In this document: piece after piece, positions 1 through 64,000 of the stretch
How positions within the stretch are numbered: position 1 is the first letter of the stretch
How the letters are laid out: every line of letters starts with the position of its first letter
DNA from: a virus
Direction: 5' to 3' (one strand)
Virus record (IMG/VR): IMGVR_UViG_3300009678_001576
Length of the DNA stretch: 64,000 nucleotides
The notes under the pieces: model-generated
Told to the model about the DNA's origin: nothing
The model's database searches: none
Seen by the model: only the letters and a program-made list of their open reading frames with translations
Program-made: the position numbers and the translations under genes

Positions 1-243
1 GAACAATTTTCTAGTTTCTGAAGCAGTATCTGCAATGCGCAAAACTGGACGAGTTGCAGCAGAAGAGCCATCAGCAACGTAACCGTCAAGGACGTCAAAA
101 GCCGCCTTTTCAGTTGAGCTATTAACACGAACTGCCTCATCTAAAGTTCCTAACATGCCGCCAAGTAATAGCGACAAATCAGTTTCTAGAAAATCAAACT
201 GACCAATAGGTTGTACACCTGGTTGTAATAGATATAATGCCAT
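1..243 (-). CDS. Partial CDS running off the window edge; putative head decoration-like protein (MALYLLQPGVQPIGQFDFLETD...)
   Basis: Not in the ORF track. ATG at 243-241, GGAGG at 252-256, open for 81 codons to position 1. The N-terminus loosely resembles 6755..7447. It lies downstream of a candidate late promoter. Confidence 0.7.
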   Translation of the reverse strand, partial: MALYLLQPGVQPIGQFDFLETDLSLLLGGMLGTLDEAVRVNSSTEKAAFDVLDGYVADGSSAATRPVLRIADTASETRKLF

Positions 244-343
244 TATTTTATCCTCCGATAAAAGTTATTTTTATATTATGAGGATAATTCTCTTAGCAAA
301 ACATAGTTCGGCGTAGAGAACAACCTTTCAACTATATATATTA

Positions 344-354
344 TTATTAGTAGA
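344..354 (-). promoter_or_regulatory. Candidate phage late promoter motif TCTACTAATAA
   Basis: One of five intergenic minus-strand copies of TCTAYYAATAW found by eye. Confidence 0.5.
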
Positions 355-358
355 TCTT

Positions 359-2026
359 TTAGTACTCTTTCATCATTTCGTTTAGTTTTAGAAGGTCATT
401 ATATGAAATAACCGCCCCAGAAGCCGGATTTACCAATAAATTAATCATTTTAGTGTCGCCAGTCTTCCTATAATACTCATTTTCGAGTCTTTTCAGGGCA
501 TCTATGGTTGCCGAGTCTAATTTACCAGTCGTAGGTATATTTAAGAAGCTTTGGATTTTGGGTAGATCGCCACCAGTAATTGCCTGGTCTAAATCAACTC
601 CAGGTATCTTAACACCAGTCTTTAGCCCTAAGTCTATAGTTTTTTTGCTAAAATCTTCTGCCAAAGCCATTAAGTCTCGTCCTAATTGCTGGGCTTTAGC
701 TGGATCATTACTATTAGATACGACCACATCCCAGCGACTAAGGCTATTAATGATATTTGATACCTCATTCGATAATTGAGGCAGCTTATCTTGAACCGTA
801 GCAGGATTATCACCAAATTCATGTGATAGCTCAGCACTTAAAGTCTGAATTTTAGCCAAAGAGGCATTTACGCTATCGAATATTGGCTTGCCTTCGCCAC
901 CTACCTCTAGACTATTAACTTGAGCCGCCAATCTAGATGCATCTGAAGTTAATTGTTCTGGTGGATTGTCAGAGAACCAATTTAGAAGTCCGACAGCACC
1001 GACTGTTGATGCGCCTACGGCAGCTAAAGGTAATTTAAACTTTTGAGCTATTTCTTGCGGAGTAAGTCCTAATTTTTCTCTGGCTTTAACATCTGCTTTC
1101 ATTTTGCCAATAAGTTCACGAATTTTTGGACTTGGGCTTAAGCCAGGGGTCTCTAATTCTCTTATATAAGCTAAATTCTTTGGATTCTTAAGCCAAGATT
1201 CTTTAATAGGTGAGCCGTCGCCTAAACTTAATATGCGACCGTACTCTTTGATAAATCGTTTAGGGGCATCGAGATTTTGACTAGTAAGTTGTCCGGATAA
1301 TACTTGGTCTGAAATCTTTTTAACTTCATTCTTTATATTTCCATACCAACTAGTGAGGTCTTGCAATTCGGTCAATAGCGATTTGTCCATACCAGCAAAT
1401 TCAGCATTAAGATTATCTAAGTATTTGGTGGCAGCAACTATACCATCTTGTTGTAATATGTTATTTAACTCGTCCGTTTTCTTTTGTAGCGATCGTACGT
1501 AATCAAGTTTTTTGGCATTGTCAGCGCTTCTTTTTAGAAGGTCGTCCATTACGCCGCCATGGGTCATGCGGTCTCGTTGAATATCACTTAATTCCTTTTT
1601 CATTTTGTCTGACATCTTTTTAGAATTAACCAATATTCTTTCTCGTTGCGATAAGCTTTCTTCTAGTTCTTTAGCCTGTTGGAGTCTTTTGGTAAACATT
1701 CCACCAGCTTCGCCTAAGTTAGTTTCACTTCTTTTCAACTGTGACATCTGTTTAGTTATCTTGTCTCTGAATGGAGCAAGCTTTTCTCCAATAGACATTT
1801 GCATCGATTTAGGAGATTTTGCTAGTAGTTCGAATATATCATCGGTGGAATTGTCCCAACTATTAACAAGTTTCATAGCTTCTTGTGGAGGCATATAACC
1901 TCTCCACCATTTGCTGATGTTTGTTCCAGCAGATTCGCCAAGTTCGCCCAGCATTTTACCGGCCTTGGGAGCTATTTCCTCGACAGCCTTCATAATTTTA
2001 GGCCCGAGTTTCCCCAACCAGCCCAA
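359..2026 (-). CDS. Coiled-coil virion protein with a hydrophobic segment and a C-terminal peptidoglycan-binding-like motif; probably the C-terminal part of a -1 frameshift fusion with 2062..2511
   Basis: Has only a TTG start with no suitably spaced SD. The frame is open upstream to 2101. PG-binding-like LPKIQSFLNIPTTGKLDSATIDALKRLE at ~485-570 and hydrophobic LPLAAVGASTVGAVGLLNWF. Confidence 0.7.
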   Translation of the reverse strand: MGWLGKLGPKIMKAVEEIAPKAGKMLGELGESAGTNISKWWRGYMPPQEAMKLVNSWDNSTDDIFELLAKSPKSMQMSIGEKLAPFRDKITKQMSQLKRSETNLGEAGGMFTKRLQQAKELEESLSQRERILVNSKKMSDKMKKELSDIQRDRMTHGGVMDDLLKRSADNAKKLDYVRSLQKKTDELNNILQQDGIVAATKYLDNLNAEFAGMDKSLLTELQDLTSWYGNIKNEVKKISDQVLSGQLTSQNLDAPKRFIKEYGRILSLGDGSPIKESWLKNPKNLAYIRELETPGLSPSPKIRELIGKMKADVKAREKLGLTPQEIAQKFKLPLAAVGASTVGAVGLLNWFSDNPPEQLTSDASRLAAQVNSLEVGGEGKPIFDSVNASLAKIQTLSAELSHEFGDNPATVQDKLPQLSNEVSNIINSLSRWDVVVSNSNDPAKAQQLGRDLMALAEDFSKKTIDLGLKTGVKIPGVDLDQAITGGDLPKIQSFLNIPTTGKLDSATIDALKRLENEYYRKTGDTKMINLLVNPASGAVISYNDLLKLNEMMKEY

Positions 2027-2061
2027 AGGTATAGCTGTTTTATGTAAGGGACTTACCTCGT

Positions 2062-2511
2062 TTATTCGACGAGAGCCCCGTCGAAAGGGAGTTTCTCTAC
2101 ATCATCCAATAATTTTGTAGCAGCATCGGTAAGTAATTCTGCAGCTTTGTCTTCTCCATTAGCATCACAAGCATCAGCCATTTTAATTAAAGCACCAATT
2201 GCTGTAGCATAACGATGAACTAATGAGCCAGTGGGCATCTTATTTATGATTTCTATCATCTTCTTTTGATTTTCAATTTCGTTTTCTACAAGAGCGCCAT
2301 CGCCCTGGGATTCGGCAATATATACTGGTTCTGGGTGAGCAAGTTCCATAATATTCTTTTCAGGAGTCTTTAGACGTTTCTCTTCGATAGTTTTCTTATC
2401 TTCTTGGTAGGGATTTGGCGCAGGAGCAGCAGTCTTCTTTAATCCAAGAAGGTCGCCATCCTTAGCAATTTTAGCAAATTCCACCATAACATCAGAATTA
2501 TTCCAATCCAT
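2062..2511 (-). CDS. Scaffold-like leader protein (NSDVMVEFAKI leader, AHP..VE motif, helical tag)
   Basis: ORF track 149 aa; shares motifs with 5442..6230, 3110..4756 and the scaffold C-terminal region. Confidence 0.85.
   Translation of the reverse strand: MDWNNSDVMVEFAKIAKDGDLLGLKKTAAPAPNPYQEDKKTIEEKRLKTPEKNIMELAHPEPVYIAESQGDGALVENEIENQKKMIEIINKMPTGSLVHRYATAIGALIKMADACDANGEDKAAELLTDAATKLLDDVEKLPFDGALVE
2083..2089 (-). promoter_or_regulatory. Candidate -1 frameshift heptamer C CCT TTC
   Basis: Zero-frame CCT TTC re-pairs to CCC TTT, which is the frame of 359..2026. A downstream bulged stem GGGGC-T-CTCGT/ACGAG-GTAA-GTCCC can form. Confidence 0.6.
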
Positions 2512-2513
2512 AA

Positions 2514-3110
2514 TTAGCTCCTATTTTTATCTAGATTACCTAGTAGGTCAACAATATCACCCATATTTTGACCCTGAAACATTTCTTGAACGGCCTCTTG
2601 TCCAACTTCCTTAACCTTTTCTTTAGCGATTCCCTTTACCTTGTTATATATGTCGCCCGTACTAGAAGCCCCAAGTGCCATAGCAATAAACGCAAATGCT
2701 CTTAATATAAGACTTGTTATCATCTTGGCGAGCTTACCTGGGCCGCCGAATAGTCTAAAAATACCACCTAGGCCGGCAACCTTAATCATCTGTCCATTAT
2801 TATCTAATGCAGCTTTAGCCTCTAGCATACCCATAAACAAGTTATTTAGGTTATCAGCATCTTGCGGCGTAACATCACTCTTGGGACCTTTACCTAATTT
2901 CTTATCTAGCCAGGCACCAAAATCTTCTATGCCATAACCAAACCAAGAAGCAAATTTATCGATTAAGGTAAGTAATAGTCCACCAAATCCGGCAAATAAT
3001 ACAGGAGAATAGCTAATGAGCCTGAATAGATTTTCAAAAGGCCCTTCGCTGTCTCGCCATACAACCGAAACTGCTTTCAGTAAATCAGTGTTATCAGCTT
3101 GTCGTTTCAT
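2514..3110 (-). CDS. Hypothetical membrane-associated virion protein
   Basis: 198 aa with two hydrophobic segments (VLFAGFGGLLLTLI; ITSLILRAFAFIAMALGA) and an internal MIKVA motif. Confidence 0.8.
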   Translation of the reverse strand: MKRQADNTDLLKAVSVVWRDSEGPFENLFRLISYSPVLFAGFGGLLLTLIDKFASWFGYGIEDFGAWLDKKLGKGPKSDVTPQDADNLNNLFMGMLEAKAALDNNGQMIKVAGLGGIFRLFGGPGKLAKMITSLILRAFAFIAMALGASSTGDIYNKVKGIAKEKVKEVGQEAVQEMFQGQNMGDIVDLLGNLDKNRS

Positions 3111-4756
3111 TAGAATGAATAGCGCCCTTCTTTAAAATCGTCAGCAATTTCAGACCAACTCCAGTCTCTAGGTGCGCGTGCTCTATACTTTCTATAAATA
3201 TATTCACGCATAGCTTGTTCCGACATTCCCCTATCTTGTAGAAACATATATAAACTAACTTCGCGGCCCGACTTTGGATCGTTCATTATTATTGAGCGCA
3301 AACAAGCAGAAACTTCTTCTGGACTTGGATTCGCTTTGTTAGGATTACACATTACACCTTGAGTGGGGTCTTGTTGTGTTTGTAAATTAGCAGGTGCAGC
3401 AGTACCATCAGCAGAAACTACTTTCTGTAAATAAGAATACAATACCCTTACAGCATCGCTTACATTCTCAGGATTAGACATAACTTTAAAATCTACTATA
3501 GATTTTTCGTCTAAACCAGCATATTTTCTCAAATAGTCATCAAGCTCTGGAGATTTAGCAACCAAACCTGTAAATGCAGCAGCTGTATTAACACCATAAG
3601 CACCGTCTTCCTCTATTCTATCGATACCGGTTTTAAGTGCTATGTTAAGTCGATTTATCAATCTTTGTAAGAGCGTTACTTGTGGATTTTTACCAACCCT
3701 GCCACGAGTTGCACCAGGGGCCGCAGCAGATGGTGGTTCACTGGAGGTTCTAAATGCTCTCTTGGAAATATAAGGTTTGGCGCTAGCAGGCCTATTTCGT
3801 GATGGCTTTGCTTGTTGTTTTGCTTCCATTCTCTGTAAGCTATTTCTCATGCGATCTCGTAGAGCAACCATAGGAGTTACATACTGATTTATTTCTTCTT
3901 CAGTTGCTGATTCATTGATTACCTTATTTACGAAATTTCGCACAACCCTTTCGTCTATGTCGGTTTTTTCATAAATTGGCTTTTCACCAGATTGTTGTAC
4001 TCTGGCCTCAAGAGCGATAATATCCTTTGCTACATCTACCAAATCAACACCAGTTGCTTGACCCTTTTGGGCAATTAATTGTTGAGCAGCTTGTTGTGCT
4101 CGTTGTTTGATATCAGCAAGTTGCTGATTTATAGCAGCAGTAGTTTTAGTTAGAGCGTTTTCAAATTGTGTAATATCTCTTTCGTAAAAAGGATCTGTTA
4201 GCAAAGGCTTAACCTGCGGCCAAGTAAGAGCCATTTGATTCAAGTAAGTAGCTACTCTTTCAATATTTCCTAATTGTTGTCTAGCTTGATTTACGACTTC
4301 GCCAGGCTTATTTGGATCAGGAGCCATCTGTACTTGAAAATATGGAAGAAAGCTAGCAAGGTCCGTCTTCCACTTTTCAACTACGCTTTGAGCATCAGTA
4401 TCTTCATAATCTAGAGCTTCGATTCTTTCTAATAAATCCTTAACCCTATTGTCTGCGAGTCTAGTTCCCTGATAAATAGCAAACGCTACACCACCGGCTA
4501 ATAGTACCCATCCTATAGGGCCACCGGCGATTGCAGCTGCTGCACCAGCTGTTCCAGTTGCCGCGCCCGCACCAGTTAATCCACCGGCAACGCCAAAATA
4601 ACCTAAACCACCCATGAGCCCAACATCTGTTAAGGCAGTTAGACCAAGGCTGTTTGCGACATCTCCCCAGTCCCATGCTTCTTTTATCATAGGAGAGGAG
4701 TAGCCCATTATCTTGGCGTATTCCATCATTATTTCGCTATTTTCAAATTGAGACAT
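3110..4756 (-). CDS. Putative ejection or internal virion protein with a glycine-rich hydrophobic region and a peptidoglycan-binding-like domain
   Basis: NSEIMMEYAKI leader, MIKEA, Gly/Ala hydrophobic stretch at ~4470-4660, ISKRA at 3755-3769, PG-binding-like VTLLQRLIN..EEDGAYGVNTAAA at ~3575-3685. Confidence 0.75.
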   Translation of the reverse strand: MSQFENSEIMMEYAKIMGYSSPMIKEAWDWGDVANSLGLTALTDVGLMGGLGYFGVAGGLTGAGAATGTAGAAAAIAGGPIGWVLLAGGVAFAIYQGTRLADNRVKDLLERIEALDYEDTDAQSVVEKWKTDLASFLPYFQVQMAPDPNKPGEVVNQARQQLGNIERVATYLNQMALTWPQVKPLLTDPFYERDITQFENALTKTTAAINQQLADIKQRAQQAAQQLIAQKGQATGVDLVDVAKDIIALEARVQQSGEKPIYEKTDIDERVVRNFVNKVINESATEEEINQYVTPMVALRDRMRNSLQRMEAKQQAKPSRNRPASAKPYISKRAFRTSSEPPSAAAPGATRGRVGKNPQVTLLQRLINRLNIALKTGIDRIEEDGAYGVNTAAAFTGLVAKSPELDDYLRKYAGLDEKSIVDFKVMSNPENVSDAVRVLYSYLQKVVSADGTAAPANLQTQQDPTQGVMCNPNKANPSPEEVSACLRSIIMNDPKSGREVSLYMFLQDRGMSEQAMREYIYRKYRARAPRDWSWSEIADDFKEGRYSF

Positions 4757-5403
4757 TATCCAGCCCTTAGACTACGCACCACTTCTGGTGTTAGATTTGA
4801 ACGTAAGTTTTGTAATGCAATATTTCTTATATATTCGTCTCTGCTCTTATCATCTCTGAATTGAGTATTGCCAACATCAGCTACAGCTCTATCAACTTCC
4901 TGTTTCATTAACTGTTTTAATTGTGAAATGGCATTTACAGGAAGCTCTCGTACATTCTTAACTCCCATCATTTGCATAGCATGTGGGAATAAACTTAATT
5001 GAACTTGTTGTTTTACTGGCGCCCATAAATCGCCTCTTGGTGCAGCTGGCGCAGGAGCTTGTTGTTGGCCAGGCATCGGAGGCATTTCTCTATTTGCAGG
5101 TGTTGCTGGTTGCTTAGCAGCTTGCATTTGTTGATAAGCAGCCTTAGTAGCTGGGCCCCACACACCATCATCTTTTAAATAACCAGGCATTCCTGGCTTA
5201 AAACCGTGCTGTCTATTATATCTTCGTTGCCAATTTTGAACTGCTGTAGTCCCGCCGCGACCTAATCCAGTTTGTGCTGGTTTTTGGGTCTGTGGTGTTG
5301 CTGGTTGCACGGATTGTCGTGGCTCATATTCTGTTCCAGTAGGAACTGACATTGAAGCACCACTCGGATCTGTCATACCCACATCTTCACCAGGATAAGA
5401 CAT
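4756..5403 (-). CDS. Peptidoglycan-binding domain protein; probably the C-terminal part of a -1 fusion with 5442..6230
   Basis: VQNWQRRYN..LKDDGVWGPATKAA matches the PG_binding_1 pattern. The frame is open upstream through the A10 run. Confidence 0.75.
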   Translation of the reverse strand: MSYPGEDVGMTDPSGASMSVPTGTEYEPRQSVQPATPQTQKPAQTGLGRGGTTAVQNWQRRYNRQHGFKPGMPGYLKDDGVWGPATKAAYQQMQAAKQPATPANREMPPMPGQQQAPAPAAPRGDLWAPVKQQVQLSLFPHAMQMMGVKNVRELPVNAISQLKQLMKQEVDRAVADVGNTQFRDDKSRDEYIRNIALQNLRSNLTPEVVRSLRAG

Positions 5404-5441
5404 GCCGTATTCAGCACCCGCAGGCGGCTCCTCCGCAACAA

Positions 5442-6230
5442 CTATTCTTTTTTTTTTAACAGGTTATCCACCTGATTAGCATATTTCTTATAGCCTAACC
5501 TATCAAGGTCATCAGCCAATACAACTAAAACGTGGTTTAATACGTCTTCTGGAGTAGCAACCGCACGTATAATTTCCTTTAGACCATCTAATTTGTCTTT
5601 GTGGCCCATCTTGGCAAGCTTGGTATAAAGATTAACCATCGAAGCATATGTTCCCTTTGGCATTTTCTTAACAACCTCAAGGTCAGCCTTTTGTTGTTCA
5701 ACGATAGTCTCTACTAAATTATCTTTAGTTTTGCTATGAGTTAGCTCAGTTTTGGTTCCGCCACCTGGGTGTGCTTGGTTTACCAAGTCTTCACCAGTTT
5801 CGCCGGTGACATCATATTCTTTGCCTTCTTTGGCAGCCGTAACTACTTCATCACCCTCTACGCTGTTTCTTGATGGTGGCAATTGAGCAACCATAGTCTC
5901 AGCTTCTCCGGCATATTGTGGAGCTAGTAGCTTTGAGACTTGTACTTTGAACGCTGCTATTTCATTAGGATTTTTTGGAAATCGCCTAGAAAGATTAGCG
6001 ACACTTTGATTTATATGCTGATCTAATTCCTTTTTAGCTCGTTGATAGTCGCCCTTATATTTTTCCATTAACTTAGCAGAGAGTTCGTTCAATCGAACAG
6101 CCTCATCATATAAAGGATTTGCGGCCTCTTTTGTCATTTCATCGGAAGCAACTTTGACCAATCCCTGCTCCTGTGCTATACGAGCAAACTCTTTCAACAC
6201 AGTGCTCTCATCGAATTTTATATTTCTCAT
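5442..6230 (-). CDS. Scaffold-like leader protein (ESTVLKEFARI leader, AHPGG..VET motif, C-terminal helical tag)
   Basis: ORF track 262 aa with SD GGAGA; shares motifs with 2062..2511 and the scaffold. Confidence 0.85.
   Translation of the reverse strand: MRNIKFDESTVLKEFARIAQEQGLVKVASDEMTKEAANPLYDEAVRLNELSAKLMEKYKGDYQRAKKELDQHINQSVANLSRRFPKNPNEIAAFKVQVSKLLAPQYAGEAETMVAQLPPSRNSVEGDEVVTAAKEGKEYDVTGETGEDLVNQAHPGGGTKTELTHSKTKDNLVETIVEQQKADLEVVKKMPKGTYASMVNLYTKLAKMGHKDKLDGLKEIIRAVATPEDVLNHVLVVLADDLDRLGYKKYANQVDNLLKKKE
5448..5457 (-). promoter_or_regulatory. Candidate -1 frameshift or transcriptional slippage site (A10 run)
   Basis: TTA AAA AAA AAA GAA TAG. The -1 frame reads KKKRIVVAEEPPAGAEYG into the ATG at 5403. 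An SD-like AGGTG lies 11 nt upstream (5469-5473). Confidence 0.6.
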
Positions 6231-6242
6231 AGCAATCTCCTG

Positions 6243-6743
6243 TTATTTCTTCTCTGAAATATTTTCTTTCTTAAGTAGCGTCCCTTGCTCGGCAGCAACT
6301 TTAATATTTTTAGCGGCTTGTTCAATTATAAATGCAGTTTCGTGGTCGCCGTGGGCACCAGCAAAATATGCGATACTTTCTAATTTACTAATTACTTTTT
6401 CAGCAAGTTCCATTTGTGAATCCACAACTGGCTCTATTTGCGTTTCTTTCACTTCCTCAGCTTTAACTTCAGGAACTACAACTTCGGCGGTCTTGGCTTC
6501 TAGTAAGTCACCAGGAATTTTAGTCCCTTTTAAAGTGGCAAGTAATACCGAAACGCACTCTAGCATTTGATTTGGATCAGAATAATTATTAGCTACTTGA
6601 ATACCTTTTTCTATGAAGGCATCACAATCTGCCTTGGATAACAATTTGCTGGATACAATTCTATCACGCTCATCGTTAATAAGCGATAAGAATGATTTAA
6701 CAACAAATTGTCGGTCTCCCAAAAGCTCTTCTCTAATACTCAT
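6243..6743 (-). CDS. Hypothetical head-module protein with a divergent helical tag
   Basis: 166 aa, SD GGAGA; KLESIAYFAGAHGDHETAFIIE resembles the shared helix. Confidence 0.8.
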   Translation of the reverse strand: MSIREELLGDRQFVVKSFLSLINDERDRIVSSKLLSKADCDAFIEKGIQVANNYSDPNQMLECVSVLLATLKGTKIPGDLLEAKTAEVVVPEVKAEEVKETQIEPVVDSQMELAEKVISKLESIAYFAGAHGDHETAFIIEQAAKNIKVAAEQGTLLKKENISEKK

Positions 6744-6754
6744 TGTTTCTCCAA

Positions 6755-7447
6755 TTATAGCCAGATGAACTCTAAAGTTTCATTCAGGGCAGTTGGCGGC
6801 CCGGTCACCATCGCTACGCCTGGGTGAGTGGGCGTAGGTTGCCTGGTCGTTAATTGCCCGAGAGCGCTTACAAATAATACTGCATTTAAAGCATATCTCT
6901 GTGAGGTATCAAACTGATCCGTTTCATAAATACCTCTATGCACCCAAACAGTCATTCTTCCGCTACCAGCTGTTGTATTGTCGCCTGGTATGTTAGCTAT
7001 ACGATAGCTATAACTGACAACAATTCTGATGGTATCTGGAATCCCATCTCCATCTAAATCCTTGTTTAACAAGGTTCCAGCTTCAGCTGTTACTGCACCA
7101 TTAATATCATGCAATGAAATATTCTCGGTGTCAGTTGTAAAACTACTTCTTACTATACTAGCGTTATCCAATAACTGCATTACTGGGGTTGCAGAATAAT
7201 AATTGCCGTAAGCATCAGCTACACCAACGGCTGGAATATCCACTACCTCATCCACAACGGACTTGGTAAAGGCATTGGTATTGATATCGTCTATAACGCC
7301 AAATGGAGCTGTTCCATCTGAAACGCCGCAGACGATTTCATTACCCATTACTTTTAATTGCGCCACTTGTCCCGGCTGAAAGGTCGCTGTTGGATCTACC
7401 GGATAACTTACTGGCAGCGCATTTCCAATTTGAATTAAGCGCAACAT
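6755..7447 (-). CDS. Putative head decoration or structural protein
   Basis: 230 aa, beta-rich composition, located in the head module near the scaffold. It lacks the charged propeptide features of its neighbours. Confidence 0.55.
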   Translation of the reverse strand: MLRLIQIGNALPVSYPVDPTATFQPGQVAQLKVMGNEIVCGVSDGTAPFGVIDDINTNAFTKSVVDEVVDIPAVGVADAYGNYYSATPVMQLLDNASIVRSSFTTDTENISLHDINGAVTAEAGTLLNKDLDGDGIPDTIRIVVSYSYRIANIPGDNTTAGSGRMTVWVHRGIYETDQFDTSQRYALNAVLFVSALGQLTTRQPTPTHPGVAMVTGPPTALNETLEFIWL

Positions 7448-7475
7448 TATTTATCTTCCTCTTGGTAATGACCGA

Positions 7476-7865
7476 TTATTCTTCGTCGGTAGTAGTTTCA
7501 GTCTCTAGGTTTGTAACAAGTACGTTCAAAGCTTCGTCGACCAAACCAGAAGCTTCTGGGGCACCAGCAGCGTCTAATTCATCAGCAAGTTTTACCAACT
7601 CACCAACTACGCCAGCTAATACTTCAGCCTTCTTCTTCTTTTTCTTGGCCTTTGCTTTTGCTTTGTCAGCCTTCTCTTTTTCTTTTTCCTTGTCAGCCTT
7701 GGCCTTATCCTTTTCTTTCTTGGCCATTTCCTTGCACTTGCAGGGCTCTTTGCCGCACTCTTCGCATTTCTCGTCTTCTTTTTCCTTTTTGGCCGCAGTC
7801 TTATCTAAACCATTTCCCAATAGTTTGGATAGCTCAGCTACCATTTCGTCACCCATTCTAGACAT
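7476..7865 (-). CDS. Small Lys/Glu-rich head protein with helical tag
   Basis: ATG at 7865 is preferred over TTG 7871 because of AAGGAG spacing. LDKTA, CEECGKEPCKC, KEK-rich tract, ELVKLADELDAAGAPEASGLVD. Confidence 0.8.
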   Translation of the reverse strand: MSRMGDEMVAELSKLLGNGLDKTAAKKEKEDEKCEECGKEPCKCKEMAKKEKDKAKADKEKEKEKADKAKAKAKKKKKKAEVLAGVVGELVKLADELDAAGAPEASGLVDEALNVLVTNLETETTTDEE

Positions 7866-7879
7866 GTTCAAGCTCCTTA

Positions 7880-9433
7880 TTAATGTTTTAGATTTTGTAT
7901 TACTTCTTCAAGCTTATTCGCTTCGTCTACAAAACCTTTCGTTTTCAAACGAATTGATACTTTGGTTATTATATCTTTGGCCCTTAAAAAAGACAAAGAT
8001 TTTTCATCTTCTTCCTCTTCTTCTTGCTGTAAAGCTTTCTCGAAATCCTTTTGTCGCTGCGTTCGTTCTTTTTCACGCTCAGCTCTTTCTTTTTGTTCCT
8101 GGCGTTGCTCCTCGCGCTCTTGACGACTTTCCATTTTTTCTTCACTAACGTATCGTTGTTTAGATAGTAACTCAAAAATAGCCATGCGTAGAGCTTTAAA
8201 AACTTCTACCGGGTTAGCACCGGCAGTTTCAAATAATACTACTGGTTTAATTTTTGAAGACTTGCCCATAAAGGTAACTGGAAACTTAACCAAGTCAACA
8301 GTATAAATAGGGTTATCTCTAACTTTAGACTCTCCTACTTCAAAACTCCATACGTAATTCGATTCTGTTTTTTGCCAACTTCCCTCTGCTCTATCGAAAC
8401 CCATTCTTGCGCCAGGCAATTCGGCAAGAGCAGCCGATACTTCGTCTGGAATTGGACTGGTTATATAGGTTTGTTCTTCTAACTCTTGTCGTCTTTGGCG
8501 CTCTTGGAAAGCGCGTTCTTCCTCTTCGGTCGGCTCTGGCTCAACTTCAGGTAACTCCATAGGCACATTCATTGATGGGCCGACCGGAGCTTTGGCCGGA
8601 GAAGCTGGAGCAACTGATATATTGGATGGGACTGGAGGCATCGGAATATCAACAGCCTCTTTTAATAGTTTGCCTAATTTTGTTATTGATTCTAGGTCTA
8701 GTTTAGTCATAGAAAGTTTATCCGTACCTTCTTCCTTAAGAAATAATTTTTTAAAGTATGAATCATACTTGAGCATATTCAAATCCGGGTCTTGAAAAAA
8801 GCTATCGGATTGTTTAGCTCTAATAAGAAATACTAATTCGTGTAACCCTGTTCTTAACTCTTCGTCAGATAAAGCACGTAATTTAGTAGAAAAATACTTC
8901 AAGTCGTTAGTAGTCCAACCCAATTGTTTCATGGCTAGCTTGAATAGAGGTACTAGAAGATTAACAAATTCTGGTTTATCAAATATTTGTTTGCGAACAG
9001 CCTCAAGTGGATTCTTTCGTACCAAAGAGCGCCAAGCTGCCTCATCAATTTTACCAAACTCCGGAACATAGTGAAACTTATATTCAAAATATTTCTCTGG
9101 AGTATTTTCAATTATATTCATTAGCATATTGCTGGTAATCTCATTTAACTTACCAACCAAATGATATTTGTGCTTATGAACATATGATTCTGGGTCTTCT
9201 TCAGCCAGAATTTTAGCATTTCGTTTCGATATCCCGTAGCCCTTTGAAACATCAGGCTCATTGTCCTTTCTGCCAGAAATACCGGGAATGTATTCTGGGG
9301 TTCCTTCAAATTGGTCTTCTGGTCTCTTGCCAAATCCAGGTTCAAGTCTTTTCTTGAATTCTGGGTCTAATTCCTTTGCGTCCTGCTCAACCAAGGCAGC
9401 GAATTTTGATAAAATTTCGTCTCTAGTTTTCAT
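7880..9433 (-). CDS. Hypothetical head protein with helical repeats and a C-terminal helical tag
   Basis: 517 aa. PEKYF..PEFGKIDEAAWRSLVRKNP resembles polyprotein repeats. Ends with ITKVSIRLKTKGFVDEANKLEEVI. Confidence 0.85.
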   Translation of the reverse strand: MKTRDEILSKFAALVEQDAKELDPEFKKRLEPGFGKRPEDQFEGTPEYIPGISGRKDNEPDVSKGYGISKRNAKILAEEDPESYVHKHKYHLVGKLNEITSNMLMNIIENTPEKYFEYKFHYVPEFGKIDEAAWRSLVRKNPLEAVRKQIFDKPEFVNLLVPLFKLAMKQLGWTTNDLKYFSTKLRALSDEELRTGLHELVFLIRAKQSDSFFQDPDLNMLKYDSYFKKLFLKEEGTDKLSMTKLDLESITKLGKLLKEAVDIPMPPVPSNISVAPASPAKAPVGPSMNVPMELPEVEPEPTEEEERAFQERQRRQELEEQTYITSPIPDEVSAALAELPGARMGFDRAEGSWQKTESNYVWSFEVGESKVRDNPIYTVDLVKFPVTFMGKSSKIKPVVLFETAGANPVEVFKALRMAIFELLSKQRYVSEEKMESRQEREEQRQEQKERAEREKERTQRQKDFEKALQQEEEEEDEKSLSFLRAKDIITKVSIRLKTKGFVDEANKLEEVIQNLKH

Positions 9434-9575
9434 TAGGTACGCTCACGCTCGGTGTCCATGATTCGGCATAGAATTCAAAATATCCTGCAATTTCTTCTTC
9501 ACTTAAGCCAATCTTCCTTAATTGTTCTAATTCAAGTAAGATTTCTATATCATTTATAAGATTATCAAACTTCAT
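9423..9575 (-). CDS. Small acidic hypothetical protein (50 aa)
   Basis: ATG at 9575 lies downstream of the hairpin. The longer GTG start in the ORF track runs through the terminator-like stem. Confidence 0.5.
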   Translation of the reverse strand: MKFDNLINDIEILLELEQLRKIGLSEEEIAGYFEFYAESWTPSVSVPNEN

Positions 9576-9595
9576 AATACTCTCGGAAAGGAGAA

Positions 9596-9622
9596 GGGAG
9601 CCCGCGTTTTGCACGGGCTCCC
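9596..9622 (-). terminator. GC-rich hairpin, probable intrinsic terminator after the protease-scaffold gene
   Basis: GGGAGCCCGTG-CAAAA-CGCGGGCTCCC followed by TTCTCCTTT (imperfect U tract). Confidence 0.6.
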
Positions 9623-9660
9623 TCATTTAATATGAATTCAAATCCTGCACTTACCTAATA

Positions 9661-12600
9661 TTACTTCCAGCCCAATGAGCCTAGTTGGTCAACTAAACTA
9701 GATTCTGGGGATGGATTTGCACTTGCAGTAGCGGTCATAGCAGCTGAAGCAGCTTCTAGACCAACTCGTGGAAGGGTTCCGCCCTTCTTTGCGGTTGACT
9801 TGTAGTTTGCAACCACGCGCTTATTTGATTCAAACGCTGCATCATCAAAATGCATGATTTCATCAACATAAGTGTCAAGTGAATCACGAGTGCCGGATAT
9901 TAGTCCTTTTTCTTGAGCCTGTATGGCAATGTCATAAGCTCTTCGTAACTTGAGCTTATAGTTATTGTCAGATGCTTCTTTCTTGCCCTTAGCAAATTCC
10001 TTGCTTAAGTCCGCACCAAAGCTTCCGGCTTGTGGAGCCTGTGCGAAATATTTCTTCCAATAGGCAGCAGCAGCGCTGTCGACTTTGCCTTCTGCAACTA
10101 GTCTCTCAACGTCTTCTGCTTTTACAGCACCTTCAACAATCTTTTCCTGAAGTACGGCTGCGGCTTCACGAACATTACGTGGGCCTGATTCAGCAACGTC
10201 TCTCATTACTTCATGAACTTCAGAAATAGTTTCAACCTTGGCTTCTTGGGTCTTTGTGCTAGTTAGTTCAGTCACAGTTCCCTTTCCACCTGGATGAGCC
10301 TGGAAGTAAGTTGGCTCGGTAGCATTTTGTGCTTTACCTAGGTCCAACTCATATTTACCAAGTACGCCTTCAGCACGAGCAACTAAAGCCTCGCGAGCTG
10401 TTTTGCGTGATGCAACTACTGGAGCGCCTGGAGCCATTCCGGCACCAGCAGCCATTGGGTCAGCAGCCATCATGCAATCTTGAGCATGACCTTCTGGACC
10501 ACAAGCACACATTTCTGGTGCAACGTCTGCCATCATAGCATCATCTTCTTTGTCTTCCTTCTCATCCTCTTCTTCGCCCTCTTCGACTTCGACATCTTCC
10601 TCGTCGTCATCATCCTTTTTCTTGTCTTTAGCCATATCTGCAGCTAAATCAGGATGCATTTTCCCACCTTCTGGGCTCATCTCGGACTTTTCATCCTGCA
10701 AGAGCTTCTTTAGGTCATCTTCAGTCTTTGGATCAAGGGCCAAGTCGGCATCCTCACCATACATACCCATTGCCGCCTTTAATAAAGCTGCGCGATTTTG
10801 TGCGCGAACCTTAAGGGCGTCGTCGAGTAGTTTTTGAGCTTCCGCTTTCTTGTCATCTTTATCTTCTTTCTTGTCCTTCTTGTCTTCCTTTTCTTTCTTC
10901 TCAGCCTTTTCCTCTTTCTTATCTTTCTTGTCGGCCTTCTCTTCTTTGTCTTCTTTCTTATCTTTCTTAGCCTTAGCAGCTTCGATAACTATATTAGCTT
11001 CGGTTAGGACTACGTCGCTATCTGCCAATACATCGGCAGCAGCCTTTAACAACTTATCCTTATTTCCAGCTTCTACTTTATCTAGACCTTCTAGGGTTTC
11101 GCTAACTAATGCAAGTTCATCAGCAGCGTCATTCAATAGTGACTCTACCTTAAGAGCATCTTCACGGAATGATAGAACTTTATCCATTGGGCCCTTTTCG
11201 CCGACATTAACATCAACGTCAACTAAGCCCGAGCCCTCTTTGCCTAATAGGTCACGGAGTTCTGCAATTTTTTCTTCCATTGTGCTTAATGCAGCGTTTA
11301 CTTTTTCAAGATTCACGCCCTCAGCCTTTGGAGCTTCTGCTGGTGCAGCCGCTGGTGCTGGAGGAGGAAGTTCTGCTGCTGGAGCAGGTGCCGCTGGGGC
11401 TGCAGCTTCTGGAGCTGCTGGCATCATTGGGTCTTGTGCGCCCTTCAATAGATATGCTACTTGATCAAAACCTTCTGTACGGATCATCTTAAGAACGTCT
11501 GAACCGTATTGCTTTGAACTAAAGTAATCCCAGTTGTCGTCTAGTTCGTCTTCATAAACTTCGGAACCAGCCGCGCTTAAGATTAATTGGTCGCCAGCGT
11601 AGATGTCCCAACGGGATGCATCTTTTACTAGATTGCCCTTTTGGTCTGCTACTTTAACGAGCTTGGCTCGTAATTTGGCACGTAGCAATTTCTTCTTAAC
11701 TTCCATATCGCCAGGAAATGCGCCATCAGTTCCGCCCATATTGTCGGGGGCCTGCATGTGCTTGTCCTCGTTATTGCGAATCTTATCTGCTTCTTCCTTT
11801 GGATACTTTACTTTGCCTGGGGTCGGTTCATTTAAACCGCCACCACCGAGCCAATAGGCTCTGCGTTTCATTCTACGGTCTTCGAGTTCGGCTGTAGTAA
11901 GACCATCTTGGTTTTCCTCAGCACGTAACAATTTCTTCTTAACTTCTTCGTCACCCGGATGCAGACCTTCGCTACCTGTCTCTAATGGTTCGCCAACCAT
12001 TTGCTTATCTTCACTGTCGCGAATAGAATCGGCATCCTCTTTTTCGTATTTTGGCTTACCTGGGGTTGGTTCATTAACACCACCACCGCCAAGCCAATAT
12101 GCGCGTCGAGCTTTCGCTCTTGCGCGTAGTCTCGCTGAATTCATATTGTTCTCCTCCTTAGAGATTAATGTTTTGAGCTCATTAAAAGCATTGTTCATAT
12201 TTTTTACTTTATTGCGAAGGAGGCTTAACTCTTGTGAGAGTGCATCCTGGGTTAGGTTTTCGCCTCCTACTTTCTGGCTAGCAAATCTTTGAGGAACTTC
12301 TGTCTCAAAGGGCGGCCAACCAACTTTACCGCTATCGTTTTCTAGAGATTGCTTTTCATAGCCTTCTCCACCACCGATAGTGGCTCGTGCGTCATTTGCG
12401 GCAGCAACTGGGGCCGCTTCAGGTGCTGGAACTGGGACAGGAGCCGCTGGTTCCATTAATTCAGATTCACCTAATAGTAATTCTTTAATCTGTGCTTTAA
12501 TCTTTGCTACTTCTTCTTTAGCATTTGGGTCAGTTTCTAAAGCCTTGAGAGCAGCAACTAACTCGCCCAAGTCAGCATTATTAGCAGTCGCGGCCTTATT

Positions 12601-13497
12601 CATTCCCATCAAACCGCCAATTCTCTTTTGCATTTCAGCAACAGAATCAGACAATTGTTGTAATTCAGTTGGATTTACACAACGATCAGCCTTCAATTGT
12701 TCGATACGTGCAGTTTTTTCCTGAACATATTGATCCATGCTGGCAATAACGTTTCTAATTTTAGCGAGACCGTCGGCGCCATTAACAACCAAACTCAATT
12801 CAATTGGGTTTAAGTCCAAGTTAATTTCGCCATAGTGTGAGCGGCTCTTGATGCAATTGCAATATTCTTTTTCAACTGCGGCAACATTGGAACATTCAGT
12901 GCAAACTGAACGACCAACGGCAGTCCCCATTGATACACAATTAGCATAACCGGTTTCTACTTTACGAGCTAGGTCCGCATAATTCTTGCGATCTAATGCA
13001 AAAAGCGCATGAACGCGCTTAAATTTAGGATCATAATAAGTATCTATAACAATGCCACGAATACCATCTACGCTATCAGACTTGTGGTCTTTGCAAAGAG
13101 GTTTGCCTACCCATTTCTTGTAAGCTTTTAACAATTCAGCTTCTGGGAATATATCACCATTAGCATTTTTATAGGGCTTAACGTCATCGGGAGATATCCA
13201 CTTAACTGATTCTCGCCCGCCTTTAATCTTTATCGTTTCAAAATAACCTTTAGATGGCTCACCCTTCTTATTCTTTACGGGTTCGCCAGTTTCCTGATTG
13301 ACTAGGGATGCTTCGGCGGCATGCATCATAACCGCATGACCGTATAGGAAATCTTCAGCCTTTGGGGCAATTCTCTTTAGAGTTTTGGCCATCTTCACAA
13401 AACGTTTAGCTATTTCTAAATCAGCTAATGCTTCTTTGGGTTGAAGTATATTTTCTTCGGAGAATGAAAGATTCTCACCAAACTTATTAATCGCCAT
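9661..13497 (-). CDS. Prohead maturation protease fused to scaffolding protein
   Basis: The N-terminal ~250 aa carry NANGDIF..EL, KDH (His), VSMG (Ser), GEINLDL..IELSLV..AD, the pattern of caudoviral or herpes-fold prohead proteases. The remainder is charged, Pro/Ala-rich coiled coil. Confidence 0.85.
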   Translation of the reverse strand: MAINKFGENLSFSEENILQPKEALADLEIAKRFVKMAKTLKRIAPKAEDFLYGHAVMMHAAEASLVNQETGEPVKNKKGEPSKGYFETIKIKGGRESVKWISPDDVKPYKNANGDIFPEAELLKAYKKWVGKPLCKDHKSDSVDGIRGIVIDTYYDPKFKRVHALFALDRKNYADLARKVETGYANCVSMGTAVGRSVCTECSNVAAVEKEYCNCIKSRSHYGEINLDLNPIELSLVVNGADGLAKIRNVIASMDQYVQEKTARIEQLKADRCVNPTELQQLSDSVAEMQKRIGGLMGMNKAATANNADLGELVAALKALETDPNAKEEVAKIKAQIKELLLGESELMEPAAPVPVPAPEAAPVAAANDARATIGGGEGYEKQSLENDSGKVGWPPFETEVPQRFASQKVGGENLTQDALSQELSLLRNKVKNMNNAFNELKTLISKEENNMNSARLRARAKARRAYWLGGGGVNEPTPGKPKYEKEDADSIRDSEDKQMVGEPLETGSEGLHPGDEEVKKKLLRAEENQDGLTTAELEDRRMKRRAYWLGGGGLNEPTPGKVKYPKEEADKIRNNEDKHMQAPDNMGGTDGAFPGDMEVKKKLLRAKLRAKLVKVADQKGNLVKDASRWDIYAGDQLILSAAGSEVYEDELDDNWDYFSSKQYGSDVLKMIRTEGFDQVAYLLKGAQDPMMPAAPEAAAPAAPAPAAELPPPAPAAAPAEAPKAEGVNLEKVNAALSTMEEKIAELRDLLGKEGSGLVDVDVNVGEKGPMDKVLSFREDALKVESLLNDAADELALVSETLEGLDKVEAGNKDKLLKAAADVLADSDVVLTEANIVIEAAKAKKDKKEDKEEKADKKDKKEEKAEKKEKEDKKDKKEDKDDKKAEAQKLLDDALKVRAQNRAALLKAAMGMYGEDADLALDPKTEDDLKKLLQDEKSEMSPEGGKMHPDLAADMAKDKKKDDDDEEDVEVEEGEEEDEKEDKEDDAMMADVAPEMCACGPEGHAQDCMMAADPMAAGAGMAPGAPVVASRKTAREALVARAEGVLGKYELDLGKAQNATEPTYFQAHPGGKGTVTELTSTKTQEAKVETISEVHEVMRDVAESGPRNVREAAAVLQEKIVEGAVKAEDVERLVAEGKVDSAAAAYWKKYFAQAPQAGSFGADLSKEFAKGKKEASDNNYKLKLRRAYDIAIQAQEKGLISGTRDSLDTYVDEIMHFDDAAFESNKRVVANYKSTAKKGGTLPRVGLEAASAAMTATASANPSPESSLVDQLGSLGWK
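11677..12108 (-). repeat. Two 63-aa internal repeats in the scaffold (RRAYWLGGGG.NEPTPGK...PGD.EVKKKLLRA)
   Basis: Copies at 11920-12108 and 11677-11865, each 189 nt. Confidence 0.9.
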
Positions 13498-14091
13498 TTA
13501 CGCACCCTCTTCTTCTTCAAAAGTTTCGGCTTCTTCGCCTTCAGCCCCCATAAACTCTTTAACTTCTTCTTCGCTTGGGTCTTCTGATTCAAGTGGAGTT
13601 TCTGGTAGTGATTCAACGCCATGAGCAAAGGAAAAGGGGTCACTGGCATTTTGGTCTTTCTTTTCTTCTTTCATTTCTTTCATCTCTGCCTTTAGTCTTT
13701 CTAAATCACCCTTCGATGGCTTTTTACCAAAGCAGAGTTCAAACATTTTTCGATTTGCATCACTCATGCCGCTGTGTAAGCTGTGCATGTCTTGGATAGC
13801 TTGGTCTAAACCAATACCTTTGGCAGAGTCAGCTACGTCAAAATAACGAAGGCGTCTGCGCAATTCCTCTAGGCCGTCCTTTGATTCTTGAAGACTATCA
13901 ACGGCTTTATTTACAAACTTAAGAAAATCCTTCTTAACCTTCTCATCCATTCCTTTTAAAGGTGCTTTGGGACGAGCAGCAAGAGCCTTTATAGTTTCAT
14001 CAACGGCATCTGACAATTCAAATTTACCATCACGGTCATATTTGTCTGCCAATTTAGTCAAGACTGCCAAGTATTTATCTGATTTGTTCAT
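13498..14091 (-). CDS. Hypothetical head protein with N-terminal helical tag
   Basis: 197 aa; VLTKLADKYDRDGKFELSDAVD; the stop abuts the protease ATG. Confidence 0.85.
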   Translation of the reverse strand: MNKSDKYLAVLTKLADKYDRDGKFELSDAVDETIKALAARPKAPLKGMDEKVKKDFLKFVNKAVDSLQESKDGLEELRRRLRYFDVADSAKGIGLDQAIQDMHSLHSGMSDANRKMFELCFGKKPSKGDLERLKAEMKEMKEEKKDQNASDPFSFAHGVESLPETPLESEDPSEEEVKEFMGAEGEEAETFEEEEGA

Positions 14092-14102
14092 TAATGACCT
14101 CT

Positions 14103-14288
14103 TTAGTTTGTCTTTAAAGAATTAGGTTGGTCTAATTCACATTCGCAAATTAGTTCATTATCATCGTTTTTCATGGCCACTAGAACCTTTTGTTTTCCAC
14201 AAAGCTCGCACACAATAGGCTTTTCGAGGCTATTAATATCAAAATAGCCGCCTACGGGTTGTGCATCTCCAGTTTTTCTAAACGCCAT
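14103..14288 (-). CDS. Small Cys-containing (zinc ribbon-like) protein
   Basis: ATG at 14288 (MAFRKTG) follows the upstream stop; CELC...CEC. Confidence 0.6.
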   Translation of the reverse strand: MAFRKTGDAQPVGGYFDINSLEKPIVCELCGKQKVLVAMKNDDNELICECELDQPNSLKTN

Positions 14289-14289
14289 T

Positions 14290-14883
14290 TTAGTTCTCCG
14301 AAGCAAGTTGTCTAATAATTCTAGCCCTACGACGAATGTTAAATTGTAACTGACTTATTTTCATTCTTCCTAGGATATCGTGGTCTATATGATTAAACAA
14401 TTGGCTTTCCACTACGTCTTCAATTGACTTTCTGCGTTTTTCCATTTGGCCGGCGAGCTGTTCGAGTGTTTTAGTAAAAGAATCACGGTCGGTTTCGCCT
14501 AATAGGTCTAGCATTGCCTCGGCTCCGTCTGACATTTCACCTATCTCAGCAATCAATATCTCGCGTAATCTAATCATTTCTGGGTCAGTTATATCGCCCA
14601 AAAGCTCTAAAGTCTCTTTGGTGTGCTTTAGAAAGTGATTAAATTCTTTTCGTATCTTGGTGCGGTATCTAATTAAACGACCGCGATACTTATTTTCGAG
14701 GTCTGTCTTTTCGGGATGTTGGGCAACTATTGCATCTCTTAAGTCTAAAACTACTTTTAGTGCCTTTTCTAATTCTTTTAGGATGACTTTAAACTCTTTT
14801 TTGACGGTCTTCGCCCTTTCCTTCTCGTCGTCGGTCACGTCTAGCGTCATTTGTGGGCCTTGAACCGCGTGGGTAAATTTCAT
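14290..14883 (-). CDS. Hypothetical coiled-coil protein
   Basis: 197 aa, GAGG SD, helical composition. Confidence 0.85.
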   Translation of the reverse strand: MKFTHAVQGPQMTLDVTDDEKERAKTVKKEFKVILKELEKALKVVLDLRDAIVAQHPEKTDLENKYRGRLIRYRTKIRKEFNHFLKHTKETLELLGDITDPEMIRLREILIAEIGEMSDGAEAMLDLLGETDRDSFTKTLEQLAGQMEKRRKSIEDVVESQLFNHIDHDILGRMKISQLQFNIRRRARIIRQLASEN

Positions 14884-14960
14884 TTCTCATCCTCATATAG
14901 CCTCAAAAAAGCATAGTAAGGCCCTAAAATGGTATAGTGGTCCTTATACTCTTACTGAAA

Positions 14961-14971
14961 TTATTGATAGA
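14961..14971 (-). promoter_or_regulatory. Candidate late promoter motif TCTATCAATAA
   Basis: Intergenic copy upstream of the operon leading into the protease-scaffold gene. Confidence 0.5.
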
Positions 14972-14987
14972 TTTAAGGATTTTATTA

Positions 14988-15779
14988 TTATAAGCCGCGT
15001 ACAGGCTCTCCACTATAAGGGTTATTATAAAAATACCAATCGGATAAACCACCAGAGCCCGGCATTTCTAATTGTGTTATATTAGTTTTACCAGCATTAA
15101 ATACAAGGTCATCTATTGAATCATCTTCCTGCATCTCTTGAAAATACTTAAGAGCGGCATCTAAACTATCAAACTTCTTTTGCTCACTTATATTTTTACC
15201 ATCTTGGTTTCGGACATAGCTAACTTCGATTTTAGGCTTCTTGCCCTCTAACTGCTCAAAAAGAATAGACTTTTGAAACATATTAGTTTGTTCGGCTATA
15301 ATAGTATCTAATTTATTGGCCTCATTAATATGACCATTCTTGTCTAATTTATTAGCAATTCTAATCAACTTAGCCATAACATTTAGCATAGAATAGCCGC
15401 CTCCGATACCATCTCCGCCCAAATAACCCATGTTTTCAGTATTTTTTTGAGCATCTGGTATGAAATCTGCTGCATTTGCCTCTAAATTACCATCAATTGC
15501 GTCCATTATGTTGTATAAAAGTTGTGCCTTTTCTACCATTCCAGCCTCTTCAAGATAACGAGCGGCTTTAGATACCGACTCTAAAGCCTCCGTTTCCTTG
15601 TCCTGGGCTAGGTCATCAGCGTTATGTTTAAAATATTGTACAGCCTTTTCTCTATCTTGAACTGCTTTTAATGAATCATAGGTGCCAAGATTTTTTCGTT
15701 GGCCGCCAGGTCCCTTCTTGCGGCTATATAAACGATACTTGCCGTTAGGGAGTTTTTTAATTATAGCAGTTTTAATCAT
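14988..15779 (-). CDS. Hypothetical head protein with two helical tags
   Basis: 263 aa; MIKTA start, SKAARYLEEAGMVEKAQLL and KLIRIANKLDKNGHINEANKLD. Confidence 0.85.
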   Translation of the reverse strand: MIKTAIIKKLPNGKYRLYSRKKGPGGQRKNLGTYDSLKAVQDREKAVQYFKHNADDLAQDKETEALESVSKAARYLEEAGMVEKAQLLYNIMDAIDGNLEANAADFIPDAQKNTENMGYLGGDGIGGGYSMLNVMAKLIRIANKLDKNGHINEANKLDTIIAEQTNMFQKSILFEQLEGKKPKIEVSYVRNQDGKNISEQKKFDSLDAALKYFQEMQEDDSIDDLVFNAGKTNITQLEMPGSGGLSDWYFYNNPYSGEPVRGL

Positions 15780-15780
15780 A

Positions 15781-16536
15781 TTATTTAGTTGGGAAACGTG
15801 CTTGATATAAAGGAGATTGAGTTATATCATAGGGCTGTTTTCTTGGGTCATTATAAATGTCTTGAGTTATTTGTTGTACGGCCCTTTCTTGTTCCTGTTT
15901 GACGCGTTCCGCTTCCTTAGCCTTGCGCAATAGAGCCAGGATTTCAGATGCTTTCTGTCCCTTATTGCCAGGATTCCAGACTCCTGGGTATTTGCGTAGT
16001 CTTAGGCCCATATCTCTATCGAAGATGCCTGGAGGAAGACCAAGTTCTTGACGAATTTGATTTATTAAAGCAGTGCCTTTTCTGGAAACTGGGGTTGATT
16101 CGACTTGTTCTGGTGGGAAATTATAAGTAGTTTTACCAGGTTCTGTTAGCATAGCAACTTCTTGCGCAACTTTGTCTATTTCGTTAGCTTCATCAAATAG
16201 GCCTTTAGCGTCTAAATCATTGGCTAGTTTAGTAAGGGCCGTTAAAGCTCTAGCATATTTATCTAATAATTTTTGTCTTTGTGGAACCGTAATATACATT
16301 GAGCCCTCTTTGAATTCTTCTTCGTGACTGCCCTTGGGAGTTGGTAAGGTATTATATATATTCTCTACAATACCTTTAAATTCTCCAATAGTTATTATTC
16401 CATCTATACATTGGTCTAATATAAGCTTAATTTTATCTAGCATTTCAGAATATTTTATATCACGTGATATTCGTTCTCTATTCTGTTTGTTAGAGATTTC
16501 CTTTTTTCGTTGGTCTAGGTCAATGATATCAGGCAT
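15781..16536 (-). CDS. Hypothetical head protein with internal helical tag
   Basis: 251 aa; ALTKLANDLDAKGLFDEANEID. Confidence 0.85.
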   Translation of the reverse strand: MPDIIDLDQRKKEISNKQNRERISRDIKYSEMLDKIKLILDQCIDGIITIGEFKGIVENIYNTLPTPKGSHEEEFKEGSMYITVPQRQKLLDKYARALTALTKLANDLDAKGLFDEANEIDKVAQEVAMLTEPGKTTYNFPPEQVESTPVSRKGTALINQIRQELGLPPGIFDRDMGLRLRKYPGVWNPGNKGQKASEILALLRKAKEAERVKQEQERAVQQITQDIYNDPRKQPYDITQSPLYQARFPTK

Positions 16537-16545
16537 AGGCTTCTC

Positions 16546-16914
16546 TTATTTGGTTTTTCTACTTGATAACCATTCTGGGGTAAGTCTTCGTTTGCTTATT
16601 TCTTGTGGCGCTTCCTTAAAACGAGGCTGAATAACTATTACATCATATTGCCCGGCAGACCTAATTGCAGCAACATAATAAAAATCATGGGATTTGCGTA
16701 TTTCACCAACTTCGCCAGACTTAAGAATAAAGCGATGTATGGGTTGAGCGCCTTTAAAATCGCCCGCAATCATAGTATTTAATTGAGCATTTGGGCCAAG
16801 CATCTGCGGCAAGCGCTTTTGCGTATAATAATTGCGCCAATATCTGCGAACGCTGGAACTTACTCCAACACCTACTGTGCTTTTTTCAATACCTGCTAGT
16901 TTAGAAATATGCAT
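16546..16914 (-). CDS. Basic hypothetical protein with an N-terminal ISKLA motif
   Basis: 122 aa; MHISKLAG at the start and ISKRR near the C-terminus; translationally coupled to the Nudix gene. Confidence 0.8.
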   Translation of the reverse strand: MHISKLAGIEKSTVGVGVSSSVRRYWRNYYTQKRLPQMLGPNAQLNTMIAGDFKGAQPIHRFILKSGEVGEIRKSHDFYYVAAIRSAGQYDVIVIQPRFKEAPQEISKRRLTPEWLSSRKTK

Positions 16915-17450
16915 TAAAATCCTAGCCTCGCTATCGCCGATATAAGTAAAGGGTCCTTAGAATTAATTGCCTCTTTACGAGAAACCCATTTACAATAAGC
17001 GCCTTCTTCGCCTTTTGTGCCATCACCTTCGCCAGTATATCTTTCTTTTTCTGGCACTTTGCCTAAATCAATAGCAAACAAATAAGCAGTAGAGTCGGAT
17101 GCCTTGCTTGGTCTTAAAGTCCCCAAATCTTTTATTTTTGAATCATAAGAATCATAAACAATCCCAGATTCTTCTTTTAATTCTCGTAGTGCCGCCTCTT
17201 TCGGGTCTTCGTCTTTTTCGACGCCTCCAGTTAAAGCACATAGAGCAATATCATCTTTGTGTGGTGGACAATTTTCGTAACGACCAAAATATTCCCAAGC
17301 ATCCTTACCAACTCTGCGATAACCTAAAACAACAACAAGTTTTCCTGTGCCATCATGCAAATACTCATACCAATCATCCAAAAGTTTTATAGAAATATAT
17401 TTACCTTTCCATAAAATCTTGTCTTTAGATGCTCGTTTAGAAATATACAT
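16914..17450 (-). CDS. Nudix hydrolase with an N-terminal ISKRA motif
   Basis: Nudix box GGVEKDEDPKEAALRELKEESG; begins MYISKRAS. Confidence 0.9.
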   Translation of the reverse strand: MYISKRASKDKILWKGKYISIKLLDDWYEYLHDGTGKLVVVLGYRRVGKDAWEYFGRYENCPPHKDDIALCALTGGVEKDEDPKEAALRELKEESGIVYDSYDSKIKDLGTLRPSKASDSTAYLFAIDLGKVPEKERYTGEGDGTKGEEGAYCKWVSRKEAINSKDPLLISAIARLGF

Positions 17451-18274
17451 TATGGCACTGTCGGGTCAGGCTGATTCGTATAGTCTTCAAACTCTTTAAC
17501 CGCACTATCAAAGGTTTTTTCTCTGGATTTATTTCCAAAAACACTAACCACTGCTTCATAATTTTCCTTGGTCATGGGAGATACAGAAATGTCAGTTGGA
17601 ATAGCAGTTCCACCAATATCAACATCAACTACAATTCTATCTTTTCCAACCATTTTACTACGAGAGGCGGTTTCTCCATCGGGTACATGTTTTTTATAGC
17701 CCGCCTGTTCTAATCCCATAACTAAACCATCTGGTTTAAAAGCAAGACTAGCATCTACACCAATATAATCTTCTGGCGGAAGTACATAAATAGAGTATCT
17801 GCCGGCGACTTTACCCCTGTGTGGTTCTATAATGGACTTCAATTGTAGTAGTTCTTTATGCAATTGATTATTTATTCTAGGTGCAGGCCCAGAACTCCAG
17901 GGCTGTCCGGTTAGAGGACTATGAGTTAGCGGGTCTAATTTAACGTTTTTGCCCACGCCCAATATTTCACGAGCCTTATCCATATTAATTAGAGGCTTAT
18001 CTTTTGGTCTATTTGGGTCCATTAATTCTTTATCACCCATCTGAATAGCATTGGTTAATTCAGTAAATTCTTTAGAGGTTAGACCCAAGTCTTCACCAGA
18101 CATACCAACAAGTGCTTTTCTAGCCGCTAAGACGTTATCATCCTTTAAAGCTCTAATAAGACTATTTTTAGATGCCTCTTTAATAAGAATAGTATCCAAT
18201 ATATCGGCCTCTTGGTATAGGCCAGATTTATCTAATTTGTTGGCTAAGTCGGACAATATTGTAAATGGGTTCAT
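17450..18274 (-). CDS. Hypothetical head protein with N-terminal helical tag plus K-x-A site
   Basis: 274 aa; ILSDLANKLDKSGLYQEADILDTILIKEA. Confidence 0.85.
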   Translation of the reverse strand: MNPFTILSDLANKLDKSGLYQEADILDTILIKEASKNSLIRALKDDNVLAARKALVGMSGEDLGLTSKEFTELTNAIQMGDKELMDPNRPKDKPLINMDKAREILGVGKNVKLDPLTHSPLTGQPWSSGPAPRINNQLHKELLQLKSIIEPHRGKVAGRYSIYVLPPEDYIGVDASLAFKPDGLVMGLEQAGYKKHVPDGETASRSKMVGKDRIVVDVDIGGTAIPTDISVSPMTKENYEAVVSVFGNKSREKTFDSAVKEFEDYTNQPDPTVP

Positions 18275-18285
18275 AGTTTAATCCG

Positions 18286-18642
18286 TTATTTATCTGCCTT
18301 TTCCTTTTTAGCCATGGCCTTCTCAGCCCTTTCTTTGGCTTTTTCTCTTTTAGCTTTAGCCTTTTCCTTTTCTTCTTTTTTCTTTTTCATTTCTTTTAAC
18401 TTAAGCATTTTCTTTTTCTTGTCTTCTTTTGCCTTGGCCGCTTCAACAACCAATGCGTCTATCATGGTTGCTGCTTCAACATGACCAGTAGTATCTAATT
18501 CGTTAGCAAGAGAAACGAGGTCTTCAAGTTTTAAACCTGCTCGTTCTGCCAACAATTGAATGGCTTGGTCAATTTCATCTGCTTCTGAATATAAGCCTTT
18601 ACGATCCATGTCGGTCGCAAGCTTGAATAGTTTGGTTAGCAT
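18286..18642 (-). CDS. Two helical tags plus Lys/Glu-rich tail
   Basis: 118 aa; KLATDMDRKGLYSEADEID and SLANELDTTGHVEAATMID. Confidence 0.85.
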   Translation of the reverse strand: MLTKLFKLATDMDRKGLYSEADEIDQAIQLLAERAGLKLEDLVSLANELDTTGHVEAATMIDALVVEAAKAKEDKKKKMLKLKEMKKKKEEKEKAKAKREKAKERAEKAMAKKEKADK

Positions 18643-18658
18643 ATATCCTCCTGCTATC

Positions 18659-18985
18659 TTACATTATATCTCTATTTTTTCTGGTAAAGTCTTTCCCGGT
18701 TCTAATCATTGATCGAAGCGTCTCTAATAGTTCAAAGCCAGTATCGGCTTCCCAAATTAATTCTATTTTAAACTCATTAAGATAGAATTCATGGCCAGTC
18801 GGGCTTTTTAGGGTTATAATACCGCACTCTTCATCATAATCTATAACAGTTGCGCGTAAAATAAAGCGATTAAAGGTGGAGAATTGGTCTAATTCAATAT
18901 ATTCGGATTCCATACCGGTAAAGATTTCGACTTCTTTGCCTTGAAATTTTTTAAAAAGAAACTTGCCCATTCCTGCGGCGGCCAT
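18659..18985 (-). CDS. Hypothetical small beta-rich protein
   Basis: 108 aa; TAATG coupling with the upstream gene. Confidence 0.75.
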   Translation of the reverse strand: MAAAGMGKFLFKKFQGKEVEIFTGMESEYIELDQFSTFNRFILRATVIDYDEECGIITLKSPTGHEFYLNEFKIELIWEADTGFELLETLRSMIRTGKDFTRKNRDIM

Positions 18986-19155
18986 TATCTACCTCTTCGT
19001 TTTACAGTATAAGTGGGTTTATTTGCGGTTATAGCATATCTTTGAGCCTTTTTAGCGCAATCATCACAAGGCTTTTTATAAGGCTTAGTATATAAACCCT
19101 TAGAATGAATAACGGTTTTATTAGGTTTTTTATTTTTATCGCAAGGGCAAGCCAT
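18985..19155 (-). CDS. Small basic Cys-containing protein (MACPCDK...CDDC)
   Basis: ATG at 19155 with SD GAGGTG is preferred over TTG 19176. Confidence 0.6.
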   Translation of the reverse strand: MACPCDKNKKPNKTVIHSKGLYTKPYKKPCDDCAKKAQRYAITANKPTYTVKRRGR

Positions 19156-19187
19156 TAAACACCTCAAAGCACTCAATTATTGTCTTT

Positions 19188-19198
19188 TTATTAGTAGA
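19188..19198 (-). promoter_or_regulatory. Candidate late promoter motif TCTACTAATAA
   Basis: Immediately follows the polyprotein stop; identical to the copy at 344-354. Confidence 0.5.
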
Positions 19199-19654
19199 TT
19201 ACTCTTCCTTCATACGCATAATCATCCATTTCTTACCGTCTGTTTTATGCAAAGTATAGGCCCCTTTCTCTTTTTTGCCATATAACTTGAACTTAATAGT
19301 ATCTTTTTCCCATTTAATAAGTTCATATGTTCCAGTATCATGTATATCTACATGTCCCTTACCATAGCCCTCTTCTATTTCTCCCTCAAATTTATTATAT
19401 TCGATAGGATGATCTTCTGTTTGTTGGACAAATAATTTTTCATTTCCAGTGGGTAATTTGTGTTTAGGAATAGCAAAAGAGGTCATTGCTCCGTCATCAT
19501 TCTCTAATCTCAAATCAAAGTGTAATCCGGCCGTATCAGCATCGTGTTTTTGGATGACGAAGCGATATTTATTCTTACCACTTTCTACTTTACCTTCTGG
19601 TTCTGGTGTTTTATCAAATTCGCGTTTCTTTTTATATTCTTTTAACTTATCTTT
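19199..19654 (-). other. Polyprotein module: LigD-type 3'-phosphoesterase (PE) domain
   Basis: EYKKKREFDKTPEP, FVIQKH..HFDLRLE, EDHPIEY, EGYGKG, DTGTY. Confidence 0.9.
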
Positions 19655-22600
19655 AGCACGCTTGGATAGCCATGACGAAAGTTTCATCGGCTCCTGTTGT
19701 AATTGCAATAATTCTTTCTTAGGTTCCTCTGGCTGTTCATAGTAATGAACTGTTCCATCTGGGTTCCAACGGCCTTCTTCGCCTTCAAAGTTCGGGGGAG
19801 TTGCCTCATATTTAGCCGTTTCATCCTCTTGGCCTCGATAATACTCTTCGTATTCTGCGACTTCTTCTGGAGACTTCTGATATTCTCTGATTTGTTCTTC
19901 TAGGCCATACACATCACCTTCCAATATATGGCGTATTGGCATCATGTCTTCTTGCTCTTGTGCTTTTAACTCTTCAATTTCACTAGGAGACATCTGCTTA
20001 TTGTTCCATCTTGCAAGACGTTCTTTGGCCTTAATTAGTTCATCCTGAAGTTTAAGTATCTCTTTAGAGTAATCCTTCCACTCATAGACGGGTTTTTGGC
20101 CTTCCAGTTCCCTAAGCTTAACCATAGTTTCATACTTTTTTCTTTCCAGCCATTTACGATGATTTGGGTCTTGTACGGTTTTTAGATTTTCATCCAAATG
20201 TCGTATTACCTTTTTTATATATTCTACTTGAGATTTTGGGTCTTGAACTATAGCTAATTCATTGGCTGCTCGTTTAGATATACTTTTCCCGCCAAGCCTA
20301 AATCGTTTCCTGTAGTCACCATTCCAGATTTCTACGCTTTCAATAGTCCAAGAGCCATTAGGAAAGTCTTTATCATATTTTTCTTTGCCAGGTTCCATGT
20401 ATTCGAGCGTCACGTGAGGCTTATAGTCTGGAAAATGGTCATCTATTTCAATGCCAGCGTTAGAAATACCTTCCTTTAGTTTGTCGTGGAACTTATGCAG
20501 GTCTTTCGAAATAACCTTTAATTTAGCAATCTTACAACCATCGGAATGTTTTGAGGCAGGAAAATATGAAACATTTTCATCTAACTTTACATCAAATGGT
20601 TCATAGTTACTAACAATTTCTTTTACTGTTTCTTCCAAAAGCTCTTCGTCCTTCTTTGGAACTTCACCAATAAACAAAACAGTTACATGTGGTTTTGAGT
20701 CGTCATGGTCGCCCAAAGACGGAAATCCCTTTGCCAAATCACCAGGAACTACTGCAAATATACCAGCCTTTGCATGTTTCTTGGGTTTGGCTCTTTTGGA
20801 AATGGAGGCGGACTTAATTATATTATGAAGTTCGCGATATAATTCTCTTACCATCTTCTCATAATATTGTGGTTTGTTTTCTTTTAAAATTTTAAGACGT
20901 CTATTTTCTAGAACAAATTCTCTAAATCGTTGCTCCATAACATATTTATAAACCTCTGGTCTATTTTTTTGCAAAGTTTTTATATTTAATTCACTAATAT
21001 GAAGTGGTTCTTTGGAATATCTTATTATAGCAGATATCTCTGCCTCACTCAATGGCAAAGAAATAACGTCTCTCTTCATATTGGCAAACTCATCCCGCAG
21101 ATTAGTATAAAATTCTATATCAGATAGAGTATGTTGAGGGCCAGTGTATTGTTCTTTGTGTTTGTATAATTGAAGTGTTTTGGGATTATAATAAGTTGGT
21201 AGCCCGGCCATACCTATATCTTTTCCCTTTTGTTGAGAAATGGCAGCTCTCATAATTTCTTGCATCATATGAACCAATTCGTGCTTTATAGTTCCAGAGA
21301 TTTCTTTTAACTCGTCACTAAGTCTGGCTTTAAAATCTTCCTCTAGGTATCTCATGTCCTCGGCATCTTTATTGCGGCTGCTTTGTTCTTGTAGAAAATT
21401 AACTAATCTATAAACACTACCTATAATTGTGATTATAGGGTTTCCATCATTATTATTATAACTACCGGCACTGTTAGTTTGCTTACTGCTTTCTCTGGAT
21501 AATTTTATTGTGACTTCTTTAAATTTTCCATTTTTGTGAAGTAATTGTAATTGCGGTTCAATAATTGTATATTGTTTAGTATCACTTACATCTATTTCCA
21601 TAATTATCGATTCTTGACTAGTTACATGTGGGATATCTTTTGCCAATTGTGAGACCAGAGTAGCCTTAGCACCGTCCTCGAAGGCAATAGCAGAAGCAAC
21701 GGCCCTTTGTATCATATAAGCATATTGATCAGATGTTTTATCAACAAATGAAATATAATCTTTACTATTTGCGTCATTTAATTTATTTATAACAAAAGAC
21801 TTAGTCACCGGCTCACCCAAATGGAATTCACCTGGTTGGCTGGAGCGTATGAATTCTTCTAACTTTCTATCTTGTTTATCAACCCAATCCATATCAATAA
21901 AATCAAATGTTAGAGTATCAGTCTTTTTATCATATTCCATACGAGATGAGAAAAAATAGTTACCTACATCACCCTTTACATCTATATTACCATTTTCATT
22001 TCTACTTATGGTTAATGCTGGCGCCAATGTATTTATATTCAATACAATTTTGTCTGGTGTATTTTCAACTATAGCTATATTGCCATCTTCAGTACTTATA
22101 TCCAATTCTTGCTTCCAGTTATCGCGTTCTATAGTTCTATATTGTTTGTTTACAGATTCTATAGCAGTTAGAATTAACTTTTTAAGTCGTATTTTACTAT
22201 TGGTATATTCTTTAAAGTCATTTGCCCAGTGTTGCCTGTCTTCCTTGATTGTATCTCCAATAACTACCGGCGCCAACCTTAAAGCACTGGATGGCTTTAT
22301 TCTACGCTTTTCGATGTCAGCAAAAGCTGTGCCAGGTAAGGCCATCTTTACCCATTCCATAATGTTTTGGTGCATCTGCTTTGGGTAATCGACTACGCCA
22401 GCTCGTTTAGAAATCAACGACGCTCTACTTTTTTTTAAAGCCTCTTTGGCCGTTTCTTCTAAAGAGCGAAAGTCTTTAAAGCGTTCAAGCGGTAACAGCA
22501 CTTCTAAAAAGAATTGCGGATCTCGTACAGCAACACTCTGCATAGCTTCATTTAACCTGGGGGCAAATTGTTTAGTATCAAACAAACCCATAGTAAAGTA

Positions 22601-25600
22601 TAATTTAGGTCGCGATACTAATAAGTTATTTAGAGCCATTTCGTCTATATTTTGATAATTTGGATTATTTTGAAGATTACTTATAAAATATACTTCTGGA
22701 AATCTTTTAGCAATTTCTTCTACAGCCATCCGTTCCAGATGAGGAAATCTTTTAGCAAATTCTGGATAACTTATAAATATAGTTGGATCTTTTTTAATTT
22801 GTTCGAGCACTTCGGCATCAGTTAAAGAGGGCCTTACTATCATTTCCGGAGGCAATTCTTCATCCTCAATATGTCGCACACCAAACTCTTCAGAGTCCAT
22901 GGGATACTCTATCAGCGATTCATCATATTTGGGCAGCTCAAATTCTTGAGAGTTATATTCTTTCTTAAACTCCATTGTAGGTTCGGTGGCCCTCTTGCTG
23001 ATTAAAAAATCAGCACTCTTTGCTAAATCCATTTGTTGGTATAATTGTTTGGCAGAGGCAATAGCATCGTCTTTAGTGGCTGTTGGATTTTCCAGTTGCC
23101 ATTGGATTAATTCCTTATTAAGAACACCAACCCACTTACCACCTTTGCGGCCGAAGAGTTTCATGAGCTCATCACCCGTTAATAGAGGTTTCATAGTATG
23201 GGCTTTTTCTAGACCCATATTTTTAATTTGCTCTTTTAGGCTCTTGTAGTAAGTCGGATTATAGGTAGGTAGCCAATCTTTCTTTTTGGCAGAAGCATCA
23301 GCCTGGGCAATATCTATGGCATTCTCCCAATCATCACCAATCATACGAACGAAATTACCAAGTTGCTTGCGCGTCATATTAGCAATTTCAGAACTATCTT
23401 GTCGCTCTGGATTAACTCGGCGAGCAGCATCAATTAGTTTCTTGATACGCTCTATTTCTTCGGTTCGTACGCCAGGAAGATTCTTTAGCATATATTCGGC
23501 AATGGATATACTTGATTCCTCGTGACCATGATAAGTGCTTACTATCTTGCCGCCAATTTCTTTAGTACCATGAATCTTGGGGTCTAATTTACCAACATCA
23601 TGTAGGAAAGCTGCAAGGTTAACTGCAAACTTATCAGCATCATTTAAATTACGGTCTTTTACGATTTGTTGTAGATTACCAAGAGTTTCAGAGATATGAT
23701 CCCAGATGTTTAATTGGTGATGTGGATTGTTTTGATCCATCTCCCATTCTTTGGTGCCTTCTGGGAGCTTTAGAACCTCGGAGCGCAAACCTAATTCCTT
23801 AATTAGCTGAAGAGCCCAAACAGGACTAGGCCCAGCTACCATTTTTCGTAGCTCGGCCTCAATTCTTTCTCTAGAAATCTTGCCCCTAAAAGACTCTTGA
23901 ACTTCTGGGTCTTTAGCAGCCTCCATAAGTTCTGGGGCCAACTTAAACCCATACCTTGAAGCAAAGCGTATTGCTCTTAAAATACGAAGTGGATCGTCCA
24001 TGAAGGTTTTCTTTGGATTTATAACCTGGGACTCGTCGGTGATACCAACTTGTGACCAAATCTCTTTTGGCGGAATTGGAGTTCTAATGACACCGTTCTT
24101 AATATCCTCAACACCAGTGCCAGTCAAGTCTTCTACTTTGCCATCATTAATATTGTAGAATAAAGCATTAATGGTAAAGTCTCTGCGATACGCATCTTCC
24201 AAGGCAGTTCCTGGAACCATTTGAGGAATGCGAGTATTGGCATCATACTTTTCTGCACGTAGATTTACAAAGTCAATACTCTCATCTAGAAGATTAACTA
24301 CAGCGGTTTCAAGATGTTTCGATTGGTCAGGCCTTGCTTCGATTACGCCAACGGACTTTGCCGGGACGCCCTGCATTCGAGCATAGGCCAACGCCTTTTC
24401 AGCGAAATCTTTGCCGGACATATTATCAACGGCAATGTCAATGTCCTTGCTATTCTTACCCATTACTTTATCACGAACCCAACCACCAGCTACACGAATA
24501 GTGGATTTGAGACCAAAGTGTCTGATAGCTCCGAGCAAGATATCGAAAATTTGTTTTTCTTTATCTGATATTTGGATGTCGGGAACTTCGGCAGCTAACT
24601 TTTTTTTAGCTGCTCTTTTTGATATTTTCATTGAAGATGTGATTTGCTCAAGTTGGTCTAATTCTAATTCAACTTTATTTGGGTCTTTTATATTGCGCGC
24701 GTTATTGGCACTCTCAACATAATCTGGATAATCTTTGTCGAGTCCAAGGTCAAAGAATGAGTCTGGATTAGTATCAACCAATTGTATAATGGCACCACGT
24801 CCCAATTCAGGGAAGTTGTGGTGTAAGTGGTAATAAAAGAACGCACGAACATCCTGCTGCGAAAGAGCTTCCGCGGCAGATTGTAATAAGGCTTTAAATG
24901 GTTCCTCTGGGCGCTCGTGATACTTAAATACGAAATAGAATTTGGCATTATCCTTAAGCATATTCTTTAGGGCATCGGATTCCAATTTAGGATAAGTTTT
25001 GTGTAAGCCGCGATAGAAAAAAGTATCTGGTTCAGTATTAGCTAATTGACCAGCAGAAGACTCGTTGATGTCATGCAATTCAATACCAGGATTTTTGCGT
25101 TCTAAAAACTTTGGAGTCTTCTCAAACCAATCTCCCATTTGGTCATCTTTACCAAACCCAATATCGCCCTTTTGTTCTTCTGGCAATTTAACTTGTGGTT
25201 TTTCAACTTCTACTTCAGCGAGCATTTCCTCAGCTCGAACCGAAATAAAGGCTTTTTTCTCGCTTCCAATTGGTTGTTTAACCCCACCTTTACTTTCGTG
25301 TATAGCATATGGAACACGAATATTACCGTTATCCTTCAAGGTAGTAGTGTCGGTGCGCACACCAGCGCCCTTTACTATTCCAGTAGTAAATCCCTCATAG
25401 CTCTTATTTAACTCTTCACACATATCGCGTAGCTCGTTTCTCAAAGAATCAACATCCTTTTCTTGTTTTAAAGCAAATTCGATATGATAGCCTGAACCAC
25501 CACTTTCATAAATGATTGGTGTTGTGCCGTATTTATTTTTAATTTCTTTGGCTACGTCATTAGCATATTCTTTAGCTTTCTCTTTTGGGAAATTACCATG

Positions 25601-28078
25601 AACATCCAAATCAACAAAGCCTAATTTAGTCTTAGACCCAAATACACGATGAATGGATAAGAGTCTACGATCAGCCCAATACATTAAATCGTCTTTGTTG
25701 TCCATTACGATTGGCTTATCATTATGCTTGCGCTTCAAGATATTCTCATCTTTATCAGTTCCTATATATAACATCACGGGTTCGCCTTTAATTTCTTTTA
25801 AAATCTTATCGGCGTTTTTGGCGTAATGATTTCTAATTTCTTCTCGTGTCCAATCTTTTAATAAAGGTTTCTTCCATTTTGGGTCGTCTTTTTCGCGCTC
25901 GTATTTGTTAGGCTCATCGTCAGCCTCTTGTGTTTCTGGACGGAATGCCTCTAGGATTTCCTTTGGGGCGTCCGAAGCTAGAATGTCTTCGTATATGCTA
26001 TTTAAATCTATTTCGTCTTCAGCCATATCGTCGCTCTCTTCTACAATTACACTGGCTGTAGCTTGCTGGCCTAATATATCAACATGCACAGAATTATTAT
26101 TTTCTTCAATTAAAGTGCGCATTTTTATACCAGTTTGGCGCGAAGCCTGCATTACAGCATTAGCTATTTCATTTAAATCAGCACCACTAATATCGAATGA
26201 GCGACCTGATGAGTGCGGAGTGCTTTCTGGATTATTAATCGTATATCCCATAGACCTTAATACTTTGGCCATTTGCTGTGGGTCTTGCACGCCGGGATAC
26301 ATTCCAGCTGCCCCAGAGCTTTGCCAATAGTTATGAATTACTCTAACTTGATCTTCTGGTGTTCTGATGGCAGAGGTCATCCAGGCATTTTCCGGTAAAA
26401 CATTTAACTTTTGTAGTTCATACCAAGTGCTCAAAATTTCCTTATTTAGTTTGTTTGCCGGAACCTTTATTTTTAGGCTGGTTAATTGTCCTTTAAAATC
26501 AGTGGTATCTCTTTTGCTTATAGAAGAGGGAGAAACTTGCTTCTGGCGCATAAGTTCAATTTCCTTAACATGCTCTGGCTTTAATAAAGCTCGTTTGGAA
26601 ATCAACAAAGATTGCCTCTTAGTTAAATTTAGTTTAGGGCCGCTTTGATATGCGTAGAGCATTTCAGCAAAATCTTCTGCGGATGGCATCATTATCTGCC
26701 CGCCTATTTCTACGTGATATGCCTTATTTCCTGGCTCATACTTATGAAAGCGAATAGGTAATATGTGAGAGTAATTTTTTTGTAGATGCTGTATCGCTTT
26801 AGCTATTCTGCCAAAGTTTCCAACTATATCTAAGGCTGAGCCCATAAGATGCCAAGACTCACCAACTGGAGCAATATCTAAACGTTCCGCTCCTTCAGCA
26901 CTGGTCATCTTTTGTCTCAAGCTTTCAATAAACTTAAGTTCTCTGGGAGAAAATTTAATCTCCTGTCCATGTAAGCCCTGTTTGGCTCTATACAAAAGAC
27001 TACGCAAATAGCCCTCCATTTCTTTGGACTTTGCATCATTCTTGTGAAAAAATCCTTGGTTCTTTTTATAAGTGCCGCCTGGAGTCCAGCTTAACCAATT
27101 TTCAAGAATGATTTTAATCTGGTCATAGTCATCTCTTAGCCCACTGGTCAATTTAGAGCCCGATGGCAAGAAGGGTGCAATGATTCTCCATGCCTGCTGA
27201 AGTACCGGAGTCATCTTTACGTTTTCAGAAATATTAGGAACGTTTTTATTAATATCGATATTTTGTTTAGCATACAATTCCGGATCAGATACAATTGGCT
27301 TTCCCATTTGCTCTACGGTTTGGCTCATTGGAGTAGTAGTTAATTGGTCAGCCCGTATGCTTATACCAGCTTCTTTTTTGTTCTCGTATTTTTCAACCAA
27401 CTCTGGGTCTAAATATTGATTTTTTAGAGTGGCTGGTTTGTGGCCTACTAATTCTGCCACCTCTTCCAAAGCTTCTTTCCAGTCTTTGGTTTTTAGTTGC
27501 TCTTTCATTAATCGATTAGAGTGAAAGCCACGTAGGTCTTTAGCACTAATGTTAAAAGGGTTCAAGTATCTATTAACAGCACGATCCCAAATTTTAGTAC
27601 CATCTATCTCAAATACGAAATCGTTATCCTTTTTGCCTTTTGCTAATTCTTTAAGAGTAGAAATTAATTTCTTACCAGATACTTCGGTTTCCTGATCAAC
27701 GCCGCCTTTGCCAACATATTTAATTTTGGCTTTGCTACCAGAAAAAGTAAGGTGCTTAACTTTAAGTGTGCTAGCTCCATAGGTCTTGGCATCGCGAGCG
27801 GAATCCTCGTTGCCAATGCGCATAGCAGTCTCGTCCATAATAGCTACAACAGCAGCAAGTGCCTTTGTACGTAGGTCATCAGAAGACAAGTCCTTCTCGT
27901 ACTTTTTGCGAAGCTTTTCTATACCCTTTTGTAGTTTTTTAATTTTATCTTTCTTCTCTTTCCAACGTTTTTGGATGGTCTTTTCATCATAAACCCACAC
28001 GTATCCCTTGTCGGTCTTTTTCTTTTCCTTATATAGCGGTTTGTCGGATTGTATTTTAGCGCGTTTACTAATTTCCAT
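19199..28078 (-). CDS. Multi-enzyme polyprotein (~2,960 aa) with ISKRA-delimited modules
   Basis: Single uninterrupted ORF. ATG at 28078 overlaps the upstream stop (TAATG); the ORF track uses TTG 28087. Modules were recognised by catalytic motifs (see sub-features). Confidence 0.95.
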   Translation of the reverse strand: MEISKRAKIQSDKPLYKEKKKTDKGYVWVYDEKTIQKRWKEKKDKIKKLQKGIEKLRKKYEKDLSSDDLRTKALAAVVAIMDETAMRIGNEDSARDAKTYGASTLKVKHLTFSGSKAKIKYVGKGGVDQETEVSGKKLISTLKELAKGKKDNDFVFEIDGTKIWDRAVNRYLNPFNISAKDLRGFHSNRLMKEQLKTKDWKEALEEVAELVGHKPATLKNQYLDPELVEKYENKKEAGISIRADQLTTTPMSQTVEQMGKPIVSDPELYAKQNIDINKNVPNISENVKMTPVLQQAWRIIAPFLPSGSKLTSGLRDDYDQIKIILENWLSWTPGGTYKKNQGFFHKNDAKSKEMEGYLRSLLYRAKQGLHGQEIKFSPRELKFIESLRQKMTSAEGAERLDIAPVGESWHLMGSALDIVGNFGRIAKAIQHLQKNYSHILPIRFHKYEPGNKAYHVEIGGQIMMPSAEDFAEMLYAYQSGPKLNLTKRQSLLISKRALLKPEHVKEIELMRQKQVSPSSISKRDTTDFKGQLTSLKIKVPANKLNKEILSTWYELQKLNVLPENAWMTSAIRTPEDQVRVIHNYWQSSGAAGMYPGVQDPQQMAKVLRSMGYTINNPESTPHSSGRSFDISGADLNEIANAVMQASRQTGIKMRTLIEENNNSVHVDILGQQATASVIVEESDDMAEDEIDLNSIYEDILASDAPKEILEAFRPETQEADDEPNKYEREKDDPKWKKPLLKDWTREEIRNHYAKNADKILKEIKGEPVMLYIGTDKDENILKRKHNDKPIVMDNKDDLMYWADRRLLSIHRVFGSKTKLGFVDLDVHGNFPKEKAKEYANDVAKEIKNKYGTTPIIYESGGSGYHIEFALKQEKDVDSLRNELRDMCEELNKSYEGFTTGIVKGAGVRTDTTTLKDNGNIRVPYAIHESKGGVKQPIGSEKKAFISVRAEEMLAEVEVEKPQVKLPEEQKGDIGFGKDDQMGDWFEKTPKFLERKNPGIELHDINESSAGQLANTEPDTFFYRGLHKTYPKLESDALKNMLKDNAKFYFVFKYHERPEEPFKALLQSAAEALSQQDVRAFFYYHLHHNFPELGRGAIIQLVDTNPDSFFDLGLDKDYPDYVESANNARNIKDPNKVELELDQLEQITSSMKISKRAAKKKLAAEVPDIQISDKEKQIFDILLGAIRHFGLKSTIRVAGGWVRDKVMGKNSKDIDIAVDNMSGKDFAEKALAYARMQGVPAKSVGVIEARPDQSKHLETAVVNLLDESIDFVNLRAEKYDANTRIPQMVPGTALEDAYRRDFTINALFYNINDGKVEDLTGTGVEDIKNGVIRTPIPPKEIWSQVGITDESQVINPKKTFMDDPLRILRAIRFASRYGFKLAPELMEAAKDPEVQESFRGKISRERIEAELRKMVAGPSPVWALQLIKELGLRSEVLKLPEGTKEWEMDQNNPHHQLNIWDHISETLGNLQQIVKDRNLNDADKFAVNLAAFLHDVGKLDPKIHGTKEIGGKIVSTYHGHEESSISIAEYMLKNLPGVRTEEIERIKKLIDAARRVNPERQDSSEIANMTRKQLGNFVRMIGDDWENAIDIAQADASAKKKDWLPTYNPTYYKSLKEQIKNMGLEKAHTMKPLLTGDELMKLFGRKGGKWVGVLNKELIQWQLENPTATKDDAIASAKQLYQQMDLAKSADFLISKRATEPTMEFKKEYNSQEFELPKYDESLIEYPMDSEEFGVRHIEDEELPPEMIVRPSLTDAEVLEQIKKDPTIFISYPEFAKRFPHLERMAVEEIAKRFPEVYFISNLQNNPNYQNIDEMALNNLLVSRPKLYFTMGLFDTKQFAPRLNEAMQSVAVRDPQFFLEVLLPLERFKDFRSLEETAKEALKKSRASLISKRAGVVDYPKQMHQNIMEWVKMALPGTAFADIEKRRIKPSSALRLAPVVIGDTIKEDRQHWANDFKEYTNSKIRLKKLILTAIESVNKQYRTIERDNWKQELDISTEDGNIAIVENTPDKIVLNINTLAPALTISRNENGNIDVKGDVGNYFFSSRMEYDKKTDTLTFDFIDMDWVDKQDRKLEEFIRSSQPGEFHLGEPVTKSFVINKLNDANSKDYISFVDKTSDQYAYMIQRAVASAIAFEDGAKATLVSQLAKDIPHVTSQESIIMEIDVSDTKQYTIIEPQLQLLHKNGKFKEVTIKLSRESSKQTNSAGSYNNNDGNPIITIIGSVYRLVNFLQEQSSRNKDAEDMRYLEEDFKARLSDELKEISGTIKHELVHMMQEIMRAAISQQKGKDIGMAGLPTYYNPKTLQLYKHKEQYTGPQHTLSDIEFYTNLRDEFANMKRDVISLPLSEAEISAIIRYSKEPLHISELNIKTLQKNRPEVYKYVMEQRFREFVLENRRLKILKENKPQYYEKMVRELYRELHNIIKSASISKRAKPKKHAKAGIFAVVPGDLAKGFPSLGDHDDSKPHVTVLFIGEVPKKDEELLEETVKEIVSNYEPFDVKLDENVSYFPASKHSDGCKIAKLKVISKDLHKFHDKLKEGISNAGIEIDDHFPDYKPHVTLEYMEPGKEKYDKDFPNGSWTIESVEIWNGDYRKRFRLGGKSISKRAANELAIVQDPKSQVEYIKKVIRHLDENLKTVQDPNHRKWLERKKYETMVKLRELEGQKPVYEWKDYSKEILKLQDELIKAKERLARWNNKQMSPSEIEELKAQEQEDMMPIRHILEGDVYGLEEQIREYQKSPEEVAEYEEYYRGQEDETAKYEATPPNFEGEEGRWNPDGTVHYYEQPEEPKKELLQLQQEPMKLSSWLSKRAKDKLKEYKKKREFDKTPEPEGKVESGKNKYRFVIQKHDADTAGLHFDLRLENDDGAMTSFAIPKHKLPTGNEKLFVQQTEDHPIEYNKFEGEIEEGYGKGHVDIHDTGTYELIKWEKDTIKFKLYGKKEKGAYTLHKTDGKKWMIMRMKEE
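20282..20788 (-). other. Polyprotein module: 2H phosphoesterase
   Basis: Paired HxT motifs PHVTV and PHVTL. Confidence 0.9.
20804..22399 (-). other. Polyprotein module: uncharacterised region ending in a zincin-like HExxH metallopeptidase
   Basis: TIKHELVHMMQ followed by a downstream Glu (IEFY). Confidence 0.55.
23003..24610 (-). other. Polyprotein module: class II CCA-adding-type nucleotidyltransferase with HD domain
   Basis: AGGWVRD, DIDI, DFVNLRAEKY..RIP, RRDFTINA, DDPLRILRAIRF; HHQLNIWDH and LHDVGK. Confidence 0.9.
25270..25860 (-). other. Polyprotein module: LigD-type primase-polymerase (AEP) domain
   Basis: FVDLD, ESGGSGYH, RTD, RVPY; boundaries approximate. Confidence 0.8.
26070..27349 (-). 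other. Polyprotein modules: two M15 (Hedgehog/DD-peptidase fold) zinc peptidase domains
   Basis: TSGLR..Q / SWHLMGSALD / YHVE and TSAIR..Q / PHSSGRSFD / VHVD (H, H+7 D, distal H). Confidence 0.8.
27365..28057 (-). other. Polyprotein module: type IB DNA topoisomerase catalytic domain
   Basis: R-K-R-H-Y pentad: MRIGN, GKGG, KDLR, GH, KNQY. Confidence 0.9.
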
Positions 28079-28359
28079 TATTTCCAACCATTATATCTTT
28101 TGACAAGATATTTGTGTATTTTTACTGCTTTGTTTTTCCAAAAAGCAAGAACCAAATTTTTTTGGTCTTTATTCCTTGCTTCTTCTTTGGTAAAGTTTAT
28201 ACATAGTTCTTCAGAAAATTTAATTACTTCTTCTGCCCTTTGTTTATTCTTTGATATTTCAGCTTCAACAAACGCTAATTCTAAAGCCACAAAGGCCTGC
28301 TTTATACTATATATATTATTATATTCTACCTTTTTTAATACTTTATCCAATGGTATCAT
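28078..28359 (-). CDS. Hypothetical protein (93 aa) between the portal and the polyprotein
   Basis: Starts 4 nt after the portal stop; its stop overlaps the polyprotein ATG. Confidence 0.7.
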   Translation of the reverse strand: MIPLDKVLKKVEYNNIYSIKQAFVALELAFVEAEISKNKQRAEEVIKFSEELCINFTKEEARNKDQKNLVLAFWKNKAVKIHKYLVKRYNGWK

Positions 28360-28362
28360 CTA

Positions 28363-30375
28363 TTAGCCTACCGGTGCTGCTGGAGGCGCGGCTGGAGGAG
28401 GTGCTCCGCCCGGTGCTGGTGGCGCTCCTGGTGCTGGAGGACCGCCTAATCCGCCGCCTGGGGGTCCGCCAAGACCTAATTCGCCACCTGGGGGCCCGCC
28501 AAGGCCTCCCATTTCGGGTCCGCCCATCGGAGGGCCACCAAGACCCATTCCGCCGCCTGGAGGGCCACCCAAACCACCACCCAGGCCACCGCCAAGGCCC
28601 ATATCCATTCCTGGCATTCCACTACCCGGCATTCCTGATTCTTCTGAGCCTGGCACACCTGGCAGAGGAGCTTCCGTAGGTTCTATTATATCTTCTTCTG
28701 GCTTTAGAGCACGTAAAGCACCAAGCGACATGCGCATCATTAGTTGTTGTTCTTTTTGTGCTATAGCCTTTTGAATCATTTCTTCTTTTATCTTATATCG
28801 TTCTTCTTCTATGCTCAAGCCCAAACTTCTGAATAGAGTGCTTTGAGATACTAAACCATTTTGTACCAAACCTTGTACAACATTAATATAATTATCCATA
28901 TCAAATAGAATCATTTGATTCCAATCAATCTCTGGAACAATTAATTTTTTAACACCATCTTTATATTCGTAAAATTCGTGTATTTCGCTAATAGGAGCAA
29001 ATATCTTTTTAATTAACCACTGGGATACCATATTTCTAAAGGATTCATATCTCTGTTTTAATACCTCTAAGCCAATAGATGCGCTATTGAAAGATGCGCC
29101 CTCTTGAGTTAGAACAGATTTTGGAACCATTAGACCATATAGGATATTGTCTAAAATAAAATTCATATCGCCACTAATGTCTATGATAGCACCAGAAGCG
29201 CCGACACGTTCAATTTTAACACCGGCGTGACTAATTATTTTAAAATCTTTATCGTATTGAGCTGATTCGAAAGTTTGGCGCCATTTTTCTAGGTCACCGT
29301 CGGTTGGATGGTATTCACCTTCGCCCGAACCGCCAACGCTAATAACAGTTATCGGATTTACGAGATTATCTGCTTGGGCAAATTTTGATTCACGTAGCTT
29401 ATCATATAACATCAAGTCTTTGTATATGCTAACTATAACTGATGTTCCGTGTGAATCAGATGGCGAAGATAACATTTTAAGATGACTAACATTAAAATTA
29501 TCTAATGGTATATTATTGCCTCTACGGACATTATTAATTATTTCTGGGTCTAACTGACTACGCAATTGAATATCATTGGGATTATTGCTTTGTACTAACT
29601 TTAATAACTTTGGGTCAGGCTTGAGGGTAATAATGTCAGCCCCGCCGGCCATTGCTGATCTTTGAACATAGACATAATCTGGATTCAATATATCAATGTA
29701 TTTCCACATACCTCTAGCATCATCGAGCATAGCATAAGGAAAAGCTTCACCTATTTTCCAAAATTCTAGAGCGAGTGTCTGAAGCACACCGGACAGATCC
29801 ATCTCTTCTGCCATATCTGTAAAAAATTGTTGTACCTTTTGGTCTTTGCACTTAATATTTATTTTACCAATAGGATATGTTGCATGAAGATTTATACAAT
29901 TATGCACTAGAGGATGGGTATCATAAAAGTTTCTGTTCCACGCATTCATAGTAATGCGATCGCGAGGCAATTGTAAGTTGGCTATTTGAAATAGTGGCGA
30001 ATAAACTTCAGGCGCTTGACGAACTGTATTGGCTCCACCAGAACCTAAGAAGTTAGAGGAAGATGAGCCGACTGATGCCGTCTTATTTATTTCTTGAGAA
30101 TATTTATAGGATGGACTATATACGATTTGTGGAGCAGCCAATTTACTGATATTCTTTTGACTTTCGGTTCCTCTTATTAGTTCTTGTCTAACTTCGGAGA
30201 CCCCAGCGGCAGCAGTCACTTCTTGTGCACGGCCTGCTCTATTAGCCATAAATCCGGAAGAATGAGACTCGGCACTTGCTGGCATTGCAGCTGGTCTAGC
30301 ACCATGGCGACCTGTCTTTACGGTCGCTGTTTTGTTAAAAGTTGATGGCTGCCAATCGCCTCTACGTATTCCCAT
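28363..30375 (-). CDS. Portal protein
   Basis: Directly downstream of TerL; helical core with FYDTHPLV, KIGEAF, ILNPDYV; Gly/Pro/Met-rich C-terminal tail. Confidence 0.85.
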   Translation of the reverse strand: MGIRRGDWQPSTFNKTATVKTGRHGARPAAMPASAESHSSGFMANRAGRAQEVTAAAGVSEVRQELIRGTESQKNISKLAAPQIVYSPSYKYSQEINKTASVGSSSSNFLGSGGANTVRQAPEVYSPLFQIANLQLPRDRITMNAWNRNFYDTHPLVHNCINLHATYPIGKINIKCKDQKVQQFFTDMAEEMDLSGVLQTLALEFWKIGEAFPYAMLDDARGMWKYIDILNPDYVYVQRSAMAGGADIITLKPDPKLLKLVQSNNPNDIQLRSQLDPEIINNVRRGNNIPLDNFNVSHLKMLSSPSDSHGTSVIVSIYKDLMLYDKLRESKFAQADNLVNPITVISVGGSGEGEYHPTDGDLEKWRQTFESAQYDKDFKIISHAGVKIERVGASGAIIDISGDMNFILDNILYGLMVPKSVLTQEGASFNSASIGLEVLKQRYESFRNMVSQWLIKKIFAPISEIHEFYEYKDGVKKLIVPEIDWNQMILFDMDNYINVVQGLVQNGLVSQSTLFRSLGLSIEEERYKIKEEMIQKAIAQKEQQLMMRMSLGALRALKPEEDIIEPTEAPLPGVPGSEESGMPGSGMPGMDMGLGGGLGGGLGGPPGGGMGLGGPPMGGPEMGGLGGPPGGELGLGGPPGGGLGGPPAPGAPPAPGGAPPPAAPPAAPVG

Positions 30376-30384
30376 AATAATTCC

Positions 30385-32223
30385 TTACATCCTTGGTAAA
30401 TGTGCCAATATAGGAGCATTAACAGACGCCTTCCCTTGCAAGTGTGGTTTTATATTAAACCCCTTGGTCTGATAAAACTTATATGCCAAATAAGCATACA
30501 TCAAGGCCATAAGTCCGTCATTAGGACTGTTGCCTTTTATGTATCTTGTAATTATTTGTCCTTGCACCGATCGTTCTTCTTTTTCCATAGAGCAACAATG
30601 CTCTATTAACCAGTGTATTCTTTCGAAACTTAGCCATGGAAAAAGAACTTTGCTTCTTCGCATGAGCTTAAAAATATCATCTAAAACTACATGTGGATTA
30701 CAAATTAAACGAATATCATCTTCATCGTATTTATAAGGATTAACTAAACTACCGCTGTTTAAACAGCCAAGAAGTCTAGTGCTATATTCCTTTTGCAATT
30801 CTGGAACAATATCATTTCCGTAGCCTAAGTCGGCCACTGATATTCTAATGTTAAAGCGTCTATACATTTCTGCTATAACTTCTTTCTTGTGTTCCATATC
30901 ATTGCTTTTTAGTTTAAAAGCATTTTCTATTCGTAGTGTGCCAGAGGAATCGGCAGAAATCACAACTATAGAAGAGTATGATTTTCCGGCTGTAGAGGTA
31001 GAATTATCTGCTTTTCCGCCCCAGTCGATTCCCATAAACGTTGGTTGTGCTTCGCTTTTTAGAAAGCCAGAAGCAAGACTTCTATTTGGGTCTTTACAAA
31101 ATTTGCGAATTTCTTCTTCAGACATAGGTAAGTCGGCGCCGCTATAGAATTCGCCCAAAATTTCATTCTTCCAAACACGGTCAGAGTTAGTGGCGTGGTC
31201 ACCTGGCTTTTCCTTCAATACAGTTTCTTTTGTAAAATAAGGAATTAGTAATTGATTAAAATGAAAGCCTACATACAGCGGCTCTTCGCCGTTATCTCTC
31301 TTATGCTTGGTTGGTATCCATTTGCCATTTTCTATAGCATTTACTTTTTCTTGCTGATGCTTGCAGTGTGGGCATTCAACCGTATTACCATATAACCAAA
31401 CTTTCTCCCAATCATCAGTACCCGGAGTATAAAGTTTAAAATGCTGTTTGCATGCCTCACAGCCCAAATGATAAAGCCTTTGGTCCGAGTCCTCCCACAT
31501 CTTATGAAAGTAGGATCCTCTTTGCAAAGGCGTTCCGAAATACAATTGGATCCCACTACCTCGGGGCCCATATTTAGCTGCGGTTAAAGTTCTATTACTA
31601 TTACCAATATCGTCTTGGTGCATATGCTGAACTTCATCATAAAATATACCATCAACGGTCATACCTTGAAGTCTAGAAGCATCGTTAGCATTTGAATCAA
31701 CCAATAAACGATTTTCATACTTAAATTGTTTATTGGTTAGAGTGTCATCTGGTACGTCGAGTCTGCGTTTGCCCGATTTTTCATCATAACCCAAAGACTG
31801 CTTCATTACGTAATTATCAGTTGAAGTACGCATCATTGTACTTAATTTGTCTTTGGCGAAGTTTTGTACCTGAGCTAAAGCAGGAAAGCAGTGTAGGATT
31901 CTAATCGGTGGCTTATCAGGAGAAACGCCAAATAGGCCGCTGGATGTAAAATATAATTCAAGGGCCGCCGCCATTGTGGTAGCACCGACCTGACGTCCTT
32001 TAACACAAACAACTGGCTTACCATCTGGCTCAAGTGCCTTAACAGCAACATATCGATATATATCAGCAAGAAACTTCCAACCAGTATCACTTAATTTAAG
32101 TGGTTTTCCATCAATCGTTAAATAGTTCTCAGCAAAAGATACGGGGTCTATCTTTAAAACTTCTTTTTTGAGATCGTCAAAAAGCTTATCGCTGCTTGAA
32201 AGCGTGTTGTTTCGCCCCGCCAT
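30385..32223 (-). CDS. Terminase large subunit
   Basis: KGRQVGAT (Walker A-like), IFYDEVQ (Walker B), GTP coupling motif, nuclease MGIDWG / VADLG / NDGLMA; CEAC..CPHC insert. Confidence 0.92.
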   Translation of the reverse strand: MAGRNNTLSSSDKLFDDLKKEVLKIDPVSFAENYLTIDGKPLKLSDTGWKFLADIYRYVAVKALEPDGKPVVCVKGRQVGATTMAAALELYFTSSGLFGVSPDKPPIRILHCFPALAQVQNFAKDKLSTMMRTSTDNYVMKQSLGYDEKSGKRRLDVPDDTLTNKQFKYENRLLVDSNANDASRLQGMTVDGIFYDEVQHMHQDDIGNSNRTLTAAKYGPRGSGIQLYFGTPLQRGSYFHKMWEDSDQRLYHLGCEACKQHFKLYTPGTDDWEKVWLYGNTVECPHCKHQQEKVNAIENGKWIPTKHKRDNGEEPLYVGFHFNQLLIPYFTKETVLKEKPGDHATNSDRVWKNEILGEFYSGADLPMSEEEIRKFCKDPNRSLASGFLKSEAQPTFMGIDWGGKADNSTSTAGKSYSSIVVISADSSGTLRIENAFKLKSNDMEHKKEVIAEMYRRFNIRISVADLGYGNDIVPELQKEYSTRLLGCLNSGSLVNPYKYDEDDIRLICNPHVVLDDIFKLMRRSKVLFPWLSFERIHWLIEHCCSMEKEERSVQGQIITRYIKGNSPNDGLMALMYAYLAYKFYQTKGFNIKPHLQGKASVNAPILAHLPRM

Positions 32224-32226
32224 AAA

Positions 32227-33975
32227 TTAGCGTTCCCCATGAGAAATGTAATCCGCCACATTATCTTTATATTCGTCTATATTTCGTAATCCAACTAGAC
32301 CCACTTCTACATGGTCATCATTGGTCATATCGTTCTGGTATGCTTTTTTGCATTCTTCTATATAATTATATAAATCTTGGTTTGAGTATCTGATATCAGA
32401 ATCTCTCAATTTTTCACGAAGAAAGTTAATAATAGAATATGTATTTTTAGTACCATGAGAATGCCTACAGAAACTATCTATAGCATTCTTTAATTCGGGC
32501 TTTGATTCAATTAAGGCAACGATGTCTTGTTTGCTTGCGTGTCGCACAGATATACTAGCCTTGGAATACTTTACTTCTTTAGCAGGTTTGTCTGGACGAA
32601 AGCGAGACCAACCCGCGTGTCTAAACTTACCAGAAGGCATTCTCTCTTGAAAGGAAATTTCTACTACAACGCTCTTTCCGCTGTCGATAACTTTCTTGAT
32701 TTTAGCTTCGTCTTCTTTGGACATACCGCTCAATTTTCCAACCTCAAATAATTCGCTGTCTTTATATTGATACATTGGAAATACAAGTTTATCTTCAGCT
32801 TTATTATATTTGTTTAATACAACTTCGTCTGTTTTGGCTTTAGCTCCTGGCTTAAACTTGGCCCATTCCCCTACAGGTTCATTGCTGCCAACTTTGCCAT
32901 ATTCATAAGTCGAATTTTTTGGTTTTAATACTATGCCTTCAGCATTTACTTTTAGCGCAGTATTAATGGCTTCATCTTTTTGGGCATAAGTATAGTTCTT
33001 TACTAATCTTATATCGCCCTTTGCACCCTTTGTCAAACCTTTTAATATATCATAACGTTCTTCGTATGGTTTTTTTGTTATATCTTTGCCCTTGCTCCAT
33101 AATATATCATAGACATAAAAGACGGGTTTTCCCTTACCCTCTTTGATTTTTTCGTGAGCCTTTTCGGGAGAACTGCCTACAACAGTCTGAATATCAGAAA
33201 TAGATTGTTTGCCCTTTGAGTCCTCCCAAACCAATTCACCTAGAACAAAAGTCCCACTTGGTAAAGTTGAAGCCAAGCCTTTAATAAGGTCGGGAACGTT
33301 TTCAGTAAATTCTTCACCACGTCTTGTATATAATCTGGGTTTGTTATCTTCATTAATAGCCTGAGTTTTAAATCCATCTAACTTCATCTGTACTATGATA
33401 TCACTGTCATCATAGTTTTTGAGCATATCATCTGGACTCTTAAGCTTCTTTAGCTTCATAGGCGCTATAGGAGAAATGCCATTCACAATTCTTTTAGATA
33501 TCTTGCGAACAGATGCTGTTTTGTTTTCCCACTGACGCTCTACTTTAGCATTATCCCATAAAGCACAGCACATTCTTGCTGTTACTGGCAATTGAATATC
33601 TGGATGTTTACAAAAACCCAAACCCTTTTTTGTATTTAGTACTTCAACATACTTACAATTGGCGCAGTTAGTTCCTTCAACTTCGTCAGGTAATATAATT
33701 AAATCTGCTTTTTTGGCCCGATCGAGATCTTTTTCAAGATACTCATATCCGCCACTCTCATTTAACTTGGGCTGCTCTTCTTCTGAGGCCTGTGATATTA
33801 AATTTAAACCAGTTTGTTCTTTATAGTTCGCTATAACATCTGCAACTGTTTCCTTGGCCCTCACTATCTCTGTAGCAGTAGATGGCTGTCCAGCAAGAAT
33901 ACGGAGATATTCCTGAAACCAATCGCCACCCTTTTCTTCTCTAACAAATTCATTACTACGAGATACTTTGGTCAT
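32227..33975 (-). CDS. ATP-dependent DNA ligase domain embedded in a head-module protein, with an upstream Cys-cluster domain
   Basis: KLDG (I), VLGEL (III), FYVYDIL (IIIa), EGIVLK (IV), WAKFK (V), RFRPDK (VI); flanked by ISKRI and ISVRHA; CANC..C..CC.W segment. Confidence 0.9.
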   Translation of the reverse strand: MTKVSRSNEFVREEKGGDWFQEYLRILAGQPSTATEIVRAKETVADVIANYKEQTGLNLISQASEEEQPKLNESGGYEYLEKDLDRAKKADLIILPDEVEGTNCANCKYVEVLNTKKGLGFCKHPDIQLPVTARMCCALWDNAKVERQWENKTASVRKISKRIVNGISPIAPMKLKKLKSPDDMLKNYDDSDIIVQMKLDGFKTQAINEDNKPRLYTRRGEEFTENVPDLIKGLASTLPSGTFVLGELVWEDSKGKQSISDIQTVVGSSPEKAHEKIKEGKGKPVFYVYDILWSKGKDITKKPYEERYDILKGLTKGAKGDIRLVKNYTYAQKDEAINTALKVNAEGIVLKPKNSTYEYGKVGSNEPVGEWAKFKPGAKAKTDEVVLNKYNKAEDKLVFPMYQYKDSELFEVGKLSGMSKEDEAKIKKVIDSGKSVVVEISFQERMPSGKFRHAGWSRFRPDKPAKEVKYSKASISVRHASKQDIVALIESKPELKNAIDSFCRHSHGTKNTYSIINFLREKLRDSDIRYSNQDLYNYIEECKKAYQNDMTNDDHVEVGLVGLRNIDEYKDNVADYISHGER

Positions 33976-33999
33976 TTCACACCCATGAATACAGATTAA

Positions 34000-34317
34000 T
34001 TACATTATTCCAAGAGAAACTTGTATTGCATCCCACTCATCCCCAGTAATAGTAACATCTGGGCCACCATCTGTAAATTTAAGAACAACCTTTTCATCTG
34101 GAGGATTGCCTGATATTTGAACCTCTGCATCATCAGTATATCTTTTCATAATATCATTAAACTGCTGAAATGTTAATGTGGTGCCTTCAACTCGCTCATC
34201 ATCTGGAGAAGTTGCGAGTTTAATTGCAAAATCAATCCTACTTGCGTCGGCATATAAACCACGTTTGTCTAATGAATTGGCAATAATAATTAGATGTTTT
34301 AATATTGATTTATTCAC
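34000..34317 (-). CDS. Small protein with N-terminal helical tag plus K-x-A site
   Basis: GTG start with GGAGA; HLIIIANSLDKRGLYADASRIDFAIKLA. Confidence 0.8.
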   Translation of the reverse strand: MNKSILKHLIIIANSLDKRGLYADASRIDFAIKLATSPDDERVEGTTLTFQQFNDIMKRYTDDAEVQISGNPPDEKVVLKFTDGGPDVTITGDEWDAIQVSLGIM

Positions 34318-34332
34318 AATGGTCTCCTAGTA

Positions 34333-34530
34333 CTAGATAAAAGAGAAATCTATCTTGGCCTCTTTTTCCTCATCTGGTTTTGGATAGTCTATTTCTAACT
34401 CGGCATAAGCCCTTTCCAACTCTTCTTCTATTTCCTCAAGGTCTTTTTGTTTCTCTTCTTCATAAACAATCAGATCACTTATCACATCAATCAGATCTTC
34501 TGGCACTTCTAAAGGTAGAAATGTTGTCAT
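34333..34530 (-). CDS. Small acidic hypothetical protein
   Basis: 65 aa, GAGG SD. Confidence 0.7.
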   Translation of the reverse strand: MTTFLPLEVPEDLIDVISDLIVYEEEKQKDLEEIEEELERAYAELEIDYPKPDEEKEAKIDFSFI

Positions 34531-34540
34531 AGAACCCTCA

Positions 34541-35470
34541 TTATGCGTGATAGTTAGTCATGAAATCAACGCCATTTCCTGCTGCTGGGTCTGCGGATTC
34601 GTTTAAGCGACCGCGATCCTTAAAGACAGGATAACCATAATCGGCAACTAATTGCTGAATGGCCAATTCTTCCCTCGGTGTAAAATTATATTTATTCTTT
34701 AATAGCTCATAGGTCTCTTCAATATTCTTACCTGCCGAAACAGATGAATTAATAATAGTGGCCACGATAGCCCTTTCAAACGGATTCATAAATACGTTTA
34801 ATACTGGAGTCCCTGCTGTCTTGGAGAGAGTGCTGTCATTGGTCAAGTCAGCATTACATTGTAAGCATACCAGCTTATCACCATCAGTATCATGCCACAT
34901 AGGAGCAACGGTGCTGCATTTTGGGCAACTGCCTTCAGCTACTATACGAGTTTCTGTAGATGCTAATTTATTGCTTAAAGCCTCAATTTGTTGATCAAGT
35001 CTCATTATCATTTCATCCACTTCTTGTCGTTTCTTGTCTGCCCAAACCTCGTCTATTTTGCCACCGAAGTCATCTCGTACTGCCTGACTAATTTCGCGCT
35101 GGCAATCTTTCAAATAATGTTTGGCTCTTTCGCAGCCCGGAACAGTCATTCCATTGTGCTTTGGAATGCTCTTTATTCTTTCATCCAAGTATTGCGGAAA
35201 CTTTGAATGGTCGCGATCATTTGCCCAATCAGTTACTTTTGGTGCATCTGCCTTTTGCTCTTCTTTAACTGGCAAAGCCATTAGCTTGGCATCAGAACCA
35301 GGAACCAAATCATCTGGTTCCTCAACAACTATGATTGCGGTCTCTGGCGAATGAGCAACGGGTGCTTCATCTTCAGATACCTCTACTTCATCGCCTGGTA
35401 TATCAAGGACAAAATCATCTGCTTCCTGCACCTCAAAAATATCGGCTTCTTTAACATTTAATGCTGGCAT
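34541..35470 (-). CDS. Hypothetical head protein with acidic N-terminus and zinc ribbon
   Basis: 309 aa; CPKC..CLQC; LSKTA before the C-terminal domain. Confidence 0.85.
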   Translation of the reverse strand: MPALNVKEADIFEVQEADDFVLDIPGDEVEVSEDEAPVAHSPETAIIVVEEPDDLVPGSDAKLMALPVKEEQKADAPKVTDWANDRDHSKFPQYLDERIKSIPKHNGMTVPGCERAKHYLKDCQREISQAVRDDFGGKIDEVWADKKRQEVDEMIMRLDQQIEALSNKLASTETRIVAEGSCPKCSTVAPMWHDTDGDKLVCLQCNADLTNDSTLSKTAGTPVLNVFMNPFERAIVATIINSSVSAGKNIEETYELLKNKYNFTPREELAIQQLVADYGYPVFKDRGRLNESADPAAGNGVDFMTNYHA

Positions 35471-35511
35471 TTTACTCCTCCGTTAGGACTCTCTCTGTCC
35501 AAGGGTCGTGG

Positions 35512-36135
35512 TTATTTCTTCTTTTTTCTTTTACGCTTACTTATCGGTCTATCGGTTATAGTCTTAATTTTATCCATATGCATATAGGGACTTTCGCCGT
35601 AATCAAAATTTCTACGCCAAAAGTCTGGTAATTCTGGATTTTGTGTCTTTCCTCGCGGCCCCAAATGTCTATCGCGTGCATCCTGATGAACTTTTTTGAG
35701 ATTAGTATAATATTTAGGATCTTCGGAAAGATGGTCTAGGGCTATTTCTTGTGCCATATCTTTATTTCCAGTGTGCTCTAATTCAACTTTAATTCCCATT
35801 TCTAATTGTTTTTGATTAACATCATCTGGCTTTAAATCAGCGCCCAGTCCACCCGGAATTATTTGATCGTCGGCAGCTGCAGGCGGTGCTGGAGTTGTAG
35901 TGGTGACTGGCGGTGGAGCAATAATCATACTTTTCATTTCTCTGGTTTTATCGACTATTACTTTATTCATTGCTACAACGTTTGCATTTAACTCTGATAA
36001 TATTGCTTGTATATTTGGTTGTGGTTGTTTTAACAAATTATTCATTTTAGAAATGTGATTACCAACAGCATCTTGTATGGCTTTTAACTTCAAATCCACC
36101 ATTGTCATTTGTGCTTGGTCTGCTGTTTTTTTCAT
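35512..36135 (-). CDS. Hypothetical protein with a DUF5661-like segment
   Basis: MGIKVELEHT..AQEIALDHLSEDPKYY recalled as the DUF5661 pattern (not searched); MKKTA start, ISKRK end. Confidence 0.6.
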   Translation of the reverse strand: MKKTADQAQMTMVDLKLKAIQDAVGNHISKMNNLLKQPQPNIQAILSELNANVVAMNKVIVDKTREMKSMIIAPPPVTTTTPAPPAAADDQIIPGGLGADLKPDDVNQKQLEMGIKVELEHTGNKDMAQEIALDHLSEDPKYYTNLKKVHQDARDRHLGPRGKTQNPELPDFWRRNFDYGESPYMHMDKIKTITDRPISKRKRKKKK

Positions 36136-36902
36136 TACAACGCCCTCACCAATTGTCGTTTTTGTATCAAAATATCTGAAAGGGTTTTAGTTAAAGGGAT
36201 ATGCGGCAGTAATTTAAACTCTATAAGCATATCAATGCCCTTATCAGCGTCTAGCATAACTATTTCATTTGCTTTGTCTTGAACAAACTTTGTTGGCAAT
36301 TTTTTGATATTCTTTCTGTATTCTAGCATTGCTTGTTTAAGACTTTCTTCAATCTTAAAATCGTATTTAATGGCAAATTTAATAGCTCTCAAAATTCTTC
36401 GCGGATCTACGCCGATAGTTATTCTGGGATCTATTGGGCACTTGATGAGCCCTGCCTGAATATCGCCAATGCCTTCGCCGGTCAAGTCATATATAGTAGT
36501 GAAATCTAAACTCTCTAATAGAGTATTAATTGTAAAATCTCTACTATATATTTCCTTTTTCATAGGCGTAATATCTTTAATGCCCAATCTTTTTAATTCT
36601 TTATCGATTCCTGGTGCTAGAAAGTTGCTGGAAAAATCAATGTGAAGGCTCATAATATCCAATGAAGTATGTCCATCATCGTAAGTTCTTAAGTTGCTAT
36701 CTGGATATTTTCGATTAATAGCAAATGCTAACTCAATAGCATCTTTGTCTCCAGTAGTTATATCAACATCCGCAATTTCTGATATCTTGCCTTTTCGACC
36801 AAGCATACGATCTCTTGGAACACCGCCAACTATGAAAGGGGTATTTATATTATTGGCCTTTGCAATTTCTCCAATATCCAGTAAGAGTTCGTTGATATTC
36901 AT
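36135..36902 (-). CDS. Stand-alone CCA/poly(A) polymerase-family nucleotidyltransferase
   Basis: IVGGVPRD, DVDI, SRDFTIN, DPRRILRAIKF. Confidence 0.88.
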   Translation of the reverse strand: MNINELLLDIGEIAKANNINTPFIVGGVPRDRMLGRKGKISEIADVDITTGDKDAIELAFAINRKYPDSNLRTYDDGHTSLDIMSLHIDFSSNFLAPGIDKELKRLGIKDITPMKKEIYSRDFTINTLLESLDFTTIYDLTGEGIGDIQAGLIKCPIDPRITIGVDPRRILRAIKFAIKYDFKIEESLKQAMLEYRKNIKKLPTKFVQDKANEIVMLDADKGIDMLIEFKLLPHIPLTKTLSDILIQKRQLVRAL

Positions 36903-36910
36903 ATTACTCC

Positions 36911-38020
36911 TTACTTAACTGGAGGTAATTTGGTTTGTATCTGGCCGGCGGGCGCTTGCATTAGTTCGTCCTTATTAACTTTCTCTTTTTTGGGCGCCGC
37001 TGTAGGTTCTGGGAAAGGAGCAGTAACCGGAATTGGCTCTGGTTTTGCTGAGCCGCTCCCTCGCAGTTTCGCTATAACGCCCTCGATTCTATTACTTGAG
37101 TAGCCATAAGCCTCAATTAGCTTGGCTTGAGCATCTGTTACTTCGGTGAAATAACTGGCAAGACCCATCTCATTTAAAAGAATATCTACGCTAGCTAATT
37201 CGCGAACAGTGGTTCTAGACTTAAGACGCTTGCTAATTCCTTCAAGTCGAGTAATTACTGTCTGAAGATTTACATTCATGCCACCTGCTGCCTCGGGCGC
37301 ATTTGTGGTTCCGGCCGGCAAAGCCTGAATTACTTCAGTTGCTGATGGAGGAGCCATAGGTGCGGTAGCCGCTGGAGGAGCGGCTGGTGGATCTTGAGCG
37401 ATTTTATTTAGAAAGTCGGCGCCTTCGACAAAGCCAAGTTTCTGTAACTTATTAGCACTACGAACAGTGCAATCAACCATAGAAGCATATACTTCTAAAC
37501 GAGTTATGTTACGGTCTAAGTTAAATAATTCTTGATAGATTGCATCTAAACTGGACTTAGGCATAACTTCATTAAACCTATCAACGAGTCTCTTTAGTGA
37601 CTGCAAACGTGATTTCATCTGGCCCTTAAACTTTTTGGCTTTATCCATCTCTAATTCACGTTGTGTTTTTTGTGGTGTTCTTACTGCGCTTGGTGGGGCA
37701 AACTGGGTGCGATTTGCTGGATTAATCCATTGCTCCAATAGAGGAGATGCTTCTGCCGAAAGTGCTGTTTTAAGTAAGTTGGCGTTTTTCACGTTGTATT
37801 TCTCCGGAGTTCCTGATTCGTAATATCTCATCCAATTTAAAAAGCTTACCTTTTCATTAGGTTCCCAATTAGCCGTGCAATTCTTAATGGCATCTTCTTG
37901 CCCAATACCATCGCGCATAGAAGAATATATTTCTTTTAAGACAGCTACCCACTTGGCAGTATCGTACTTGGGGCCAGTCGAACTAATACCAGATATATTT
38001 GGGTGGGCTTTTTTGTTCAT
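36911..38020 (-). CDS. Hypothetical head protein with internal helical tag
   Basis: 369 aa; RSANKLQKLGFVEGADFLNKIA; ISKRL; Pro/Ala linkers. Confidence 0.85.
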   Translation of the reverse strand: MNKKAHPNISGISSTGPKYDTAKWVAVLKEIYSSMRDGIGQEDAIKNCTANWEPNEKVSFLNWMRYYESGTPEKYNVKNANLLKTALSAEASPLLEQWINPANRTQFAPPSAVRTPQKTQRELEMDKAKKFKGQMKSRLQSLKRLVDRFNEVMPKSSLDAIYQELFNLDRNITRLEVYASMVDCTVRSANKLQKLGFVEGADFLNKIAQDPPAAPPAATAPMAPPSATEVIQALPAGTTNAPEAAGGMNVNLQTVITRLEGISKRLKSRTTVRELASVDILLNEMGLASYFTEVTDAQAKLIEAYGYSSNRIEGVIAKLRGSGSAKPEPIPVTAPFPEPTAAPKKEKVNKDELMQAPAGQIQTKLPPVK

Positions 38021-38754
38021 TAATCAACCTTCTCTTCCAATAATTCAAATTCCACATCTTGTAATTTGGTAATATCAACAGGCGCAGCATTTAATTCTCT
38101 GGGTCTGTAGGAGGTCTGTCCCAATTTTTTATTTAGTTTGTCCATGAACATCATGGCCTTCTCGGTTCCAAGTTCGGCTATGATTTCGCGAATTACATCA
38201 CGTATGGCTGTTATTTGGTCATTAACTACCGTGACATTTACATTATAATCGACGGTCTTATCAGCCATACCTTCTACTAGCTTCTTATATTGCTGAAGTA
38301 TGACAACTTGCTGATCGATGAACTTGCGTAATTCTTTGTCGGCTCTGGCGGGAACTTCCTCCCCGCTTTTTGCTACGTTATACCAATATTCAATTTTGTC
38401 GCCAATTATAGCATCTAATTGAATTATCTTTGTAGCAACATCTAAATGTTGGTCGGCGATTTGACCTATCTTTTCTTTATAAGCGTTAGTGGCCTCTAAT
38501 GATTGTTGGAGCATCTTTTCTTCAATCATTCTATTTTGAGTATCCCGAGCTTCTTGAATATCCTTCAAGACTTTGCCTTCTAAGTTTAAATTATCCTTTC
38601 TAAACTTTTGAAGCGTAACAGTAGAAAGCCAAAGAGACTTGTTGCTAGGATATTTCTTTTTAAAGTGAGCCTCTATATTTCTTACGGACTCACCTTCGTT
38701 AAGCATTCTTATAACTTCTTCTTTATCAGGATGTTTTAAAATTTTCTTGCTCAT
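38020..38754 (-). CDS. Possible terminase small subunit
   Basis: N-terminal HTH-like segment, coiled coil and a VNVTVVN beta motif; upstream in the packaging operon. Inference only. Confidence 0.4.
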   Translation of the reverse strand: MSKKILKHPDKEEVIRMLNEGESVRNIEAHFKKKYPSNKSLWLSTVTLQKFRKDNLNLEGKVLKDIQEARDTQNRMIEEKMLQQSLEATNAYKEKIGQIADQHLDVATKIIQLDAIIGDKIEYWYNVAKSGEEVPARADKELRKFIDQQVVILQQYKKLVEGMADKTVDYNVNVTVVNDQITAIRDVIREIIAELGTEKAMMFMDKLNKKLGQTSYRPRELNAAPVDITKLQDVEFELLEEKVD

Positions 38755-38760
38755 ATTTAT

Positions 38761-39381
38761 TTACCTTATGGTGACACTCTTGCCAGGCAATTCATGTATT
38801 CTTCCGCCAGAATAATACTCTTCTTGTATTTGATCTGGGGTCTTCTTTTTAATAGCAAGATATTCATTATATCGTTCTGGGTAATCCTTTCTCAATACAC
38901 TTAAATGAAAGTTATTTCGTTCAAGGTCTTTCTTATAAGCCATAAGTTCAATTTCCAATCTTCTTAATTGATCGTGTAATTGTGTAATTTCGGCTGGATT
39001 TTGCGCACGCTGTAATTTTTGGTCAGTAACTTTAATATCTTGTTGAATATTTTTAATATCATCTTGTAAAGTTCTAATATTTTCAACCAATACAGCTGGG
39101 TGAACTTTATATTCCGGTGGCTCAAATACGGGCGGCTGATGCGGCTTCTTAGGCTCAGTTTGTAATTTATCTATAGTTCTCTTAACCATATGCATAACTA
39201 GATTTTTAGTATCTAAAGAAACAGATTGTGCCAAGTCAGCACTCAACATATTCATAAGTGCTGCTGGATCAACCCCTTCACCTGCTTGCTTAATGAGACA
39301 GTCTAATTCATTTGCCTCTTTATGAAGTCCGGCATGGTCAAGCATATCAGCTATGTCTATGAGTTCCGAAATATAATTCAT
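38761..39381 (-). CDS. Coiled-coil protein with N-terminal helical tag plus K-x-A site
   Basis: ELIDIADMLDHAGLHKEANELDCLIKQA. Confidence 0.85.
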   Translation of the reverse strand: MNYISELIDIADMLDHAGLHKEANELDCLIKQAGEGVDPAALMNMLSADLAQSVSLDTKNLVMHMVKRTIDKLQTEPKKPHQPPVFEPPEYKVHPAVLVENIRTLQDDIKNIQQDIKVTDQKLQRAQNPAEITQLHDQLRRLEIELMAYKKDLERNNFHLSVLRKDYPERYNEYLAIKKKTPDQIQEEYYSGGRIHELPGKSVTIR

Positions 39382-39382
39382 A

Positions 39383-40048
39383 TTAACCCTTCAGATTCAT
39401 TATATTTTCTCTAGTATCAAAGAGCCTATGTGGTATGGCATAGTCGGTAGAGCCTGGTGTTTGACCGGCTACTGAACCGCCTGGGTGCTTATTACCGTCA
39501 TAATCTTCCCATCCTGCCTCCCAATTATATATCTTGCCATCTAGGGCGCATTGATAGGTTAATTCCCCAACACGTCCTAAGGAAACACCAATGTGCTCTG
39601 GGCAGTGTCGAGTATTAAGCGCAGTTACATTAGTTTGTTGATAGGTATGGACGTGATGATTTTTAACACCCTCACGATCAACCCTTTCTTGTTCGCGCTT
39701 TGGCTCTCTTATCTGTTGTGAATGATGGAAGTCACTGTCATAACGTTTAGATTGCTCGGTGCTTTTATCTTCTTCCTTCCACTTCATAACATCTTCAGCT
39801 GTCTTCTTGATAAAATTATCTACCAAGTCAGCCTCTTTATTAAGACCAATGCCATCTAGCTTGTCAGCAACACCAGATAGCTTATCCAATACCGCCTCTA
39901 ATGTTACGGCAGTATTGGCTATTTCAGCTACAACAGGTTCTTCTGCTGGAACATCAGTCTCTGTAAGCATATTCATCAATGCTTTAGCATCTTCCTCGGC
40001 GCCGTTTTCTTTTAGAAAATTGGCCAGTTTGACTAATTCGTCATTCAT
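39383..40048 (-). CDS. Protein with two helical tags and a C-terminal Cys/His domain
   Basis: ELVKLANFLKENGAEEDAKAL; GVADKLDGIGLNKEADLVDNFIKKTA; RHCPEH..YQC. Confidence 0.85.
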   Translation of the reverse strand: MNDELVKLANFLKENGAEEDAKALMNMLTETDVPAEEPVVAEIANTAVTLEAVLDKLSGVADKLDGIGLNKEADLVDNFIKKTAEDVMKWKEEDKSTEQSKRYDSDFHHSQQIREPKREQERVDREGVKNHHVHTYQQTNVTALNTRHCPEHIGVSLGRVGELTYQCALDGKIYNWEAGWEDYDGNKHPGGSVAGQTPGSTDYAIPHRLFDTRENIMNLKG

Positions 40049-40061
40049 AGCAGGTCTCCTA

Positions 40062-41783
40062 TTAGGTTAGATTAATTTTTGAAGTAGATATAACCGCAGA
40101 AGACTCTTCTACTGGGTTTAGTCTTTGGCGCTCGACACTTGACTTCAACATGCATTCGCCGTTAGCACCAGTCACTACCATGTGCATTGGGATACCGAAG
40201 TGTCCGCAACGAGCATAGATAGAACCTTTACCAGCATGAATCATCTTAGAGCATTGGTGCTGTTCTTGATTTGCTACGCGAGTCTTGCCCATTAGAATAA
40301 ATTGGTAGTCAGCAACCGAGTTCTTGTAGTCCTCTTCATTGAAGCGCTCACCTATGTGATCCAGAATGGTCTCACAGGTTACATAATCATTCTCGCTGGC
40401 CGACTTAAGAATCTCGTCGCGCAATTCAGGCAACAACATATAAGAATAGCCAGTGCTATAGCTTACAGTTCCACTTGAGGGGGTGCGAACGCTAATAGCA
40501 AAGCGCTGTAGCTTTGGAGCGCTAAAGTCTTCAATGAGGCCATCGTGAGCAAAGTAAGATGGCACTAGTGGCACATACTTACCAGCTGCGACTGCCTTCA
40601 TCTCAACCGGCACTTCAATTTCAACTGGACCTTTTGGAGTATTGATTTGAGCAAGATATATAATTGAATCACTGCTCTCTGAACCAAATCTTACTTGAGC
40701 GTTCTTAAAACCAGCTGAAACTAATTCAGAAGTTACAAGTCTCTTACCGGCCGAAATAGCAGCAGTACCAAAAGCACTTGCCGCCTCAAGCACACTATTC
40801 TCAAAATCATGTGCGAGGTGCGCTAATTCTTTTGGCATCTCAACTGTTTCAGTTGTATCAATATCAGCTCGTGGCTCTTCATACTTGCGGTCTAAATACA
40901 AGTTAGGAGTATTTAACGCCATTGCGCCGCTGTCTTGGAATAAGTCAGTCATTCCACTGAATTCTTCCTGGGTGGCTTTCTTTGCCTGACCGGTTAATAT
41001 GCCAATCGCCGTTAAAACATCGGTTGCTTTTGGAGTGGTAAAGTCTCCGGTGTTTGCCTTTCGTGTTACGAAGGCCTGAAGATTGTCAGAATTTAACTCT
41101 TCTAAGTGGTCATCAGCAACGAAGGTGCTGGGCATTAGAAGTTTACCTGAACTTAATTCAATTGGAATAGCTACAGTCACAAGTCCCTTATCTGAATCAA
41201 GGCTTGCGGCATATACTAACGCGCCCAAATTGCCGCCCATGATTTCTACACGAGACTTATTAAAACCAAGCGCCCTAAGCTCGGCTTCAACATAAGTTTG
41301 CCCTTTGTTTGCTAAATTAACATCGTATTCTTTTACTTCATTTAGACTATTGCCAAATGCTGAGTTAAGAGCATTAACTAGGTTTTGATCAACGTAGTCG
41401 CTGGTGTCGAGGTTTGAGACATCGGCATCAACTCTATTCATCCTGGCATAATCAGGGTTTTGAGAACTAAAGGTCATCTTAGATTCTAACAGAAGGTGAC
41501 CTAAAACATTCCTAAACTTTGAATTGCCGGATAGGCGAACGAACTCATTATATATGCGTGAGACGTCTGCTTGTGAAATTAAGGTTCCCTTTGGAGAACG
41601 ATCAAGCATACGCTCGATGGTCACTGCCACCTGACGTATAACTGGATCTTCTGGAAATTTCTCATATGCTTCGCGAGTCTGGTTATAGACGTCTTCTAGC
41701 ATAAACTCCTTGCCATATGACTGCTCATCAAGGGCTTTTTGAGCAAGTCTAGCAAGGTCTTGTACATTTAAATGGTTGGACAT
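40062..41783 (-). CDS. Hypothetical head-module protein with an internal domain duplication
   Basis: 573 aa; ELRALGF..VYAASLDSDKGLVTVAIPIE versus ELVSAGF..IYLAQINTPKGPVEIEVPVE. Confidence 0.85.
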   Translation of the reverse strand: MSNHLNVQDLARLAQKALDEQSYGKEFMLEDVYNQTREAYEKFPEDPVIRQVAVTIERMLDRSPKGTLISQADVSRIYNEFVRLSGNSKFRNVLGHLLLESKMTFSSQNPDYARMNRVDADVSNLDTSDYVDQNLVNALNSAFGNSLNEVKEYDVNLANKGQTYVEAELRALGFNKSRVEIMGGNLGALVYAASLDSDKGLVTVAIPIELSSGKLLMPSTFVADDHLEELNSDNLQAFVTRKANTGDFTTPKATDVLTAIGILTGQAKKATQEEFSGMTDLFQDSGAMALNTPNLYLDRKYEEPRADIDTTETVEMPKELAHLAHDFENSVLEAASAFGTAAISAGKRLVTSELVSAGFKNAQVRFGSESSDSIIYLAQINTPKGPVEIEVPVEMKAVAAGKYVPLVPSYFAHDGLIEDFSAPKLQRFAISVRTPSSGTVSYSTGYSYMLLPELRDEILKSASENDYVTCETILDHIGERFNEEDYKNSVADYQFILMGKTRVANQEQHQCSKMIHAGKGSIYARCGHFGIPMHMVVTGANGECMLKSSVERQRLNPVEESSAVISTSKINLT

Positions 41784-41798
41784 AATAGTCGCCTCCGT

Positions 41799-42266
41799 TT
41801 ATCTCAACTCTGGGAATTGGGCCAAGAGTTGGTTCTTCTTTTCTTCGGGCTGTGAATTAAGGAATCTCTTTAGAAACTCCTTATCTGAGCTTAGCTTACT
41901 TATAAGGGTCTTTTGAAATACATAAACATCGTCAGCATCAAAGCCGAAGTCTTTAGAGGCAAAGCGCTGAATAGGCTTGTCTTTATACAAAAGAGTCACG
42001 TTCTTAGCTTCTTTATCAGCTAAGGCGGACCACTCACTTGTTGTTTCTAGGGGTTTTTCTTGCGTCTCGTCACCGTACATGGCTGAGAGGTATTGCTTAC
42101 CATCCTCGCCATCTTCGAGCGTCCAAAGAGACTCTACTGGGGAAGTATTGAGTTGAAATACGTCAAAAGCGACCTTGGTAAAGAATTGTTTATTGGGCTC
42201 GTAAGGGATTCTTTCTTGTCTCTTGGCATACTTGTCTGCCAACACATTCCAATCTAAGGTATCCAT
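41799..42266 (-). CDS. Hypothetical protein, first gene of the head operon
   Basis: 155 aa, SD AGGAG; downstream of the promoter motif. Confidence 0.85.
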   Translation of the reverse strand: MDTLDWNVLADKYAKRQERIPYEPNKQFFTKVAFDVFQLNTSPVESLWTLEDGEDGKQYLSAMYGDETQEKPLETTSEWSALADKEAKNVTLLYKDKPIQRFASKDFGFDADDVYVFQKTLISKLSSDKEFLKRFLNSQPEEKKNQLLAQFPELR

Positions 42267-42347
42267 TAAGCACTCCTATTGAATAAAATTTTGGTCATAG
42301 AAAACCAGGAGGTCCGAATAGACCTCACCTTACAATATAAGATTAGA

Positions 42348-42358
42348 ATATTAATAGA
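42348..42358 (-). promoter_or_regulatory. Candidate late promoter motif TCTATTAATAT
   Basis: Lies between the terminator after the GAPDH-like gene and the first head-module gene. Confidence 0.5.
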
Positions 42359-42362
42359 AAAT

Positions 42363-42409
42363 AGGCGGTTGTGGGCCATTTTATACGCCCAAACCGCCTT
42401 TTGTATAAA
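42363..42409 (-). terminator. Intrinsic terminator-like hairpin ending the replication module
   Basis: AGGCGGTT-TGGGC...GCCCA-C-AACCGCCT followed by ATTTT; a T run also follows on the plus strand. Confidence 0.65.
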
Positions 42410-42413
42410 ATAT

Positions 42414-43484
42414 TTAGATTTCCTTGAAAATATAAGGACTTAGACAGGCCAAACGCTCGCCCACTGAGCCTGGATGAAGGAAATGCAGGGCTGCTGAAAT
42501 AGAGGATAGCAAAGAATTGCCATCTTGAGGAGTGAATAACATTCCTCTTATAACTCTATTAGTAACATCTATATTTATAGTTGGCGCGCAAATCACAGCC
42601 TGATTCAATATACGCCCATACAAGCCATAGTCTCTACCAAAGCCAAACACTCGATTAGAGGTTGTTTTATTGGTTAAGGCAACCATTTCATTTTCTTTAA
42701 AAGCATTGAGAACGGCTTCCTTTGAAGTTAGATTGTTTATGTGATCAGTTTGTATTACGAATCTAATCACATGCATATATTGGGTATTTGCCACTAACGA
42801 ACTTGAAAATAGCTTGGTTGCAGGGAACTTATCTTTAAGCAAAGTAAAAGCATCTTTGGCATGGTGAGTGCCAAAGTCATCGTACTTGTGCCCATCCAAT
42901 TCTATGGCTGGTATAAAGTCTTCGTCCTGTGAAATATCACTGGCTCTTCGTATGCAGGTGAAATCTCCTGATATCACGCCGCCGGGATAAGCCGAAGAAA
43001 AAGGATTGTCAAAGCTCTTCAGGACAGTTGCTATGCTATGTGTATTGCAACTAACAACTTGTATGAACTGGTTGTTAGGAAAGGGAACTATATTGTGGGC
43101 GAACTTGGCACCGAAGCCATCCTCAGAGCCTTGTGCTACGAAACCCTTAACCTTATCCTTATAACGGTCATAGAAATTGCGCTTATTAGCTAAACCAATA
43201 CCTTTTGGCGTACAGTCAATAACGACAGAAGCCCTCTCGATGGCTTCTTCTTCCATCAGGGAGGGCTTCAAGTTTAATGCTTCAAATTGTTTTACTTTGT
43301 CTTTATTAACAGCAAGTAGAGCACCTCTTGAGAGAAGTTGCTCTACTTTTGTTTTATCCACCTCAAGCGGACTATTTTTGTGAAATGTTACTTCGTCTAT
43401 ACCAAATTCTTTTTTATACAACGACAAAAGCCCTATCAAGGGCTCTCCAATCGTTCCAGTACCAACTACATGGATTATATTCAT
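42414..43484 (-). CDS. Type II (archaeal-like) glyceraldehyde-3-phosphate dehydrogenase family protein
   Basis: VVGTGTIG Rossmann motif, VIDCTPKGIG, QGSE, catalytic VVSCNT, RRASD. Confidence 0.75.
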   Translation of the reverse strand: MNIIHVVGTGTIGEPLIGLLSLYKKEFGIDEVTFHKNSPLEVDKTKVEQLLSRGALLAVNKDKVKQFEALNLKPSLMEEEAIERASVVIDCTPKGIGLANKRNFYDRYKDKVKGFVAQGSEDGFGAKFAHNIVPFPNNQFIQVVSCNTHSIATVLKSFDNPFSSAYPGGVISGDFTCIRRASDISQDEDFIPAIELDGHKYDDFGTHHAKDAFTLLKDKFPATKLFSSSLVANTQYMHVIRFVIQTDHINNLTSKEAVLNAFKENEMVALTNKTTSNRVFGFGRDYGLYGRILNQAVICAPTINIDVTNRVIRGMLFTPQDGNSLLSSISAALHFLHPGSVGERLACLSPYIFKEI

Positions 43485-43490
43485 TTTACC

Positions 43491-43958
43491 TTACTTGGGC
43501 GAAATAAATACTATCAAGTCCCGCCCTTCTAATTTTGGCTGACCTTCCGCTACGCCTATACCTTCCGCAACTATTTGAGCGATGACACTATTCATCTTCT
43601 CAAGGCCCAGCTCTTTAAAGGCCAATTGACGGCTCTTAAAGGTCATAGTCAATTTGGTTTTGTGGCCCTTTTGTAAAAATTCTCTAATATGATTGACTTT
43701 AGTATCCAAATCATGTTTTTCTATTTGAGGCGTAAAGCGAATTTCTTTCATCTTTTGCGCCCTTTGTTGAGCGCGGACTTGTCTTTCTTTTTGCTTCTGC
43801 TCAAACTTAAGACGGCCCTTGTCGGCTATCCTATAGATATTACTCTTTGGATTTACTACTATTAAGTCCTGTCCTGCTTCTTTTGCTCGTCTTTTAGCAT
43901 CTTCCATGCTGACGTTACCAATTACTTTCCCATCTATACCAATAAGCATTATGTTCAT
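43491..43958 (-). CDS. infC: Translation initiation factor IF-3
   Basis: KEIRFTPQIEKHDLDTKVNHIREFL..GHKTKLTMTFKSR; the N-terminal domain is also recognisable. Confidence 0.9.
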   Translation of the reverse strand: MNIMLIGIDGKVIGNVSMEDAKRRAKEAGQDLIVVNPKSNIYRIADKGRLKFEQKQKERQVRAQQRAQKMKEIRFTPQIEKHDLDTKVNHIREFLQKGHKTKLTMTFKSRQLAFKELGLEKMNSVIAQIVAEGIGVAEGQPKLEGRDLIVFISPK

Positions 43959-43976
43959 ATTGAAAATATTTACCCC

Positions 43977-44441
43977 CTAGGTTTCTATTATTTCTTCTTG
44001 TTTTTCTTTCATCTTTGAAAGAATTGTTCTAATCTTTTCGTTATTTGAGCATAACTTCCTAATTTTCTTAAGAGCGCCGCCATAACGTTTCTTCTGATTG
44101 TTATAGTCTATATTACCCTGAAGTATCTTATGAATTGTAGTCTGATGCTTTCCTAATTGAGTGGAAATTTCATTCTGCGTCATACCTTCAAAATAAGTAA
44201 GGTTTATAACTTGTCTTTGTCTTTCTGTTAAATTATTATTTATTATATTCATCACTTCTTTCATTAATTCATTTCTGAGCCTTTGAAATTCCTCAGAATT
44301 GGCATAACTATTAAAGTAGGCATTCATTCCATCTTCGTTAGCAAAATTATTGAGTAGGCTTGGGTCTATACTAATCTCTATAAAATTGTTTGGTGGAATG
44401 TCTAAATCGCCAGAACTGCTGCAAGTAAAGTTCTTGGGCAT
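43977..44441 (-). CDS. Sigma-70 region 4 (HTH) domain protein
   Basis: NLTERQRQVINLTYFEGMTQNEISTQLGKHQTTI. Confidence 0.8.
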   Translation of the reverse strand: MPKNFTCSSSGDLDIPPNNFIEISIDPSLLNNFANEDGMNAYFNSYANSEEFQRLRNELMKEVMNIINNNLTERQRQVINLTYFEGMTQNEISTQLGKHQTTIHKILQGNIDYNNQKKRYGGALKKIRKLCSNNEKIRTILSKMKEKQEEIIET

Positions 44442-44465
44442 CTGATAAAACCTCCATGGTTTTGT

Positions 44466-45203
44466 TTAGCTGGCGATCCGTTGTTTGTTTAGGAATATAT
44501 TGAAGTCTCCACCTTTAGACAAAAACTCGTCCAAGTCCTTATGACCATCTGGTGTAAATTGACATTCTAAATTTAAACTATCCTTATATACCAGTTTGCT
44601 CATAACTTGCTTTGAACTTAAACGTCCTGCTTCGTCATTGTCAAAAAGCAGACATATGTTTTTCGTATATCTAGAAAGTGTAATCAATTGCCGATTGGAG
44701 AATGCTGTTCCACAAGCGGCCACTATATTATATATTCCCTTTTGATGGGCGGTTATTGCATCAAAGTAGCCTTCAACCACAAATACCTGATCGCTCTCTC
44801 TTATTGCATTAAAAGCCCTATCCAGGCCAAACAAATAAGAGGCTTTAGAATAATTGCTATTCCTATATTTAGGAATGCCTAATTCTTTTCTTTTATTCTC
44901 TTCTACCAAAGTACGACAGCCGATAGCTATGGCCCTTCCGGAGATATCTCTAATTGGAATTACAACTGGATATCTTTTGAATGGGCTAGTATCGGCGTTC
45001 CAAACTATATTCTTTGTTCTTAGTTCTTCAGGATGAACATGGTCAAATAGCTTTCTCAAATCACTGGGAAAGGCCCCTATCTTGTAGGTCTTAATGGTCT
45101 CTTCAGTGAGACCTCTATTTAGAACATAATCCAAAATTTCTTTGTTATCAAATAACAATCTATGACAAATCTCTGTCAGTTTATCAAAAAATAAGTCGCT
45201 CAT
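44466..45203 (-). CDS. dnaG: DnaG-type primase catalytic core (TOPRIM), no zinc-binding domain
   Basis: VIPIRD, GCR, KYRNS, VVEGYFD, CGTAF, LFDNDEAG. Confidence 0.85.
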   Translation of the reverse strand: MSDLFFDKLTEICHRLLFDNKEILDYVLNRGLTEETIKTYKIGAFPSDLRKLFDHVHPEELRTKNIVWNADTSPFKRYPVVIPIRDISGRAIAIGCRTLVEENKRKELGIPKYRNSNYSKASYLFGLDRAFNAIRESDQVFVVEGYFDAITAHQKGIYNIVAACGTAFSNRQLITLSRYTKNICLLFDNDEAGRLSSKQVMSKLVYKDSLNLECQFTPDGHKDLDEFLSKGGDFNIFLNKQRIAS

Positions 45204-45622
45204 ACTTCCTTTTGTGCTTTTACTTTGCGTTTGCGGGTTTTTGGCTTTGGCGCTTCTGCTACCGCTACTGTTGCTTCTACTTCTGGTTCTACTATTTCTA
45301 TATCTTTTTGTCCGAATTCTTTAATCGCTTGTCTCATAGCTGCATGAACTTTGATTGGACCTTTGCATATCTTGCAAACAGTTTCATCCTTTGTATTCAT
45401 TACAACTTCTCGATTTGCATTGCATTGGCGACAGGCCATAACAAATGCCTTCTTAAGGTCGGTCTTTAGAATTTGACCGAAGCTCTTAAGCGCTCTCTTC
45501 ATCGAATCAGAGATATTATTGACTGGCTTATTGCAAGCTGTACAAATAACTTCCATGGTGTCAGCGTTCAGTAAGGCATTTGAATGTTGCATACAGCCTC
45601 TATTATTACATGCTACTAACAT
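45200..45622 (-). CDS. Double zinc-ribbon protein
   Basis: ATG at 45622 follows the recA stop; CNNRGC..CTAC and CRQC..CKIC; ATGA overlap with the primase. Confidence 0.8.
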   Translation of the reverse strand: MLVACNNRGCMQHSNALLNADTMEVICTACNKPVNNISDSMKRALKSFGQILKTDLKKAFVMACRQCNANREVVMNTKDETVCKICKGPIKVHAAMRQAIKEFGQKDIEIVEPEVEATVAVAEAPKPKTRKRKVKAQKEV

Positions 45623-45623
45623 C

Positions 45624-46724
45624 TTATTCCCCTTCTTCCTGTTCATCGACAGGTTGTGATACTGAGACGTTATTAGCCTTTGCATCCTTAACTCTCAACA
45701 TTACTGATTCTTGTAATGTTGGGTCTAATAGAGCATCAGCAATGGCATCTTTGCCATTATATTTAACGCCATCTAATTCATAGGTTTTGTTGTTAGGACG
45801 AGCAATAACGCCATACCTAACGCCTAATTCTTTAACTTCTTCGTTCTTTGCCACTATGCCCTTTAGGTATTCTATAGCAAACTCTGCCTGACGATGTGGA
45901 GGAGCCTTCTTATTCTTATCAATACGAGCACGGATATGATGCCCTGTCTGCTCGCCAGCTGAATCTAGAATGGCTGAATCCTTGGCACCAATCTTTGCGA
46001 AATTAACCATCTGTGCACAAGCAAATTTAAGTGCGGTTCCACCTGGTGAGTCTTCCGGATTACCATACATAACTCCAGGCTTCATACGAATCTGGTTAAT
46101 GGCTATTAAGGTTACTCCAGTTTCACTCAAAAGTGGAGTCAAGCGTCTCAATACTTTTGGCAAGAAACGAGCCATAGGAGCCATATCCTGTTGATTTACG
46201 GCGTTGTTTTGCTCGATAGGTGGTTGTACTGCAGCTACGCTATCTAGAACGATTATGCCTAATCCTGTGCCACCCATTTCTATTTCGATATCCAATATAC
46301 CTTTCTTTTGCTTGCCCTCACCATCTTTCTTTGGGAGACCTACAAGACGTTCAAATATCTTGGTGCCGTCATTCTCTTTATAAACGAATAAGCGATCAGT
46401 ATCTACACCGAGCATTCTAGCCCAGTTTTGGTCATAGGAGAACTCTGCATCGATAAACATTGCCCAATTTCTTGGGTCTTTCTTTTGCCATTCTGCTATT
46501 GTAGTTAAACTTAATAGGGTCTTACCTGACGACTGAAAGCCAGCATATTGAACTATATGGCCTCGTGGAACTCCCCAAATACCTAGGGCATCATCTAATA
46601 CGAAACTGCCAGTTGGTATAGACTCTACGGCCGCTACGCCGTCATCACTACCTACGAATAGGCCTTCATCACCGTGTTGCTTCTCTAATTGCTTCCAAAT
46701 TTCTAACATTGATTTGTTTGACAT
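45624..46724 (-). CDS. recA: RecA/UvsX-family recombinase
   Basis: GFQSSGKT Walker A, FIDAE, LDSVAA, INQIR, PGGTALKF. Confidence 0.93.
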   Translation of the reverse strand: MSNKSMLEIWKQLEKQHGDEGLFVGSDDGVAAVESIPTGSFVLDDALGIWGVPRGHIVQYAGFQSSGKTLLSLTTIAEWQKKDPRNWAMFIDAEFSYDQNWARMLGVDTDRLFVYKENDGTKIFERLVGLPKKDGEGKQKKGILDIEIEMGGTGLGIIVLDSVAAVQPPIEQNNAVNQQDMAPMARFLPKVLRRLTPLLSETGVTLIAINQIRMKPGVMYGNPEDSPGGTALKFACAQMVNFAKIGAKDSAILDSAGEQTGHHIRARIDKNKKAPPHRQAEFAIEYLKGIVAKNEEVKELGVRYGVIARPNNKTYELDGVKYNGKDAIADALLDPTLQESVMLRVKDAKANNVSVSQPVDEQEEGE

Positions 46725-46726
46725 TC

Positions 46727-47476
46727 TTACCTCAAATAACTAAAATCTTTTGAATATTTTCCTGATAATATAAACGACCTGATTTCTTGTGGAGTTGAAA
46801 TATATCCCATATAGTATATTGGGATAAAACTGCATTCCTCGTGAGACTCGCCCTTTTCGTCCTCTTCTTCCCAACAATCGGTTTTAAGAGGCTCTACTGA
46901 ACGAACGACCCCGAATACTTTGCCATCCATAGTAAAGGCGCCTCCACCACTGCTACCAAATACTACTCCAGCACTTACTTCCCAAGTTAAGACACTTCCA
47001 CGATATCTAACCTTTGAACTAATTATACCCTTTTTGAGTGATCTATATCTATAATTAGGATTGGCACCTATAAAAATATCATCGCCTAATTCTGGATCAC
47101 TATCTGCGTTGGCTATATCGGAGTGAAATAAAATTCTTCCAGGATGTATTTCTAAAAGAGCCAAATCATTTAACTCATCGAATATTAAGTTTTCTACTCG
47201 ATATTTGTCCAAAAAAGGCACACCATTTATAACATATAGAAACATCACATAGATATCTCCATCGGGCTCTTTTTCTATAGAATCTTGGATTACATGGTAG
47301 GCGGTTAGCACCAGTGATTTATCTGAATCAGACTTTACCACTACACCAGAGGAGGTATTTACTATAACTACGGACTCCATTATTTGAGCTGGTGATTTTA
47401 CTTTCTTGCTCTCTTTGCCTAACGTTACTACTACTAAACCAAACATCAACAGTGCGGTTAAAATACTCCTGAGCAC
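46727..47476 (-). CDS. Trypsin-like serine protease with N-terminal signal or membrane anchor
   Basis: LTAYHV (His), DLALL (Asp), GSSGG (Ser); hydrophobic N-terminus. Confidence 0.85.
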   Translation of the reverse strand: MLRSILTALLMFGLVVVTLGKESKKVKSPAQIMESVVIVNTSSGVVVKSDSDKSLVLTAYHVIQDSIEKEPDGDIYVMFLYVINGVPFLDKYRVENLIFDELNDLALLEIHPGRILFHSDIANADSDPELGDDIFIGANPNYRYRSLKKGIISSKVRYRGSVLTWEVSAGVVFGSSGGGAFTMDGKVFGVVRSVEPLKTDCWEEEDEKGESHEECSFIPIYYMGYISTPQEIRSFILSGKYSKDFSYLR

Positions 47477-47478
47477 GA

Positions 47479-48516
47479 TTACCTCTCATCTAAATTTTTT
47501 AATTTTATGAGTAACTCTCTTTCTTCGTCTGAGAGCTTTTTAGGTATTTTAACCTTAATAAACACCAAGTGATCTCCCTTTAAATTAATTCCTTTATGAT
47601 TCACCTTTAATATAGAACCTGATTGGGTTCCTGCTGGGACAGCTATCTTTTCCTTTCCGTGTATCGTATCTGTTATAATTTCTTTTCCAAGTATGGCATC
47701 TAAATATGATATCTCTTCTTCAGATTGTATATTTGATCCTACTTTTTTAAACTTAGCGTGAGGAGTAACATGCATAGTAAAATATAAATCGCCTGGTCGT
47801 CCAGCATCGATATCACATGGGGCACCTTTACCATTTAATCTTAGTGACATGCCATCGTCTATTCCAGGTGGTATAGTAAGCTTTATTTGTTCTGTTTTAG
47901 CTTTTTGACCTAGACCTAAACAATCCTTACATTTTTCTAAAATCGAATATCCATTTCCAAAGCAATCTGGACAAGTTCTCACTATCTGCATAATGCCCTG
48001 ACGTTGGCCCACCTTACCTTGGCCGCCGCAGCCCTTACAAACAATAAGATTAGTGCCATCCTTGGAGCCGTTGCCCTTGCAAGAAGCGCATCCTATAGGC
48101 CTATCTATTTGAATATTTTTAACACAACCTAGGGCAGCTTCCATAAAATCTATAGTGAGATTTTTGTATATATCTTCGCCCTTCAATTTTTGTCTTCGGT
48201 TGCCGCGATTAAACAGCTGATCGTAATAATCATCGCGCCCAACTGTTTGTCGTAATATCTCTTCTAGATCTTCTTGGCTTATATTTTGATTATGTTGGGG
48301 CCTTCCAGAAGTATTACCAAATTTATCGAATTGCTCTTTTTTCTTTGGGTCGCTTAATATTTCATAAGCGGCAGTTACTTCTTTGAATTTTTCTTCGGCC
48401 TTGGGGTCGGGGTTGCGATCTGGGTGGAGTTCAAGCGCTAACTTCCGGTATGCTTTCTTTATTTCGTCGGGAGTTGCGTCCTTTTTTAGTCCTAGTGTTT
48501 CGTATGGGTTTGTCAT
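47479..48516 (-). CDS. dnaJ: DnaJ chaperone
   Basis: J-domain with HPD; four CxxCxGxG repeats; C-terminal domain. Confidence 0.95.
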
Positions 48517-48988
48517 GTCGGCCCTGTTTAATAAGTTGTTGAGCAGCTAGTCCAAGAACTATAGCATCTACAGTATCATTATCTTCTTCGAAATCAAAAG
48601 TTAAATTATATTTTGTAACTATGGCCTCAAATGCCTGCTCTTTCTTAATACCAATTCCAAGTTCGGAACGAGCAGTTACAGCTAACATATTGATTGGATC
48701 TTTCTTTGTTTCTTCGTATATAGTTTTAAGTGCTATACCTCTAAACATACTCAATAATTTGAAGGTATTCATATTGCGACCTTTAAATATATCTTCTATT
48801 ACAGTATAGTCTGGCTTGTGAAATTGAATTAATTTTCGAACTTCTTCTTGAAAATGAACTAATCGTTCCCCGTGAGACTTGCTTTTACAAGGTGCTATTA
48901 ACCCACAATGCTTTATTGATATCTTGCCGTTGTTAATCAACGCAATGCCCGTGTAAGCTGAAGAAACATCGAAGGCTAATATTTTCAT
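48431..48988 (-). CDS. ruvC: RuvC-like Holliday junction resolvase
   Basis: ILAFDVS, VIED, DAIVLG acidic catalytic motifs. Confidence 0.8.
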
Positions 48989-48997
48989 TTTTTTCCA

Positions 48998-49034
48998 AAT
49001 AAAAAAATAAGGGGCGTGTTTAGCGCCCCTTATT
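48998..49034 (-). terminator. Intrinsic terminator after the SSB gene
   Basis: AATAAGGGGCG-ctaaaca-CGCCCCTTATT followed by a T run. Confidence 0.85.
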
Positions 49035-49050
49035 TAGTGATTAAATTTTA

Positions 49051-49665
49051 TTATACATTAAAGTCAAAGTCGCTATCGTCAGTGGATGCCTCTGCTGGCT
49101 CACTTACCGCTGCGGCTACTGTCTTTTTAACCGGCGCCATACCTAGCTTCTCGCGAATGCTATCTGGAGTTGGTACTTCAACCATCTTATCCAAATCCAC
49201 TGAAGTCAAGAAAGCCTTAATTACTTCCTTTTCTTCTGCTGACAAGGACTCTTTTGGTTCTGGTATAATCGTATACAAGGGCTGAGTTCCCTTTGGATTA
49301 CGCTTGACATCGACATCGTAAGCTCGTGGATCGCCCCATTTCTGGTTCTTAAATAAATCCATTATCTGCTTAAATATCTGTGGGCCAATTTCAAGAATTG
49401 CAGGTTTGTTAGTGCGTCTGTTAAGAACTCCAACATACCATCTAGCCTGTGCCTGCTCACCTTGCTGGCACAACGGGCAATCTTTAACCGCACATCTTAG
49501 CTTGCGGTTTTGTCCAGTTGTATCTTGTGACCAGTGGGTATAGAACTGATAAGGTGAAGTTAAGCAACGAACGTGGTTGCTGCCCTCTTCAAGCCTCATA
49601 AAATCATTACGACCGGTATCACCATCTGCCCAACTATCAAGTTTTCCTACTACTTTTGTACTCAT
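49051..49665 (-). CDS. Phage single-stranded DNA-binding protein (gp32-like)
   Basis: FMRLEEG..VR, HW, CPLC, ILEIG, DP..YD pattern; acidic aromatic tail DDSDFDFNV. Confidence 0.7.
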   Translation of the reverse strand: MSTKVVGKLDSWADGDTGRNDFMRLEEGSNHVRCLTSPYQFYTHWSQDTTGQNRKLRCAVKDCPLCQQGEQAQARWYVGVLNRRTNKPAILEIGPQIFKQIMDLFKNQKWGDPRAYDVDVKRNPKGTQPLYTIIPEPKESLSAEEKEVIKAFLTSVDLDKMVEVPTPDSIREKLGMAPVKKTVAAAVSEPAEASTDDSDFDFNV

Positions 49666-49734
49666 TTTTATATTTCTCCTGTTATTTTATTCGCCCTTTA
49701 GCTTTAGCACCATGCAAACGCATACGGGCATAAT

Positions 49735-49764
49735 ATACTATGATCCTTTATTTAAAAAAGTCAA
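49735..49764 (-). promoter_or_regulatory. Host sigma70-type promoter upstream of SSB
   Basis: TTGACT - 18 nt - TAGTAT in the intergenic gap. Confidence 0.65.
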
Positions 49765-49770
49765 GTATTT

Positions 49771-50313
49771 TTACCAAGCGTTAGGATCCTGCCCAACATT
49801 TGGTTCTTTATTACCTTCTTCTATAATTCCATTCCAACTAGACGCCTGCTCATGTGGATAAGCGCGCTTTAATATATGCTTGCACAAATAATGCATCTTA
49901 TTAAAGCTATCATACTTACTGCTTACCCACTTGGCAAATGCCATAGCTTCGGAATATTTATTAGAAGCATTTATATAGTCATCATCCATTTCAGCAAACC
50001 AGGCCCTACTTTTATCAGTTTTGATATTGTTGGCCGCGGCTTTAACTAATGCGGCATAACTATACGCTTTCTTCTTAAGCGTATCCATTTTAGAAACGTG
50101 AGCGGTGGCAATGGCTAATAACTCTGAGCAAATATCAGCCCCTCTTAAATATTTAGTGGCTAGAATTTCTGCCATATTTATATCTATATTACCATCTTTT
50201 GGCATAGCATCTGATAGCGTACGAATTTCGGCAGTATCCAAGTTCATAGGATCGAACTCGTTACTATCTCCACCATTTAATATGTCTCTAACTGTTACTA
50301 ATTGTTTACTCAT
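49771..50313 (-). CDS. Helical protein, possibly a UvsY-like recombination mediator
   Basis: ATG at 50313 (ATGA overlap); adjacent to SSB; FAEMDDDYINA segment. The UvsY call is weak inference. Confidence 0.45.
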   Translation of the reverse strand: MSKQLVTVRDILNGGDSNEFDPMNLDTAEIRTLSDAMPKDGNIDINMAEILATKYLRGADICSELLAIATAHVSKMDTLKKKAYSYAALVKAAANNIKTDKSRAWFAEMDDDYINASNKYSEAMAFAKWVSSKYDSFNKMHYLCKHILKRAYPHEQASSWNGIIEEGNKEPNVGQDPNAW

Positions 50314-50570
50314 TTTTTTCGCCTCATATCGTCTATTATTCTCAATCTTTGAGTTATCATTAATTGTTGAATAAAAAATACAATCGCCCATGGAATAGGT
50401 TTATTTGGTTTAATAAAAGTAATGAAACCCTCTTCATCACTTTCAAATAATTCCTTAAAAAACTCTTCACCTTTAGTATCCTTATCGGTAAATTGAGCAA
50501 CTAGTTCTTTATAATATTGATATTCCTGGTCAGTCATCTCTACTTTCTGATGGGCTATTGCTTTAATCAT
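50310..50570 (-). CDS. Hypothetical protein (86 aa)
   Basis: Coupled to neighbours on both sides. Confidence 0.75.
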   Translation of the reverse strand: MIKAIAHQKVEMTDQEYQYYKELVAQFTDKDTKGEEFFKELFESDEEGFITFIKPNKPIPWAIVFFIQQLMITQRLRIIDDMRRKK

Positions 50571-51169
50571 TAAGTGCTTCTCCTAAAAGCTCCTCCAGAA
50601 CCACTAACAACATTTTGTCGCACTCGTTCTTTTTCATACTCCATCTTGGCTCGGACGGCAGCTGAAACTGGCGTATCGTCGTCGCCCATTACTAACCCAT
50701 TAGCATTACCAAGTCTTTCAGCTAATGCTTCGGTGAGTGCTTCGTCTCTTATGCTTTGCTCATCATCGCCCTCACCTAAAGCCTCTTGTTTCATTTTTCG
50801 AAGTATTTCTTTGGCCTCTTTTTTTTGCTGTTGCTTAAAGGCGGCATCGGAGGCTTCCACAGCTTCTTCTTCCTCTTCTACTTCTTCAGAAATCATCTCA
50901 CCAGCTTGCTCTACAGGTATTATACCCCGTTCGATGGCCTTTGGCTCTTCCTTAAACATCTGCCTAACCTCAAAATTAGCTACTATGAGGTTAGCTATAT
51001 TTTCAGCATCCGCTGCTGGTAGGCTTTTATTTAGTAAGGTCTGCAAACTTAAATAAGATGCCAATCGTTCAGCCTGCATTATACTTTTGCCACAGGCTGG
51101 ACATTGATTATTTTTTATGGCAAATGTGAATTCAGGAGTCACATTAACCGTACAATTGTCACACTTCAT
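50570..51169 (-). CDS. Zinc-ribbon protein with acidic central region
   Basis: ATG at 51169 follows the dnaE stop; CDNC..CPAC. Confidence 0.8.
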   Translation of the reverse strand: MKCDNCTVNVTPEFTFAIKNNQCPACGKSIMQAERLASYLSLQTLLNKSLPAADAENIANLIVANFEVRQMFKEEPKAIERGIIPVEQAGEMISEEVEEEEEAVEASDAAFKQQQKKEAKEILRKMKQEALGEGDDEQSIRDEALTEALAERLGNANGLVMGDDDTPVSAAVRAKMEYEKERVRQNVVSGSGGAFRRST

Positions 51170-51170
51170 G

Positions 51171-54100
51171 TTACATCGCTCCAATATTATTATTTTCTAA
51201 TCGTTCCAATACTAGAGAATTAGCACCATTATAGGAATTGATTTTGCAAACTGCTCTAACAGGTTTTCCTATATCAAGCAATTCTTTATATTTATTCCAT
51301 TGTTCTGGCCAAACAGTTAGTTGAACGGCATCATTATTTAGGTCCATCAACACTACTTTAGCAAACACTCGGCCCTTATTCTTGCCATTTTTAAGCTTCA
51401 TCTCTTTAATATCAGAAACAATTGATTCTGTTCTTATTAATACACCTTCTGTCATGGTTTTAACCCGTGTTAGTGGAGTTACGCCCTTACCAGTAAAGAA
51501 ACCATTATACACATCATTAATATTACCAGAAATGTATTCACCTAGGGTAACTTTTTCGCCCTCAAGCTTTTCTCTCATTGCAAATTCTTCTTCAAGTCCA
51601 TCGCAAGTGAAGGTAAAACCCTTTAAGCGGTCTAACTCATCTATACCTTCTTCGGCCTTACCATTGCCATATTTGTTAGCTTTGGTTCTAATATCCTGAT
51701 AAAAAGTCCAGGCGGCCTTGCGGGTTATGCCTAATTTATCAAAACACCCGGCCAATGCCAGAGCTTGAATAACGTTCTTCTTAACAACTCTAGAATTAGT
51801 TCTGTATAAGAAGTCAGCAAAGTTCTTGAATGGTGCCTTATTGCGGGCTTCCATTATACTTTGGACGGCTGAACCACCAACGCCCTTTACAGCGTCTAGA
51901 CCAGTTACGATAGTATCCTTGGTTAATACTTTGAAAGAATATCCACTGAAGTTTATGTCAGGTTGTATAATCTTCAAGCCCAAACGTTCTGCTTCTTTCT
52001 TGTAAGCTCTGATATTAGAATCACGAGCAGTTGAATTTTTATTGGTTTCGGCCTGTAAAACTGCCGCCATAAATGCTGCCGGAAAGTAGTGCTTGTAGTA
52101 AGCGGTATGATAACCATTAATACTATAAAATATTCCGTGTGCCTTATTAAATCCATAGCCAGAGAATGGTTCTATAATGCCATCCCAAATATTAGCAACT
52201 TCATGTTCTTGAAGTTTAGCATGCTTCATACCATCGGCTATAAATTCAGCTCTTAGTCTGATTGCCAAGTCTTTACCCTTTTCTTTTAGTTTGGTAAGCT
52301 TGCGCAATCCGTCAGCTTTATTTAAATCCCATCCAGCAACCGCATTTGCTAATTTTGCTAGTTGTTCCTCATATACACATTCGCCAAGTGTTTCAGCCAA
52401 GGGTGCTCTCAAACACTCATATTTGAATGATACCTTTTCTTTACCATCTCTTCTTGCAATATAAGTTTCGCGAGATTCTTTGGCAGATGGACGACCAAGG
52501 GCATTAACCAAACTTAAATCTTCTATACTCTTTGGCTTGATTTGCTTGCACAAGGCCTTCATGTGAGACGATCCCATTTGGAATACACACATTGTTCTGC
52601 CCTTAGCAATATCATCCCAAACTGCCGGGTCGTTAAATTTAATGTCTTCTGGGCTAGGACAATCCATTCCCAACAAGCGAGCATTCTCGATAGTATTTTC
52701 AATAATACGAAGATGCTCTAAACCTAGTAAGTCCATTTTAATAAGACCCATTTCTTCGCAACGATTCTTTTCATATTGAACTGCAATCGCGCCGTTTTTA
52801 TCTATCCTTAACGGAACATAAGTTGGTAAAGCAATATCACTAATTACTATACCAGCTGCATGAGTTGCGTAGGCCTTCTCTAATCCAACTAACTTTCTTC
52901 CAAATAATTCAAGTTCAGGATATTTAACACAAAATTCAGCAAACTCTTTTGAGCTCTTGAGGGCATCATCTATTGTTTGAGCTTCTTGCGGAATAGTATC
53001 GGTAATCTTATTAGCAATTTTAAAGGCTTCGCTTTTACTACCGCCCAATTCAAGGGAGCGGGCAATGTCTTTAATAATTACTTTCGGGGTCATTCTGCTC
53101 AAATTAGAAACGTGAGCAACCTTATCCTTACCATATTTATTGATTATATATTCTTCGACCATATCTCTGCCATTGGAACTGAAGTCAGAATCAATATCTG
53201 GAAACGATTTCTTTTCTTTATTATGAAAACGTTCAAACAACAACCCGTATTCTAATGGATCTACTGCGTGAATACCTAGTAGATTTCCTACTAGAGAGCC
53301 ACCTACAGAACCACGGCCTGGACCTACAAGGATGTTCTTGCTCTTTGCGAACTTAATGAAGTCGGACACAATCAACATATAAGAGCAGAAATTATGCATC
53401 TCAAGAACTTTAATCTCATCCATCATTCTCTGGATATACTTCTTTTTGTCTTCACCTTTTAGATGTCCGAATTTATTCTTAAATCCTTCTACACAGCGAT
53501 AGCGCATGAAAGCATGCTCTTCTGGAACAGGCTTATCAAACTTTTGAGCTGCATACCATTTTTGGAACTTGGGATAATCTGATTCACTGACGAAATCGAA
53601 CTTCGGAAATCGTGCTTCTTTAACGTCTAGATAAGTAGGCTCTACACACTTATTACCTATCTCTACTGTATTGTCACAAACTTCGGTGGCAAATTCTTTA
53701 CCAAATTTTTCTACGAAGTGATTAAAGATTATAGAACGATCCTTCATATAGAATTCTTCTACTTCGTATCTATGACGAGTCTTATCGCTGACGGGCGCCT
53801 TAGAAGATATGGCCATCAATACATCGTGTGCCTTGGCATCTTCTTTGGTCAGATAATGAATATCTGCAGTAGCAACTAATTTAACACCGAGTGACTTACC
53901 TATTTCAATAAGTTGCTTATTGATGTGATTTTGATCTACTACTATCTTTTCTTTACCATCTTTGGATAATTCAATTTCGCCAGTTCTTCTATTTCTAGCC
54001 ACTATATGTAAATTATGTGGCTGAACCTCAAGATATAAATTATCTTTGAATATTTTCTTTAGGCGCTCCACTGTGCATAAAGCATTAGTATGACAAGAAT

Positions 54101-54587
54101 CTTCTAGCCAACGTCCTTCATCATCATGAACGAACATTTGTCTGGACACTAATCCACTACCACAGGCCGTTAGACAAATGATACCCTCATTGTATTTTTC
54201 GAGCATATCCCAATCAATTTTTGGAAACACTTTGCCCAATACAGCTACGTATTGAAAGTTAGTATAACCTTCATAGTTTAGCATCAACAGATTTCTATAG
54301 CCAACTTCATTGCTTGCTAGTAGAACTATATGACGTCTCTTCTGTTCTTTGTCCTTCACATCATCAACGAAATAAGCTTCCATGCCAGGAATATACTTAA
54401 CTCCGTGTTTCTTGGAGGCCTTACGAGCATCAAATACCGCTGCCATAGTACCATGGTCGGTAATTGCTAGTGCTGGCTGCCCTATTTCAGCAGCCCTTTT
54501 AAACATAGCATCTACATTGGTCATAGCATCTTGCATACTGCCTATAGATGTGTGTGCATGTAAATGAACGAAATTATCTGTTGCCAT
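51171..54587 (-). CDS. dnaE: DNA polymerase III alpha subunit
   Basis: PHP domain HLHAHT, TDHG; PGRGS, PDIDSD, GFNKAH; C-terminal OB fold. ATG at 54587 is preferred. Confidence 0.95.
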   Translation of the reverse strand: MATDNFVHLHAHTSIGSMQDAMTNVDAMFKRAAEIGQPALAITDHGTMAAVFDARKASKKHGVKYIPGMEAYFVDDVKDKEQKRRHIVLLASNEVGYRNLLMLNYEGYTNFQYVAVLGKVFPKIDWDMLEKYNEGIICLTACGSGLVSRQMFVHDDEGRWLEDSCHTNALCTVERLKKIFKDNLYLEVQPHNLHIVARNRRTGEIELSKDGKEKIVVDQNHINKQLIEIGKSLGVKLVATADIHYLTKEDAKAHDVLMAISSKAPVSDKTRHRYEVEEFYMKDRSIIFNHFVEKFGKEFATEVCDNTVEIGNKCVEPTYLDVKEARFPKFDFVSESDYPKFQKWYAAQKFDKPVPEEHAFMRYRCVEGFKNKFGHLKGEDKKKYIQRMMDEIKVLEMHNFCSYMLIVSDFIKFAKSKNILVGPGRGSVGGSLVGNLLGIHAVDPLEYGLLFERFHNKEKKSFPDIDSDFSSNGRDMVEEYIINKYGKDKVAHVSNLSRMTPKVIIKDIARSLELGGSKSEAFKIANKITDTIPQEAQTIDDALKSSKEFAEFCVKYPELELFGRKLVGLEKAYATHAAGIVISDIALPTYVPLRIDKNGAIAVQYEKNRCEEMGLIKMDLLGLEHLRIIENTIENARLLGMDCPSPEDIKFNDPAVWDDIAKGRTMCVFQMGSSHMKALCKQIKPKSIEDLSLVNALGRPSAKESRETYIARRDGKEKVSFKYECLRAPLAETLGECVYEEQLAKLANAVAGWDLNKADGLRKLTKLKEKGKDLAIRLRAEFIADGMKHAKLQEHEVANIWDGIIEPFSGYGFNKAHGIFYSINGYHTAYYKHYFPAAFMAAVLQAETNKNSTARDSNIRAYKKEAERLGLKIIQPDINFSGYSFKVLTKDTIVTGLDAVKGVGGSAVQSIMEARNKAPFKNFADFLYRTNSRVVKKNVIQALALAGCFDKLGITRKAAWTFYQDIRTKANKYGNGKAEEGIDELDRLKGFTFTCDGLEEEFAMREKLEGEKVTLGEYISGNINDVYNGFFTGKGVTPLTRVKTMTEGVLIRTESIVSDIKEMKLKNGKNKGRVFAKVVLMDLNNDAVQLTVWPEQWNKYKELLDIGKPVRAVCKINSYNGANSLVLERLENNNIGAM

Positions 54588-54588
54588 C

Positions 54589-54936
54589 TTACTCATCACC
54601 TAAAACTATACTAATGTCTAACTTTGTAGTCATCCACTCGGCTAATTTTTTATCAAATTCAATCTTTCGATCGATTGTTTGCAAATCTGCTATATCCAAT
54701 TCTTTTGGCATAGAGAATTTAACAATATTTTTTTCTAACTTGCCTTCGATTGTAAATCCATCAGGAGATTCTATTTTTAATAATCTAATAGAGCCTAACG
54801 GATATTTTGGCGATCCAAAACTGGTCATATACTTTACAATATCTTTATCTATTCTACAAGGTAAGGTATATTGTAAATTTACGCAGGTTGAACATCTGGT
54901 TCTTTCTACTTTTACTACTTCAGAAAATTGGACCAT
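54589..54936 (-). CDS. Hypothetical protein (115 aa)
   Basis: ORF track; its stop lies 2 nt before the dnaE start. Confidence 0.75.
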   Translation of the reverse strand: MVQFSEVVKVERTRCSTCVNLQYTLPCRIDKDIVKYMTSFGSPKYPLGSIRLLKIESPDGFTIEGKLEKNIVKFSMPKELDIADLQTIDRKIEFDKKLAEWMTTKLDISIVLGDE

Positions 54937-54993
54937 TTAGCCACCATAATAAAAAAGAGTATGAAGTTTTAAGGCCTCATACTCTTTCGGAAT

Positions 54994-55212
54994 TTAGGAT
55001 TTCTTTGCTACAAAAAGGGAGAGACCGACTTCGGTTTCCCCGGTAGCGTGATCTAGTAATGCTTTCATTACCTGACCAACATCGCACTCGCCGGCTGTGA
55101 TTTCTGCTACGCTTGCTTCGAGAACTACGCGCAACTTTTCATCTTCCTTGCCTTTCTTTACTGAATAATTTAATACCTTAAATCCACCTACTGCTTGCTT
55201 TACATCACTCAC
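54994..55212 (-). CDS. Hypothetical protein (72 aa)
   Basis: GTGA overlap with the tig stop. Confidence 0.7.
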   Translation of the reverse strand: MSDVKQAVGGFKVLNYSVKKGKEDEKLRVVLEASVAEITAGECDVGQVMKALLDHATGETEVGLSLFVAKKS

Positions 55213-56498
55213 TTGCTTACCTCTTCTGCGCCTTTAGAGCGCTCTATAATAAAATCAATTACCTTCTTTGCTCTTAATACATGAACAAAGGAATCCATTT
55301 GTTTGGTGTTATACAACATACTCACAAATTCGTCTTTTGTCTTTTGATACTTAGTAGCAAACTCTTCTAACAACTTGTCTAGTTCATCTGGATTAATTTC
55401 CATACTTGGCTCTTTATCATAAACAGCATCTATTAGTATAGAGCGCTCTGCATTGTATTTAGCCAATCCCTCTATGCTTTTTAAAAGAGATTCATTAACT
55501 TGGTCAGCCTTAACCCCAGCCTGTTGAAGTATTTTACTTTGCTCAACTCTTATCATAGAGTCTGGAACATCCACTTTATTAAGAGTCTTGAGCTTGTCTA
55601 TAATTTGCTTTTCGATTTGAGCACGAAATCTGCTTTCAATCTCTTGCTTTACATCACCCCTTAATTTGGCTTCCATCTCTTCTACAGTCTGATGCCCAAC
55701 CATAAGAGCCAAATCATTATCTACATTGGCTAGCTTACTTTCAATTATTGAATGAACCTTAATTTCAAAATCAGCTTCTTTCCCTGCTAAATGTTTAGCC
55801 TTGTAATCTTCTGGGAATTTAACCTTAATGGTCTTAGTTTCTTCTGCCTTCATACCAACCATTTGTTCTTCAAATCCTGGTATGAAATTAGATTGTCCTA
55901 ATTTGTTAATGGCATATCCTTCTGCCGAGCCACCATTAAAAGGCATACCATCCAACATGCCTTTAAAATCTATTACCAGAGCATCACCTAATTGAGCGCC
56001 ACGGTCAGTTATTTGAATTCTTTCAGCAAACTGCTCACGTTGGGTCATTAACTTGGTTTCATATTCTGCTTGTTCATCGAATGTTGGCTTTTCTAATACA
56101 AGACCGTCATATCCCGTTGGGTCTAGTTTTGGCAACACATCGACTAGTATATCTACAGTGTATGAGTTATCTTTATTAAATACTCCGGGATATTGAGCAT
56201 CATTACTTAAATTATCGAAAGTTGGATTTCCTACAGGATTAATGTTGTTGTCTCTTATTACTTTAGTATATTGTTCTGATAACAACATCTGAGATACGGT
56301 AGATTTAGCACGATCGCCGAAATGAAGCTTTAGGGCACTAACTGGAACCTTACCCTTTCTAAATCCATTTATCTGAACGTCTTTCTGTATGCTTCTAAAA
56401 AATTCATCAAATTTCTTATCTACATTCTCGGCGGATATTGAAATAGATATTTTCTTTTTAATATTGCTTACGTCTTCTATCTTTACTTGGTCTTCCAT
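55209..56498 (-). CDS. tig: Trigger factor (ribosome-associated chaperone, FKBP PPIase)
   Basis: GFRKGKVP signature; GDALVIDFKG..F.GG; FIPGFEEQM; FPEDY. Confidence 0.93.
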   Translation of the reverse strand: MEDQVKIEDVSNIKKKISISISAENVDKKFDEFFRSIQKDVQINGFRKGKVPVSALKLHFGDRAKSTVSQMLLSEQYTKVIRDNNINPVGNPTFDNLSNDAQYPGVFNKDNSYTVDILVDVLPKLDPTGYDGLVLEKPTFDEQAEYETKLMTQREQFAERIQITDRGAQLGDALVIDFKGMLDGMPFNGGSAEGYAINKLGQSNFIPGFEEQMVGMKAEETKTIKVKFPEDYKAKHLAGKEADFEIKVHSIIESKLANVDNDLALMVGHQTVEEMEAKLRGDVKQEIESRFRAQIEKQIIDKLKTLNKVDVPDSMIRVEQSKILQQAGVKADQVNESLLKSIEGLAKYNAERSILIDAVYDKEPSMEINPDELDKLLEEFATKYQKTKDEFVSMLYNTKQMDSFVHVLRAKKVIDFIIERSKGAEEVSK

Positions 56499-56506
56499 TT
56501 GTATTC

Positions 56507-57229
56507 TTACCTCTTCATATTAAGTTGATTCATAAATTGACTTCTATAACGGTCTAGTTGTTTTTCAAAAGCACCACCGCGAGGAATGCCACGATCTGTT
56601 GATTGTTCAATCCTTTTAGGGTCTAATAGTTTCAGTCTCTTTAGTTCGTCTAGTTTAGCAATCCAGAATCTATATATTGATTCTTTATTTGGAGCAAATT
56701 CATACTTTGTTCTTAAACTACCCACAGCATCAATTACTGGTAAAGCCGAATCTTGTGATAGGCTATTGTAATAATCAGATACTGCCGCTTTTAAAGCCCA
56801 TCTTTCCAGCCCTGTTGGGGTTGGTTTAACAGATTGGCGAGACCATTCTTCATTAGCATTATTCTCTAGTATTTCCTTTAAATGCCCTAGAGTTGGTAGT
56901 GCTATTGGCTGCTGCGGAACTGCTTGTGGTGCAACAGCCGGATCTACCAAATTTTGTTCCATCGCAGATGTCTCTATACCAAGTTCGGCAGTGATTGTCA
57001 AGCAGTCAGAGCAATTATCTGAGCCATCGTGCCTGGTTTCATGAATAAATTCAAGGATTTCCCTTGGACTATAAATATTTAAGTCCGCGTTAATTATGGC
57101 ACGTTCTAGGGCCATTCTTTTAAATATATCTATACGTCTAGCAAAGTTAGAACCCTTTAACTGCTTATCGTATTTAATTAGATTTTTTCTTGCTAAAATC
57201 TTATGTTTTTTAACAAAGTCATTTAACAT
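56507..57229 (-). CDS. Hypothetical protein
   Basis: ATG at 57229 follows the sigma-like gene stop. Confidence 0.8.
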   Translation of the reverse strand: MLNDFVKKHKILARKNLIKYDKQLKGSNFARRIDIFKRMALERAIINADLNIYSPREILEFIHETRHDGSDNCSDCLTITAELGIETSAMEQNLVDPAVAPQAVPQQPIALPTLGHLKEILENNANEEWSRQSVKPTPTGLERWALKAAVSDYYNSLSQDSALPVIDAVGSLRTKYEFAPNKESIYRFWIAKLDELKRLKLLDPKRIEQSTDRGIPRGGAFEKQLDRYRSQFMNQLNMKR

Positions 57230-57230
57230 G

Positions 57231-58070
57231 TTATAAACCAAATATTTCTTTTATTTTTTTATTCTTTCTTAGATTTTTTAATTTTATATTAGCTCCAGCA
57301 TTAGATATACCAGCTTCTGCTGCCGCTTCTTTAATCGAATAATCATGAAAACAAATTAATTCAATTACCTTAATCATCCTGGGGTCTTCATCCTTAAGCC
57401 ATTCTCTAAAGTCATGTCTAGATATAATGTTATCTTCGCTTAAGTCTTTTGGATCCCCGAATATATTAGTGTTTTTTATCATATTCTCTGTAGTATGCGG
57501 ATAGGACTCATCTGATATTTCCATAGCACTTTCTATAGGAAGTTCGGCATGACTAATTGCTCTTTTGGCCGCTGTGCCTAAACTAGAGCCGCATTCAGCG
57601 CATTCTCTATCTGACATATCTTCATCTGAATTTAATGTTATAGAAAAAGAACCACCACAAGAGCAAGTGACCGTATAGCTTTGGACATTCAACATAGTAG
57701 CGTTTCTATAAAATCTACTGTCATCTCTTATCTCATTTATGAGTCTTCGATTAATTCTCATCTGTAAGAAAGTGGATAGTTTGATTTCTTTTCTTGGATC
57801 AAATTTGGACATGCCCTCTATGATATGCAGAGACACATGCTGTTTGGCGTCCTCAAATGTAAAACCACTAAAATTATATTTAGTTGCCAAATATTTAATA
57901 AGCTTGGACATCTTAACTATTATTTTATCGTATCCAGTGCCATCCCTAGTATCTACATAGATAGCCTCATTATCGACAGTAATCCATCCAGCAAAACCAA
58001 GATAATCATTTGTATTAGTATCAGTAAAGATTTCTAATTCTTTATCTTTATTTGCGTTAATAGTTTTCAT
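57231..58070 (-). CDS. Sigma-70 family-like factor with an internal zinc ribbon
   Basis: Region 2-like EDAKQH..EGMSKFDP..STF..RINRRLI, CSC..CAEC, region 4 HTH YSIKEAAAEAGIS. Confidence 0.7.
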   Translation of the reverse strand: MKTINANKDKELEIFTDTNTNDYLGFAGWITVDNEAIYVDTRDGTGYDKIIVKMSKLIKYLATKYNFSGFTFEDAKQHVSLHIIEGMSKFDPRKEIKLSTFLQMRINRRLINEIRDDSRFYRNATMLNVQSYTVTCSCGGSFSITLNSDEDMSDRECAECGSSLGTAAKRAISHAELPIESAMEISDESYPHTTENMIKNTNIFGDPKDLSEDNIISRHDFREWLKDEDPRMIKVIELICFHDYSIKEAAAEAGISNAGANIKLKNLRKNKKIKEIFGL

Positions 58071-58078
58071 TCATTCTC

Positions 58079-58873
58079 CTACCATGCTGTATGGGCTGGA
58101 CAAATTTCTTTAAAATCACACCAATTACAGAGCTTAGATGGAACTGGCACCCAAGTGTTTTCGGCGCCTATTTTCTCCGCATAACCTATAACTTGCTTCT
58201 CTGTTTTATCTAAATCAAAGGCATTAAATTCATATTCTTTGTATTTTGAGTTATGTCTCAATAAAACATAAGATGCCTTATAACTGTCTATGTTTCCAAA
58301 TTCTTGTCTTAACCATAAGCCGTAGATTAGCAATTGAAATGGTTCTAAATAATATTCATTCTTAGTTGTTTTATAATCAACTATATGAAATCTTCCATCT
58401 TTAATAACATCTAAACGGTCAATGAACCCTCTTATAAGAATATCCTCTCTTATCTTGAAGGTAAAGGCACTTTCTACGCCCTTAACCATTGGCATACCTG
58501 ACTTGGATACATTCTTTAAATACCCCATCAATAGATTGTAAGCCTCTTCAATCATCTTGTCTTCTAGTTTCTTTCCTAATGAGGCGCGAGCTTCAGTGAA
58601 GGCATGTTTCATTAGCTTACTTAATGAACCCTTATTGGTACCCTCTTCCATGTATATTTTATGGAAGACCTCTAAAGCCTTGTGGCAAAGATTACCTAAA
58701 TCGAAATGATCCCATTCTTTCTTTGGAGCCTTTTCAATATAAGTAAAAAAATACTTACGAGGGCATTGTTCATAGGTCTTCATGGCACTTGCTGATAACT
58801 TGATTATCTGGGGCTCTTTATCGTGCGCTTCGTCTATTATTTCTTTTTCCCCATCTACAATTTTTAATGTCAT
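58079..58873 (-). CDS. PD-(D/E)xK nuclease, Cas4/AddB-like with Fe-S cysteines
   Basis: SASAMKTYEQCPRKY, GFIDRLD, VDYKT, QLLIY, CNWCDFKEIC. Confidence 0.85.
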   Translation of the reverse strand: MTLKIVDGEKEIIDEAHDKEPQIIKLSASAMKTYEQCPRKYFFTYIEKAPKKEWDHFDLGNLCHKALEVFHKIYMEEGTNKGSLSKLMKHAFTEARASLGKKLEDKMIEEAYNLLMGYLKNVSKSGMPMVKGVESAFTFKIREDILIRGFIDRLDVIKDGRFHIVDYKTTKNEYYLEPFQLLIYGLWLRQEFGNIDSYKASYVLLRHNSKYKEYEFNAFDLDKTEKQVIGYAEKIGAENTWVPVPSKLCNWCDFKEICPAHTAW

Positions 58874-58881
58874 TTTTTCCT

Positions 58882-59763
58882 TTAAAAGCTAGTTTGTCTT
58901 CCGTCGCGACCCAACCATTTAAACACCAATGGTATAGTATAGAAAGAGCCGGTTAGCATGAAAATGTTACTTGGAAGGGTTTGTATATTTTTAACATATC
59001 TTCCTTCATTATGATCGAAGTAATAACCAACCATTGTATTAGTTTTTGGACTGTAGAATCGTCTAACGAAGCCGCCGCTGACATAAGTAGCTTGTGGGTC
59101 TCGTAGTCTTTTTCCGCCAAATTCTTTATAAATATTAGACAGGGAACCAAATGGTCTCGGCATTAACTTAACATCATTATCTATTCTATTGTCTATGACT
59201 ATCATTCGTGCGGTTGGATTGAAAAATTCTGCTTTTTCTGGAGTAGAGAAAGGTTGAAAATTATTATCCTCAAATGTAGGATTAGTATTTTCGTCTGGTA
59301 TATTGACCTCTACAAGCAGTCCTAATTCTGTGCCATCAGCTTCGCGCTCGCTCTCTATAAAGTCATATTCAGATGGATCTACATCCAAGAAGCGCGCTGG
59401 TAAGCCATCAGCATCAAAGCCAGTTATAAGGTCAAATCCACTATTGGCCCTGTCTTGCACTATTCCCTCAGCAGATATAAACCTAGCAACATTTATACTA
59501 GTAACATCTGGCGCAAAGGTTTGTGTCAAAGTCGGACCAACTTCATCCTCACTATCAACACCAAAGGCACTTAAAGTAATTGAATTGAATCCAGTTGGTA
59601 GTACAACACCATCTATATATATAGGAGAGTCTGGGGTAGGTGATGAGCCGTCTATAGTAAAATAAATTGTAGCAGGAATATTTGACTCTATAGTTACACT
59701 CTCAGGTATTCCAGAAGATATTTCTGTTTCAGACCTTATAAATGTAAGTGTAACTACGGCCAT
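58882..59763 (-). CDS. Protein with an N-terminal Fn3/chitobiase-like Ig domain
   Basis: ATIYFTIDGSSPTPDSPIY motif. Confidence 0.65.
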   Translation of the reverse strand: MAVVTLTFIRSETEISSGIPESVTIESNIPATIYFTIDGSSPTPDSPIYIDGVVLPTGFNSITLSAFGVDSEDEVGPTLTQTFAPDVTSINVARFISAEGIVQDRANSGFDLITGFDADGLPARFLDVDPSEYDFIESEREADGTELGLLVEVNIPDENTNPTFEDNNFQPFSTPEKAEFFNPTARMIVIDNRIDNDVKLMPRPFGSLSNIYKEFGGKRLRDPQATYVSGGFVRRFYSPKTNTMVGYYFDHNEGRYVKNIQTLPSNIFMLTGSFYTIPLVFKWLGRDGRQTSF

Positions 59764-59766
59764 TTA

Positions 59767-60150
59767 TTATAATTCCTTGGGATGAAATGTGGCAGGTGCC
59801 TCTTTAGTGTCATGAATAACTCTTAAGAATCTTTCATCATTTCTTTCTTTACCATTTTTTATATAAACAAATTGAGATTCGTGAGCTAGACGACGCAGCA
59901 TAGATGCTAATATATAATACACATCTTTAGTTTGTTTTGCTTCGTCTGAATCTTCGGCATTTATTTCTCTTCCAAATTGCAAGATAGTTTCTTGCATATC
60001 CATGAGCATTAAATCCATTTCTTCAGAAGTTACCATCATTGCTGCCACTTTACCCTTCATAAGCTCATACATATTATCTGGACCATTATGTACTAATCCA
60101 GATACTAGGGCCTCTACTTCATTATTAGCTAATACATATTTAGTTCTCAT
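59767..60150 (-). CDS. Hypothetical protein (127 aa)
   Basis: Coupled start; codon pattern like its neighbours. Confidence 0.75.
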   Translation of the reverse strand: MRTKYVLANNEVEALVSGLVHNGPDNMYELMKGKVAAMMVTSEEMDLMLMDMQETILQFGREINAEDSDEAKQTKDVYYILASMLRRLAHESQFVYIKNGKERNDERFLRVIHDTKEAPATFHPKEL

Positions 60151-60749
60151 GTTAATTCTTTTACCTTTGTAAGAGCCTCATCGTATGATTTAACCCTGTA
60201 AATCAAACTGGCGTCGTTTGGTTGCTGGTTCCATGCTCTATCCATTAGAACGCATTTAATTCCGTGGTCAGCGCCATATTGGACTGTAACTAATTTATCT
60301 TCTATTAGAATAGGAATATCGAACGTTTTACAAAAATCTATTTTCTTATGCTCAAAGTATATTTTCTCTACTGGCATTCCATTTTGTTCGAACCAAGCAT
60401 AAGTATCCTTTTGCACCCTATCCACTACACTTTCTGGAAAGATTTGTCTATAATCACCAACTCTGGCAGTAACTATATATATATTGCAGTGATCTACCAA
60501 ATCTAAAACGAAATCTCTAGCGCCATCGTAAATTGGAATATTCAGCATTCCACCGCTCATTATCCAATCCATACTGGCTTTATTTGTATCTACATTTGCT
60601 AGATTTGGGCCCCACTCTCTAAAGACATAACTGCTGGGCTCTACATTCATATCAAGCCCAGCGTTATAGTTTTTATTTAAAAAGTCCCCGAAACCATGAT
60701 AGAAGTTTGCTAAAACTCCATCTATGTCTAACAACAGCTTTGGTTTCAT
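60147..60749 (-). CDS. HAD-family 5'(3')-deoxyribonucleotidase-like protein
   Basis: LLDIDGVLANF, VTAR, IEDK. Confidence 0.8.
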   Translation of the reverse strand: MKPKLLLDIDGVLANFYHGFGDFLNKNYNAGLDMNVEPSSYVFREWGPNLANVDTNKASMDWIMSGGMLNIPIYDGARDFVLDLVDHCNIYIVTARVGDYRQIFPESVVDRVQKDTYAWFEQNGMPVEKIYFEHKKIDFCKTFDIPILIEDKLVTVQYGADHGIKCVLMDRAWNQQPNDASLIYRVKSYDEALTKVKELT

Positions 60750-60945
60750 TTTTATTCTTTCCTTTATCTTCTACTTTTAAATACGGGTAGTAATGTATTG
60801 TTTTATGGTCTGGCTGTATGCGACATTTCGCTAGGAATACAGCATATTTTTCTTCACACTTATTATCATAGTAATAATCGATGGCCTTCATAACAACATC
60901 TCTTTTACTTTTGCCAACGAACTTAACAAAGTATTGAGCCATCAT
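60673..60945 (-). CDS. Hypothetical protein (90 aa)
   Basis: ORF track, GAGG SD; overlaps the HAD gene start. Confidence 0.65.
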   Translation of the reverse strand: MMAQYFVKFVGKSKRDVVMKAIDYYYDNKCEEKYAVFLAKCRIQPDHKTIHYYPYLKVEDKGKNKNETKAVVRHRWSFSKLLSWFRGLFK

Positions 60946-60969
60946 TCGCCTCCATAAGAGGCTATAGCA

Positions 60970-61638
60970 TCAGGTTCGTCTCTGCGAAACTTCGAACTGA
61001 GACAAGTATTTTGATACCATAGACCTCCGTGTAATTGAGTCACCCGTATATTCGGGTATATCCATAATATCCTCCTCTAAAAAGAAATCGTCTAAATATT
61101 TATTTAGATAGTATAAACCGCTTTCTTTATTTTGTATGAGGCTTATCTCTCTATTTTCTAAACAATACGTCATCAGTTCTATGGACAGCTTTGAGTTTAG
61201 TAGGCCGCCCTCTTCATCAAAATCATCAACCAATGGCTGATCCGACTTTGATACATAATACACTCTTCTTATGGTATGTGAATTTTCTTTATAATAACGA
61301 AAGGCATCTAGCTCTTCGGGAGTCCGTATATCAGTAATAACAACGGATTTGGTTGATTTAATAGCATCTTCCATAACCCTTCGTACGAAATATAGAGGGT
61401 CTTTTTCTCTCTTTTCTTCGCTAAAATCCCATAATTCTTGTCTAACTCGGGCAATATCACCTGATATCTTGGCTAACTCAAAGTCTTCCTTGCTGATACC
61501 AAACTCTTCTTTAATTCGGTCAGCAAAGGCAAGTGTTGCAAAATCTCTTGTTTCTTGAAGGTATTTTGCTACAGAGTCCTTACCAGCTCTAGGTACGCCT
61601 ATTAGCCCAAAAATCCGTTTAATTGGAAAACCTATCAT
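60970..61638 (-). CDS. Deoxynucleoside monophosphate kinase-like P-loop protein
   Basis: GVPRAGKDSVA, FADRIK, VITDIRTPEE. Confidence 0.75.
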   Translation of the reverse strand: MIGFPIKRIFGLIGVPRAGKDSVAKYLQETRDFATLAFADRIKEEFGISKEDFELAKISGDIARVRQELWDFSEEKREKDPLYFVRRVMEDAIKSTKSVVITDIRTPEELDAFRYYKENSHTIRRVYYVSKSDQPLVDDFDEEGGLLNSKLSIELMTYCLENREISLIQNKESGLYYLNKYLDDFFLEEDIMDIPEYTGDSITRRSMVSKYLSQFEVSQRRT

Positions 61639-61651
61639 ATATAAGTCCTTT

Positions 61652-61662
61652 TTATTAATAGA
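61652..61662 (-). promoter_or_regulatory. Candidate promoter motif TCTATTAATAA
   Basis: Intergenic copy between sbcC and the kinase gene. Confidence 0.45.
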
Positions 61663-61664
61663 TG

Positions 61665-63740
61665 CTACTGAATAATCTTGCTTCCATCGACAGTTTTATT
61701 CACTATTATTACATCATCAAATTGCTCTTTAAGCTTCTCATCGTGGGTAATAACAAGTATCTTCATCTCATTACCCAATTGCTTTACTATATTAATAAAC
61801 ATTTCAAGACCCTTATCGTCAAGCGATGAGCTAACCTCATCCAATAACAGAAATTTCACATTTCCGCCTATTCTTTGCGATAATATCTTGCTTAAAGCCA
61901 ATCTTAAAGCCAACGAAATTCTGAATTGCTCTCCACCACTATAGGTTTCAAACTCATCAGTCCGGCCACCAGAAGCAACTTCTATATCAAAGGTTTCCAT
62001 CCAAGAGCCATTATCACCTTGTTTTTGGGTCTTAATGGCTGCTGTGGTGGGCTCGTTGCATATCTTTGATAAGATGTCATTAGCATAGGTCTCAAGCTCT
62101 TCTATTACATTTTCTAATATAACAGCCTGAATGCCATCTTTTCCAAAATAGTGTCTTAGCTTATCATATATAGCATAGTCGCTATTTAATTTGCTCAATT
62201 CCTCTTGAAGCTCTTTTTGTTCTTTTTCTTGTTTTGTAAGGTCTTCTAGAATATTGACTTTGCTACCATAAGATACGTTTAGCTTATTGCTCTTGTCTCT
62301 TAGGTCTTTAACCAAGCGAGACATATCTTCAATTTCTTTTTCTAGCTTATTGTATTCTTCTTTATCTACTCTTGCTCTGAGGTCATTAATTTCTTTATTA
62401 AAATCTCTGCTTTGTAGGGTTTTTAGTTCTTGCCGCAATGAAGTGTTTTCATGAATACAGGCATCTACGGCAGATTTACATTTGGCTATCTTAAGCTCAA
62501 TCTTACCTTTGTCTATTTCTGCCCTGTTAGCTTCAGACAGAGCCAATTCCATTTCCTTAGCTCTTTGGTCAGCTTTAACCAATTTAGCTTTTATTTCATC
62601 ATACTTAGCACGAATATCTACAAGCTCTTTATCGCGGGTTTCTTTAATACCCCTAATATCAGTCTTAGTTAGTTCTTTTCTGCAAGTTGGACATTCTTTA
62701 TCCAAAGATACATCTTTTTCTAAATGCAAAATATGTTCTTTTAATGATTTTTCTCTTGCTTTGCCGGCTATTAGCTTTGAATTAATCTCTTGAAGGTTAA
62801 TATTAGCGCCAGCCTTAATTTTCTCATTTAATACTTTTATTTTTTGTTGTATTAGAGCTATGTTATCTGTGCTCTGAGAAATTACACTATCGTTTTCTTT
62901 AACCTTTGTGGTTATATAGCTAACTCGCTTTTTAGCCTCATTGGCTTCTCTTTGAACCTTTTGTAAAAGTTCTGGGGCATTTTGCAAGTCATTCAAAATA
63001 GTTTGATGTCTAGACTTTTTCCCCACCAATACATCATTCAGATTTGTATATTCTGTATTTACTCTTTCGAGTTCTAGTTTTATATTTTGAATATCAGACT
63101 TACAACTAACTATATTCTCCTCTATCGTTGCAAGTGAAACCACATTTTTAGTCTTATCTTGTGATTTAGCAGACAATATCCTTGCGTGCTCTCGCGCACT
63201 TTTCTGGAACTCATCCCATTTATCCATTTTTAGAAGAGCCTTTAAAATGTCTTTCCTTTCGCTAGGCTTGGCTTCCGCAAACATCGAAATATCATTCTGT
63301 TTAAAATATACAGAATTTAAAAATACTTCGCTATTCAAATTAATTACTGTGCAAATTCTATCGTCTGTGGCCGTATTGGTGTCGCATGATATATTTTTCC
63401 AATCTGTGCCTGTCCATTGTTCAAATACAACATCTGACTCACCTACGGTCTTGTCTCGCATTCTTGTAATTCTATATTGTGTGCCATCTACATCAAAGAC
63501 GAATTCTACTTTGCAGAGTTTTTTATCTTTCTTAACAACTCCATCTTTTTTCTTGTGTCTAGATTTGCCAAATAAGGCCCAAAAAATGGCCTCAAAAATA
63601 GCGCTTTTACCAGCACCATTTGATTGGTCAGAATTGTTATTAAAACTACCGAGTATTAAAGCTACGTTGAATCTTCCAAAATCTACATCTGACTTATCGT
63701 GAGACAAGAAGTTTTGGATAGAAAGTTTGACTGGAATCAT
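61665..63740 (-). CDS. sbcC: SbcC/Rad50 SMC-family ATPase
   Basis: NGAGKS, FKQND (Q-loop), CPTC zinc hook, SGGE signature, LLLDE, ITHD. Confidence 0.92.
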   Translation of the reverse strand: MIPVKLSIQNFLSHDKSDVDFGRFNVALILGSFNNNSDQSNGAGKSAIFEAIFWALFGKSRHKKKDGVVKKDKKLCKVEFVFDVDGTQYRITRMRDKTVGESDVVFEQWTGTDWKNISCDTNTATDDRICTVINLNSEVFLNSVYFKQNDISMFAEAKPSERKDILKALLKMDKWDEFQKSAREHARILSAKSQDKTKNVVSLATIEENIVSCKSDIQNIKLELERVNTEYTNLNDVLVGKKSRHQTILNDLQNAPELLQKVQREANEAKKRVSYITTKVKENDSVISQSTDNIALIQQKIKVLNEKIKAGANINLQEINSKLIAGKAREKSLKEHILHLEKDVSLDKECPTCRKELTKTDIRGIKETRDKELVDIRAKYDEIKAKLVKADQRAKEMELALSEANRAEIDKGKIELKIAKCKSAVDACIHENTSLRQELKTLQSRDFNKEINDLRARVDKEEYNKLEKEIEDMSRLVKDLRDKSNKLNVSYGSKVNILEDLTKQEKEQKELQEELSKLNSDYAIYDKLRHYFGKDGIQAVILENVIEELETYANDILSKICNEPTTAAIKTQKQGDNGSWMETFDIEVASGGRTDEFETYSGGEQFRISLALRLALSKILSQRIGGNVKFLLLDEVSSSLDDKGLEMFINIVKQLGNEMKILVITHDEKLKEQFDDVIIVNKTVDGSKIIQ

Positions 63741-64000
63741 TTTCCCTCTATTTCCTCTATAATTTCTTCAGCATATTTAACCAGTCTCTTTTTAACATTG
63801 TCTGGTTCAGTCAAACCCTTAATGAAAGTGAGCATCGCTTGTTTCACATCGGATCCTTCATTTATTTCGGCATTTCTTAATTGCCTTGAAGAGACAGTTG
63901 ATACGCTTATTGAGGAGAGATAATTAACATTTTTACTCAATATATGATCCTTGATTGTTTGCTGATTAAGATGAAACACATCTGTATCTTTAAGTTTCAC
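63737..64000 (-). CDS. Partial CDS, probably the C-terminus of an SbcD/Mre11 nuclease
   Basis: Runs off the window edge and is coupled to sbcC; catalytic motifs are not visible. Confidence 0.5.
   Translation of the reverse strand: MKLKDTDVFHLNQQTIKDHILSKNVNYLSSISVSTVSSRQLRNAEINEGSDVKQAMLTFIKGLTEPDNVKKRLVKYAEEIIEEIEGK

Follow-up and report, generated by a model that had tools for sequence, protein, structure and literature searches.

In T4, the internal proteins IPI-III and Alt carry a capsid-targeting sequence that ends in a site for the prohead protease gp21; they enter the scaffold core, undergo trimming and are injected together with the DNA, and this targeting sequence has already served to bring foreign proteins into capsids. 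Prohead proteases share the assemblin fold, and the herpesvirus assemblin-scaffold fusion pUL26 is cut between Ala and Ser at (V/L/I)-x-A-S release and maturation sites. In scaffolding proteins of the P22 type, a C-terminal helix-turn-helix is the coat-binding domain. The head proteases of phiKZ (gp175), SPN3US (gp245) and 201phi2-1 process many head and ejection proteins, cutting after Glu in (S/A/G)-x-E (PMC5694885, PMC7411985, PMC10052503). Polyvalent proteins, found in phages and conjugative elements, combine 2-15 disparate enzymatic domains in mosaic architectures and are expected to accompany the DNA (Iyer et al. 2017, PMC5512222).

The stretch of DNA analyzed here (64,000 nucleotides, hereafter the window) comes from an uncultured huge phage with a genome of ~468 kb. 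Its head module covers 42 kb, and the replication region at 42.4-64 kb served as the comparison set for motif and tag counts. By sequence, the phage is related to Bacillus phage G (NC_023719), with a phage-G-like portal (homologous to gp14, 35% identity, E 4e-83) and protease (homologous to gp19, 33%). We conclude that the head module probably encodes a family of substrates for its own head-maturation protease, marked by a rule whose strict form is (I/L)SKRA and whose loose form is hydrophobic-x-Lys-x-Ala. The four observations behind the original prediction (a recurring helix, an ISKRA-like peptide, slip sites and a prohead protease) are all real and non-random, and no published description of this head-cargo code was found in the literature searched.

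The prohead protease was expected at 9661..13497 (minus strand), and the N-terminal ~265 aa of this 1,278-aa product indeed match prohead protease families. The protease core spans aa ~40-265 and the rest is low-complexity scaffold, which confirms that protease and scaffold are fused in one protein. The product matches the phrog_18299 'head maturation protease' (E 5.5e-12) and, at aa 133-263, NCBIfam NF045541 (prohead protease/MCP fusion, E 3.7e-7); in tblastn it resembles the 'prohead protease' gp77 of Rhodococcus phage E3 and phage G gp19. Pfam returned no match for the protease domain, and there were no sequence or profile matches in the PDB. His138 (KDH, 13084-13086) and Ser189 (VSMG, 12931-12933), 51 residues apart, are invariant in eight relatives, and their position suggests a catalytic role. 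An AF2 model built from an 8-sequence alignment (pLDDT 42) was too poor for fold comparison. The rule recurs along the chain, with two conserved sites at the protease N-terminus and nine hydrophobic-x-K/R-x-A sites in the scaffold part, seven of them conserved in at least three of four genomes. On the same strand, a scaffold motif, AHPGG..TELT..KT..VET (10228..10299), is also found in the leader protein 5442..6230 (5706-5774) and, in degenerate form, in the leader 2062..2511.

The protease gene lies 15 kb downstream of the portal gene, a synteny kept in relatives. Portal (28363..30375; PHROG match) and large terminase (30385..32223) are both encoded on the minus strand. The portal contains FNKTA (30325-30339), ISKLA (30136-30150) and INKTA (30076-30090), the last at the border between its variable N-extension and conserved core, where hydrophobic-x-K-x-A occurs in 21 of 21 aligned portals.

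Counts over the window separate the two regions. The head region has 12 instances of the pattern [ILVMF]S[KR][RKL]A, compared with 0.49±0.67 in shuffles, and 74 of the loose motif against 35.7±5.8 expected; the loose counts are inflated because the helices of the tag described below themselves fit the pattern (L.KLA, LIKKA). The replication genes had been reported free of the motifs, and they contain no tags, no strict sites and the loose motif at chance level (15 versus 16.2±3.9). Motif frequency in head and replication genes, the comparison named beforehand as a refuting test, was thus unequal (strict sites, 12 versus 0). The loose motif is found in the scaffold, at the border of the portal N-extension and near the start of many head proteins: it lies within 45 aa of the N-terminus in 19 of 36 head proteins versus 2 of 26 replication proteins (p = 3e-4), a placement kept in relatives. 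Two stand-alone genes (16546..17450, minus strand), encoding a Nudix hydrolase (MYISKRA) and its neighbor (MHISKLA), open with the motif. Relative G001 has 11 strict sites versus 0.37 expected; G003, a complete but distant relative, shows no enrichment of the strict motif (4 versus 1.1), and its tags are dispersed genome-wide.

Directly downstream of the portal gene, 19199..28078 (minus strand) encodes a 2,959-aa polyprotein in which Pfam and homologs delineate five Pfam-supported enzyme modules and three unknown ones. Their order is topoisomerase IB (TopoIB), LigD-type PrimPol, CCA/polyA nucleotidyltransferase plus HD, two unknown modules, 2H phosphoesterase, one unknown module and LigD 3'-phosphoesterase. 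As originally predicted, an ISKRA-like peptide marks domain edges, and its eight copies, all on the minus strand, fall between Pfam domains. ISKRA is present at the N-terminus (MEISKRA, aa 3-7; 28058..28072), at the TopoIB/PrimPol (aa 493; 26588..26602) and PrimPol/CCA-HD (aa 1152; 24611..24625) borders, at aa 1693 (22988..23002) and aa 1889 (22400..22414), and at the start (aa 2426; 20789..20803) and end (aa 2600; 20267..20281) of the 2H module, while LSKRA (aa 2804; 19655..19669) begins the LigD 3'-phosphoesterase module. Two kinds of cargo that had been anticipated were not supported in that form: for cell-wall enzymes, the PG_binding_1 matches are sub-threshold (E 0.06 and 0.11) and no catalytic domain accompanies them, and the suggestion of anti-defence cargo goes back to a sub-threshold Acb1 match within the 2H module.

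The same punctuation is found in 35 homologous polyproteins, which contain 157 exact (I/L)SKRA (2-10 each); a site falls within the first 20 aa in 17 of 36. Conservation is limited to the five motif positions (flanks <0.6 bit), the Lys being invariant and usually part of a Lys-Arg pair. Because synonymous codons differ among the 12 window sites, selection acts at the peptide level. From one polyprotein to another, homologous modules change position, and their boundaries coincide with a site (offset 0); judged from these arrangements, modules shuffle as cassettes bounded by the motif. An ATP-dependent DNA ligase (32227..33975, minus strand) and DUF5661, both stand-alone genes here, are polyprotein modules in homologs, the ligase in several of them. 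In all relatives, the polyprotein gene lies between the portal and head genes. Pfam detected no embedded peptidase domain in the 2,962-aa polyprotein ORF, which, together with the exact pentapeptide at every module border, would imply cleavage in trans. A site at residues 3-7 removes almost nothing and is therefore odd as a pure cleavage site.

A profile scan in six frames identified 13 firm copies of a portable tag (E 2e-15 to 5e-9), spread over 11 genes of the minus strand from 2089 to 40048, plus degenerate candidates at the C-terminus of 7880..9433 (E 0.04) and in 36911..38020 (aa 189-205, E 0.2); there were no matches at 42.4-64 kb or in non-coding frames. The original prediction described a ~21-aa helix in at least 13 proteins. 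The recurrence stands; the element is larger, a helix-Gly turn-helix of ~30 aa (AF2, pLDDT about 80), and the proteins number 11 firm and two weak. The tag is N-terminal in 13498..14091 (13975..14070), 17450..18274 (18158..18265, ending in LIKEA), 34000..34317 (34195..34302) and 38761..39381 (39268..39372, ending in LIKQA). It is C-terminal in leader 5442..6230 (aa 232-261; 5448..5537), where it ends in an A10 run, and in leader 2062..2511 (aa 105-141; 2089..2199) it ends at the slip site J1. Single tags are also present in 7476..7871 (7518..7607), 14988..15779 (15273..15377) and 15781..16536 (16138..16245). Two proteins have two: 18286..18642, where a Lys-rich tail comes after the tandem pair (18418..18642; AF2 helices 2-14/18-35 and 39-52/55 onward), and 39383..40048 at aa 1-37 and 53-93 (39770..40048), the second ending in IKKTA.

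Among 80 related loci, 42 carry the tag, with 71 further copies that without exception lie on the coding strand. In the close relatives G001 and G002, every tag (11/11 and 5/5) falls within the head module, and the other sequence (about 120 kb and 180 kb) has none. Outside the tag, the tagged proteins are unrelated to each other. In relatives, 28 of 55 tags end in the rule versus a 10% background; in the window, the strict rule ends only 4 of 14. We considered a TPR-like repeat and rejected this identity: there was no Pfam TPR match, the best Foldseek result had an E of 0.26 and a TM of about 0.3, and neither sequence nor structure gave a significant match. No enzyme domain was detectable in the 11 tagged proteins, and the tag was found in 0 of 39 polyprotein homologs. 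The 'tag, cleavage site, enzyme' grammar originally proposed therefore fails as one unit, while its components, a shared cleavage-type rule, rule-delimited enzyme modules and a head-restricted portable tag, are each present. The polyprotein has no tag that would account for its route into the capsid, which counts against our explanation.

Three paralogous leader proteins share a 27-aa N-terminal leader ending in GL(V/K)K.A, which is kept in relatives. One (3110..4756, minus strand) combines the leader NSEIMMEYAKI and MIKEA at aa 23 with ISKRA further inside (3755-3769) and a hydrophobic segment rich in Gly. The other two meet putative -1 slip sites, also on the minus strand. At J1, an in-phase heptamer C CCT TTC (2083..2089) joins 2062..2511 (leader and tag, 149 aa) to the start-less ORF 359..2083, the 'cargo'; the -1 frame is open, and a shift would yield a 717-aa product from the pair (359..2511). 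The heptamer, C CCT TT(C/A), is in phase in four genomes from independent assemblies. The start-less ORF is conserved from its first codon past the slip site (PF, then R.G(S/T)R..VSPL(H/Y)K(T/Q)A; the junction peptide VSPLHKTA of the window is conserved in the -1 frame) and is colinear with the unshifted ortholog ORF of L095. No conserved RNA structure was found downstream of J1 in the four genomes (folding energy z of -2.7 in the window and -1.3, +0.7 and +0.1 in the other three). At J2, an A10 run (5448..5457, containing A AAA AAA in phase) joins 5442..6230 to 4756..5403; the -1 frame is again open, and a shift would give 491 aa from the pair (4756..6230). J2 is split in the window only; in six relatives the gene is uninterrupted (one ORF of 537-732 aa), and one of these has the same A10 in frame. 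Both sites predicted to fuse leaders to cargo therefore exist; the J1 frameshift is conserved and supported by four genomes and one unshifted ortholog, and the J2 fusion site occurs in this genome alone and may stem from an assembly error. Some relatives have leader and cargo as one in-frame fusion, replaced here by a -1 shift, and in L082 ISKRA stands between the tag and the C-terminal domain of the leader protein.

We propose that three substrate classes would co-assemble with the protease-scaffold fusion in the prohead: (a) the 'beads-on-a-string' polyprotein encoded next to the portal gene, with its eight pentapeptide-bounded modules; (b) eleven unrelated small proteins with the portable 30-aa helix-turn-helix tag; and (c) the three leader proteins, with N-terminal leader, scaffold-like motif and tag, whose C-terminal part follows in frame in relatives and is reached here through a -1 frameshift right after the tag. 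The activated protease would cut at the motif, after Ala or Lys, to free the enzyme modules, and would also trim tags, leaders, portal N-extension and scaffold. The freed nucleic-acid end-repair enzymes would stay inside the head and accompany the DNA into the cell. The most likely fate of the 2,959-aa chain is cutting by the head protease within the capsid. We identified no major capsid protein, and counted this against our explanation.

An invariant Lys, usually in a Lys-Arg pair, might also attract a trypsin-like protease or a host Lys/Arg enzyme outside the capsid, the untagged polyprotein then being a cytoplasmic precursor and not cargo. The window does encode a Trypsin_2 serine protease (46727..47476, E 1e-14), but its initial hydrophobic segment suggests export, and the gene has no homolog in G001 despite the 11 strict sites there. 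The rule is also found on portal, scaffold and protease N-terminus, which are classical prohead-protease substrates, and the position of the polyprotein gene between portal and head genes in all relatives likewise makes this explanation improbable. We give slightly less credence still to (I/L)SKRA as an uncleaved inter-module linker or docking peptide (for portal, scaffold or DNA, for example), with the polyprotein acting intact as a 'polyvalent protein'. Polyvalent phage proteins can be packaged unprocessed, as for N4 vRNAP (PMC5512222), and copies at residues 3-7 make little sense for cleavage; yet five residues with unconserved flanks exactly at module borders are typical of a protease site, not a structural linker, and the looser rule sits at the ends of the portal and head-protein N-terminal extensions.

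For the tag, a structural role has some plausibility, though we doubt it: the hairpins would stack mutually or on the scaffold as an oligomerization module of core or inner-body proteins and would not be a cargo address. This would fit tagged proteins that lack enzyme domains, leaders that share the scaffold motif, the weak resemblance of the tag model to TPR-type hairpin repeats (best E 0.26) and the two doubly tagged proteins, which suggest multivalency. It fits less well with the tags of relatives, half of which resemble removable pro-peptides in lying at the N-terminus and finishing with the cleavage rule, or with the leaders, where a distinct C-terminal domain follows the tag and ISKRA, in L082, separates the two. 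That both junctions are assembly errors or decayed split genes, and not programmed recoding, is unlikely. The homopolymer at J2, its continuous relatives and the lack of conserved RNA structure at J1 would agree with this, but the downstream ORFs are intact over 215-555 codons, and J1 recurs in four independent assemblies with the same in-phase heptamer, a conserved start-less -1 ORF and colinearity with an unshifted ortholog.

Overall, the system that we propose is a variation on the theme of T4/phiKZ-type head-cargo processing, differing in motif and architecture. As in T4, N-terminal leaders end in a putative protease site, recognized here from sequence pattern alone. The rule is hydrophobic-x-Lys-x-Ala, whereas T4 gp21 reads (L/I)-x-Glu; an extra 30-aa tag may be N-terminal, internal or C-terminal; and enzymes are arranged in a multi-module polyprotein. 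We rejected membership in the T4-type capsid-targeting system: the proposed scheme works like that of T4, but its (L/I)-x-Glu motif was not found. Phages of the phiKZ type are likewise giant and have one protease motif common to dozens of head proteins, packaged ejection proteins among them, but no pentapeptide-punctuated enzyme polyprotein, and they represent a different lineage from the phage-G-like portal and protease. Polyvalent proteins resemble the polyprotein as giant multidomain proteins with nucleic-acid and conflict enzymes (2H phosphoesterase, primase-polymerase and others) encoded beside virion genes. The polyprotein differs from them in showing no embedded peptidase (zincin-like MPTase or similar) for self-processing, in its exact pentapeptide at every module border and in its domain set, which (TopoIB, LigD polymerase and phosphoesterase, CCA-adding enzyme) forms a repair kit. 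Like pUL26, the protease is fused to scaffold, with a hydrophobic residue upstream and Ala as the likely P1, a likeness known from sequence; in contrast, Lys at P3 is obligatory and there are many non-scaffold candidate substrates. The tag recalls the P22 hairpin, the docking element of an internal prohead protein, but has no sequence similarity to it, is acidic to neutral instead of basic and is carried by many proteins. Phage G shares enrichment of hydrophobic-x-K-x-A in its head cluster (17 versus 5.4±2.5 expected) and a two-piece joined CDS (gp22/23) between scaffold and capsid genes; its head cluster lacks the tag, its protease has no long scaffold attached, and no ISKRA polyprotein was found in the 26 kb examined. 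The paper on the particle proteome of phage G reports no N-terminal mapping.

More tentatively, across a large clade of uncultured huge phages the recognition peptide of the protease may double as a packaging signal: modules flanked by (I/L)SKRA, or proteins opening with M-x-(I/L)SKRA, would be captured by the protease-scaffold, taken into the prohead and released in it, through a K-x-A specificity not described in the literature searched. A second, independent TPR-like hairpin address would operate alongside the peptide, and the frameshift would set the ratio of tag-only to tag-cargo products. If so, these phages would possess plug-and-play cassettes that bring shuffled enzymes for DNA and RNA repair and for counter-defence into the head.

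Should the head protease read this rule, capsid-internal proteins and their cut positions would be predictable from sequence alone in uncultured huge phages that number in the hundreds (IMG/VR has at least 267 related loci), and part of this is testable in cultured phage G. It would also define a specificity for prohead proteases (Ala at P1, Lys at P3) that we did not find described in the literature searched, and the pentapeptide and portable tag would be candidate parts for loading foreign proteins into capsids. The packaged end-repair kit would comprise topoisomerase IB, LigD-like polymerase and phosphoesterase, CCA-adding enzyme and 2H phosphoesterase; a ligase gene lies close by. At the first moment of infection, these enzymes could heal or circularize the incoming genome and mend RNA damaged by host nucleases.

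Every gene of the window is on the minus strand, and because the polyprotein is recorded on a 468,446-bp contig, the window belongs to a huge phage. No close deposited phage was found by blastn, and the terminase is at most 25% identical to deposited ones. Compared with Bacillus phage G, the portal shares 35% identity with gp14 (E 4e-83) and the protease region 33% with gp19. At least 267 related portal loci occur in IMG/VR, on contigs of up to 371 kb. In minus-strand 5' to 3' order, the first block (64-42.4 kb) carries replication and host-like genes: SbcC-like, PD-(D/E)XK nuclease, trigger factor, RuvC, DnaJ, RecA, primase, sigma-like and IF3. The head module follows, with tagged proteins, a small-terminase-like gene, a stand-alone CCA-type transferase, DUF5661, ATP-dependent DNA ligase, large terminase and portal; past the portal come the giant polyprotein, small tagged proteins, a Nudix gene, the protease-scaffold and, last, the leader and "cargo" genes. 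Three products encoded among the replication genes are full-length: IF3 (43491-43958, minus strand) with both domains, DnaJ (47479-48516, minus) with J, Zn and C domains, and the trigger factor (55209-56498, minus) with N, FKBP and C domains.

The head region contains 12 instances of the pattern [ILVMF]S[KR][RKL]A, compared with 0.49 ± 0.67 in shuffles, and the replication region contains none. Eight copies lie in the 2,959-aa polyprotein (19199-28078, minus), at aa 3, 493, 1152, 1693, 1889, 2426, 2600 and 2804, and they separate all of its Pfam domains, in agreement with the original observation of an ISKRA-like peptide at domain edges. Given these positions, TopoIB (aa 38-239), LigD PrimPol (aa 785-898), PolyA_pol with HD (aa 1198-1590), 2H phosphoesterase (aa 2461-2589) and LigD 3'-phosphoesterase (aa 2846-2947) each fall in a separate segment. 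Exact (I/L)SKRA was found 157 times in 35 homologous polyproteins of 1.7-3.8 kaa. Around the motif, conservation in these homologs is limited to the five motif positions, and the codons of the window sites vary synonymously, so that selection acts on the peptide; that ISKRA is a "DNA joint" was ruled out, since synonymous codons differ between sites.

Homologous modules occupy different positions in different polyproteins, and their ends coincide exactly with a motif site. The TopoIB module, for instance, spans residues 8-497 in the window and 802-1307, 862-1374 and 961-1470 in the homologs P0009, P0020 and P0015, respectively. Modules also enter and leave the chain: the ATP-dependent DNA ligase (32227-33975, minus) and DUF5661 (35512-36135, minus) are stand-alone genes in the window and polyprotein modules in homologs. 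A second PolyA_pol-type transferase (36135-36902, minus), whose family is also represented among the modules of the window polyprotein, is likewise a separate gene. All three LigD activities are encoded but dispersed, as the ligase gene and as the polymerase and phosphoesterase modules of the polyprotein. Outside the polyprotein, the Nudix gene starts with MYISKRA and its neighbour with MHISKLA. In the distant complete relative G003 (371,675 bp), the strict motif is not enriched, and the giant protein (2,698 aa) lacks both this motif and any repeated junction peptide, which makes the ISKRA polyprotein a sub-clade trait.

The second recurrent element is a helical tag. A profile built from its visible instances and run on the six frames of the window identified 13 firm copies, spread over 11 real genes from 2089 to 40048; the replication region and the non-coding frames had none. 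The originally noted absence of both motifs from the replication genes thus holds for the strict motif and for the tag. The tag had been placed in at least 13 proteins, a count that is reached by adding two degenerate copies to the 11 firm genes. A tag-like segment spotted by eye in the scaffold (aa 613-631) was dropped, as the profile gives no support. The tag is a helix, a Gly turn and a helix, with consensus L(I/V)KLAN.LD.KGL.KEA..LD..IKKA; an AF2 model of a double-tag protein agrees with this shape (pLDDT ~80), and structural matches are weak and TPR-like (E ≥ 0.26). Across the clade, 42 of the 80 related loci together hold 71 copies, every one on the coding strand. Only two leader paralogs among the tagged proteins are related outside the tag, which is therefore portable. 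Two tagged proteins (7476-7871 and 18286-18642, both minus) have long Lys/Glu-rich low-complexity stretches, the former also a Cys cluster (CEECGKEPCKC); they could be DNA-binding internal proteins.

In two close relatives the tag is head-specific: G001 (a 162-kb contig) has all 11 of its copies in the head module at 43-85 kb, and G002 (a 206-kb contig) has all five within a head module of 24 kb. The copies in G003 are scattered, so that the restriction of the tag to the head module may only reflect the degree to which virion genes are clustered.

A looser rule, hydrophobic-x-K-x-A, extends to other head proteins, several of them of the kinds that are classical substrates of head proteases. 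In portals, it is found in 21 of 21 aligned sequences exactly at the border between the variable N-extension and the conserved core, as INKTA|S at aa 96 in the window; ISKLA at aa 76 was ruled out, as it is not conserved in the nearest relatives; INKTA is the conserved site. The protease-scaffold (9661-13497, minus, 1,278 aa) has nine loose-rule sites, seven of which recur in three or more of the four genomes compared; two of the seven come shortly before the protease core. The rule occurs among the first 45 aa in 19 of 36 head and 2 of 26 replication proteins (p = 3e-4), and several of these N-terminal sites are kept in orthologs. Loose-rule counts are inflated in general, because the first helix of the tag itself fits the pattern. 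Half of the tags in relatives end in the loose rule, against a 10% background, and in the window only 4 of 14 do. The head cluster of phage G has 17 loose-rule sites against 5.4 ± 2.5 expected, and no tag was found there.

Residues ~40-265 of the protease-scaffold are similar to phrog_18299, to NF045541 of NCBIfam and to proteins annotated as prohead proteases, in line with the resident prohead protease noted originally, and His138 and Ser189 are invariant among relatives. Profile search of the PDB gave only noise, and the AF2 model of the protease was too poor for use. The remaining ~1,000 residues form a low-complexity scaffold, in which two copies of a ~37-aa repeat (RRAYWLGGGG.NEPTPGK.KY.KE.AD.IR..EDK; aa ~465-580, ~11750-12110, minus) sit in a block well conserved among relatives. 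A trypsin-like serine protease (46727-47476, minus; Trypsin_2, E 1e-14) with a hydrophobic N-terminus lies between RecA and DnaJ; G001 has no homolog at the syntenic place and retains the motif.

Two -1 slip sites had been proposed to fuse leaders to cargo. Both directly follow a tag, so that the unshifted product would be leader plus tag and the shifted products would add a C-terminal part (717 aa for J1, 491 aa for J2). At J1 (2083-2089; leader 2062-2511, downstream ORF 359-2083, both minus), frameshifting is well supported by sequence comparison. The in-phase heptamer C CCT TT(C/A) is common to the window, the related locus L082, G001 and G002, and in all four the 0-frame stop comes 1-10 codons past it; the -1 ORF is start-less in all four, and its peptide, which contains a VSPL(H/Y)K(T/Q)A site, is conserved starting with the first codon past the slip site. 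In another related locus, L095, the same protein is a single unshifted ORF. No conserved stimulatory RNA structure was found at J1. Support is weaker at J2, an A10 run (5448-5457; 5442-6230 and 4756-5403, minus): six relatives have an undivided ORF of 537-732 aa, and the split, within the run, is seen in the window only. It may represent recoding or slippage during transcription, or else decay or an error of assembly. The L082 gene carries ISKRA 25 aa past the tag and has a weak PG-binding-like match to 4756-5403. In phage G (NC_023719), a two-piece joined "endolysin" CDS (gp22/gp23, 19865-21534) is annotated between scaffold-region and capsid genes, the position of the frameshifted leader/cargo genes in the window.

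No major capsid protein was found within the window. The products of 40062-41783 and 7880-9433 had no match in Pfam, PHROGs, NCBIfam, PDB or ESM Atlas. The latter (minus, 517 aa, flanked by the scaffold gene and the next tagged one) was rejected as major capsid protein for want of a homolog among relatives; with homologs in none of eight related loci, it looks like a strain-specific insertion, yet it bears LSKFA in its N-terminal part and a degenerate tag at the C-terminus. The highest conservation of the distal head module (45-77% identity) is found in 6755-7447 (minus, 230 aa) and 1-243 (minus, 216-237 aa in relatives), which have no family match and may encode capsid, decoration or vertex proteins. 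For a conserved 220-237-aa gene that continues past the left end of the window, profile comparison with gp27 and gp26 of phage G revealed no similarity.

The system is functionally like T4 internal proteins and Alt, the head processing of phiKZ/SPN3US and what Iyer et al. call "polyvalent proteins"; unlike in T4 and phiKZ/SPN3US, the motif is not x-Glu, and unlike polyvalent proteins, the polyprotein has no embedded peptidase. No description of the ISKRA motif, the tag or the polyprotein family was found in the literature, where matches to ISKRA or LSKRA were author names only. The single grammar of tag, cleavage site and enzyme that had been envisaged does not describe these proteins, as none of 39 polyproteins is tagged and the tagged proteins show no enzyme domains; nor did cell-wall enzymes emerge as cargo, with only sub-threshold PG_binding_1 matches. 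From sequence, we propose that the motif-bearing proteins may be cleaved and packaged, and that the enzymes among them may be injected. Since polyproteins are untagged and tagged proteins show no enzyme domains, these would form at least two substrate classes under one rule.

Follow-up and report, generated by a model that had tools for sequence, protein, structure and literature searches.

Programmed -1 frameshifting in a tailed dsDNA phage is described for the G/GT tail assembly chaperone gene of phage lambda (Levin, Hendrix and Casjens 1993; Xu, Hendrix and Duda 2004, as cited in PMC5009743). As cited there, the ribosome shifts on an X XXY YYZ heptamer close to the 3' end of an ORF of ~140 aa, so that an abundant short product and a less frequent one with a C-terminal extension arise at a fixed ratio, and the position of the shift is conserved across very diverse phages. 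The locus analysed here comes from a 468-kb uncultured phage and lies in a window of 64,000 nucleotides, the whole stretch of DNA that was analysed. It is predicted to share all these features, with a leader ORF of 149 aa and a much longer -1 ORF that encodes a second protein, hereafter termed the cargo. Compared to lambda G/GT, it has the heptamer C CCT TTC instead of G GGA AAG, an extension of ~570 aa instead of ~140 aa, and, unlike lambda G/GT, a covarying hairpin. In addition, its place is the head module, with the major head protein three genes downstream, whereas lambda G/GT lies between the tail tube and tape measure genes. Identity with the tail chaperone G/GT was rejected because the module is wrong, neither the leader nor the -1 ORF has a chaperone match in Pfam or PHROG, and the extension reaches 574 aa; the tape-measure signal of the cargo is a weak helical similarity only.

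A second phage counterpart is T7 gene 10A/10B, in which a -1 shift near the end of a head gene also gives a minor extended product. There, the major capsid protein is extended by ~50 residues, whereas here a scaffold-like leader would be joined to a large separate protein, and the two systems share no homology. An earlier note on this DNA, made from the sequence, had likened the site to the slippage in phage tail chaperone genes and T7 gene 10; the likeness holds for the mechanism, but the gene belongs to neither family. The bacterial -1 frameshifts of E. coli dnaX (tau/gamma) and IS3/IS911 orfAB combine a heptamer with a hairpin or pseudoknot 5-8 nt away, as is predicted here. However, their heptamers are of the A_AA.A_AA.G class, compared to C_CC.U_UU.Y or U_UU.U_UU.Y here, and the gene family is unrelated.

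Layout of the two reading frames and the predicted hairpin

All features lie on the minus strand and are given in window coordinates. The leader ORF (2062-2511) starts at ATG 2511 and terminates at TAA 2064-2062, and its 3' codons read ...AAA CTC CCT TTC GAC GGG GCT CTC GTC GAA TAA. The candidate slippery heptamer C CCT TTC (2083-2089) is in the zero-frame X XXY YYZ phase of the leader, which agrees with the phase first assigned to it, and a 5-nt spacer GACGG (2078-2082) separates it from the conserved GGC that opens a predicted stimulatory hairpin (2050-2077). In the -1 frame, a TGA at 2104-2102 is followed by an open frame from 2101 to the stop codon at 361-359, with no ATG, GTG or TTG between that TGA and TTG 2026. 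The trans-frame bridge RRGSRRINEVSPLHKTA (2033-2083) extends from CGA 2083-2081 through GCT 2035-2033 in this frame and ends with a conserved P-L-x-K-x-A motif (2050-2033), a putative prohead-protease site. The cargo part, 557 aa from IPLGW.. onward (359-2032), lacks a conserved start. The earlier note's 717-aa fusion, open from 2101 to 359, is recovered as 143 zero-frame residues plus 574; with the shift placed after TTC it reads ..KLPF-RRGSRRINEVSPLHKTA-IPLGWLGKLG, exactly as first written. The predicted trans-frame junction, which also reads ..KLPFRRGSR..., includes DDVEKLPFRRGSRR. The locus therefore has the layout of a frameshift cassette, namely a long -1 ORF that overlaps the end of the leader without conserved initiation signals.

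Both tRNAs on this heptamer are able to re-pair after a shift from the zero frame, and the heptamer falls in the H_HH.U_UU.Y class. This class is among the most efficient in E. coli, whose tRNA pool may differ from that of the phage's host, and C_CC.U_UU.C gives 'high level frameshifting' in E. coli (PMC4066793). Chance occurrence was estimated over the 19,602 in-frame codon positions of the window itself: within the 13-codon overlap, any in-phase X XXY YYZ would be found with a chance of ~10%, and a heptamer of the H_HH.U_UU.Y class with a chance of ~0.5%. The single sequence alone is therefore suggestive only, and the case rests on comparative data.

The predicted hairpin is built from GGC (2077-2075) and UCUCGU (2074-2069), which pair with ACGAGG (2061-2056) and, beyond a UAA bulge (2055-2053), with GUC (2052-2050). 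The zero-frame stop codon TAA sits inside the hairpin loop (2068-2062). In the window, two extra G-C pairs lengthen the stem to 2079/2048. The bulged stem that the earlier note had placed 3 nt after the heptamer does form in the window, but the register shared by the family begins 5 nt after it, within the 5-9 nt downstream of a heptamer where a stimulatory structure is expected. The fold of the window has a minimum free energy of -15.3 kcal/mol (z = -3.1 compared to shuffles), and its fold in the family register has -13.1 kcal/mol. RNAalifold recovers the same helices in the family alignment, where 87% of cells are paired compared to 76.6 +/- 1.7% in shuffles (0/500), which ignore phylogeny, and to 22-59% in slid-partner controls. 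A separate pairing count gave 80% compared to 63% (0/5000 shuffles), and compensatory double changes were found at four stem pairs. The spacer measures 5 nt in 14/14 two-ORF sequences. The hairpin is short, with 7-9 bp and a bulge, and both of its arms lie within coding sequence, so that part of its conservation could reflect protein constraint. No Rfam family matches positions 1800-2300, and the sequence before the heptamer showed no conserved SD-like stimulator.

Taken as a frameshift site, the locus would work as follows. When the ribosome reaches C CCU UUC, the P site would contain tRNA-Pro on CCU and the A site tRNA-Phe on UUC, and the bulged hairpin, starting 5 nt downstream, would impede translocation. 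Some ribosomes would then re-pair one base back on CCC UUU, with CCU exchanged for CCC and UUC for UUU, and go on in the -1 frame through CGA CGG GGC..., bypassing the TAA. The shifted product would have 717 aa, consisting of leader residues 1-143, the 17-residue bridge ending in PLHKTA and the 557-residue cargo, whereas unshifted ribosomes would stop six codons later and release the free 149-aa leader. The site would thus fix the ratio of free leader to leader-cargo fusion.

Conservation in relatives and other routes to the cargo

Comparison with relatives revealed an in-phase heptamer, either C CCT TTC/T/A or T TTT TTC/A, in 13/13 two-ORF relatives with DNA, so that the conservation of heptamer and phase proposed as a check by the earlier note is borne out. 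These relatives come from different metagenomes, have leader identities of 44-88%, and retain the two-frame layout with a -1 ORF of 520-600 aa after the heptamer. The in-phase heptamer is also present in three relatives with fused genes. The wobble base of the codon preceding the heptamer is held as C, or as T before TTT, whereas the amino acid there varies. In the close relatives L001 (83% aa identity) and L002 (61%), both with C CCT TTC in phase, this codon changes (CTC, GTC, GGC), CTC being that of the window. The leader proteins bear the same imprint: 78/83 homologs have a C-terminus of PF, PL, FF or FL plus 0-9 residues, and K, E, Q, M or W precedes the proline in 0/59; these residues, which are unable to supply the required C-ending codon, make up 32% of preceding residues. 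Sliding identity between the window and L002 reaches 0.84 at the nucleotide level over the cassette, which is a local peak but not above the most conserved protein blocks.

The main competing explanation involves no recoding: the 555-aa ORF would be a separate gene translated from TTG 2026, TTG 2017 or ATG 1993, and the heptamer would be coincidental. It is improbable, although in-frame start codons do exist at these three positions, so that some independent initiation is possible, and database gene callers have used them. The earlier statement that the downstream ORF has only a TTG and no well-spaced SD needs correction as to the codons, since TTG 2017 and ATG 1993 are also in frame. SD pairing is weak at all of them: +1.2, -2.4 and -3.3 kcal/mol at TTG 2026, TTG 2017 and ATG 1993, respectively. 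Compared to a median of -5.9 kcal/mol over 48 window genes, these candidates fall in the weakest 2-12%. Moreover, at least one relative has a codon other than a start in place of each (TTG 2026 becomes CTT or CTC, and ATG 1993 becomes TTT), and none of the three is conserved, with CTT, CTC, CTG or TTT found in relatives. By contrast, the -1 ORF peptide is conserved from the slip site onward. Among the close relatives, IPLGWLxxLGP, upstream of every candidate start, is preserved across synonymous codon changes, and the frame survives a 3-nt indel within the apparently intergenic stretch. In two cluster representatives, P0094 and P0131, the -1 frame contains an ATG shortly before the slip site. 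A separate gene would also leave the heptamer and its phase in 13/13 two-ORF relatives as a coincidence, together with the homology of the trans-frame bridge to natural in-frame fusions.

These fusions carry leader and cargo in one ORF, and were found as DNA in L007, L008 and L155 and as protein in five 50%-identity clusters (P0114, P0124, P0140, P0142 and P0161). Their contiguous junction (LPFDSGTRVQDGEVSPLYKEA and similar), PF-D-x-G-T...(E)VSPLxKxA or, in a looser form over the fused relatives, PF-x-x-G-T...VSPL-x-K-x-A, aligns to the trans-frame peptide of the window and is homologous to its bridge. Fused and two-ORF forms differ by one extra base in the spacer, which measures 6 nt in the fused forms. 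L007, L008 and L155 nevertheless keep the heptamer and hairpin, with a TGA immediately in the -1 frame (C CCT TTT GA), at which a shifted ribosome is expected to meet an immediate stop, as in dnaX.

A third architecture consists of separate genes. The heptamer is absent only in L030 and L035, and in both a strong SD and an ATG lie directly before the YK(E/Q)A motif. Relatives with independent starts and no heptamer, which the earlier note had named as evidence against frameshifting, thus exist, but in precisely these relatives the heptamer has been lost and an SD plus ATG acquired, a pattern that a real frameshift predicts. Their use of independent starts counts in favour of a separate gene; as L030 and L035 initiate the cargo by itself, it need not be fused to the leader in order to function. 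In all three architectures the P-L-x-K-x-A at the junction is conserved, and the independent starts lie just upstream of it. A degenerate DNA scan with CCCTTT..GGTAAGYCC was unspecific, giving at least 118 loci, mostly unrelated; L152 is one new family member among the matches listed.

L035 also bears on termination-reinitiation, in which ribosomes that terminate at TAA 2064-2062 would restart with the conserved GAGG (2059-2056) as the SD at the non-canonical codon TTA 2047 (ATA in L002). GAGGT pairs with the anti-SD at -7.2 kcal/mol and at the right distance from TTA 2047, and the homologous GGGGGTGAT of L035 is the SD for an ATG at exactly that position. Even so, this route is quite improbable, as the family codon there is TTA, CTA, CTC, CTT, CTG or ATA, most of which are not known initiators, and the residues RRGS...NE upstream of codon 2047 are homologous to the fused forms. 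Reinitiation would also leave unexplained the in-phase heptamer, the constant 5-nt spacer and the wobble-base bias of the preceding codon.

Transcriptional slippage, by which RNA polymerase would add or drop a base to give an in-frame mRNA, is highly improbable. Some relatives do have T6-T7 runs (T TTT TTC), and polymerase slippage is plausible at a paralogous site of the same genome, an A10 run at 5457-5448, but the window and most relatives have just C3T3, a run on which polymerase is too unlikely to slip productively because of its shortness. Signatures of ribosomal frameshifting are present instead, namely the X XXY YYZ phase, the spacer of 5 nt and the hairpin that follows it. Stop-codon readthrough was rejected because the two ORFs are in different frames. 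That a fused gene was split by a single-base error of sequencing or assembly, or by an inactivating mutation of recent date, is hardly credible: fused relatives one base different in the spacer exist, but the two-frame layout recurs in 13 relatives that were assembled independently from different metagenomes, at least three of them independent assemblies of close relatives that rule out the indel considered by the earlier note, ~78 more leader homologs share the truncated C-terminus, and purifying selection acts on both parts.

Altogether, C CCT TTC is very probably a genuine, conserved -1 programmed ribosomal frameshift site, with a probability of roughly 0.88, because its anatomy, its conservation, the covariation of the hairpin and the homology of the junction to natural in-frame fusions agree. 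Most likely, frameshifting is the sole route to the cargo in this phage.

Leader and cargo in the head module

The leader is a helical, scaffold-like protein with 83 homologs, and its AlphaFold2 (AF2) model is helical with a pLDDT of 72. It is a paralog of a 262-aa ORF (E = 7e-7), and its N-terminus contains a motif common with the neighbouring 548-aa and 262-aa ORFs, in addition to an LLGLKKTA site; the motif shared by the 149-, 548- and 262-aa ORFs reads xxSxxMxEFxKIA...L-x-K-x-A. The cargo is a long alpha-helical protein with a hydrophobic segment and, at its C-terminus, a region that weakly resembles PG_binding_1. Its AF2 model is all-helical (pLDDT 81), and its family has 78 clusters, with a weak PG_binding_1 match in 4/43 members. 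Beyond sub-threshold tape-measure and weak PG_binding_1 matches, no Pfam or PHROG family was found for the leader or cargo. The AF2 models of both have no significant fold match in PDB or BFVD; their structural look-alikes are long helices only, from tape measure, minor tail and internal virion proteins (E > 0.008). GenBank phages gave no match by blastn with positions 1-6500 or by tblastn with the cargo and the leader. IMG/VR holds relatives of the leader, and a pattern scan of it found no cargo relative. The same genome contains a paralogous pair, of 262 aa and 215 aa, across the A10 run mentioned above, which may use that run as a second site.

The gene sits between protease/scaffold-like genes and the major head protein, which in L002 (phrog_2522, E = 1e-78) is three genes downstream. 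Profile comparison by hhalign revealed that the leader (profile A3) matches the last 199 aa of the 765-aa scaffold-position protein of L015 with a probability of 98.5% (E = 1.7e-15). The scaffold-position proteins matched by the profile, in L015 and L021, lie two genes upstream of the major head protein, so that the leader is homologous to the C-terminal domain of a scaffold-position protein beside it. The reuse of a scaffold motif that had been proposed for the window is thus supported through the relatives, but the leader profile found no match in the last 279 aa of the 1278-aa protease/scaffold-like protein (9661-13497) that the window itself encodes. The K-x-A site (LHKTA) that the earlier note had pointed out in the bridging peptide proved to be part of an L-x-K-x-A at the junction conserved across the family. 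We infer that the leader is a scaffold-derived module that would bring the cargo into the prohead, where the head protease would cut after L-x-K-x-A and free a helical, peptidoglycan-binding internal or ejection protein.

This arrangement resembles two described systems. In phage T4, a short N-terminal capsid-targeting sequence is likewise common to several head-module genes, and IPI-III are processed by gp21; the recurrent motif at leader/cargo boundaries is consistent with T4-like prohead targeting followed by cleavage. However, the putative motif is L-x-K-x-A here, compared to L/I-x-E in T4, and T4 is not known to use frameshifting to target its internal proteins. The Gag-Pol or Gag-Pro-Pol frameshifts of retroviruses, Ty and the L-A totivirus use a heptamer, a spacer and a downstream structure, as appears to be the case here. 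Their logic may also match, with an assembly module in excess, a minority fusion that carries cargo into the capsid and a protease that separates the two. The likeness would be functional only and without homology, and a helical, PG-binding-like structural protein takes the place of the polymerase here.

Tentatively, a lineage of tailed dsDNA phages might use a Gag/Gag-Pol-like strategy, in which a scaffold-derived leader is made in excess, frameshifting joins a set fraction of it to a large internal or ejection protein and so doses this cargo into the prohead, and the head protease releases the cargo at L-x-K-x-A. The cassette may be used in two polarities, producing the long form by the shift in two-ORF genomes and the short form, as in dnaX, in fused genomes. 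Gene callers split the gene in every database entry seen and assigned arbitrary cargo starts, and across the 78 cluster representatives of the cargo family the N-termini fall at differing positions that are not homologous; recognizing the site sets right the proteome of these uncultured huge phages, which form a widespread clade. It also adds a well-supported -1 frameshift family to those of tail chaperones, IS elements and dnaX, previously unannotated and with a gene context that is new, in which a compact, bulged hairpin and heptamers of the C_CC.U_UU.Y / U_UU.U_UU.Y class are probably in use. Frameshift, in-frame fusion and separate genes are three architectures that can replace one another, and they represent a natural experiment on leader:cargo stoichiometry, and the family allows the gain and loss of frameshift sites to be studied via single-base indels in the spacer. 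If the leader is indeed a capsid-targeting module, Gag-Pol-like dosing would occur in tailed phages, which would be relevant to the loading of internal and ejection proteins in huge phages.

Slip site and reading frame of the cargo

The leader is a 149-residue ORF on the minus strand that runs from ATG 2511 to TAA 2064-2062 and ends with the codons ...GAG AAA CTC CCT TTC GAC GGG GCT CTC GTC GAA TAA. As described in the earlier note, the heptamer C CCT TTC at 2089-2083 lies in X XXY YYZ phase relative to the leader frame. The -1 frame follows a TGA at 2104-2102 and has no further stop until 361-359, and translation with a slip after TTC reproduced the predicted 717-residue fusion, which reads ..KLPF RRGSRRINEVSPLHKTA IPLGWLGKLG.. 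across the junction. The first possible start codon of this frame is TTG 2026, followed by TTG 2017 and ATG 1993; the claim that the downstream ORF, the cargo, has only a TTG thus fails. SD pairing is poor for all three codons (+1.2, -2.4 and -3.3 kcal/mol, respectively; the median of 48 window genes is -5.9). From the window's own codon statistics, any in-phase heptamer would occur by chance in the 13-codon overlap with a probability of ~10%, and one of the H_HH.U_UU.Y class with ~0.5%. This class is among the most efficient for frameshifting in E. coli, where C_CC.U_UU.C gives "high level frameshifting" (Sharma et al., PMC4066793). The window sequence by itself does not settle the question.

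The cargo has two close homologs, of 83% and 61% identity, and DNA for both kinds was found in the loci L001 and L002. The heptamer C CCT TTC recurs in both with its phase unchanged, and no -1-frame stop separates it from the cargo; the preceding codon varies among the three sequences (CTC Leu, GTC Val, GGC Gly). L001 has a frame-preserving 3-nt insertion within the supposed intergenic stretch, and the segment IPLGWL(G/E)(K/R)LGP(K/R)I is kept through many synonymous changes, although it lies 5′ of the first canonical start of L001. Each of the three possible starts in the window gives way to a non-start codon in one relative or more: TTG 2026 is replaced by CTT or CTC, TTG 2017 by CTT or CTG, and ATG 1993 by TTT in L002, while the TTG of L002 is CTC in the window. 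Synonymous conservation, the frame-preserving indel and the unshared starts indicate that this region is translated in the -1 frame, for which no shared initiation codon would account.

The same pattern extends to 83 leader homologs, mostly of 138-156 residues, 78 of which end in PF, PL, FF or FL plus 0-9 residues; the remaining five include two fragments and two split genes with their own starts. Lys, Glu, Gln, Met and Trp, whose codons are unable to provide the C-ending codon required by the heptamer, precede P[FL] at none of 59 sites, compared to 32% of the 11 preceding residues. Eleven further relatives with leader and cargo in different frames were retrieved as DNA from IMG/VR, ENA, Logan, JGI and NCBI assemblies. 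In all eleven, a slippery heptamer in phase precedes a -1 ORF of 520-600 residues: C CCT TTC (L004, L005, L010, L036), C CCT TTT (L009), C CCT TTA (L006, L028, L032), T TTT TTC (L003, L026) or T TTT TTA (L034). Heptamer and phase are kept in 13/13 such relatives with DNA; since this layout recurs in independent assemblies, an indel artefact at the slip site appears very unlikely.

A conserved predicted hairpin downstream of the heptamer

The spacer after the heptamer measures exactly 5 nt in all 14 two-ORF sequences. Next come an invariant GGC, a variable 5′ arm, a loop whose length differs between sequences, and a 3′ arm that is complementary to the 5′ arm and ends in GG; a (U/C/A)AA bulge and a closing G(Y/G)C form the 3′ end of the element. 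The same helices were obtained from RNAalifold, unguided. In the MAFFT alignment, 87.1% of cells are paired versus 76.6 ± 1.7% in shuffles, and the covariation score is 0.396 versus 0.210 (each 0/500, with shuffles that ignore phylogeny); slid registers give 22-59% pairing. Both partners have changed in four of the six inner pairs, for instance from C-G to U-A in 7/16 sequences. The window hairpin spans 2077-2050 on the minus strand, with an extension to 2079/2048, and holds the zero-frame TAA inside its loop; its minimum free energy is -15.3 kcal/mol (z = -3.1). Its helix is short and both arms are coding. The hairpin region matched no Rfam family, and the sequence upstream of the heptamer showed no conserved SD-like stimulator. 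In mechanism, the cassette of heptamer, 5-nt spacer and hairpin is a textbook -1 frameshift signal of the bacterial type.

A nonamer, (G/A)GGTAAG(T/C)CC, at 2051-2059 of the window and in all relatives encodes (E/R)-V-S-P and is nearly invariant in nucleotides, third codon positions included, in all architectures. Part of the nonamer belongs to the 3′ half of the hairpin (bulge and closing GYC).

Split and fused relatives

Independent initiation, in which the cargo would be translated from a start of its own, has counterparts among the relatives. Two loci without the heptamer, L030 and L035, carry a strong SD, and their ATG immediately precedes the conserved (L)YK(E/Q)A: AAGGAG..TAA ATG (MVKLPDEPLYKEA..) at L030:2915-2990 and GGGGGTGAT..ATG (MYKQA..) at L035:3190-3260. 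The SD of L035 corresponds by homology to GAGGTAAG, which the frameshift forms conserve, and four protein cluster representatives (P0102, P0120, P0122, P0123) share an MV(K/R)LPDE..K-E-A start. Normal initiation signals are found where the slip site is missing, and vice versa. Separately, the gene-caller starts of the representatives P0094 and P0131 (MQGFEAPFNRGT.., MFRLPPFRQGT..) use a -1-frame ATG that precedes the slip site by a few codons, and overlapping independent initiation may exist in some lineages.

Other relatives carry the leader N-terminal to the cargo in a single ORF (L007, 652 residues; L008, 754; L155, 801), an architecture found in five separate 50%-identity clusters. The fused junction, e.g. 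LPFDSGTRVQDGEVSPLYKEA, aligns residue for residue to the trans-frame LPFRRGSRRINEVSPLHKTA of the window, which argues that the leader-cargo fusion is the biologically meaningful product.

We therefore consider, with a probability of roughly 0.88, that -1 ribosomal frameshifting at 2089-2083 produces the 717-residue fusion; this reading of the earlier note is now backed by heptamer conservation, the fixed spacer and the match to the fused junctions. The rivals, namely independent initiation, reinitiation after termination at the conserved GAGG, transcriptional slippage, and assembly error or a pseudogene, are improbable even when taken jointly, as none of them accounts for the conserved in-phase heptamer in combination with the constant spacer, the wobble-base bias and the fused-form homology.

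The fused relatives retain an in-phase C CCT TTT and the covarying hairpin (L007:4396-4451, L008:4396-4451, L155 about 1894-1950), with a spacer of 6 nt versus 5 nt in two-ORF forms. Their -1 frame meets an immediate stop (CCC TTT TGA), a 3/3 count that is not statistically compelling given the preference for TTT as Phe codon. A -1 shift in these forms would make a free leader, like dnaX.

A head-module gene of a huge phage

The window belongs to a 468-kb contig. Its genes are all encoded on the minus strand, including the large terminase (30385-32223), the portal (28363-30375), a giant ORF of 2962 residues, a 1278-residue ORF with a protease-like N-terminus, Pol III alpha and trigger factor. 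The source is therefore an uncultured huge phage; GenBank phages gave no match to the region (1-6500) or its proteins. The major head protein is phrog_2522 (E about 1e-72 to 1e-78 in the loci L002, L015 and L021). The frameshift pair of L002 precedes it by three genes, and the gene is therefore a head-module member, not a tail chaperone. The leader profile matched the C-terminal 83 residues of a 765-residue L015 protein (98.5% probability), which, like its 1353-residue L021 counterpart, is encoded two genes ahead of the major head protein, the classical scaffold position. The leader module AHPE..GDGGLVEN..PTG recurs at the very C-terminal end of large proteins of 460-1390 residues (L015:3986-4237, L016, L017, L018, L020, L021:4001-4147), and the L015 and L021 gene positions suggest a scaffold module that would bind the capsid protein.

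Searches of Pfam and PHROG placed neither leader nor cargo in a family. AF2 gives a helical leader (pLDDT 72) whose model has no fold match; the leader is a paralog of the 262-residue ORF at 5442-6230 (E = 7e-7). The cargo is long and all-helical (AF2 pLDDT 81) with a hydrophobic segment and, in 4/43 members, a weak C-terminal PG_binding_1-like region; its fold search returned long-helix look-alikes only, none significant. The K-x-A site that the earlier note saw in the bridging peptide proved to be a P-L-x-K-x-A motif kept in all three architectures, with independent starts just upstream of it. The motif fits head-protease cleavage that would release the cargo from IPLGW, although the cleavage itself is our reading of the motif; we infer likewise that the leader targets to the capsid. 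Similar L-x-K-x-A sites follow an N-terminal motif common to the 149-, 548- and 262-residue ORFs.

This shared motif, xxSxxMxE(F/Y)A(K/R)I.., lies at 2433-2511, 4676-4756 and 6147-6230, and is followed by L/M-x-K-x-A in the three head-module ORFs (LLGLKKTA, SPMIKEA and GLVKVA / MTKEA, respectively); it looks like a cleavable targeting leader. A second candidate slip site lies at 5442-5460 on the minus strand and concerns the ORFs 5442..6230 and 4756..5403; here the 262-residue paralogous leader ends ..CTG TTA AAA AAA AAA GAA TAG. A -1 shift in the A10 run (5457-5448) would lead through RIVVAEEPPAGAEYG into ATG 5403 and give a 491-residue fusion. The L002 counterpart is a continuous 436-residue ORF, whose ..LLKKKVIAENP.. 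aligns to the trans-frame ..LLKKKRIVVAEEP.. of the window. Two explanations fit the A10 run: recoding at a second place, through ribosomal or transcriptional slippage, or an assembly error in the homopolymer.

Membership in the tail-chaperone, T7 gene 10, dnaX and IS families was rejected, as their homology and gene-position features are absent. No scaffold or prohead frameshift appears in the 2016 recoding review (PMC5009743) or was found by a full-text literature search. As in lambda G/GT, the frameshift would hold the short and the extended product in a fixed ratio and, if capsid targeting and cleavage hold, the system would resemble Gag/Gag-Pol in its working.

What the first reader, a model, noticed from the sequence alone, without database searches (positions are those of the whole stretch)
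359..6230. Three peptidoglycan-binding proteins share the same N-terminal leader only if both frameshifts occur
The leader motif (N/E)S-x-(V/I)-x-x-E-(F/Y)-A-(K/R)-I opens 2062..2511, 3110..4756 and 5442..6230. PG-binding-like motifs lie in 359..2026, 3110..4756 and 4756..5403. With the two -1 shifts, all three products have the architecture leader, K-x-A site, cargo with PG-binding domain. Inference: a set of ejection proteins whose copy number relative to abundant short leaders is set by frameshift efficiency.
Basis: partly seen in the sequence, partly recalled or inferred. Interest (0 to 1): 0.75.

Follow-up and report, generated by a model that had tools for sequence, protein, structure and literature searches.

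The report
Frameshift-fused capsid cargo in a megaphage
In the head-gene block of an uncultured ~468-kb phage, two conserved ribosomal slip sites join small scaffold-like carrier proteins to larger proteins carrying cell-wall-binding modules, much as retroviruses make Gag-Pol, which probably loads a set amount of cargo into the capsid.

Summary
The N-terminal leader occurs exactly three times in the 64-kb six-frame translation, each time at the start of an ORF (5442-6230, 3110-4756, 2062-2511). It is significant by profile comparison.

Both -1 frameshifts are strongly supported by comparison with eleven related metagenomic loci:
- The downstream ORF is always in the -1 frame.
- An in-phase slippery heptamer is kept at nearly every junction: an A7-A10 run at A/B; CCCTTTC, TTTTTTC or CCCTTTA at E/F.
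- A conserved bridge peptide (VSPL-x-K-x-A) lies where no start codon exists.
- Some relatives encode the same proteins as in-frame fusions (P0007, P0023, P0186, L011).

The peptidoglycan-binding calls fail Pfam's threshold on single sequences. A profile of the B/C core, however, retrieves 6,653 proteins, and all 50 tested carry PG_binding_1. The third protein (359-2026) has a weaker, fold-level match.

A conserved K-x-A motif follows every leader and is enriched in head-module proteins, so it is probably the prohead-protease cut site.

Packaging, cleavage, ejection and stoichiometry are inferred, not shown. This scan noted the same theme in another phage-G-like genome. Phage G's record annotates a frameshifted lysin at the same position. 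I rate it a new variant of a known kind.

The parts
5442..6230 (-). Carrier gene A (262 aa). It has the leader, a motif shared with the protease-scaffold protein (residues 152-192), a C-terminal helical tag, and ends LLKKKE-stop.
   Evidence: 29 homolog clusters found; 17 short forms end in KKK plus at most 4 residues. Similarity to protease-scaffold residues 1066-1107, E 6e-6. SD-like AGGAG lies upstream of the start.
6147..6230 (-). Leader of A (residues 1-28), ending in LVKVA (the K-x-A site).
5448..5457 (-). A10 run. It is the slip site A_AAA_AAA in the zero-frame phase TTA AAA AAA AAA GAA TAG.
   Evidence: Longest homopolymer in the window. An A7-A10 run in the same phase, 4-16 nt before the stop, is present in 9 of 9 loci.
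4756..5463 (-). Cargo ORF B. The -1 frame is open from 5463, and the fusion product reads from 5448 to give 491 aa. The called ATG at 5403 has no SD-like motif.
   Evidence: In-frame A-B fusions exist: P0007, P0023, and the 661-aa A-like fusion protein of L011, whose extension sits at the B position.
5095..5265 (-). PG_binding_1-like core of B (first two helices; V..WQ..YN...DG.WG..T..A).
   Evidence: hhalign B vs C core 94.7%. Profile search gave 6,653 hits, and 50 of 50 tested carry PF01471. hhalign vs a reference alignment 98.5%. AF2 pLDDT 86-90 for residues 50-100.
3110..4756 (-). Gene C (548 aa). It reads leader, K-x-A, Gly/Ala-rich membrane-like segment (69-95), coiled region, ISKRA, PG_binding_1-like core, then a C-terminal domain. 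No frameshift is needed.
   Evidence: phrog_2335 tape-measure partial hit, E 7e-6.
4676..4756 (-). Leader of C (residues 1-27), ending in MIKEA.
   Evidence: The C orthologs in L006 and L010 lack the leader and begin right at K-x-A|WTW.
3755..3769 (-). ISKRA motif inside C (residues 330-334), just upstream of the PG-like core.
   Evidence: Conserved as [IL]SKRA or IEKQA in all six orthologs. The hydrophobic-x-K-x-A motif is enriched in head-module ORFs.
3530..3703 (-). PG_binding_1-like core of C.
   Evidence: hhalign 98.3%.
2514..3110 (-). Gene D (198 aa) with two membrane-like segments. Orthologs start with [IL]SKRA.
2062..2511 (-). Carrier gene E (149 aa), a paralog of A. It has the leader, the AHP motif and a helical tag, and ends ..KLPFDGALVE-stop.
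   Evidence: blastp against A262, E 6e-5. Family hits.
2428..2511 (-). Leader of E (residues 1-28), ending in LKKTA.
2083..2089 (-). Slip site C_CCT_TTC (zero-frame codons CCT TTC).
   Evidence: An in-phase X_XXY_YYZ heptamer is present in 7 of 8 frameshift-type loci: CCCTTTC, TTTTTTC or CCCTTTA.
2027..2082 (-). Bridge, read only in the -1 frame: RRGSRRINEVSPLHKTAIP. The K-x-A site (LHKTA) lies at 2033-2047.
   Evidence: The bridge peptide ..SPL-x-K-x-A is conserved in 7 frameshift loci, and in frame in the natural fusion P0186. In L001 the TTG at 2026 is the synonymous Leu codon CTT, and a 3-nt indel keeps the frame.
359..2101 (-). Cargo ORF F. The -1 frame is open from 2101, and the fusion product reads from 2083 to give 717 aa. 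It has coiled-coil regions, one membrane-like segment and a C-terminal domain.
   Evidence: No SD-like motif precedes TTG 2026 or ATG 1993.
362..592 (-). C-terminal domain of F, with a partial PG_binding_1-like motif (IQ.FL...TGKLD..T...L at about 470-560).
   Evidence: Pfam best E among orthologs 0.0081. hhalign 84.9% over 29 columns. Foldseek top hits are proMMP prodomains, E > 2. The VIA top 10 of 48,161 chains are all chains of cell-wall enzymes or binders that I recognise as carrying a PG-binding domain, Z 3.5-5.6.
9661..13497 (-). Context: the 1278-aa protease-scaffold fusion. This is the presumed enzyme that cuts at K-x-A.
   Evidence: phrog_18299 head maturation protease, E 5.5e-12. 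33% identity to Bacillus phage G gp19.

Best explanation
Two paralogous carrier genes sit in the head module: A (5442-6230) and E (2062-2511). Each ends in a conserved programmed -1 frameshift site.

Most ribosomes stop and make the short carrier. It consists of an N-terminal leader, a K-x-A site, a scaffold-like motif and a helical tag. A fraction of ribosomes slip, at the A10 run in A and at C_CCU_UUC in E. They read on into B (4756-5463) or F (359-2101), giving 491-aa and 717-aa carrier-cargo fusions. Gene C (3110-4756) has the same layout without a shift.

Shown here:
- The slip sites, the frames and the bridge peptides are conserved.
- In-frame fused orthologs exist.
- The leaders are homologous.
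- B and C carry a divergent PG_binding_1 module, and F carries a PG_binding_1-like C-terminal domain.
- The hydrophobic-x-K-x-A motif follows every leader, sits in the E-F bridge, and is enriched in head-module proteins.

Inferred:
- The leader and carrier take the fusions into the procapsid, as the T4 capsid targeting sequence or retroviral Gag-Pol does.
- The protease domain of 9661-13497 cuts at K-x-A and frees the cargo.
- The cargo (B, C and F, with D) leaves with the DNA and acts at the cell envelope.
- Slip efficiency sets the ratio of cargo to carrier.
For: Frames and slip sites:
- A/B: 9 of 9 loci have the -1 frame, with an A7-A10 run in phase and an overlap of only 13-34 nt.
- E/F: 8 of 8 loci have the -1 frame, and 7 of 8 have an in-phase heptamer.

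Bridge is translated:
- The bridge peptide ..SPL-x-K-x-A is conserved where the zero frame has stops and no start codon exists.
- In L001 the window's TTG 'start' is the synonymous Leu codon CTT, and an indel of 3 nt keeps the frame.
- There is no SD-like motif before B or F, although A, C, E and the neighbouring gene 6243-6743 each have one.

Natural in-frame fusions:
- A-B: P0007 and P0023.
- A family plus other extensions: P0011, P0022, P0024, P0028.
- E-F: P0186, with LPF...RVSPLNKSA at the junction.
- L011 has both fusions in frame.
- In fusions without the KKK run, the junction reads L[LI]K-x-A.
- 17 of 29 A-family clusters end in KKK plus at most 4 residues.

Background: only 3 of 19 ORF pairs with a -1 downstream frame have an in-phase heptamer, and A10 is the longest homopolymer in the window.

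Leader: exactly 3 hits in 64 kb, and profile matches up to 97%.

K-x-A motif:
- It follows the leader in all 20 orthologs inspected.
- Hydrophobic-x-K-x-A occurs 60 times against 27.0 +/- 4.9 expected in head-module ORFs, but 10 against 12.2 in the replication genes.

PG_binding_1.

Protease.

Membrane-like segments in C, D and F.
Against: - No protein, RNA or virion data exist for this uncultured phage, so no fusion product, cleavage or packaging has been seen.
- No conserved downstream stimulatory RNA structure was found. z-scores ranged from -3.6 to +1.7 and the folds differed among loci.
- The upstream SD-like AGGTGG is present in only 3 of 9 loci.
- L010 lacks a canonical heptamer at E/F, and its F ortholog has its own ATG. 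The E-F link is therefore not universal.
- The C orthologs in L006 and L010 lack the leader, so the leader is dispensable in some lineages.
- No single sequence reaches Pfam's PG_binding_1 cut-off.
- The B model shows two helices, not three.
- F's structural matches have low Z, 3.5-5.6.
- The PG_binding_1 fold also serves as a protein-binding prodomain in matrix metalloproteinases, so fold alone does not show that these proteins bind peptidoglycan.
Confidence: 0.72

Rival explanations
1. At the A/B junction the shift is made by RNA polymerase, not the ribosome. Slippage on the A7-A10 run adds one A to some transcripts, and normal translation of those gives the fusion. This changes the mechanism at one site only. 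The products and their role stay the same.
For: The run is 10 A in the window and 7-10 A in relatives. From general knowledge, homopolymer runs of about 9 or more are slippery for bacterial and phage RNA polymerases. No conserved RNA stimulator was found.
Against: The run is in the A_AAA_AAA phase in 9 of 9 loci. L010 keeps only A7, which is short for polymerase slippage. The paralogous E/F site uses CCCTTTC or CCCTTTA, which can only work on the ribosome. Phage G's analogous site is A_AAA_AAG.
Confidence: 0.25
2. There is no recoding. A, B, E and F are separate genes, and B and F start at their own internal start codons (ATG 5403; TTG 2026 or ATG 1993), perhaps by re-initiation after the upstream stop.
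For: Gene callers annotate them as separate genes in every metagenome. In L010 the F ortholog has its own ATG overlapping the end of E.
Against: The peptide upstream of any start codon is conserved. The window's TTG is replaced by a non-start Leu codon in L001. Slip heptamers are conserved in phase. There is no SD-like motif before B or F. In-frame fusions exist in relatives.
Confidence: 0.05
3. The splits are assembly or sequencing errors in homopolymers, or the genes are decaying pseudogenes.
For: A10 runs are prone to indel errors on some sequencing platforms.
Against: The same -1 arrangement is found in independent assemblies from ENA, JGI and Logan samples, across 36-96% protein identity. 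The E/F site is not a long homopolymer. The downstream ORFs are long, open and conserved.
Confidence: 0.02
4. The frameshift fusions are real, but the products are not ejected envelope-crossing proteins. They could be internal core or scaffold components that are degraded during maturation. They could also use the PG_binding_1-like fold as a protein-protein module, as in metalloproteinase prodomains.
For: The carriers share a motif with the scaffold protein. Foldseek's best matches for F are proMMP prodomains. B and C keep only the first two helices of the domain.
Against: The B/C profile pulls out cell-wall hydrolases with tandem PG_binding_1 repeats, and nothing else among the 50 tested. C, D and F have membrane-like segments. 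This matches processed ejection proteins such as SPN3US gp47 (PMC5694885). In phage G the same genomic position holds a frameshifted amidase/LysM lysin.
Confidence: 0.2

Closest known systems
T4 capsid targeting sequence (CTS) on internal proteins, and the N-terminal propeptides of phiKZ/SPN3US head and ejection proteins (Mullaney and Black 1996, as summarised in PMC5694885)
   Same: A short conserved N-terminal peptide is shared by otherwise different head proteins. It ends at a motif repeated in many head proteins, and a prohead protease is encoded nearby. At least one mature cargo protein has a membrane segment near its new N-terminus, as SPN3US gp47 does.
   Different: The motif here is hydrophobic-x-K-x-A, not the cut-after-Glu motif of T4, phiKZ and SPN3US. 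The protease is related to phage G gp19 and actinophage prohead proteases. Two of the three cargoes receive the leader only through a frameshift from a separate carrier gene. No cleavage has been shown here.
Retroviral and totiviral Gag / Gag-Pol made by -1 frameshifting
   Same: A structural carrier is made in bulk. A minority -1 frameshift product extends it with cargo, and a viral protease later separates the parts. Stoichiometry is set by slip efficiency.
   Different: This is an analogy only; there is no sequence relationship. The cargo here is non-enzymatic proteins with PG-binding-like modules, not polymerase. Two parallel carrier-cargo pairs exist, and the packaging itself is inferred.
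Bacillus phage G genes 22/23 (NC_023719, annotated joined CDS 'endolysin')
   Same: It lies at the same place in the genome, between the protease gp19 and the major capsid protein gp27. It has a -1 shift on Lys codons (GTA AAA AAG TAG) a few bases before the stop, and its products target peptidoglycan.
   Different: The upstream part in phage G is an amidase plus LysM enzyme, not a leader-bearing scaffold-like carrier. There is no shared leader or K-x-A bridge. I found no sequence similarity to A, B, E or F (one search found no phage match for C).
Lambda-type tail assembly chaperones G/GT and other frameshifts in phage structural genes (T7 10A/10B)
   Same: A conserved -1 slip near the end of a structural gene yields a short major form and a long minor form.
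   Different: Here the site is in the head module, not the tail module. There were no hits to chaperone families. The long forms carry a separable, swappable cargo flanked by a putative protease site.
PG_binding_1 (PF01471) domains of cell-wall hydrolases and phage endolysins such as phiKZ gp144
   Same: The B and C cores align to profile positions 1-45 with the hallmark residues (Q, N, DG, G, T, A). The F C-terminal model superposes on PG-binding domains including phiKZ gp144.
   Different: Scores are below Pfam's cut-off. B and C lack the third helix. There is no attached hydrolase domain. The proteins are encoded in the head module.

Membership tests
Programmed -1 ribosomal frameshift site | Slippery heptamer X_XXY_YYZ in the zero-frame phase | tested here: met
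   A_AAA_AAA at 5457-5448 and C_CCT_TTC at 2089-2083.
Programmed -1 ribosomal frameshift site | A long -1 ORF opens just before the site and lacks its own initiation signals | tested here: met
   Overlaps are 22 and 40 nt, and the -1 ORFs are 235 and 580 codons. No SD-like motif precedes B or F.
Programmed -1 ribosomal frameshift site | Site, phase and frame relation are conserved in diverged relatives | tested here: met
   9 of 9 loci at A/B. At E/F, 8 of 8 share the frame relation and 7 of 8 have a heptamer. A-family protein identity goes down to about 36%.
Programmed -1 ribosomal frameshift site | Orthologs exist in which the two parts are one in-frame gene | tested here: met
   P0007, P0023, P0186 and the L011 661-aa protein.
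Programmed -1 ribosomal frameshift site | Stimulatory element: a downstream structure or an upstream SD-like sequence | tested here: inconclusive
   Local hairpins appear in some loci, including a 9-bp stem abutting CCCUUUC in the window and L001. There is no common fold and the z-scores are mixed. AGGTGG is present in 3 of 9 loci.
Programmed -1 ribosomal frameshift site | The trans-frame protein is detected | not testable with these tools
   The phage is uncultured and no proteome is at hand.
PG_binding_1 (PF01471) | A sequence reaches Pfam's gathering score (23 bits) | tested here: not met
   Best scores were 14 bits for B and 13 bits for F, with no hit for C. The best ortholog E-values were 0.058 and 0.0081.
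PG_binding_1 (PF01471) | Profile-level homology to bona fide members | tested here: met
   This holds for B and C. The 58-column profile gave 6,653 hits at E <= 1e-3, and 50 of 50 tested carry PF01471 at the matched positions. hhalign gave 98.5% and 98.3%. For F, hhalign gave only 84.9% over 29 columns.
PG_binding_1 (PF01471) | Three-helix fold | tested here: inconclusive
   The B model has two confident helices, and searches with the whole model were dominated by its C-terminal bundle. For the F model, the top 10 of 48,161 chains are all chains of cell-wall enzymes or binders that I recognise as carrying a PG-binding domain, but Z is only 3.5-5.6.
PG_binding_1 (PF01471) | Binds peptidoglycan | not testable with these tools
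   Needs a pull-down or binding assay.
Capsid targeting propeptide (T4 CTS / giant-phage propeptide type) | A conserved short N-terminal peptide shared by several head-module proteins | tested here: met
Capsid targeting propeptide (T4 CTS / giant-phage propeptide type) | The peptide ends at the prohead protease's cleavage motif and is removed | tested here: inconclusive
   K-x-A follows the leader in all 20 orthologs inspected, and the motif is enriched about 2.2-fold in head-module ORFs. Leaderless C orthologs start at the motif. Cleavage itself was not observed.
Capsid targeting propeptide (T4 CTS / giant-phage propeptide type) | Cleavage after Glu by a T4 gp21-type protease | tested here: not met
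   The motif here is K-x-A. The protease matches phrog_18299 and phage G gp19, not a T4-type family. It therefore works like a CTS but is not a member of the T4 system.
Tail assembly chaperone G/GT | Located between the tail tube and tape measure genes, with chaperone family membership | tested here: not met
   The genes lie between the protease-scaffold gene and (in relatives) the major capsid gene. There are no chaperone hits.
Tape measure protein | Full-length match to a tape-measure family, in a tail-gene context | tested here: inconclusive
   C has a partial phrog_2335 hit (E 7e-6, residues 62-314). F has a weak TMP_3 hit (E 0.008). Both cover Gly-rich or coiled regions, and the context is the head module.

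The most novel reading that the evidence does not exclude
A clade of phage-G-like megaphages loads its capsid with envelope-acting proteins by a Gag-Pol-like scheme.
- Small scaffold-like carriers are produced in bulk.
- Two independent -1 slip sites append exchangeable cargo to a set fraction of them.
- A K-x-A-specific prohead protease then releases the cargo inside the head.
- Evolution toggles each junction between a frameshift (KKK or CCCUUUC) and an in-frame K-x-A linker.

If true, this would be a portable, tunable rule for packaging proteins into large capsids.
Probability: 0.5. Interest if true: 0.75.

Novelty: new variant of a known kind. Interest (0 to 1): 0.64.

Why it matters
How giant phages fill their heads with dozens of internal and ejected proteins in defined amounts is poorly understood. 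The known models rely on propeptides (T4, phiKZ, SPN3US).

Here the sequence evidence points to a second layer of control. Recoding sits at the end of scaffold-like carrier genes, occurs twice in one head module, and is conserved across a clade of 330-480-kb phages. Relatives have replaced the slip site with an in-frame protease-type linker.

This gives three things:
- A concrete, testable rule for cargo stoichiometry.
- Corrected gene models: two 'orphan' ORFs are really the C-terminal parts of 491-aa and 717-aa proteins.
- A candidate cleavage motif for an uncharacterised prohead protease family.

Phage G is cultivated and has a frameshifted lysin at the same position, so it offers an experimental entry point.

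Tried and rejected
- Known phages: tblastn of C548 against 50,697 phage records gave no match. The search for related loci in IMG/VR gave nothing. No whole genome is held for the window.
- The ENA contig with the 61% relative could not be read as DNA, so its junctions were judged from its proteins only.
- Single-sequence Pfam and PHROG scans gave only sub-threshold PG_binding_1 hits.
- A profile of the B family found nothing among PDB sequences.
- Foldseek and VIA searches with the whole B215 model were uninformative. Foldseek's best E was 1.4. VIA's rows covered only the generic C-terminal helical bundle (residues 119-215, Z <= 7.8), so the PG-like core was not tested structurally.
- hhalign of the F core against the B and C cores was not significant (E 0.44 and 0.026).
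- Downstream RNA stimulators: per-locus folds showed no shared structure. A hand-drawn pseudoknot for the window's E/F site was not supported by relatives other than L001.
- TAG read-through at 5442-5444 adds only about 22 residues and does not reach B (read). The +1 frame closes after 14-18 codons at both sites.
- Literature searches for frameshift-coupled capsid cargo loading in phages found no description.
- I did not run complex prediction. No binding claim here rests on it.

Full report
**Setting.** All genes in the first 42 kb of the window lie on the minus strand and form a phage head module.
- ORF 9661-13497 (1278 aa) begins with a head-maturation protease domain. It matches phrog_18299 at E 5.5e-12 and has 33% identity to Bacillus phage G gp19.
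- The longest contig carrying these proteins is 468,312 bp. Relatives sit on contigs of 327 and 481 kb.
- Downstream of the protease gene, in transcription order, lie:
  - 7880-9433, 7476-7871 and 6755-7447;
  - G (6243-6743);
  - A (5442-6230, 262 aa);
  - B (4756-5403, 215 aa);
  - C (3110-4756, 548 aa);
  - D (2514-3110, 198 aa);
  - E (2062-2511, 149 aa);
  - F (359-2026, 555 aa).
- In relatives the order A-B-C-D-E-F is conserved. It is followed by a ~230-aa gene and a 341-aa gene with a weak Phage_capsid_4 hit.

**The leader.**
Even the loose core E[FY][AS][KRS]I finds only these three sites. Each lies at residues 5-17 of A, C or E.
- It is conserved in the orthologs of all three genes.
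- Profiles of the first 34 residues match across families: A-E 97.2% (E 3e-11), C-E 95.1% (E 3e-8), A-C 82% (E 1e-5).
- In all 20 orthologs inspected the leader is followed by K-x-A, for example LVKVA, LKKTA, MIKEA.
- Two C orthologs that lack the leader start right at the motif: MKKTA-WTW in L010 and ..IHKTA-WTW in L006. This is what one expects if the mature protein begins there.
- The motif hydrophobic-x-K-x-A occurs 60 times in head-module ORFs against 27.0 +/- 4.9 expected from shuffling. In the replication genes of the same window it occurs 10 times against 12.2 expected.

**The A/B frameshift.**
- A ends TTA AAA AAA AAA GAA TAG (5459-5442). The -1 frame opens at 5463 and runs 235 codons to 4756.
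- The A10 run is the longest homopolymer in the window.
- Nine loci were compared (the window and L002, L004-L010; L003 repeats L002). A-protein identity ranged from 96% down to 36%.
  - The downstream ORF is always in the -1 frame.
  - An A7-A10 run always stands in the A_AAA_AAA phase, 4-16 nt before the stop.
  - The -1 frame always opens only 13-34 nt before that stop.
- Of 29 A-family clusters, 17 end in ..VD.LLKKK plus at most four residues.
- Longer members are in-frame fusions:
  - P0007 and P0023 continue into B-like sequence.
  - P0011 and P0028 keep KKK and read on.
  - P0022, P0023, P0024 and the 661-aa protein of L011 have L[LI]K-x-A at the junction instead.
- B's called ATG has no SD-like motif, whereas A, C, E and G do.

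**The E/F frameshift.**
- E ends ..CTC CCT TTC GAC .. GAA TAA. The -1 frame opens at 2101 and runs 580 codons.
- Eight loci share the -1 relation. Seven have an in-phase heptamer at the same place:
  - C_CCT_TTC in the window, L001 and L008;
  - T_TTT_TTC in L005;
  - C_CCT_TTA in L006 and L009.
- The peptide encoded in the -1 frame between the slip site and the first possible start codon is conserved: PFRRG.. then [VI]SPL-x-K-x-A-[IA]P[LI]G. The zero frame there contains stops.
- Against L001 (83% protein identity):
  - the window's TTG 'start' is CTT, a synonymous Leu and not a start codon;
  - the only indel in the bridge is 3 nt;
  - about 60 nt around the site are nearly invariant.
- P0186 (702 aa) is a natural in-frame E-F fusion that reads ..NLPFDYGTCDKDSRVSPLNKSAISL.. 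at the junction.
- Its contig L011 also carries the in-frame A fusion.
- L010 is the exception. It has no canonical heptamer, and its F ortholog has its own ATG.

**Background rate.** Among 57 minus-strand ORFs of at least 100 aa, 19 have a long downstream -1 frame. Only three of these have an in-phase heptamer inside the overlap: the two sites above and CCCTTTA at 16953.

**What A and E are.**
- They are paralogs (E 6e-5). Homologs of A also hit E in both the leader and the C-terminal domain.
- A residues 152-192 match protease-scaffold residues 1066-1107 (AHPGG..TELT..VETI, E 6e-6).
- Both end in a helical tag of the form LAD.LD..G....A..VD.
- They are therefore small scaffold-like proteins rather than bare leaders.

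**The peptidoglycan-binding calls.**
- Single sequences do not reach Pfam's threshold. Even so, PG_binding_1 is the recurrent top weak hit in all three families: 2 of 8, 3 of 6 and 3 of 8 members, with a best E of 0.0081.
- The B and C cores are homologous to each other (hhalign 94.7%, E 6e-8). They share invariant Q, N, D, G, T and A residues.
- A 58-column profile of 13 B and C cores was searched against 1.84 billion representative proteins. It found 6,653 proteins at E <= 1e-3.
  - The top ten are cell-wall enzymes or binders with 3-9 PG_binding_1 repeats that coincide with the matched stretches.
  - Forty further hits all carry PF01471.
- Against a reference alignment cut from those hits, hhalign gives:
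  - B 98.5%;
  - C 98.3%;
  - F 84.9%, over 29 columns that correspond to the last third of the domain.
  - The reference alignment includes a few family relatives, so the B and C values are somewhat inflated.
- AlphaFold models:
  - B has two confident helices in the core, with pLDDT 86-90.
  - The F C-terminal domain has pLDDT 65-89 over residues 55-125 of the 125 modelled.
- For the F model:
  - Foldseek's recurrent best matches are proMMP prodomains, with 25-28 columns, 40-48% identity and E > 2.
  - The Foldseek-independent VIA search ranks ten chains first out of 48,161: SltB3, 4xxt, an L,D-transpeptidase, SleB-N, the AP3 endolysin, a C. difficile PG-binding protein, 1lbu, SleC, phiKZ gp144 and CtpB, at Z 5.6-3.5. 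I recognise all ten as proteins that carry a peptidoglycan-binding domain; not every entry title says so.
  - Each score is weak on its own, but the uniform family identity is not.

**Other features.** C, D and F have membrane-like segments, while A, B and E do not. C carries an internal ISKRA just upstream of its PG-like core. This is conserved as [IL]SKRA (or IEKQA) in all six orthologs. D orthologs start with [IL]SKRA.

**Mechanism.**
- Shown here: two conserved -1 recoding sites, the fused reading frames, the shared leader, the K-x-A motif and the PG_binding_1-like modules.
- Inferred:
  - The leader, the carrier or both take the fusions into the procapsid alongside the abundant short carriers.
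  - The protease cuts at K-x-A and releases B and F, and trims C.
  - The released proteins leave with the DNA and act at the wall and membrane.
- These inferences rest on analogy with three precedents:
  - T4 capsid targeting sequences;
  - the processed ejection proteins of phiKZ and SPN3US (PMC5694885);
  - Gag/Gag-Pol in retroviruses, from general knowledge.
- At the A run I cannot tell ribosomal slippage from polymerase slippage. The E/F heptamers can only be ribosomal.
- No conserved stimulatory RNA was found.

**Comparison with what is known.**
- Frameshifts in phage structural genes and propeptide-targeted head cargo are each well known.
- Phage G's GenBank record already annotates a joined CDS, genes 22/23, between its protease and its capsid gene. 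I confirmed that it is a -1 shift at GTA AAA AAG TAG, which extends an amidase-LysM protein with a second lysin domain.
- This scan also noted a tag, cleavage motif and frameshift theme in another phage-G-like genome (e1-5390265).
- What appears new is the combination of:
  - paralogous scaffold-like carriers;
  - two slip sites in one module;
  - a putative protease site in the bridge;
  - evolutionary switching between frameshift and in-frame K-x-A junctions.
- I found no paper describing this.

**Verdict.** I classify it as a new variant of a known kind, with interest 0.64.

Noticed in passing
window 16947-16953 (minus strand), end of ORF 16914-17450: This is the third in-phase slippery heptamer (CCCTTTA) in the window. 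It lies inside a 43-nt overlap with a -1 ORF (16546-16914) and is the only other such case among 19 ORF pairs with a -1 downstream frame. The downstream gene has its own ATG overlapping the stop, so it may be chance.
   Followed up: no
L010:6848-9007: In this relative the B and C orthologs are in the same reading frame, separated only by a stop codon and one further codon. C lacks the leader and starts MKKTAWTW. Stop-codon read-through or a recent split of a B-C fusion is possible.
   Followed up: no
window 1-42300 vs 42300-64000: Hydrophobic-x-K-x-A occurs 60 times in head-module ORFs (27 expected) but at the expected rate in the replication genes. The strict form [ILVMF]SK[RKL]A occurs 12 times against 0.
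   Followed up: partly
window 5655-5777 and 10177-10302 (minus strand): Carrier A residues 152-192 and protease-scaffold residues 1066-1107 share the motif AHPGG..TELT..K...VETI (50% identity over 42 residues). E has a diverged copy. Its role is unknown; it could be a coat-binding or protease-docking element.
   Followed up: partly
L012:4366-6035 (Bacillus phage G, record 19865-21534): Genes 22/23 are annotated as a joined CDS. gp22 is an amidase plus LysM protein ending VLKVKK-stop with GTA AAA AAG TAG. The -1 frame continues for about 310 codons into a second lysin-like domain. The pair lies between protease gp19 and capsid gp27.
   Followed up: partly
P0183, P0184, P0185 (E-family homologs): Some E-like carriers carry Cys-rich, zinc-ribbon-like extensions. 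These sit at the N-terminus in P0183 and P0184 and at the C-terminus in P0185. Carriers can therefore be fused in frame to other modules.
   Followed up: no
L005:5904-6689; L011:6814-7578 and 8139-9233: LAGLIDADG homing-endonuclease genes are inserted within the head modules of two relatives.
   Followed up: no
L002:1063-1252 and L003: The carrier here is 96% identical to A. The -1 ORF after the A8 run nevertheless starts with a different sequence from the window's B, and looks more like the N-terminal extension of L004's B. This suggests indel or module turnover right after the slip site.
   Followed up: no
window 4756-5118 (B residues 119-215): The C-terminal part of B is predicted as a helical bundle with pLDDT about 80. 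Its best structural matches are sigma-factor region-2-like bundles at Z <= 7.8, which is within the noise for helical folds.
   Followed up: partly
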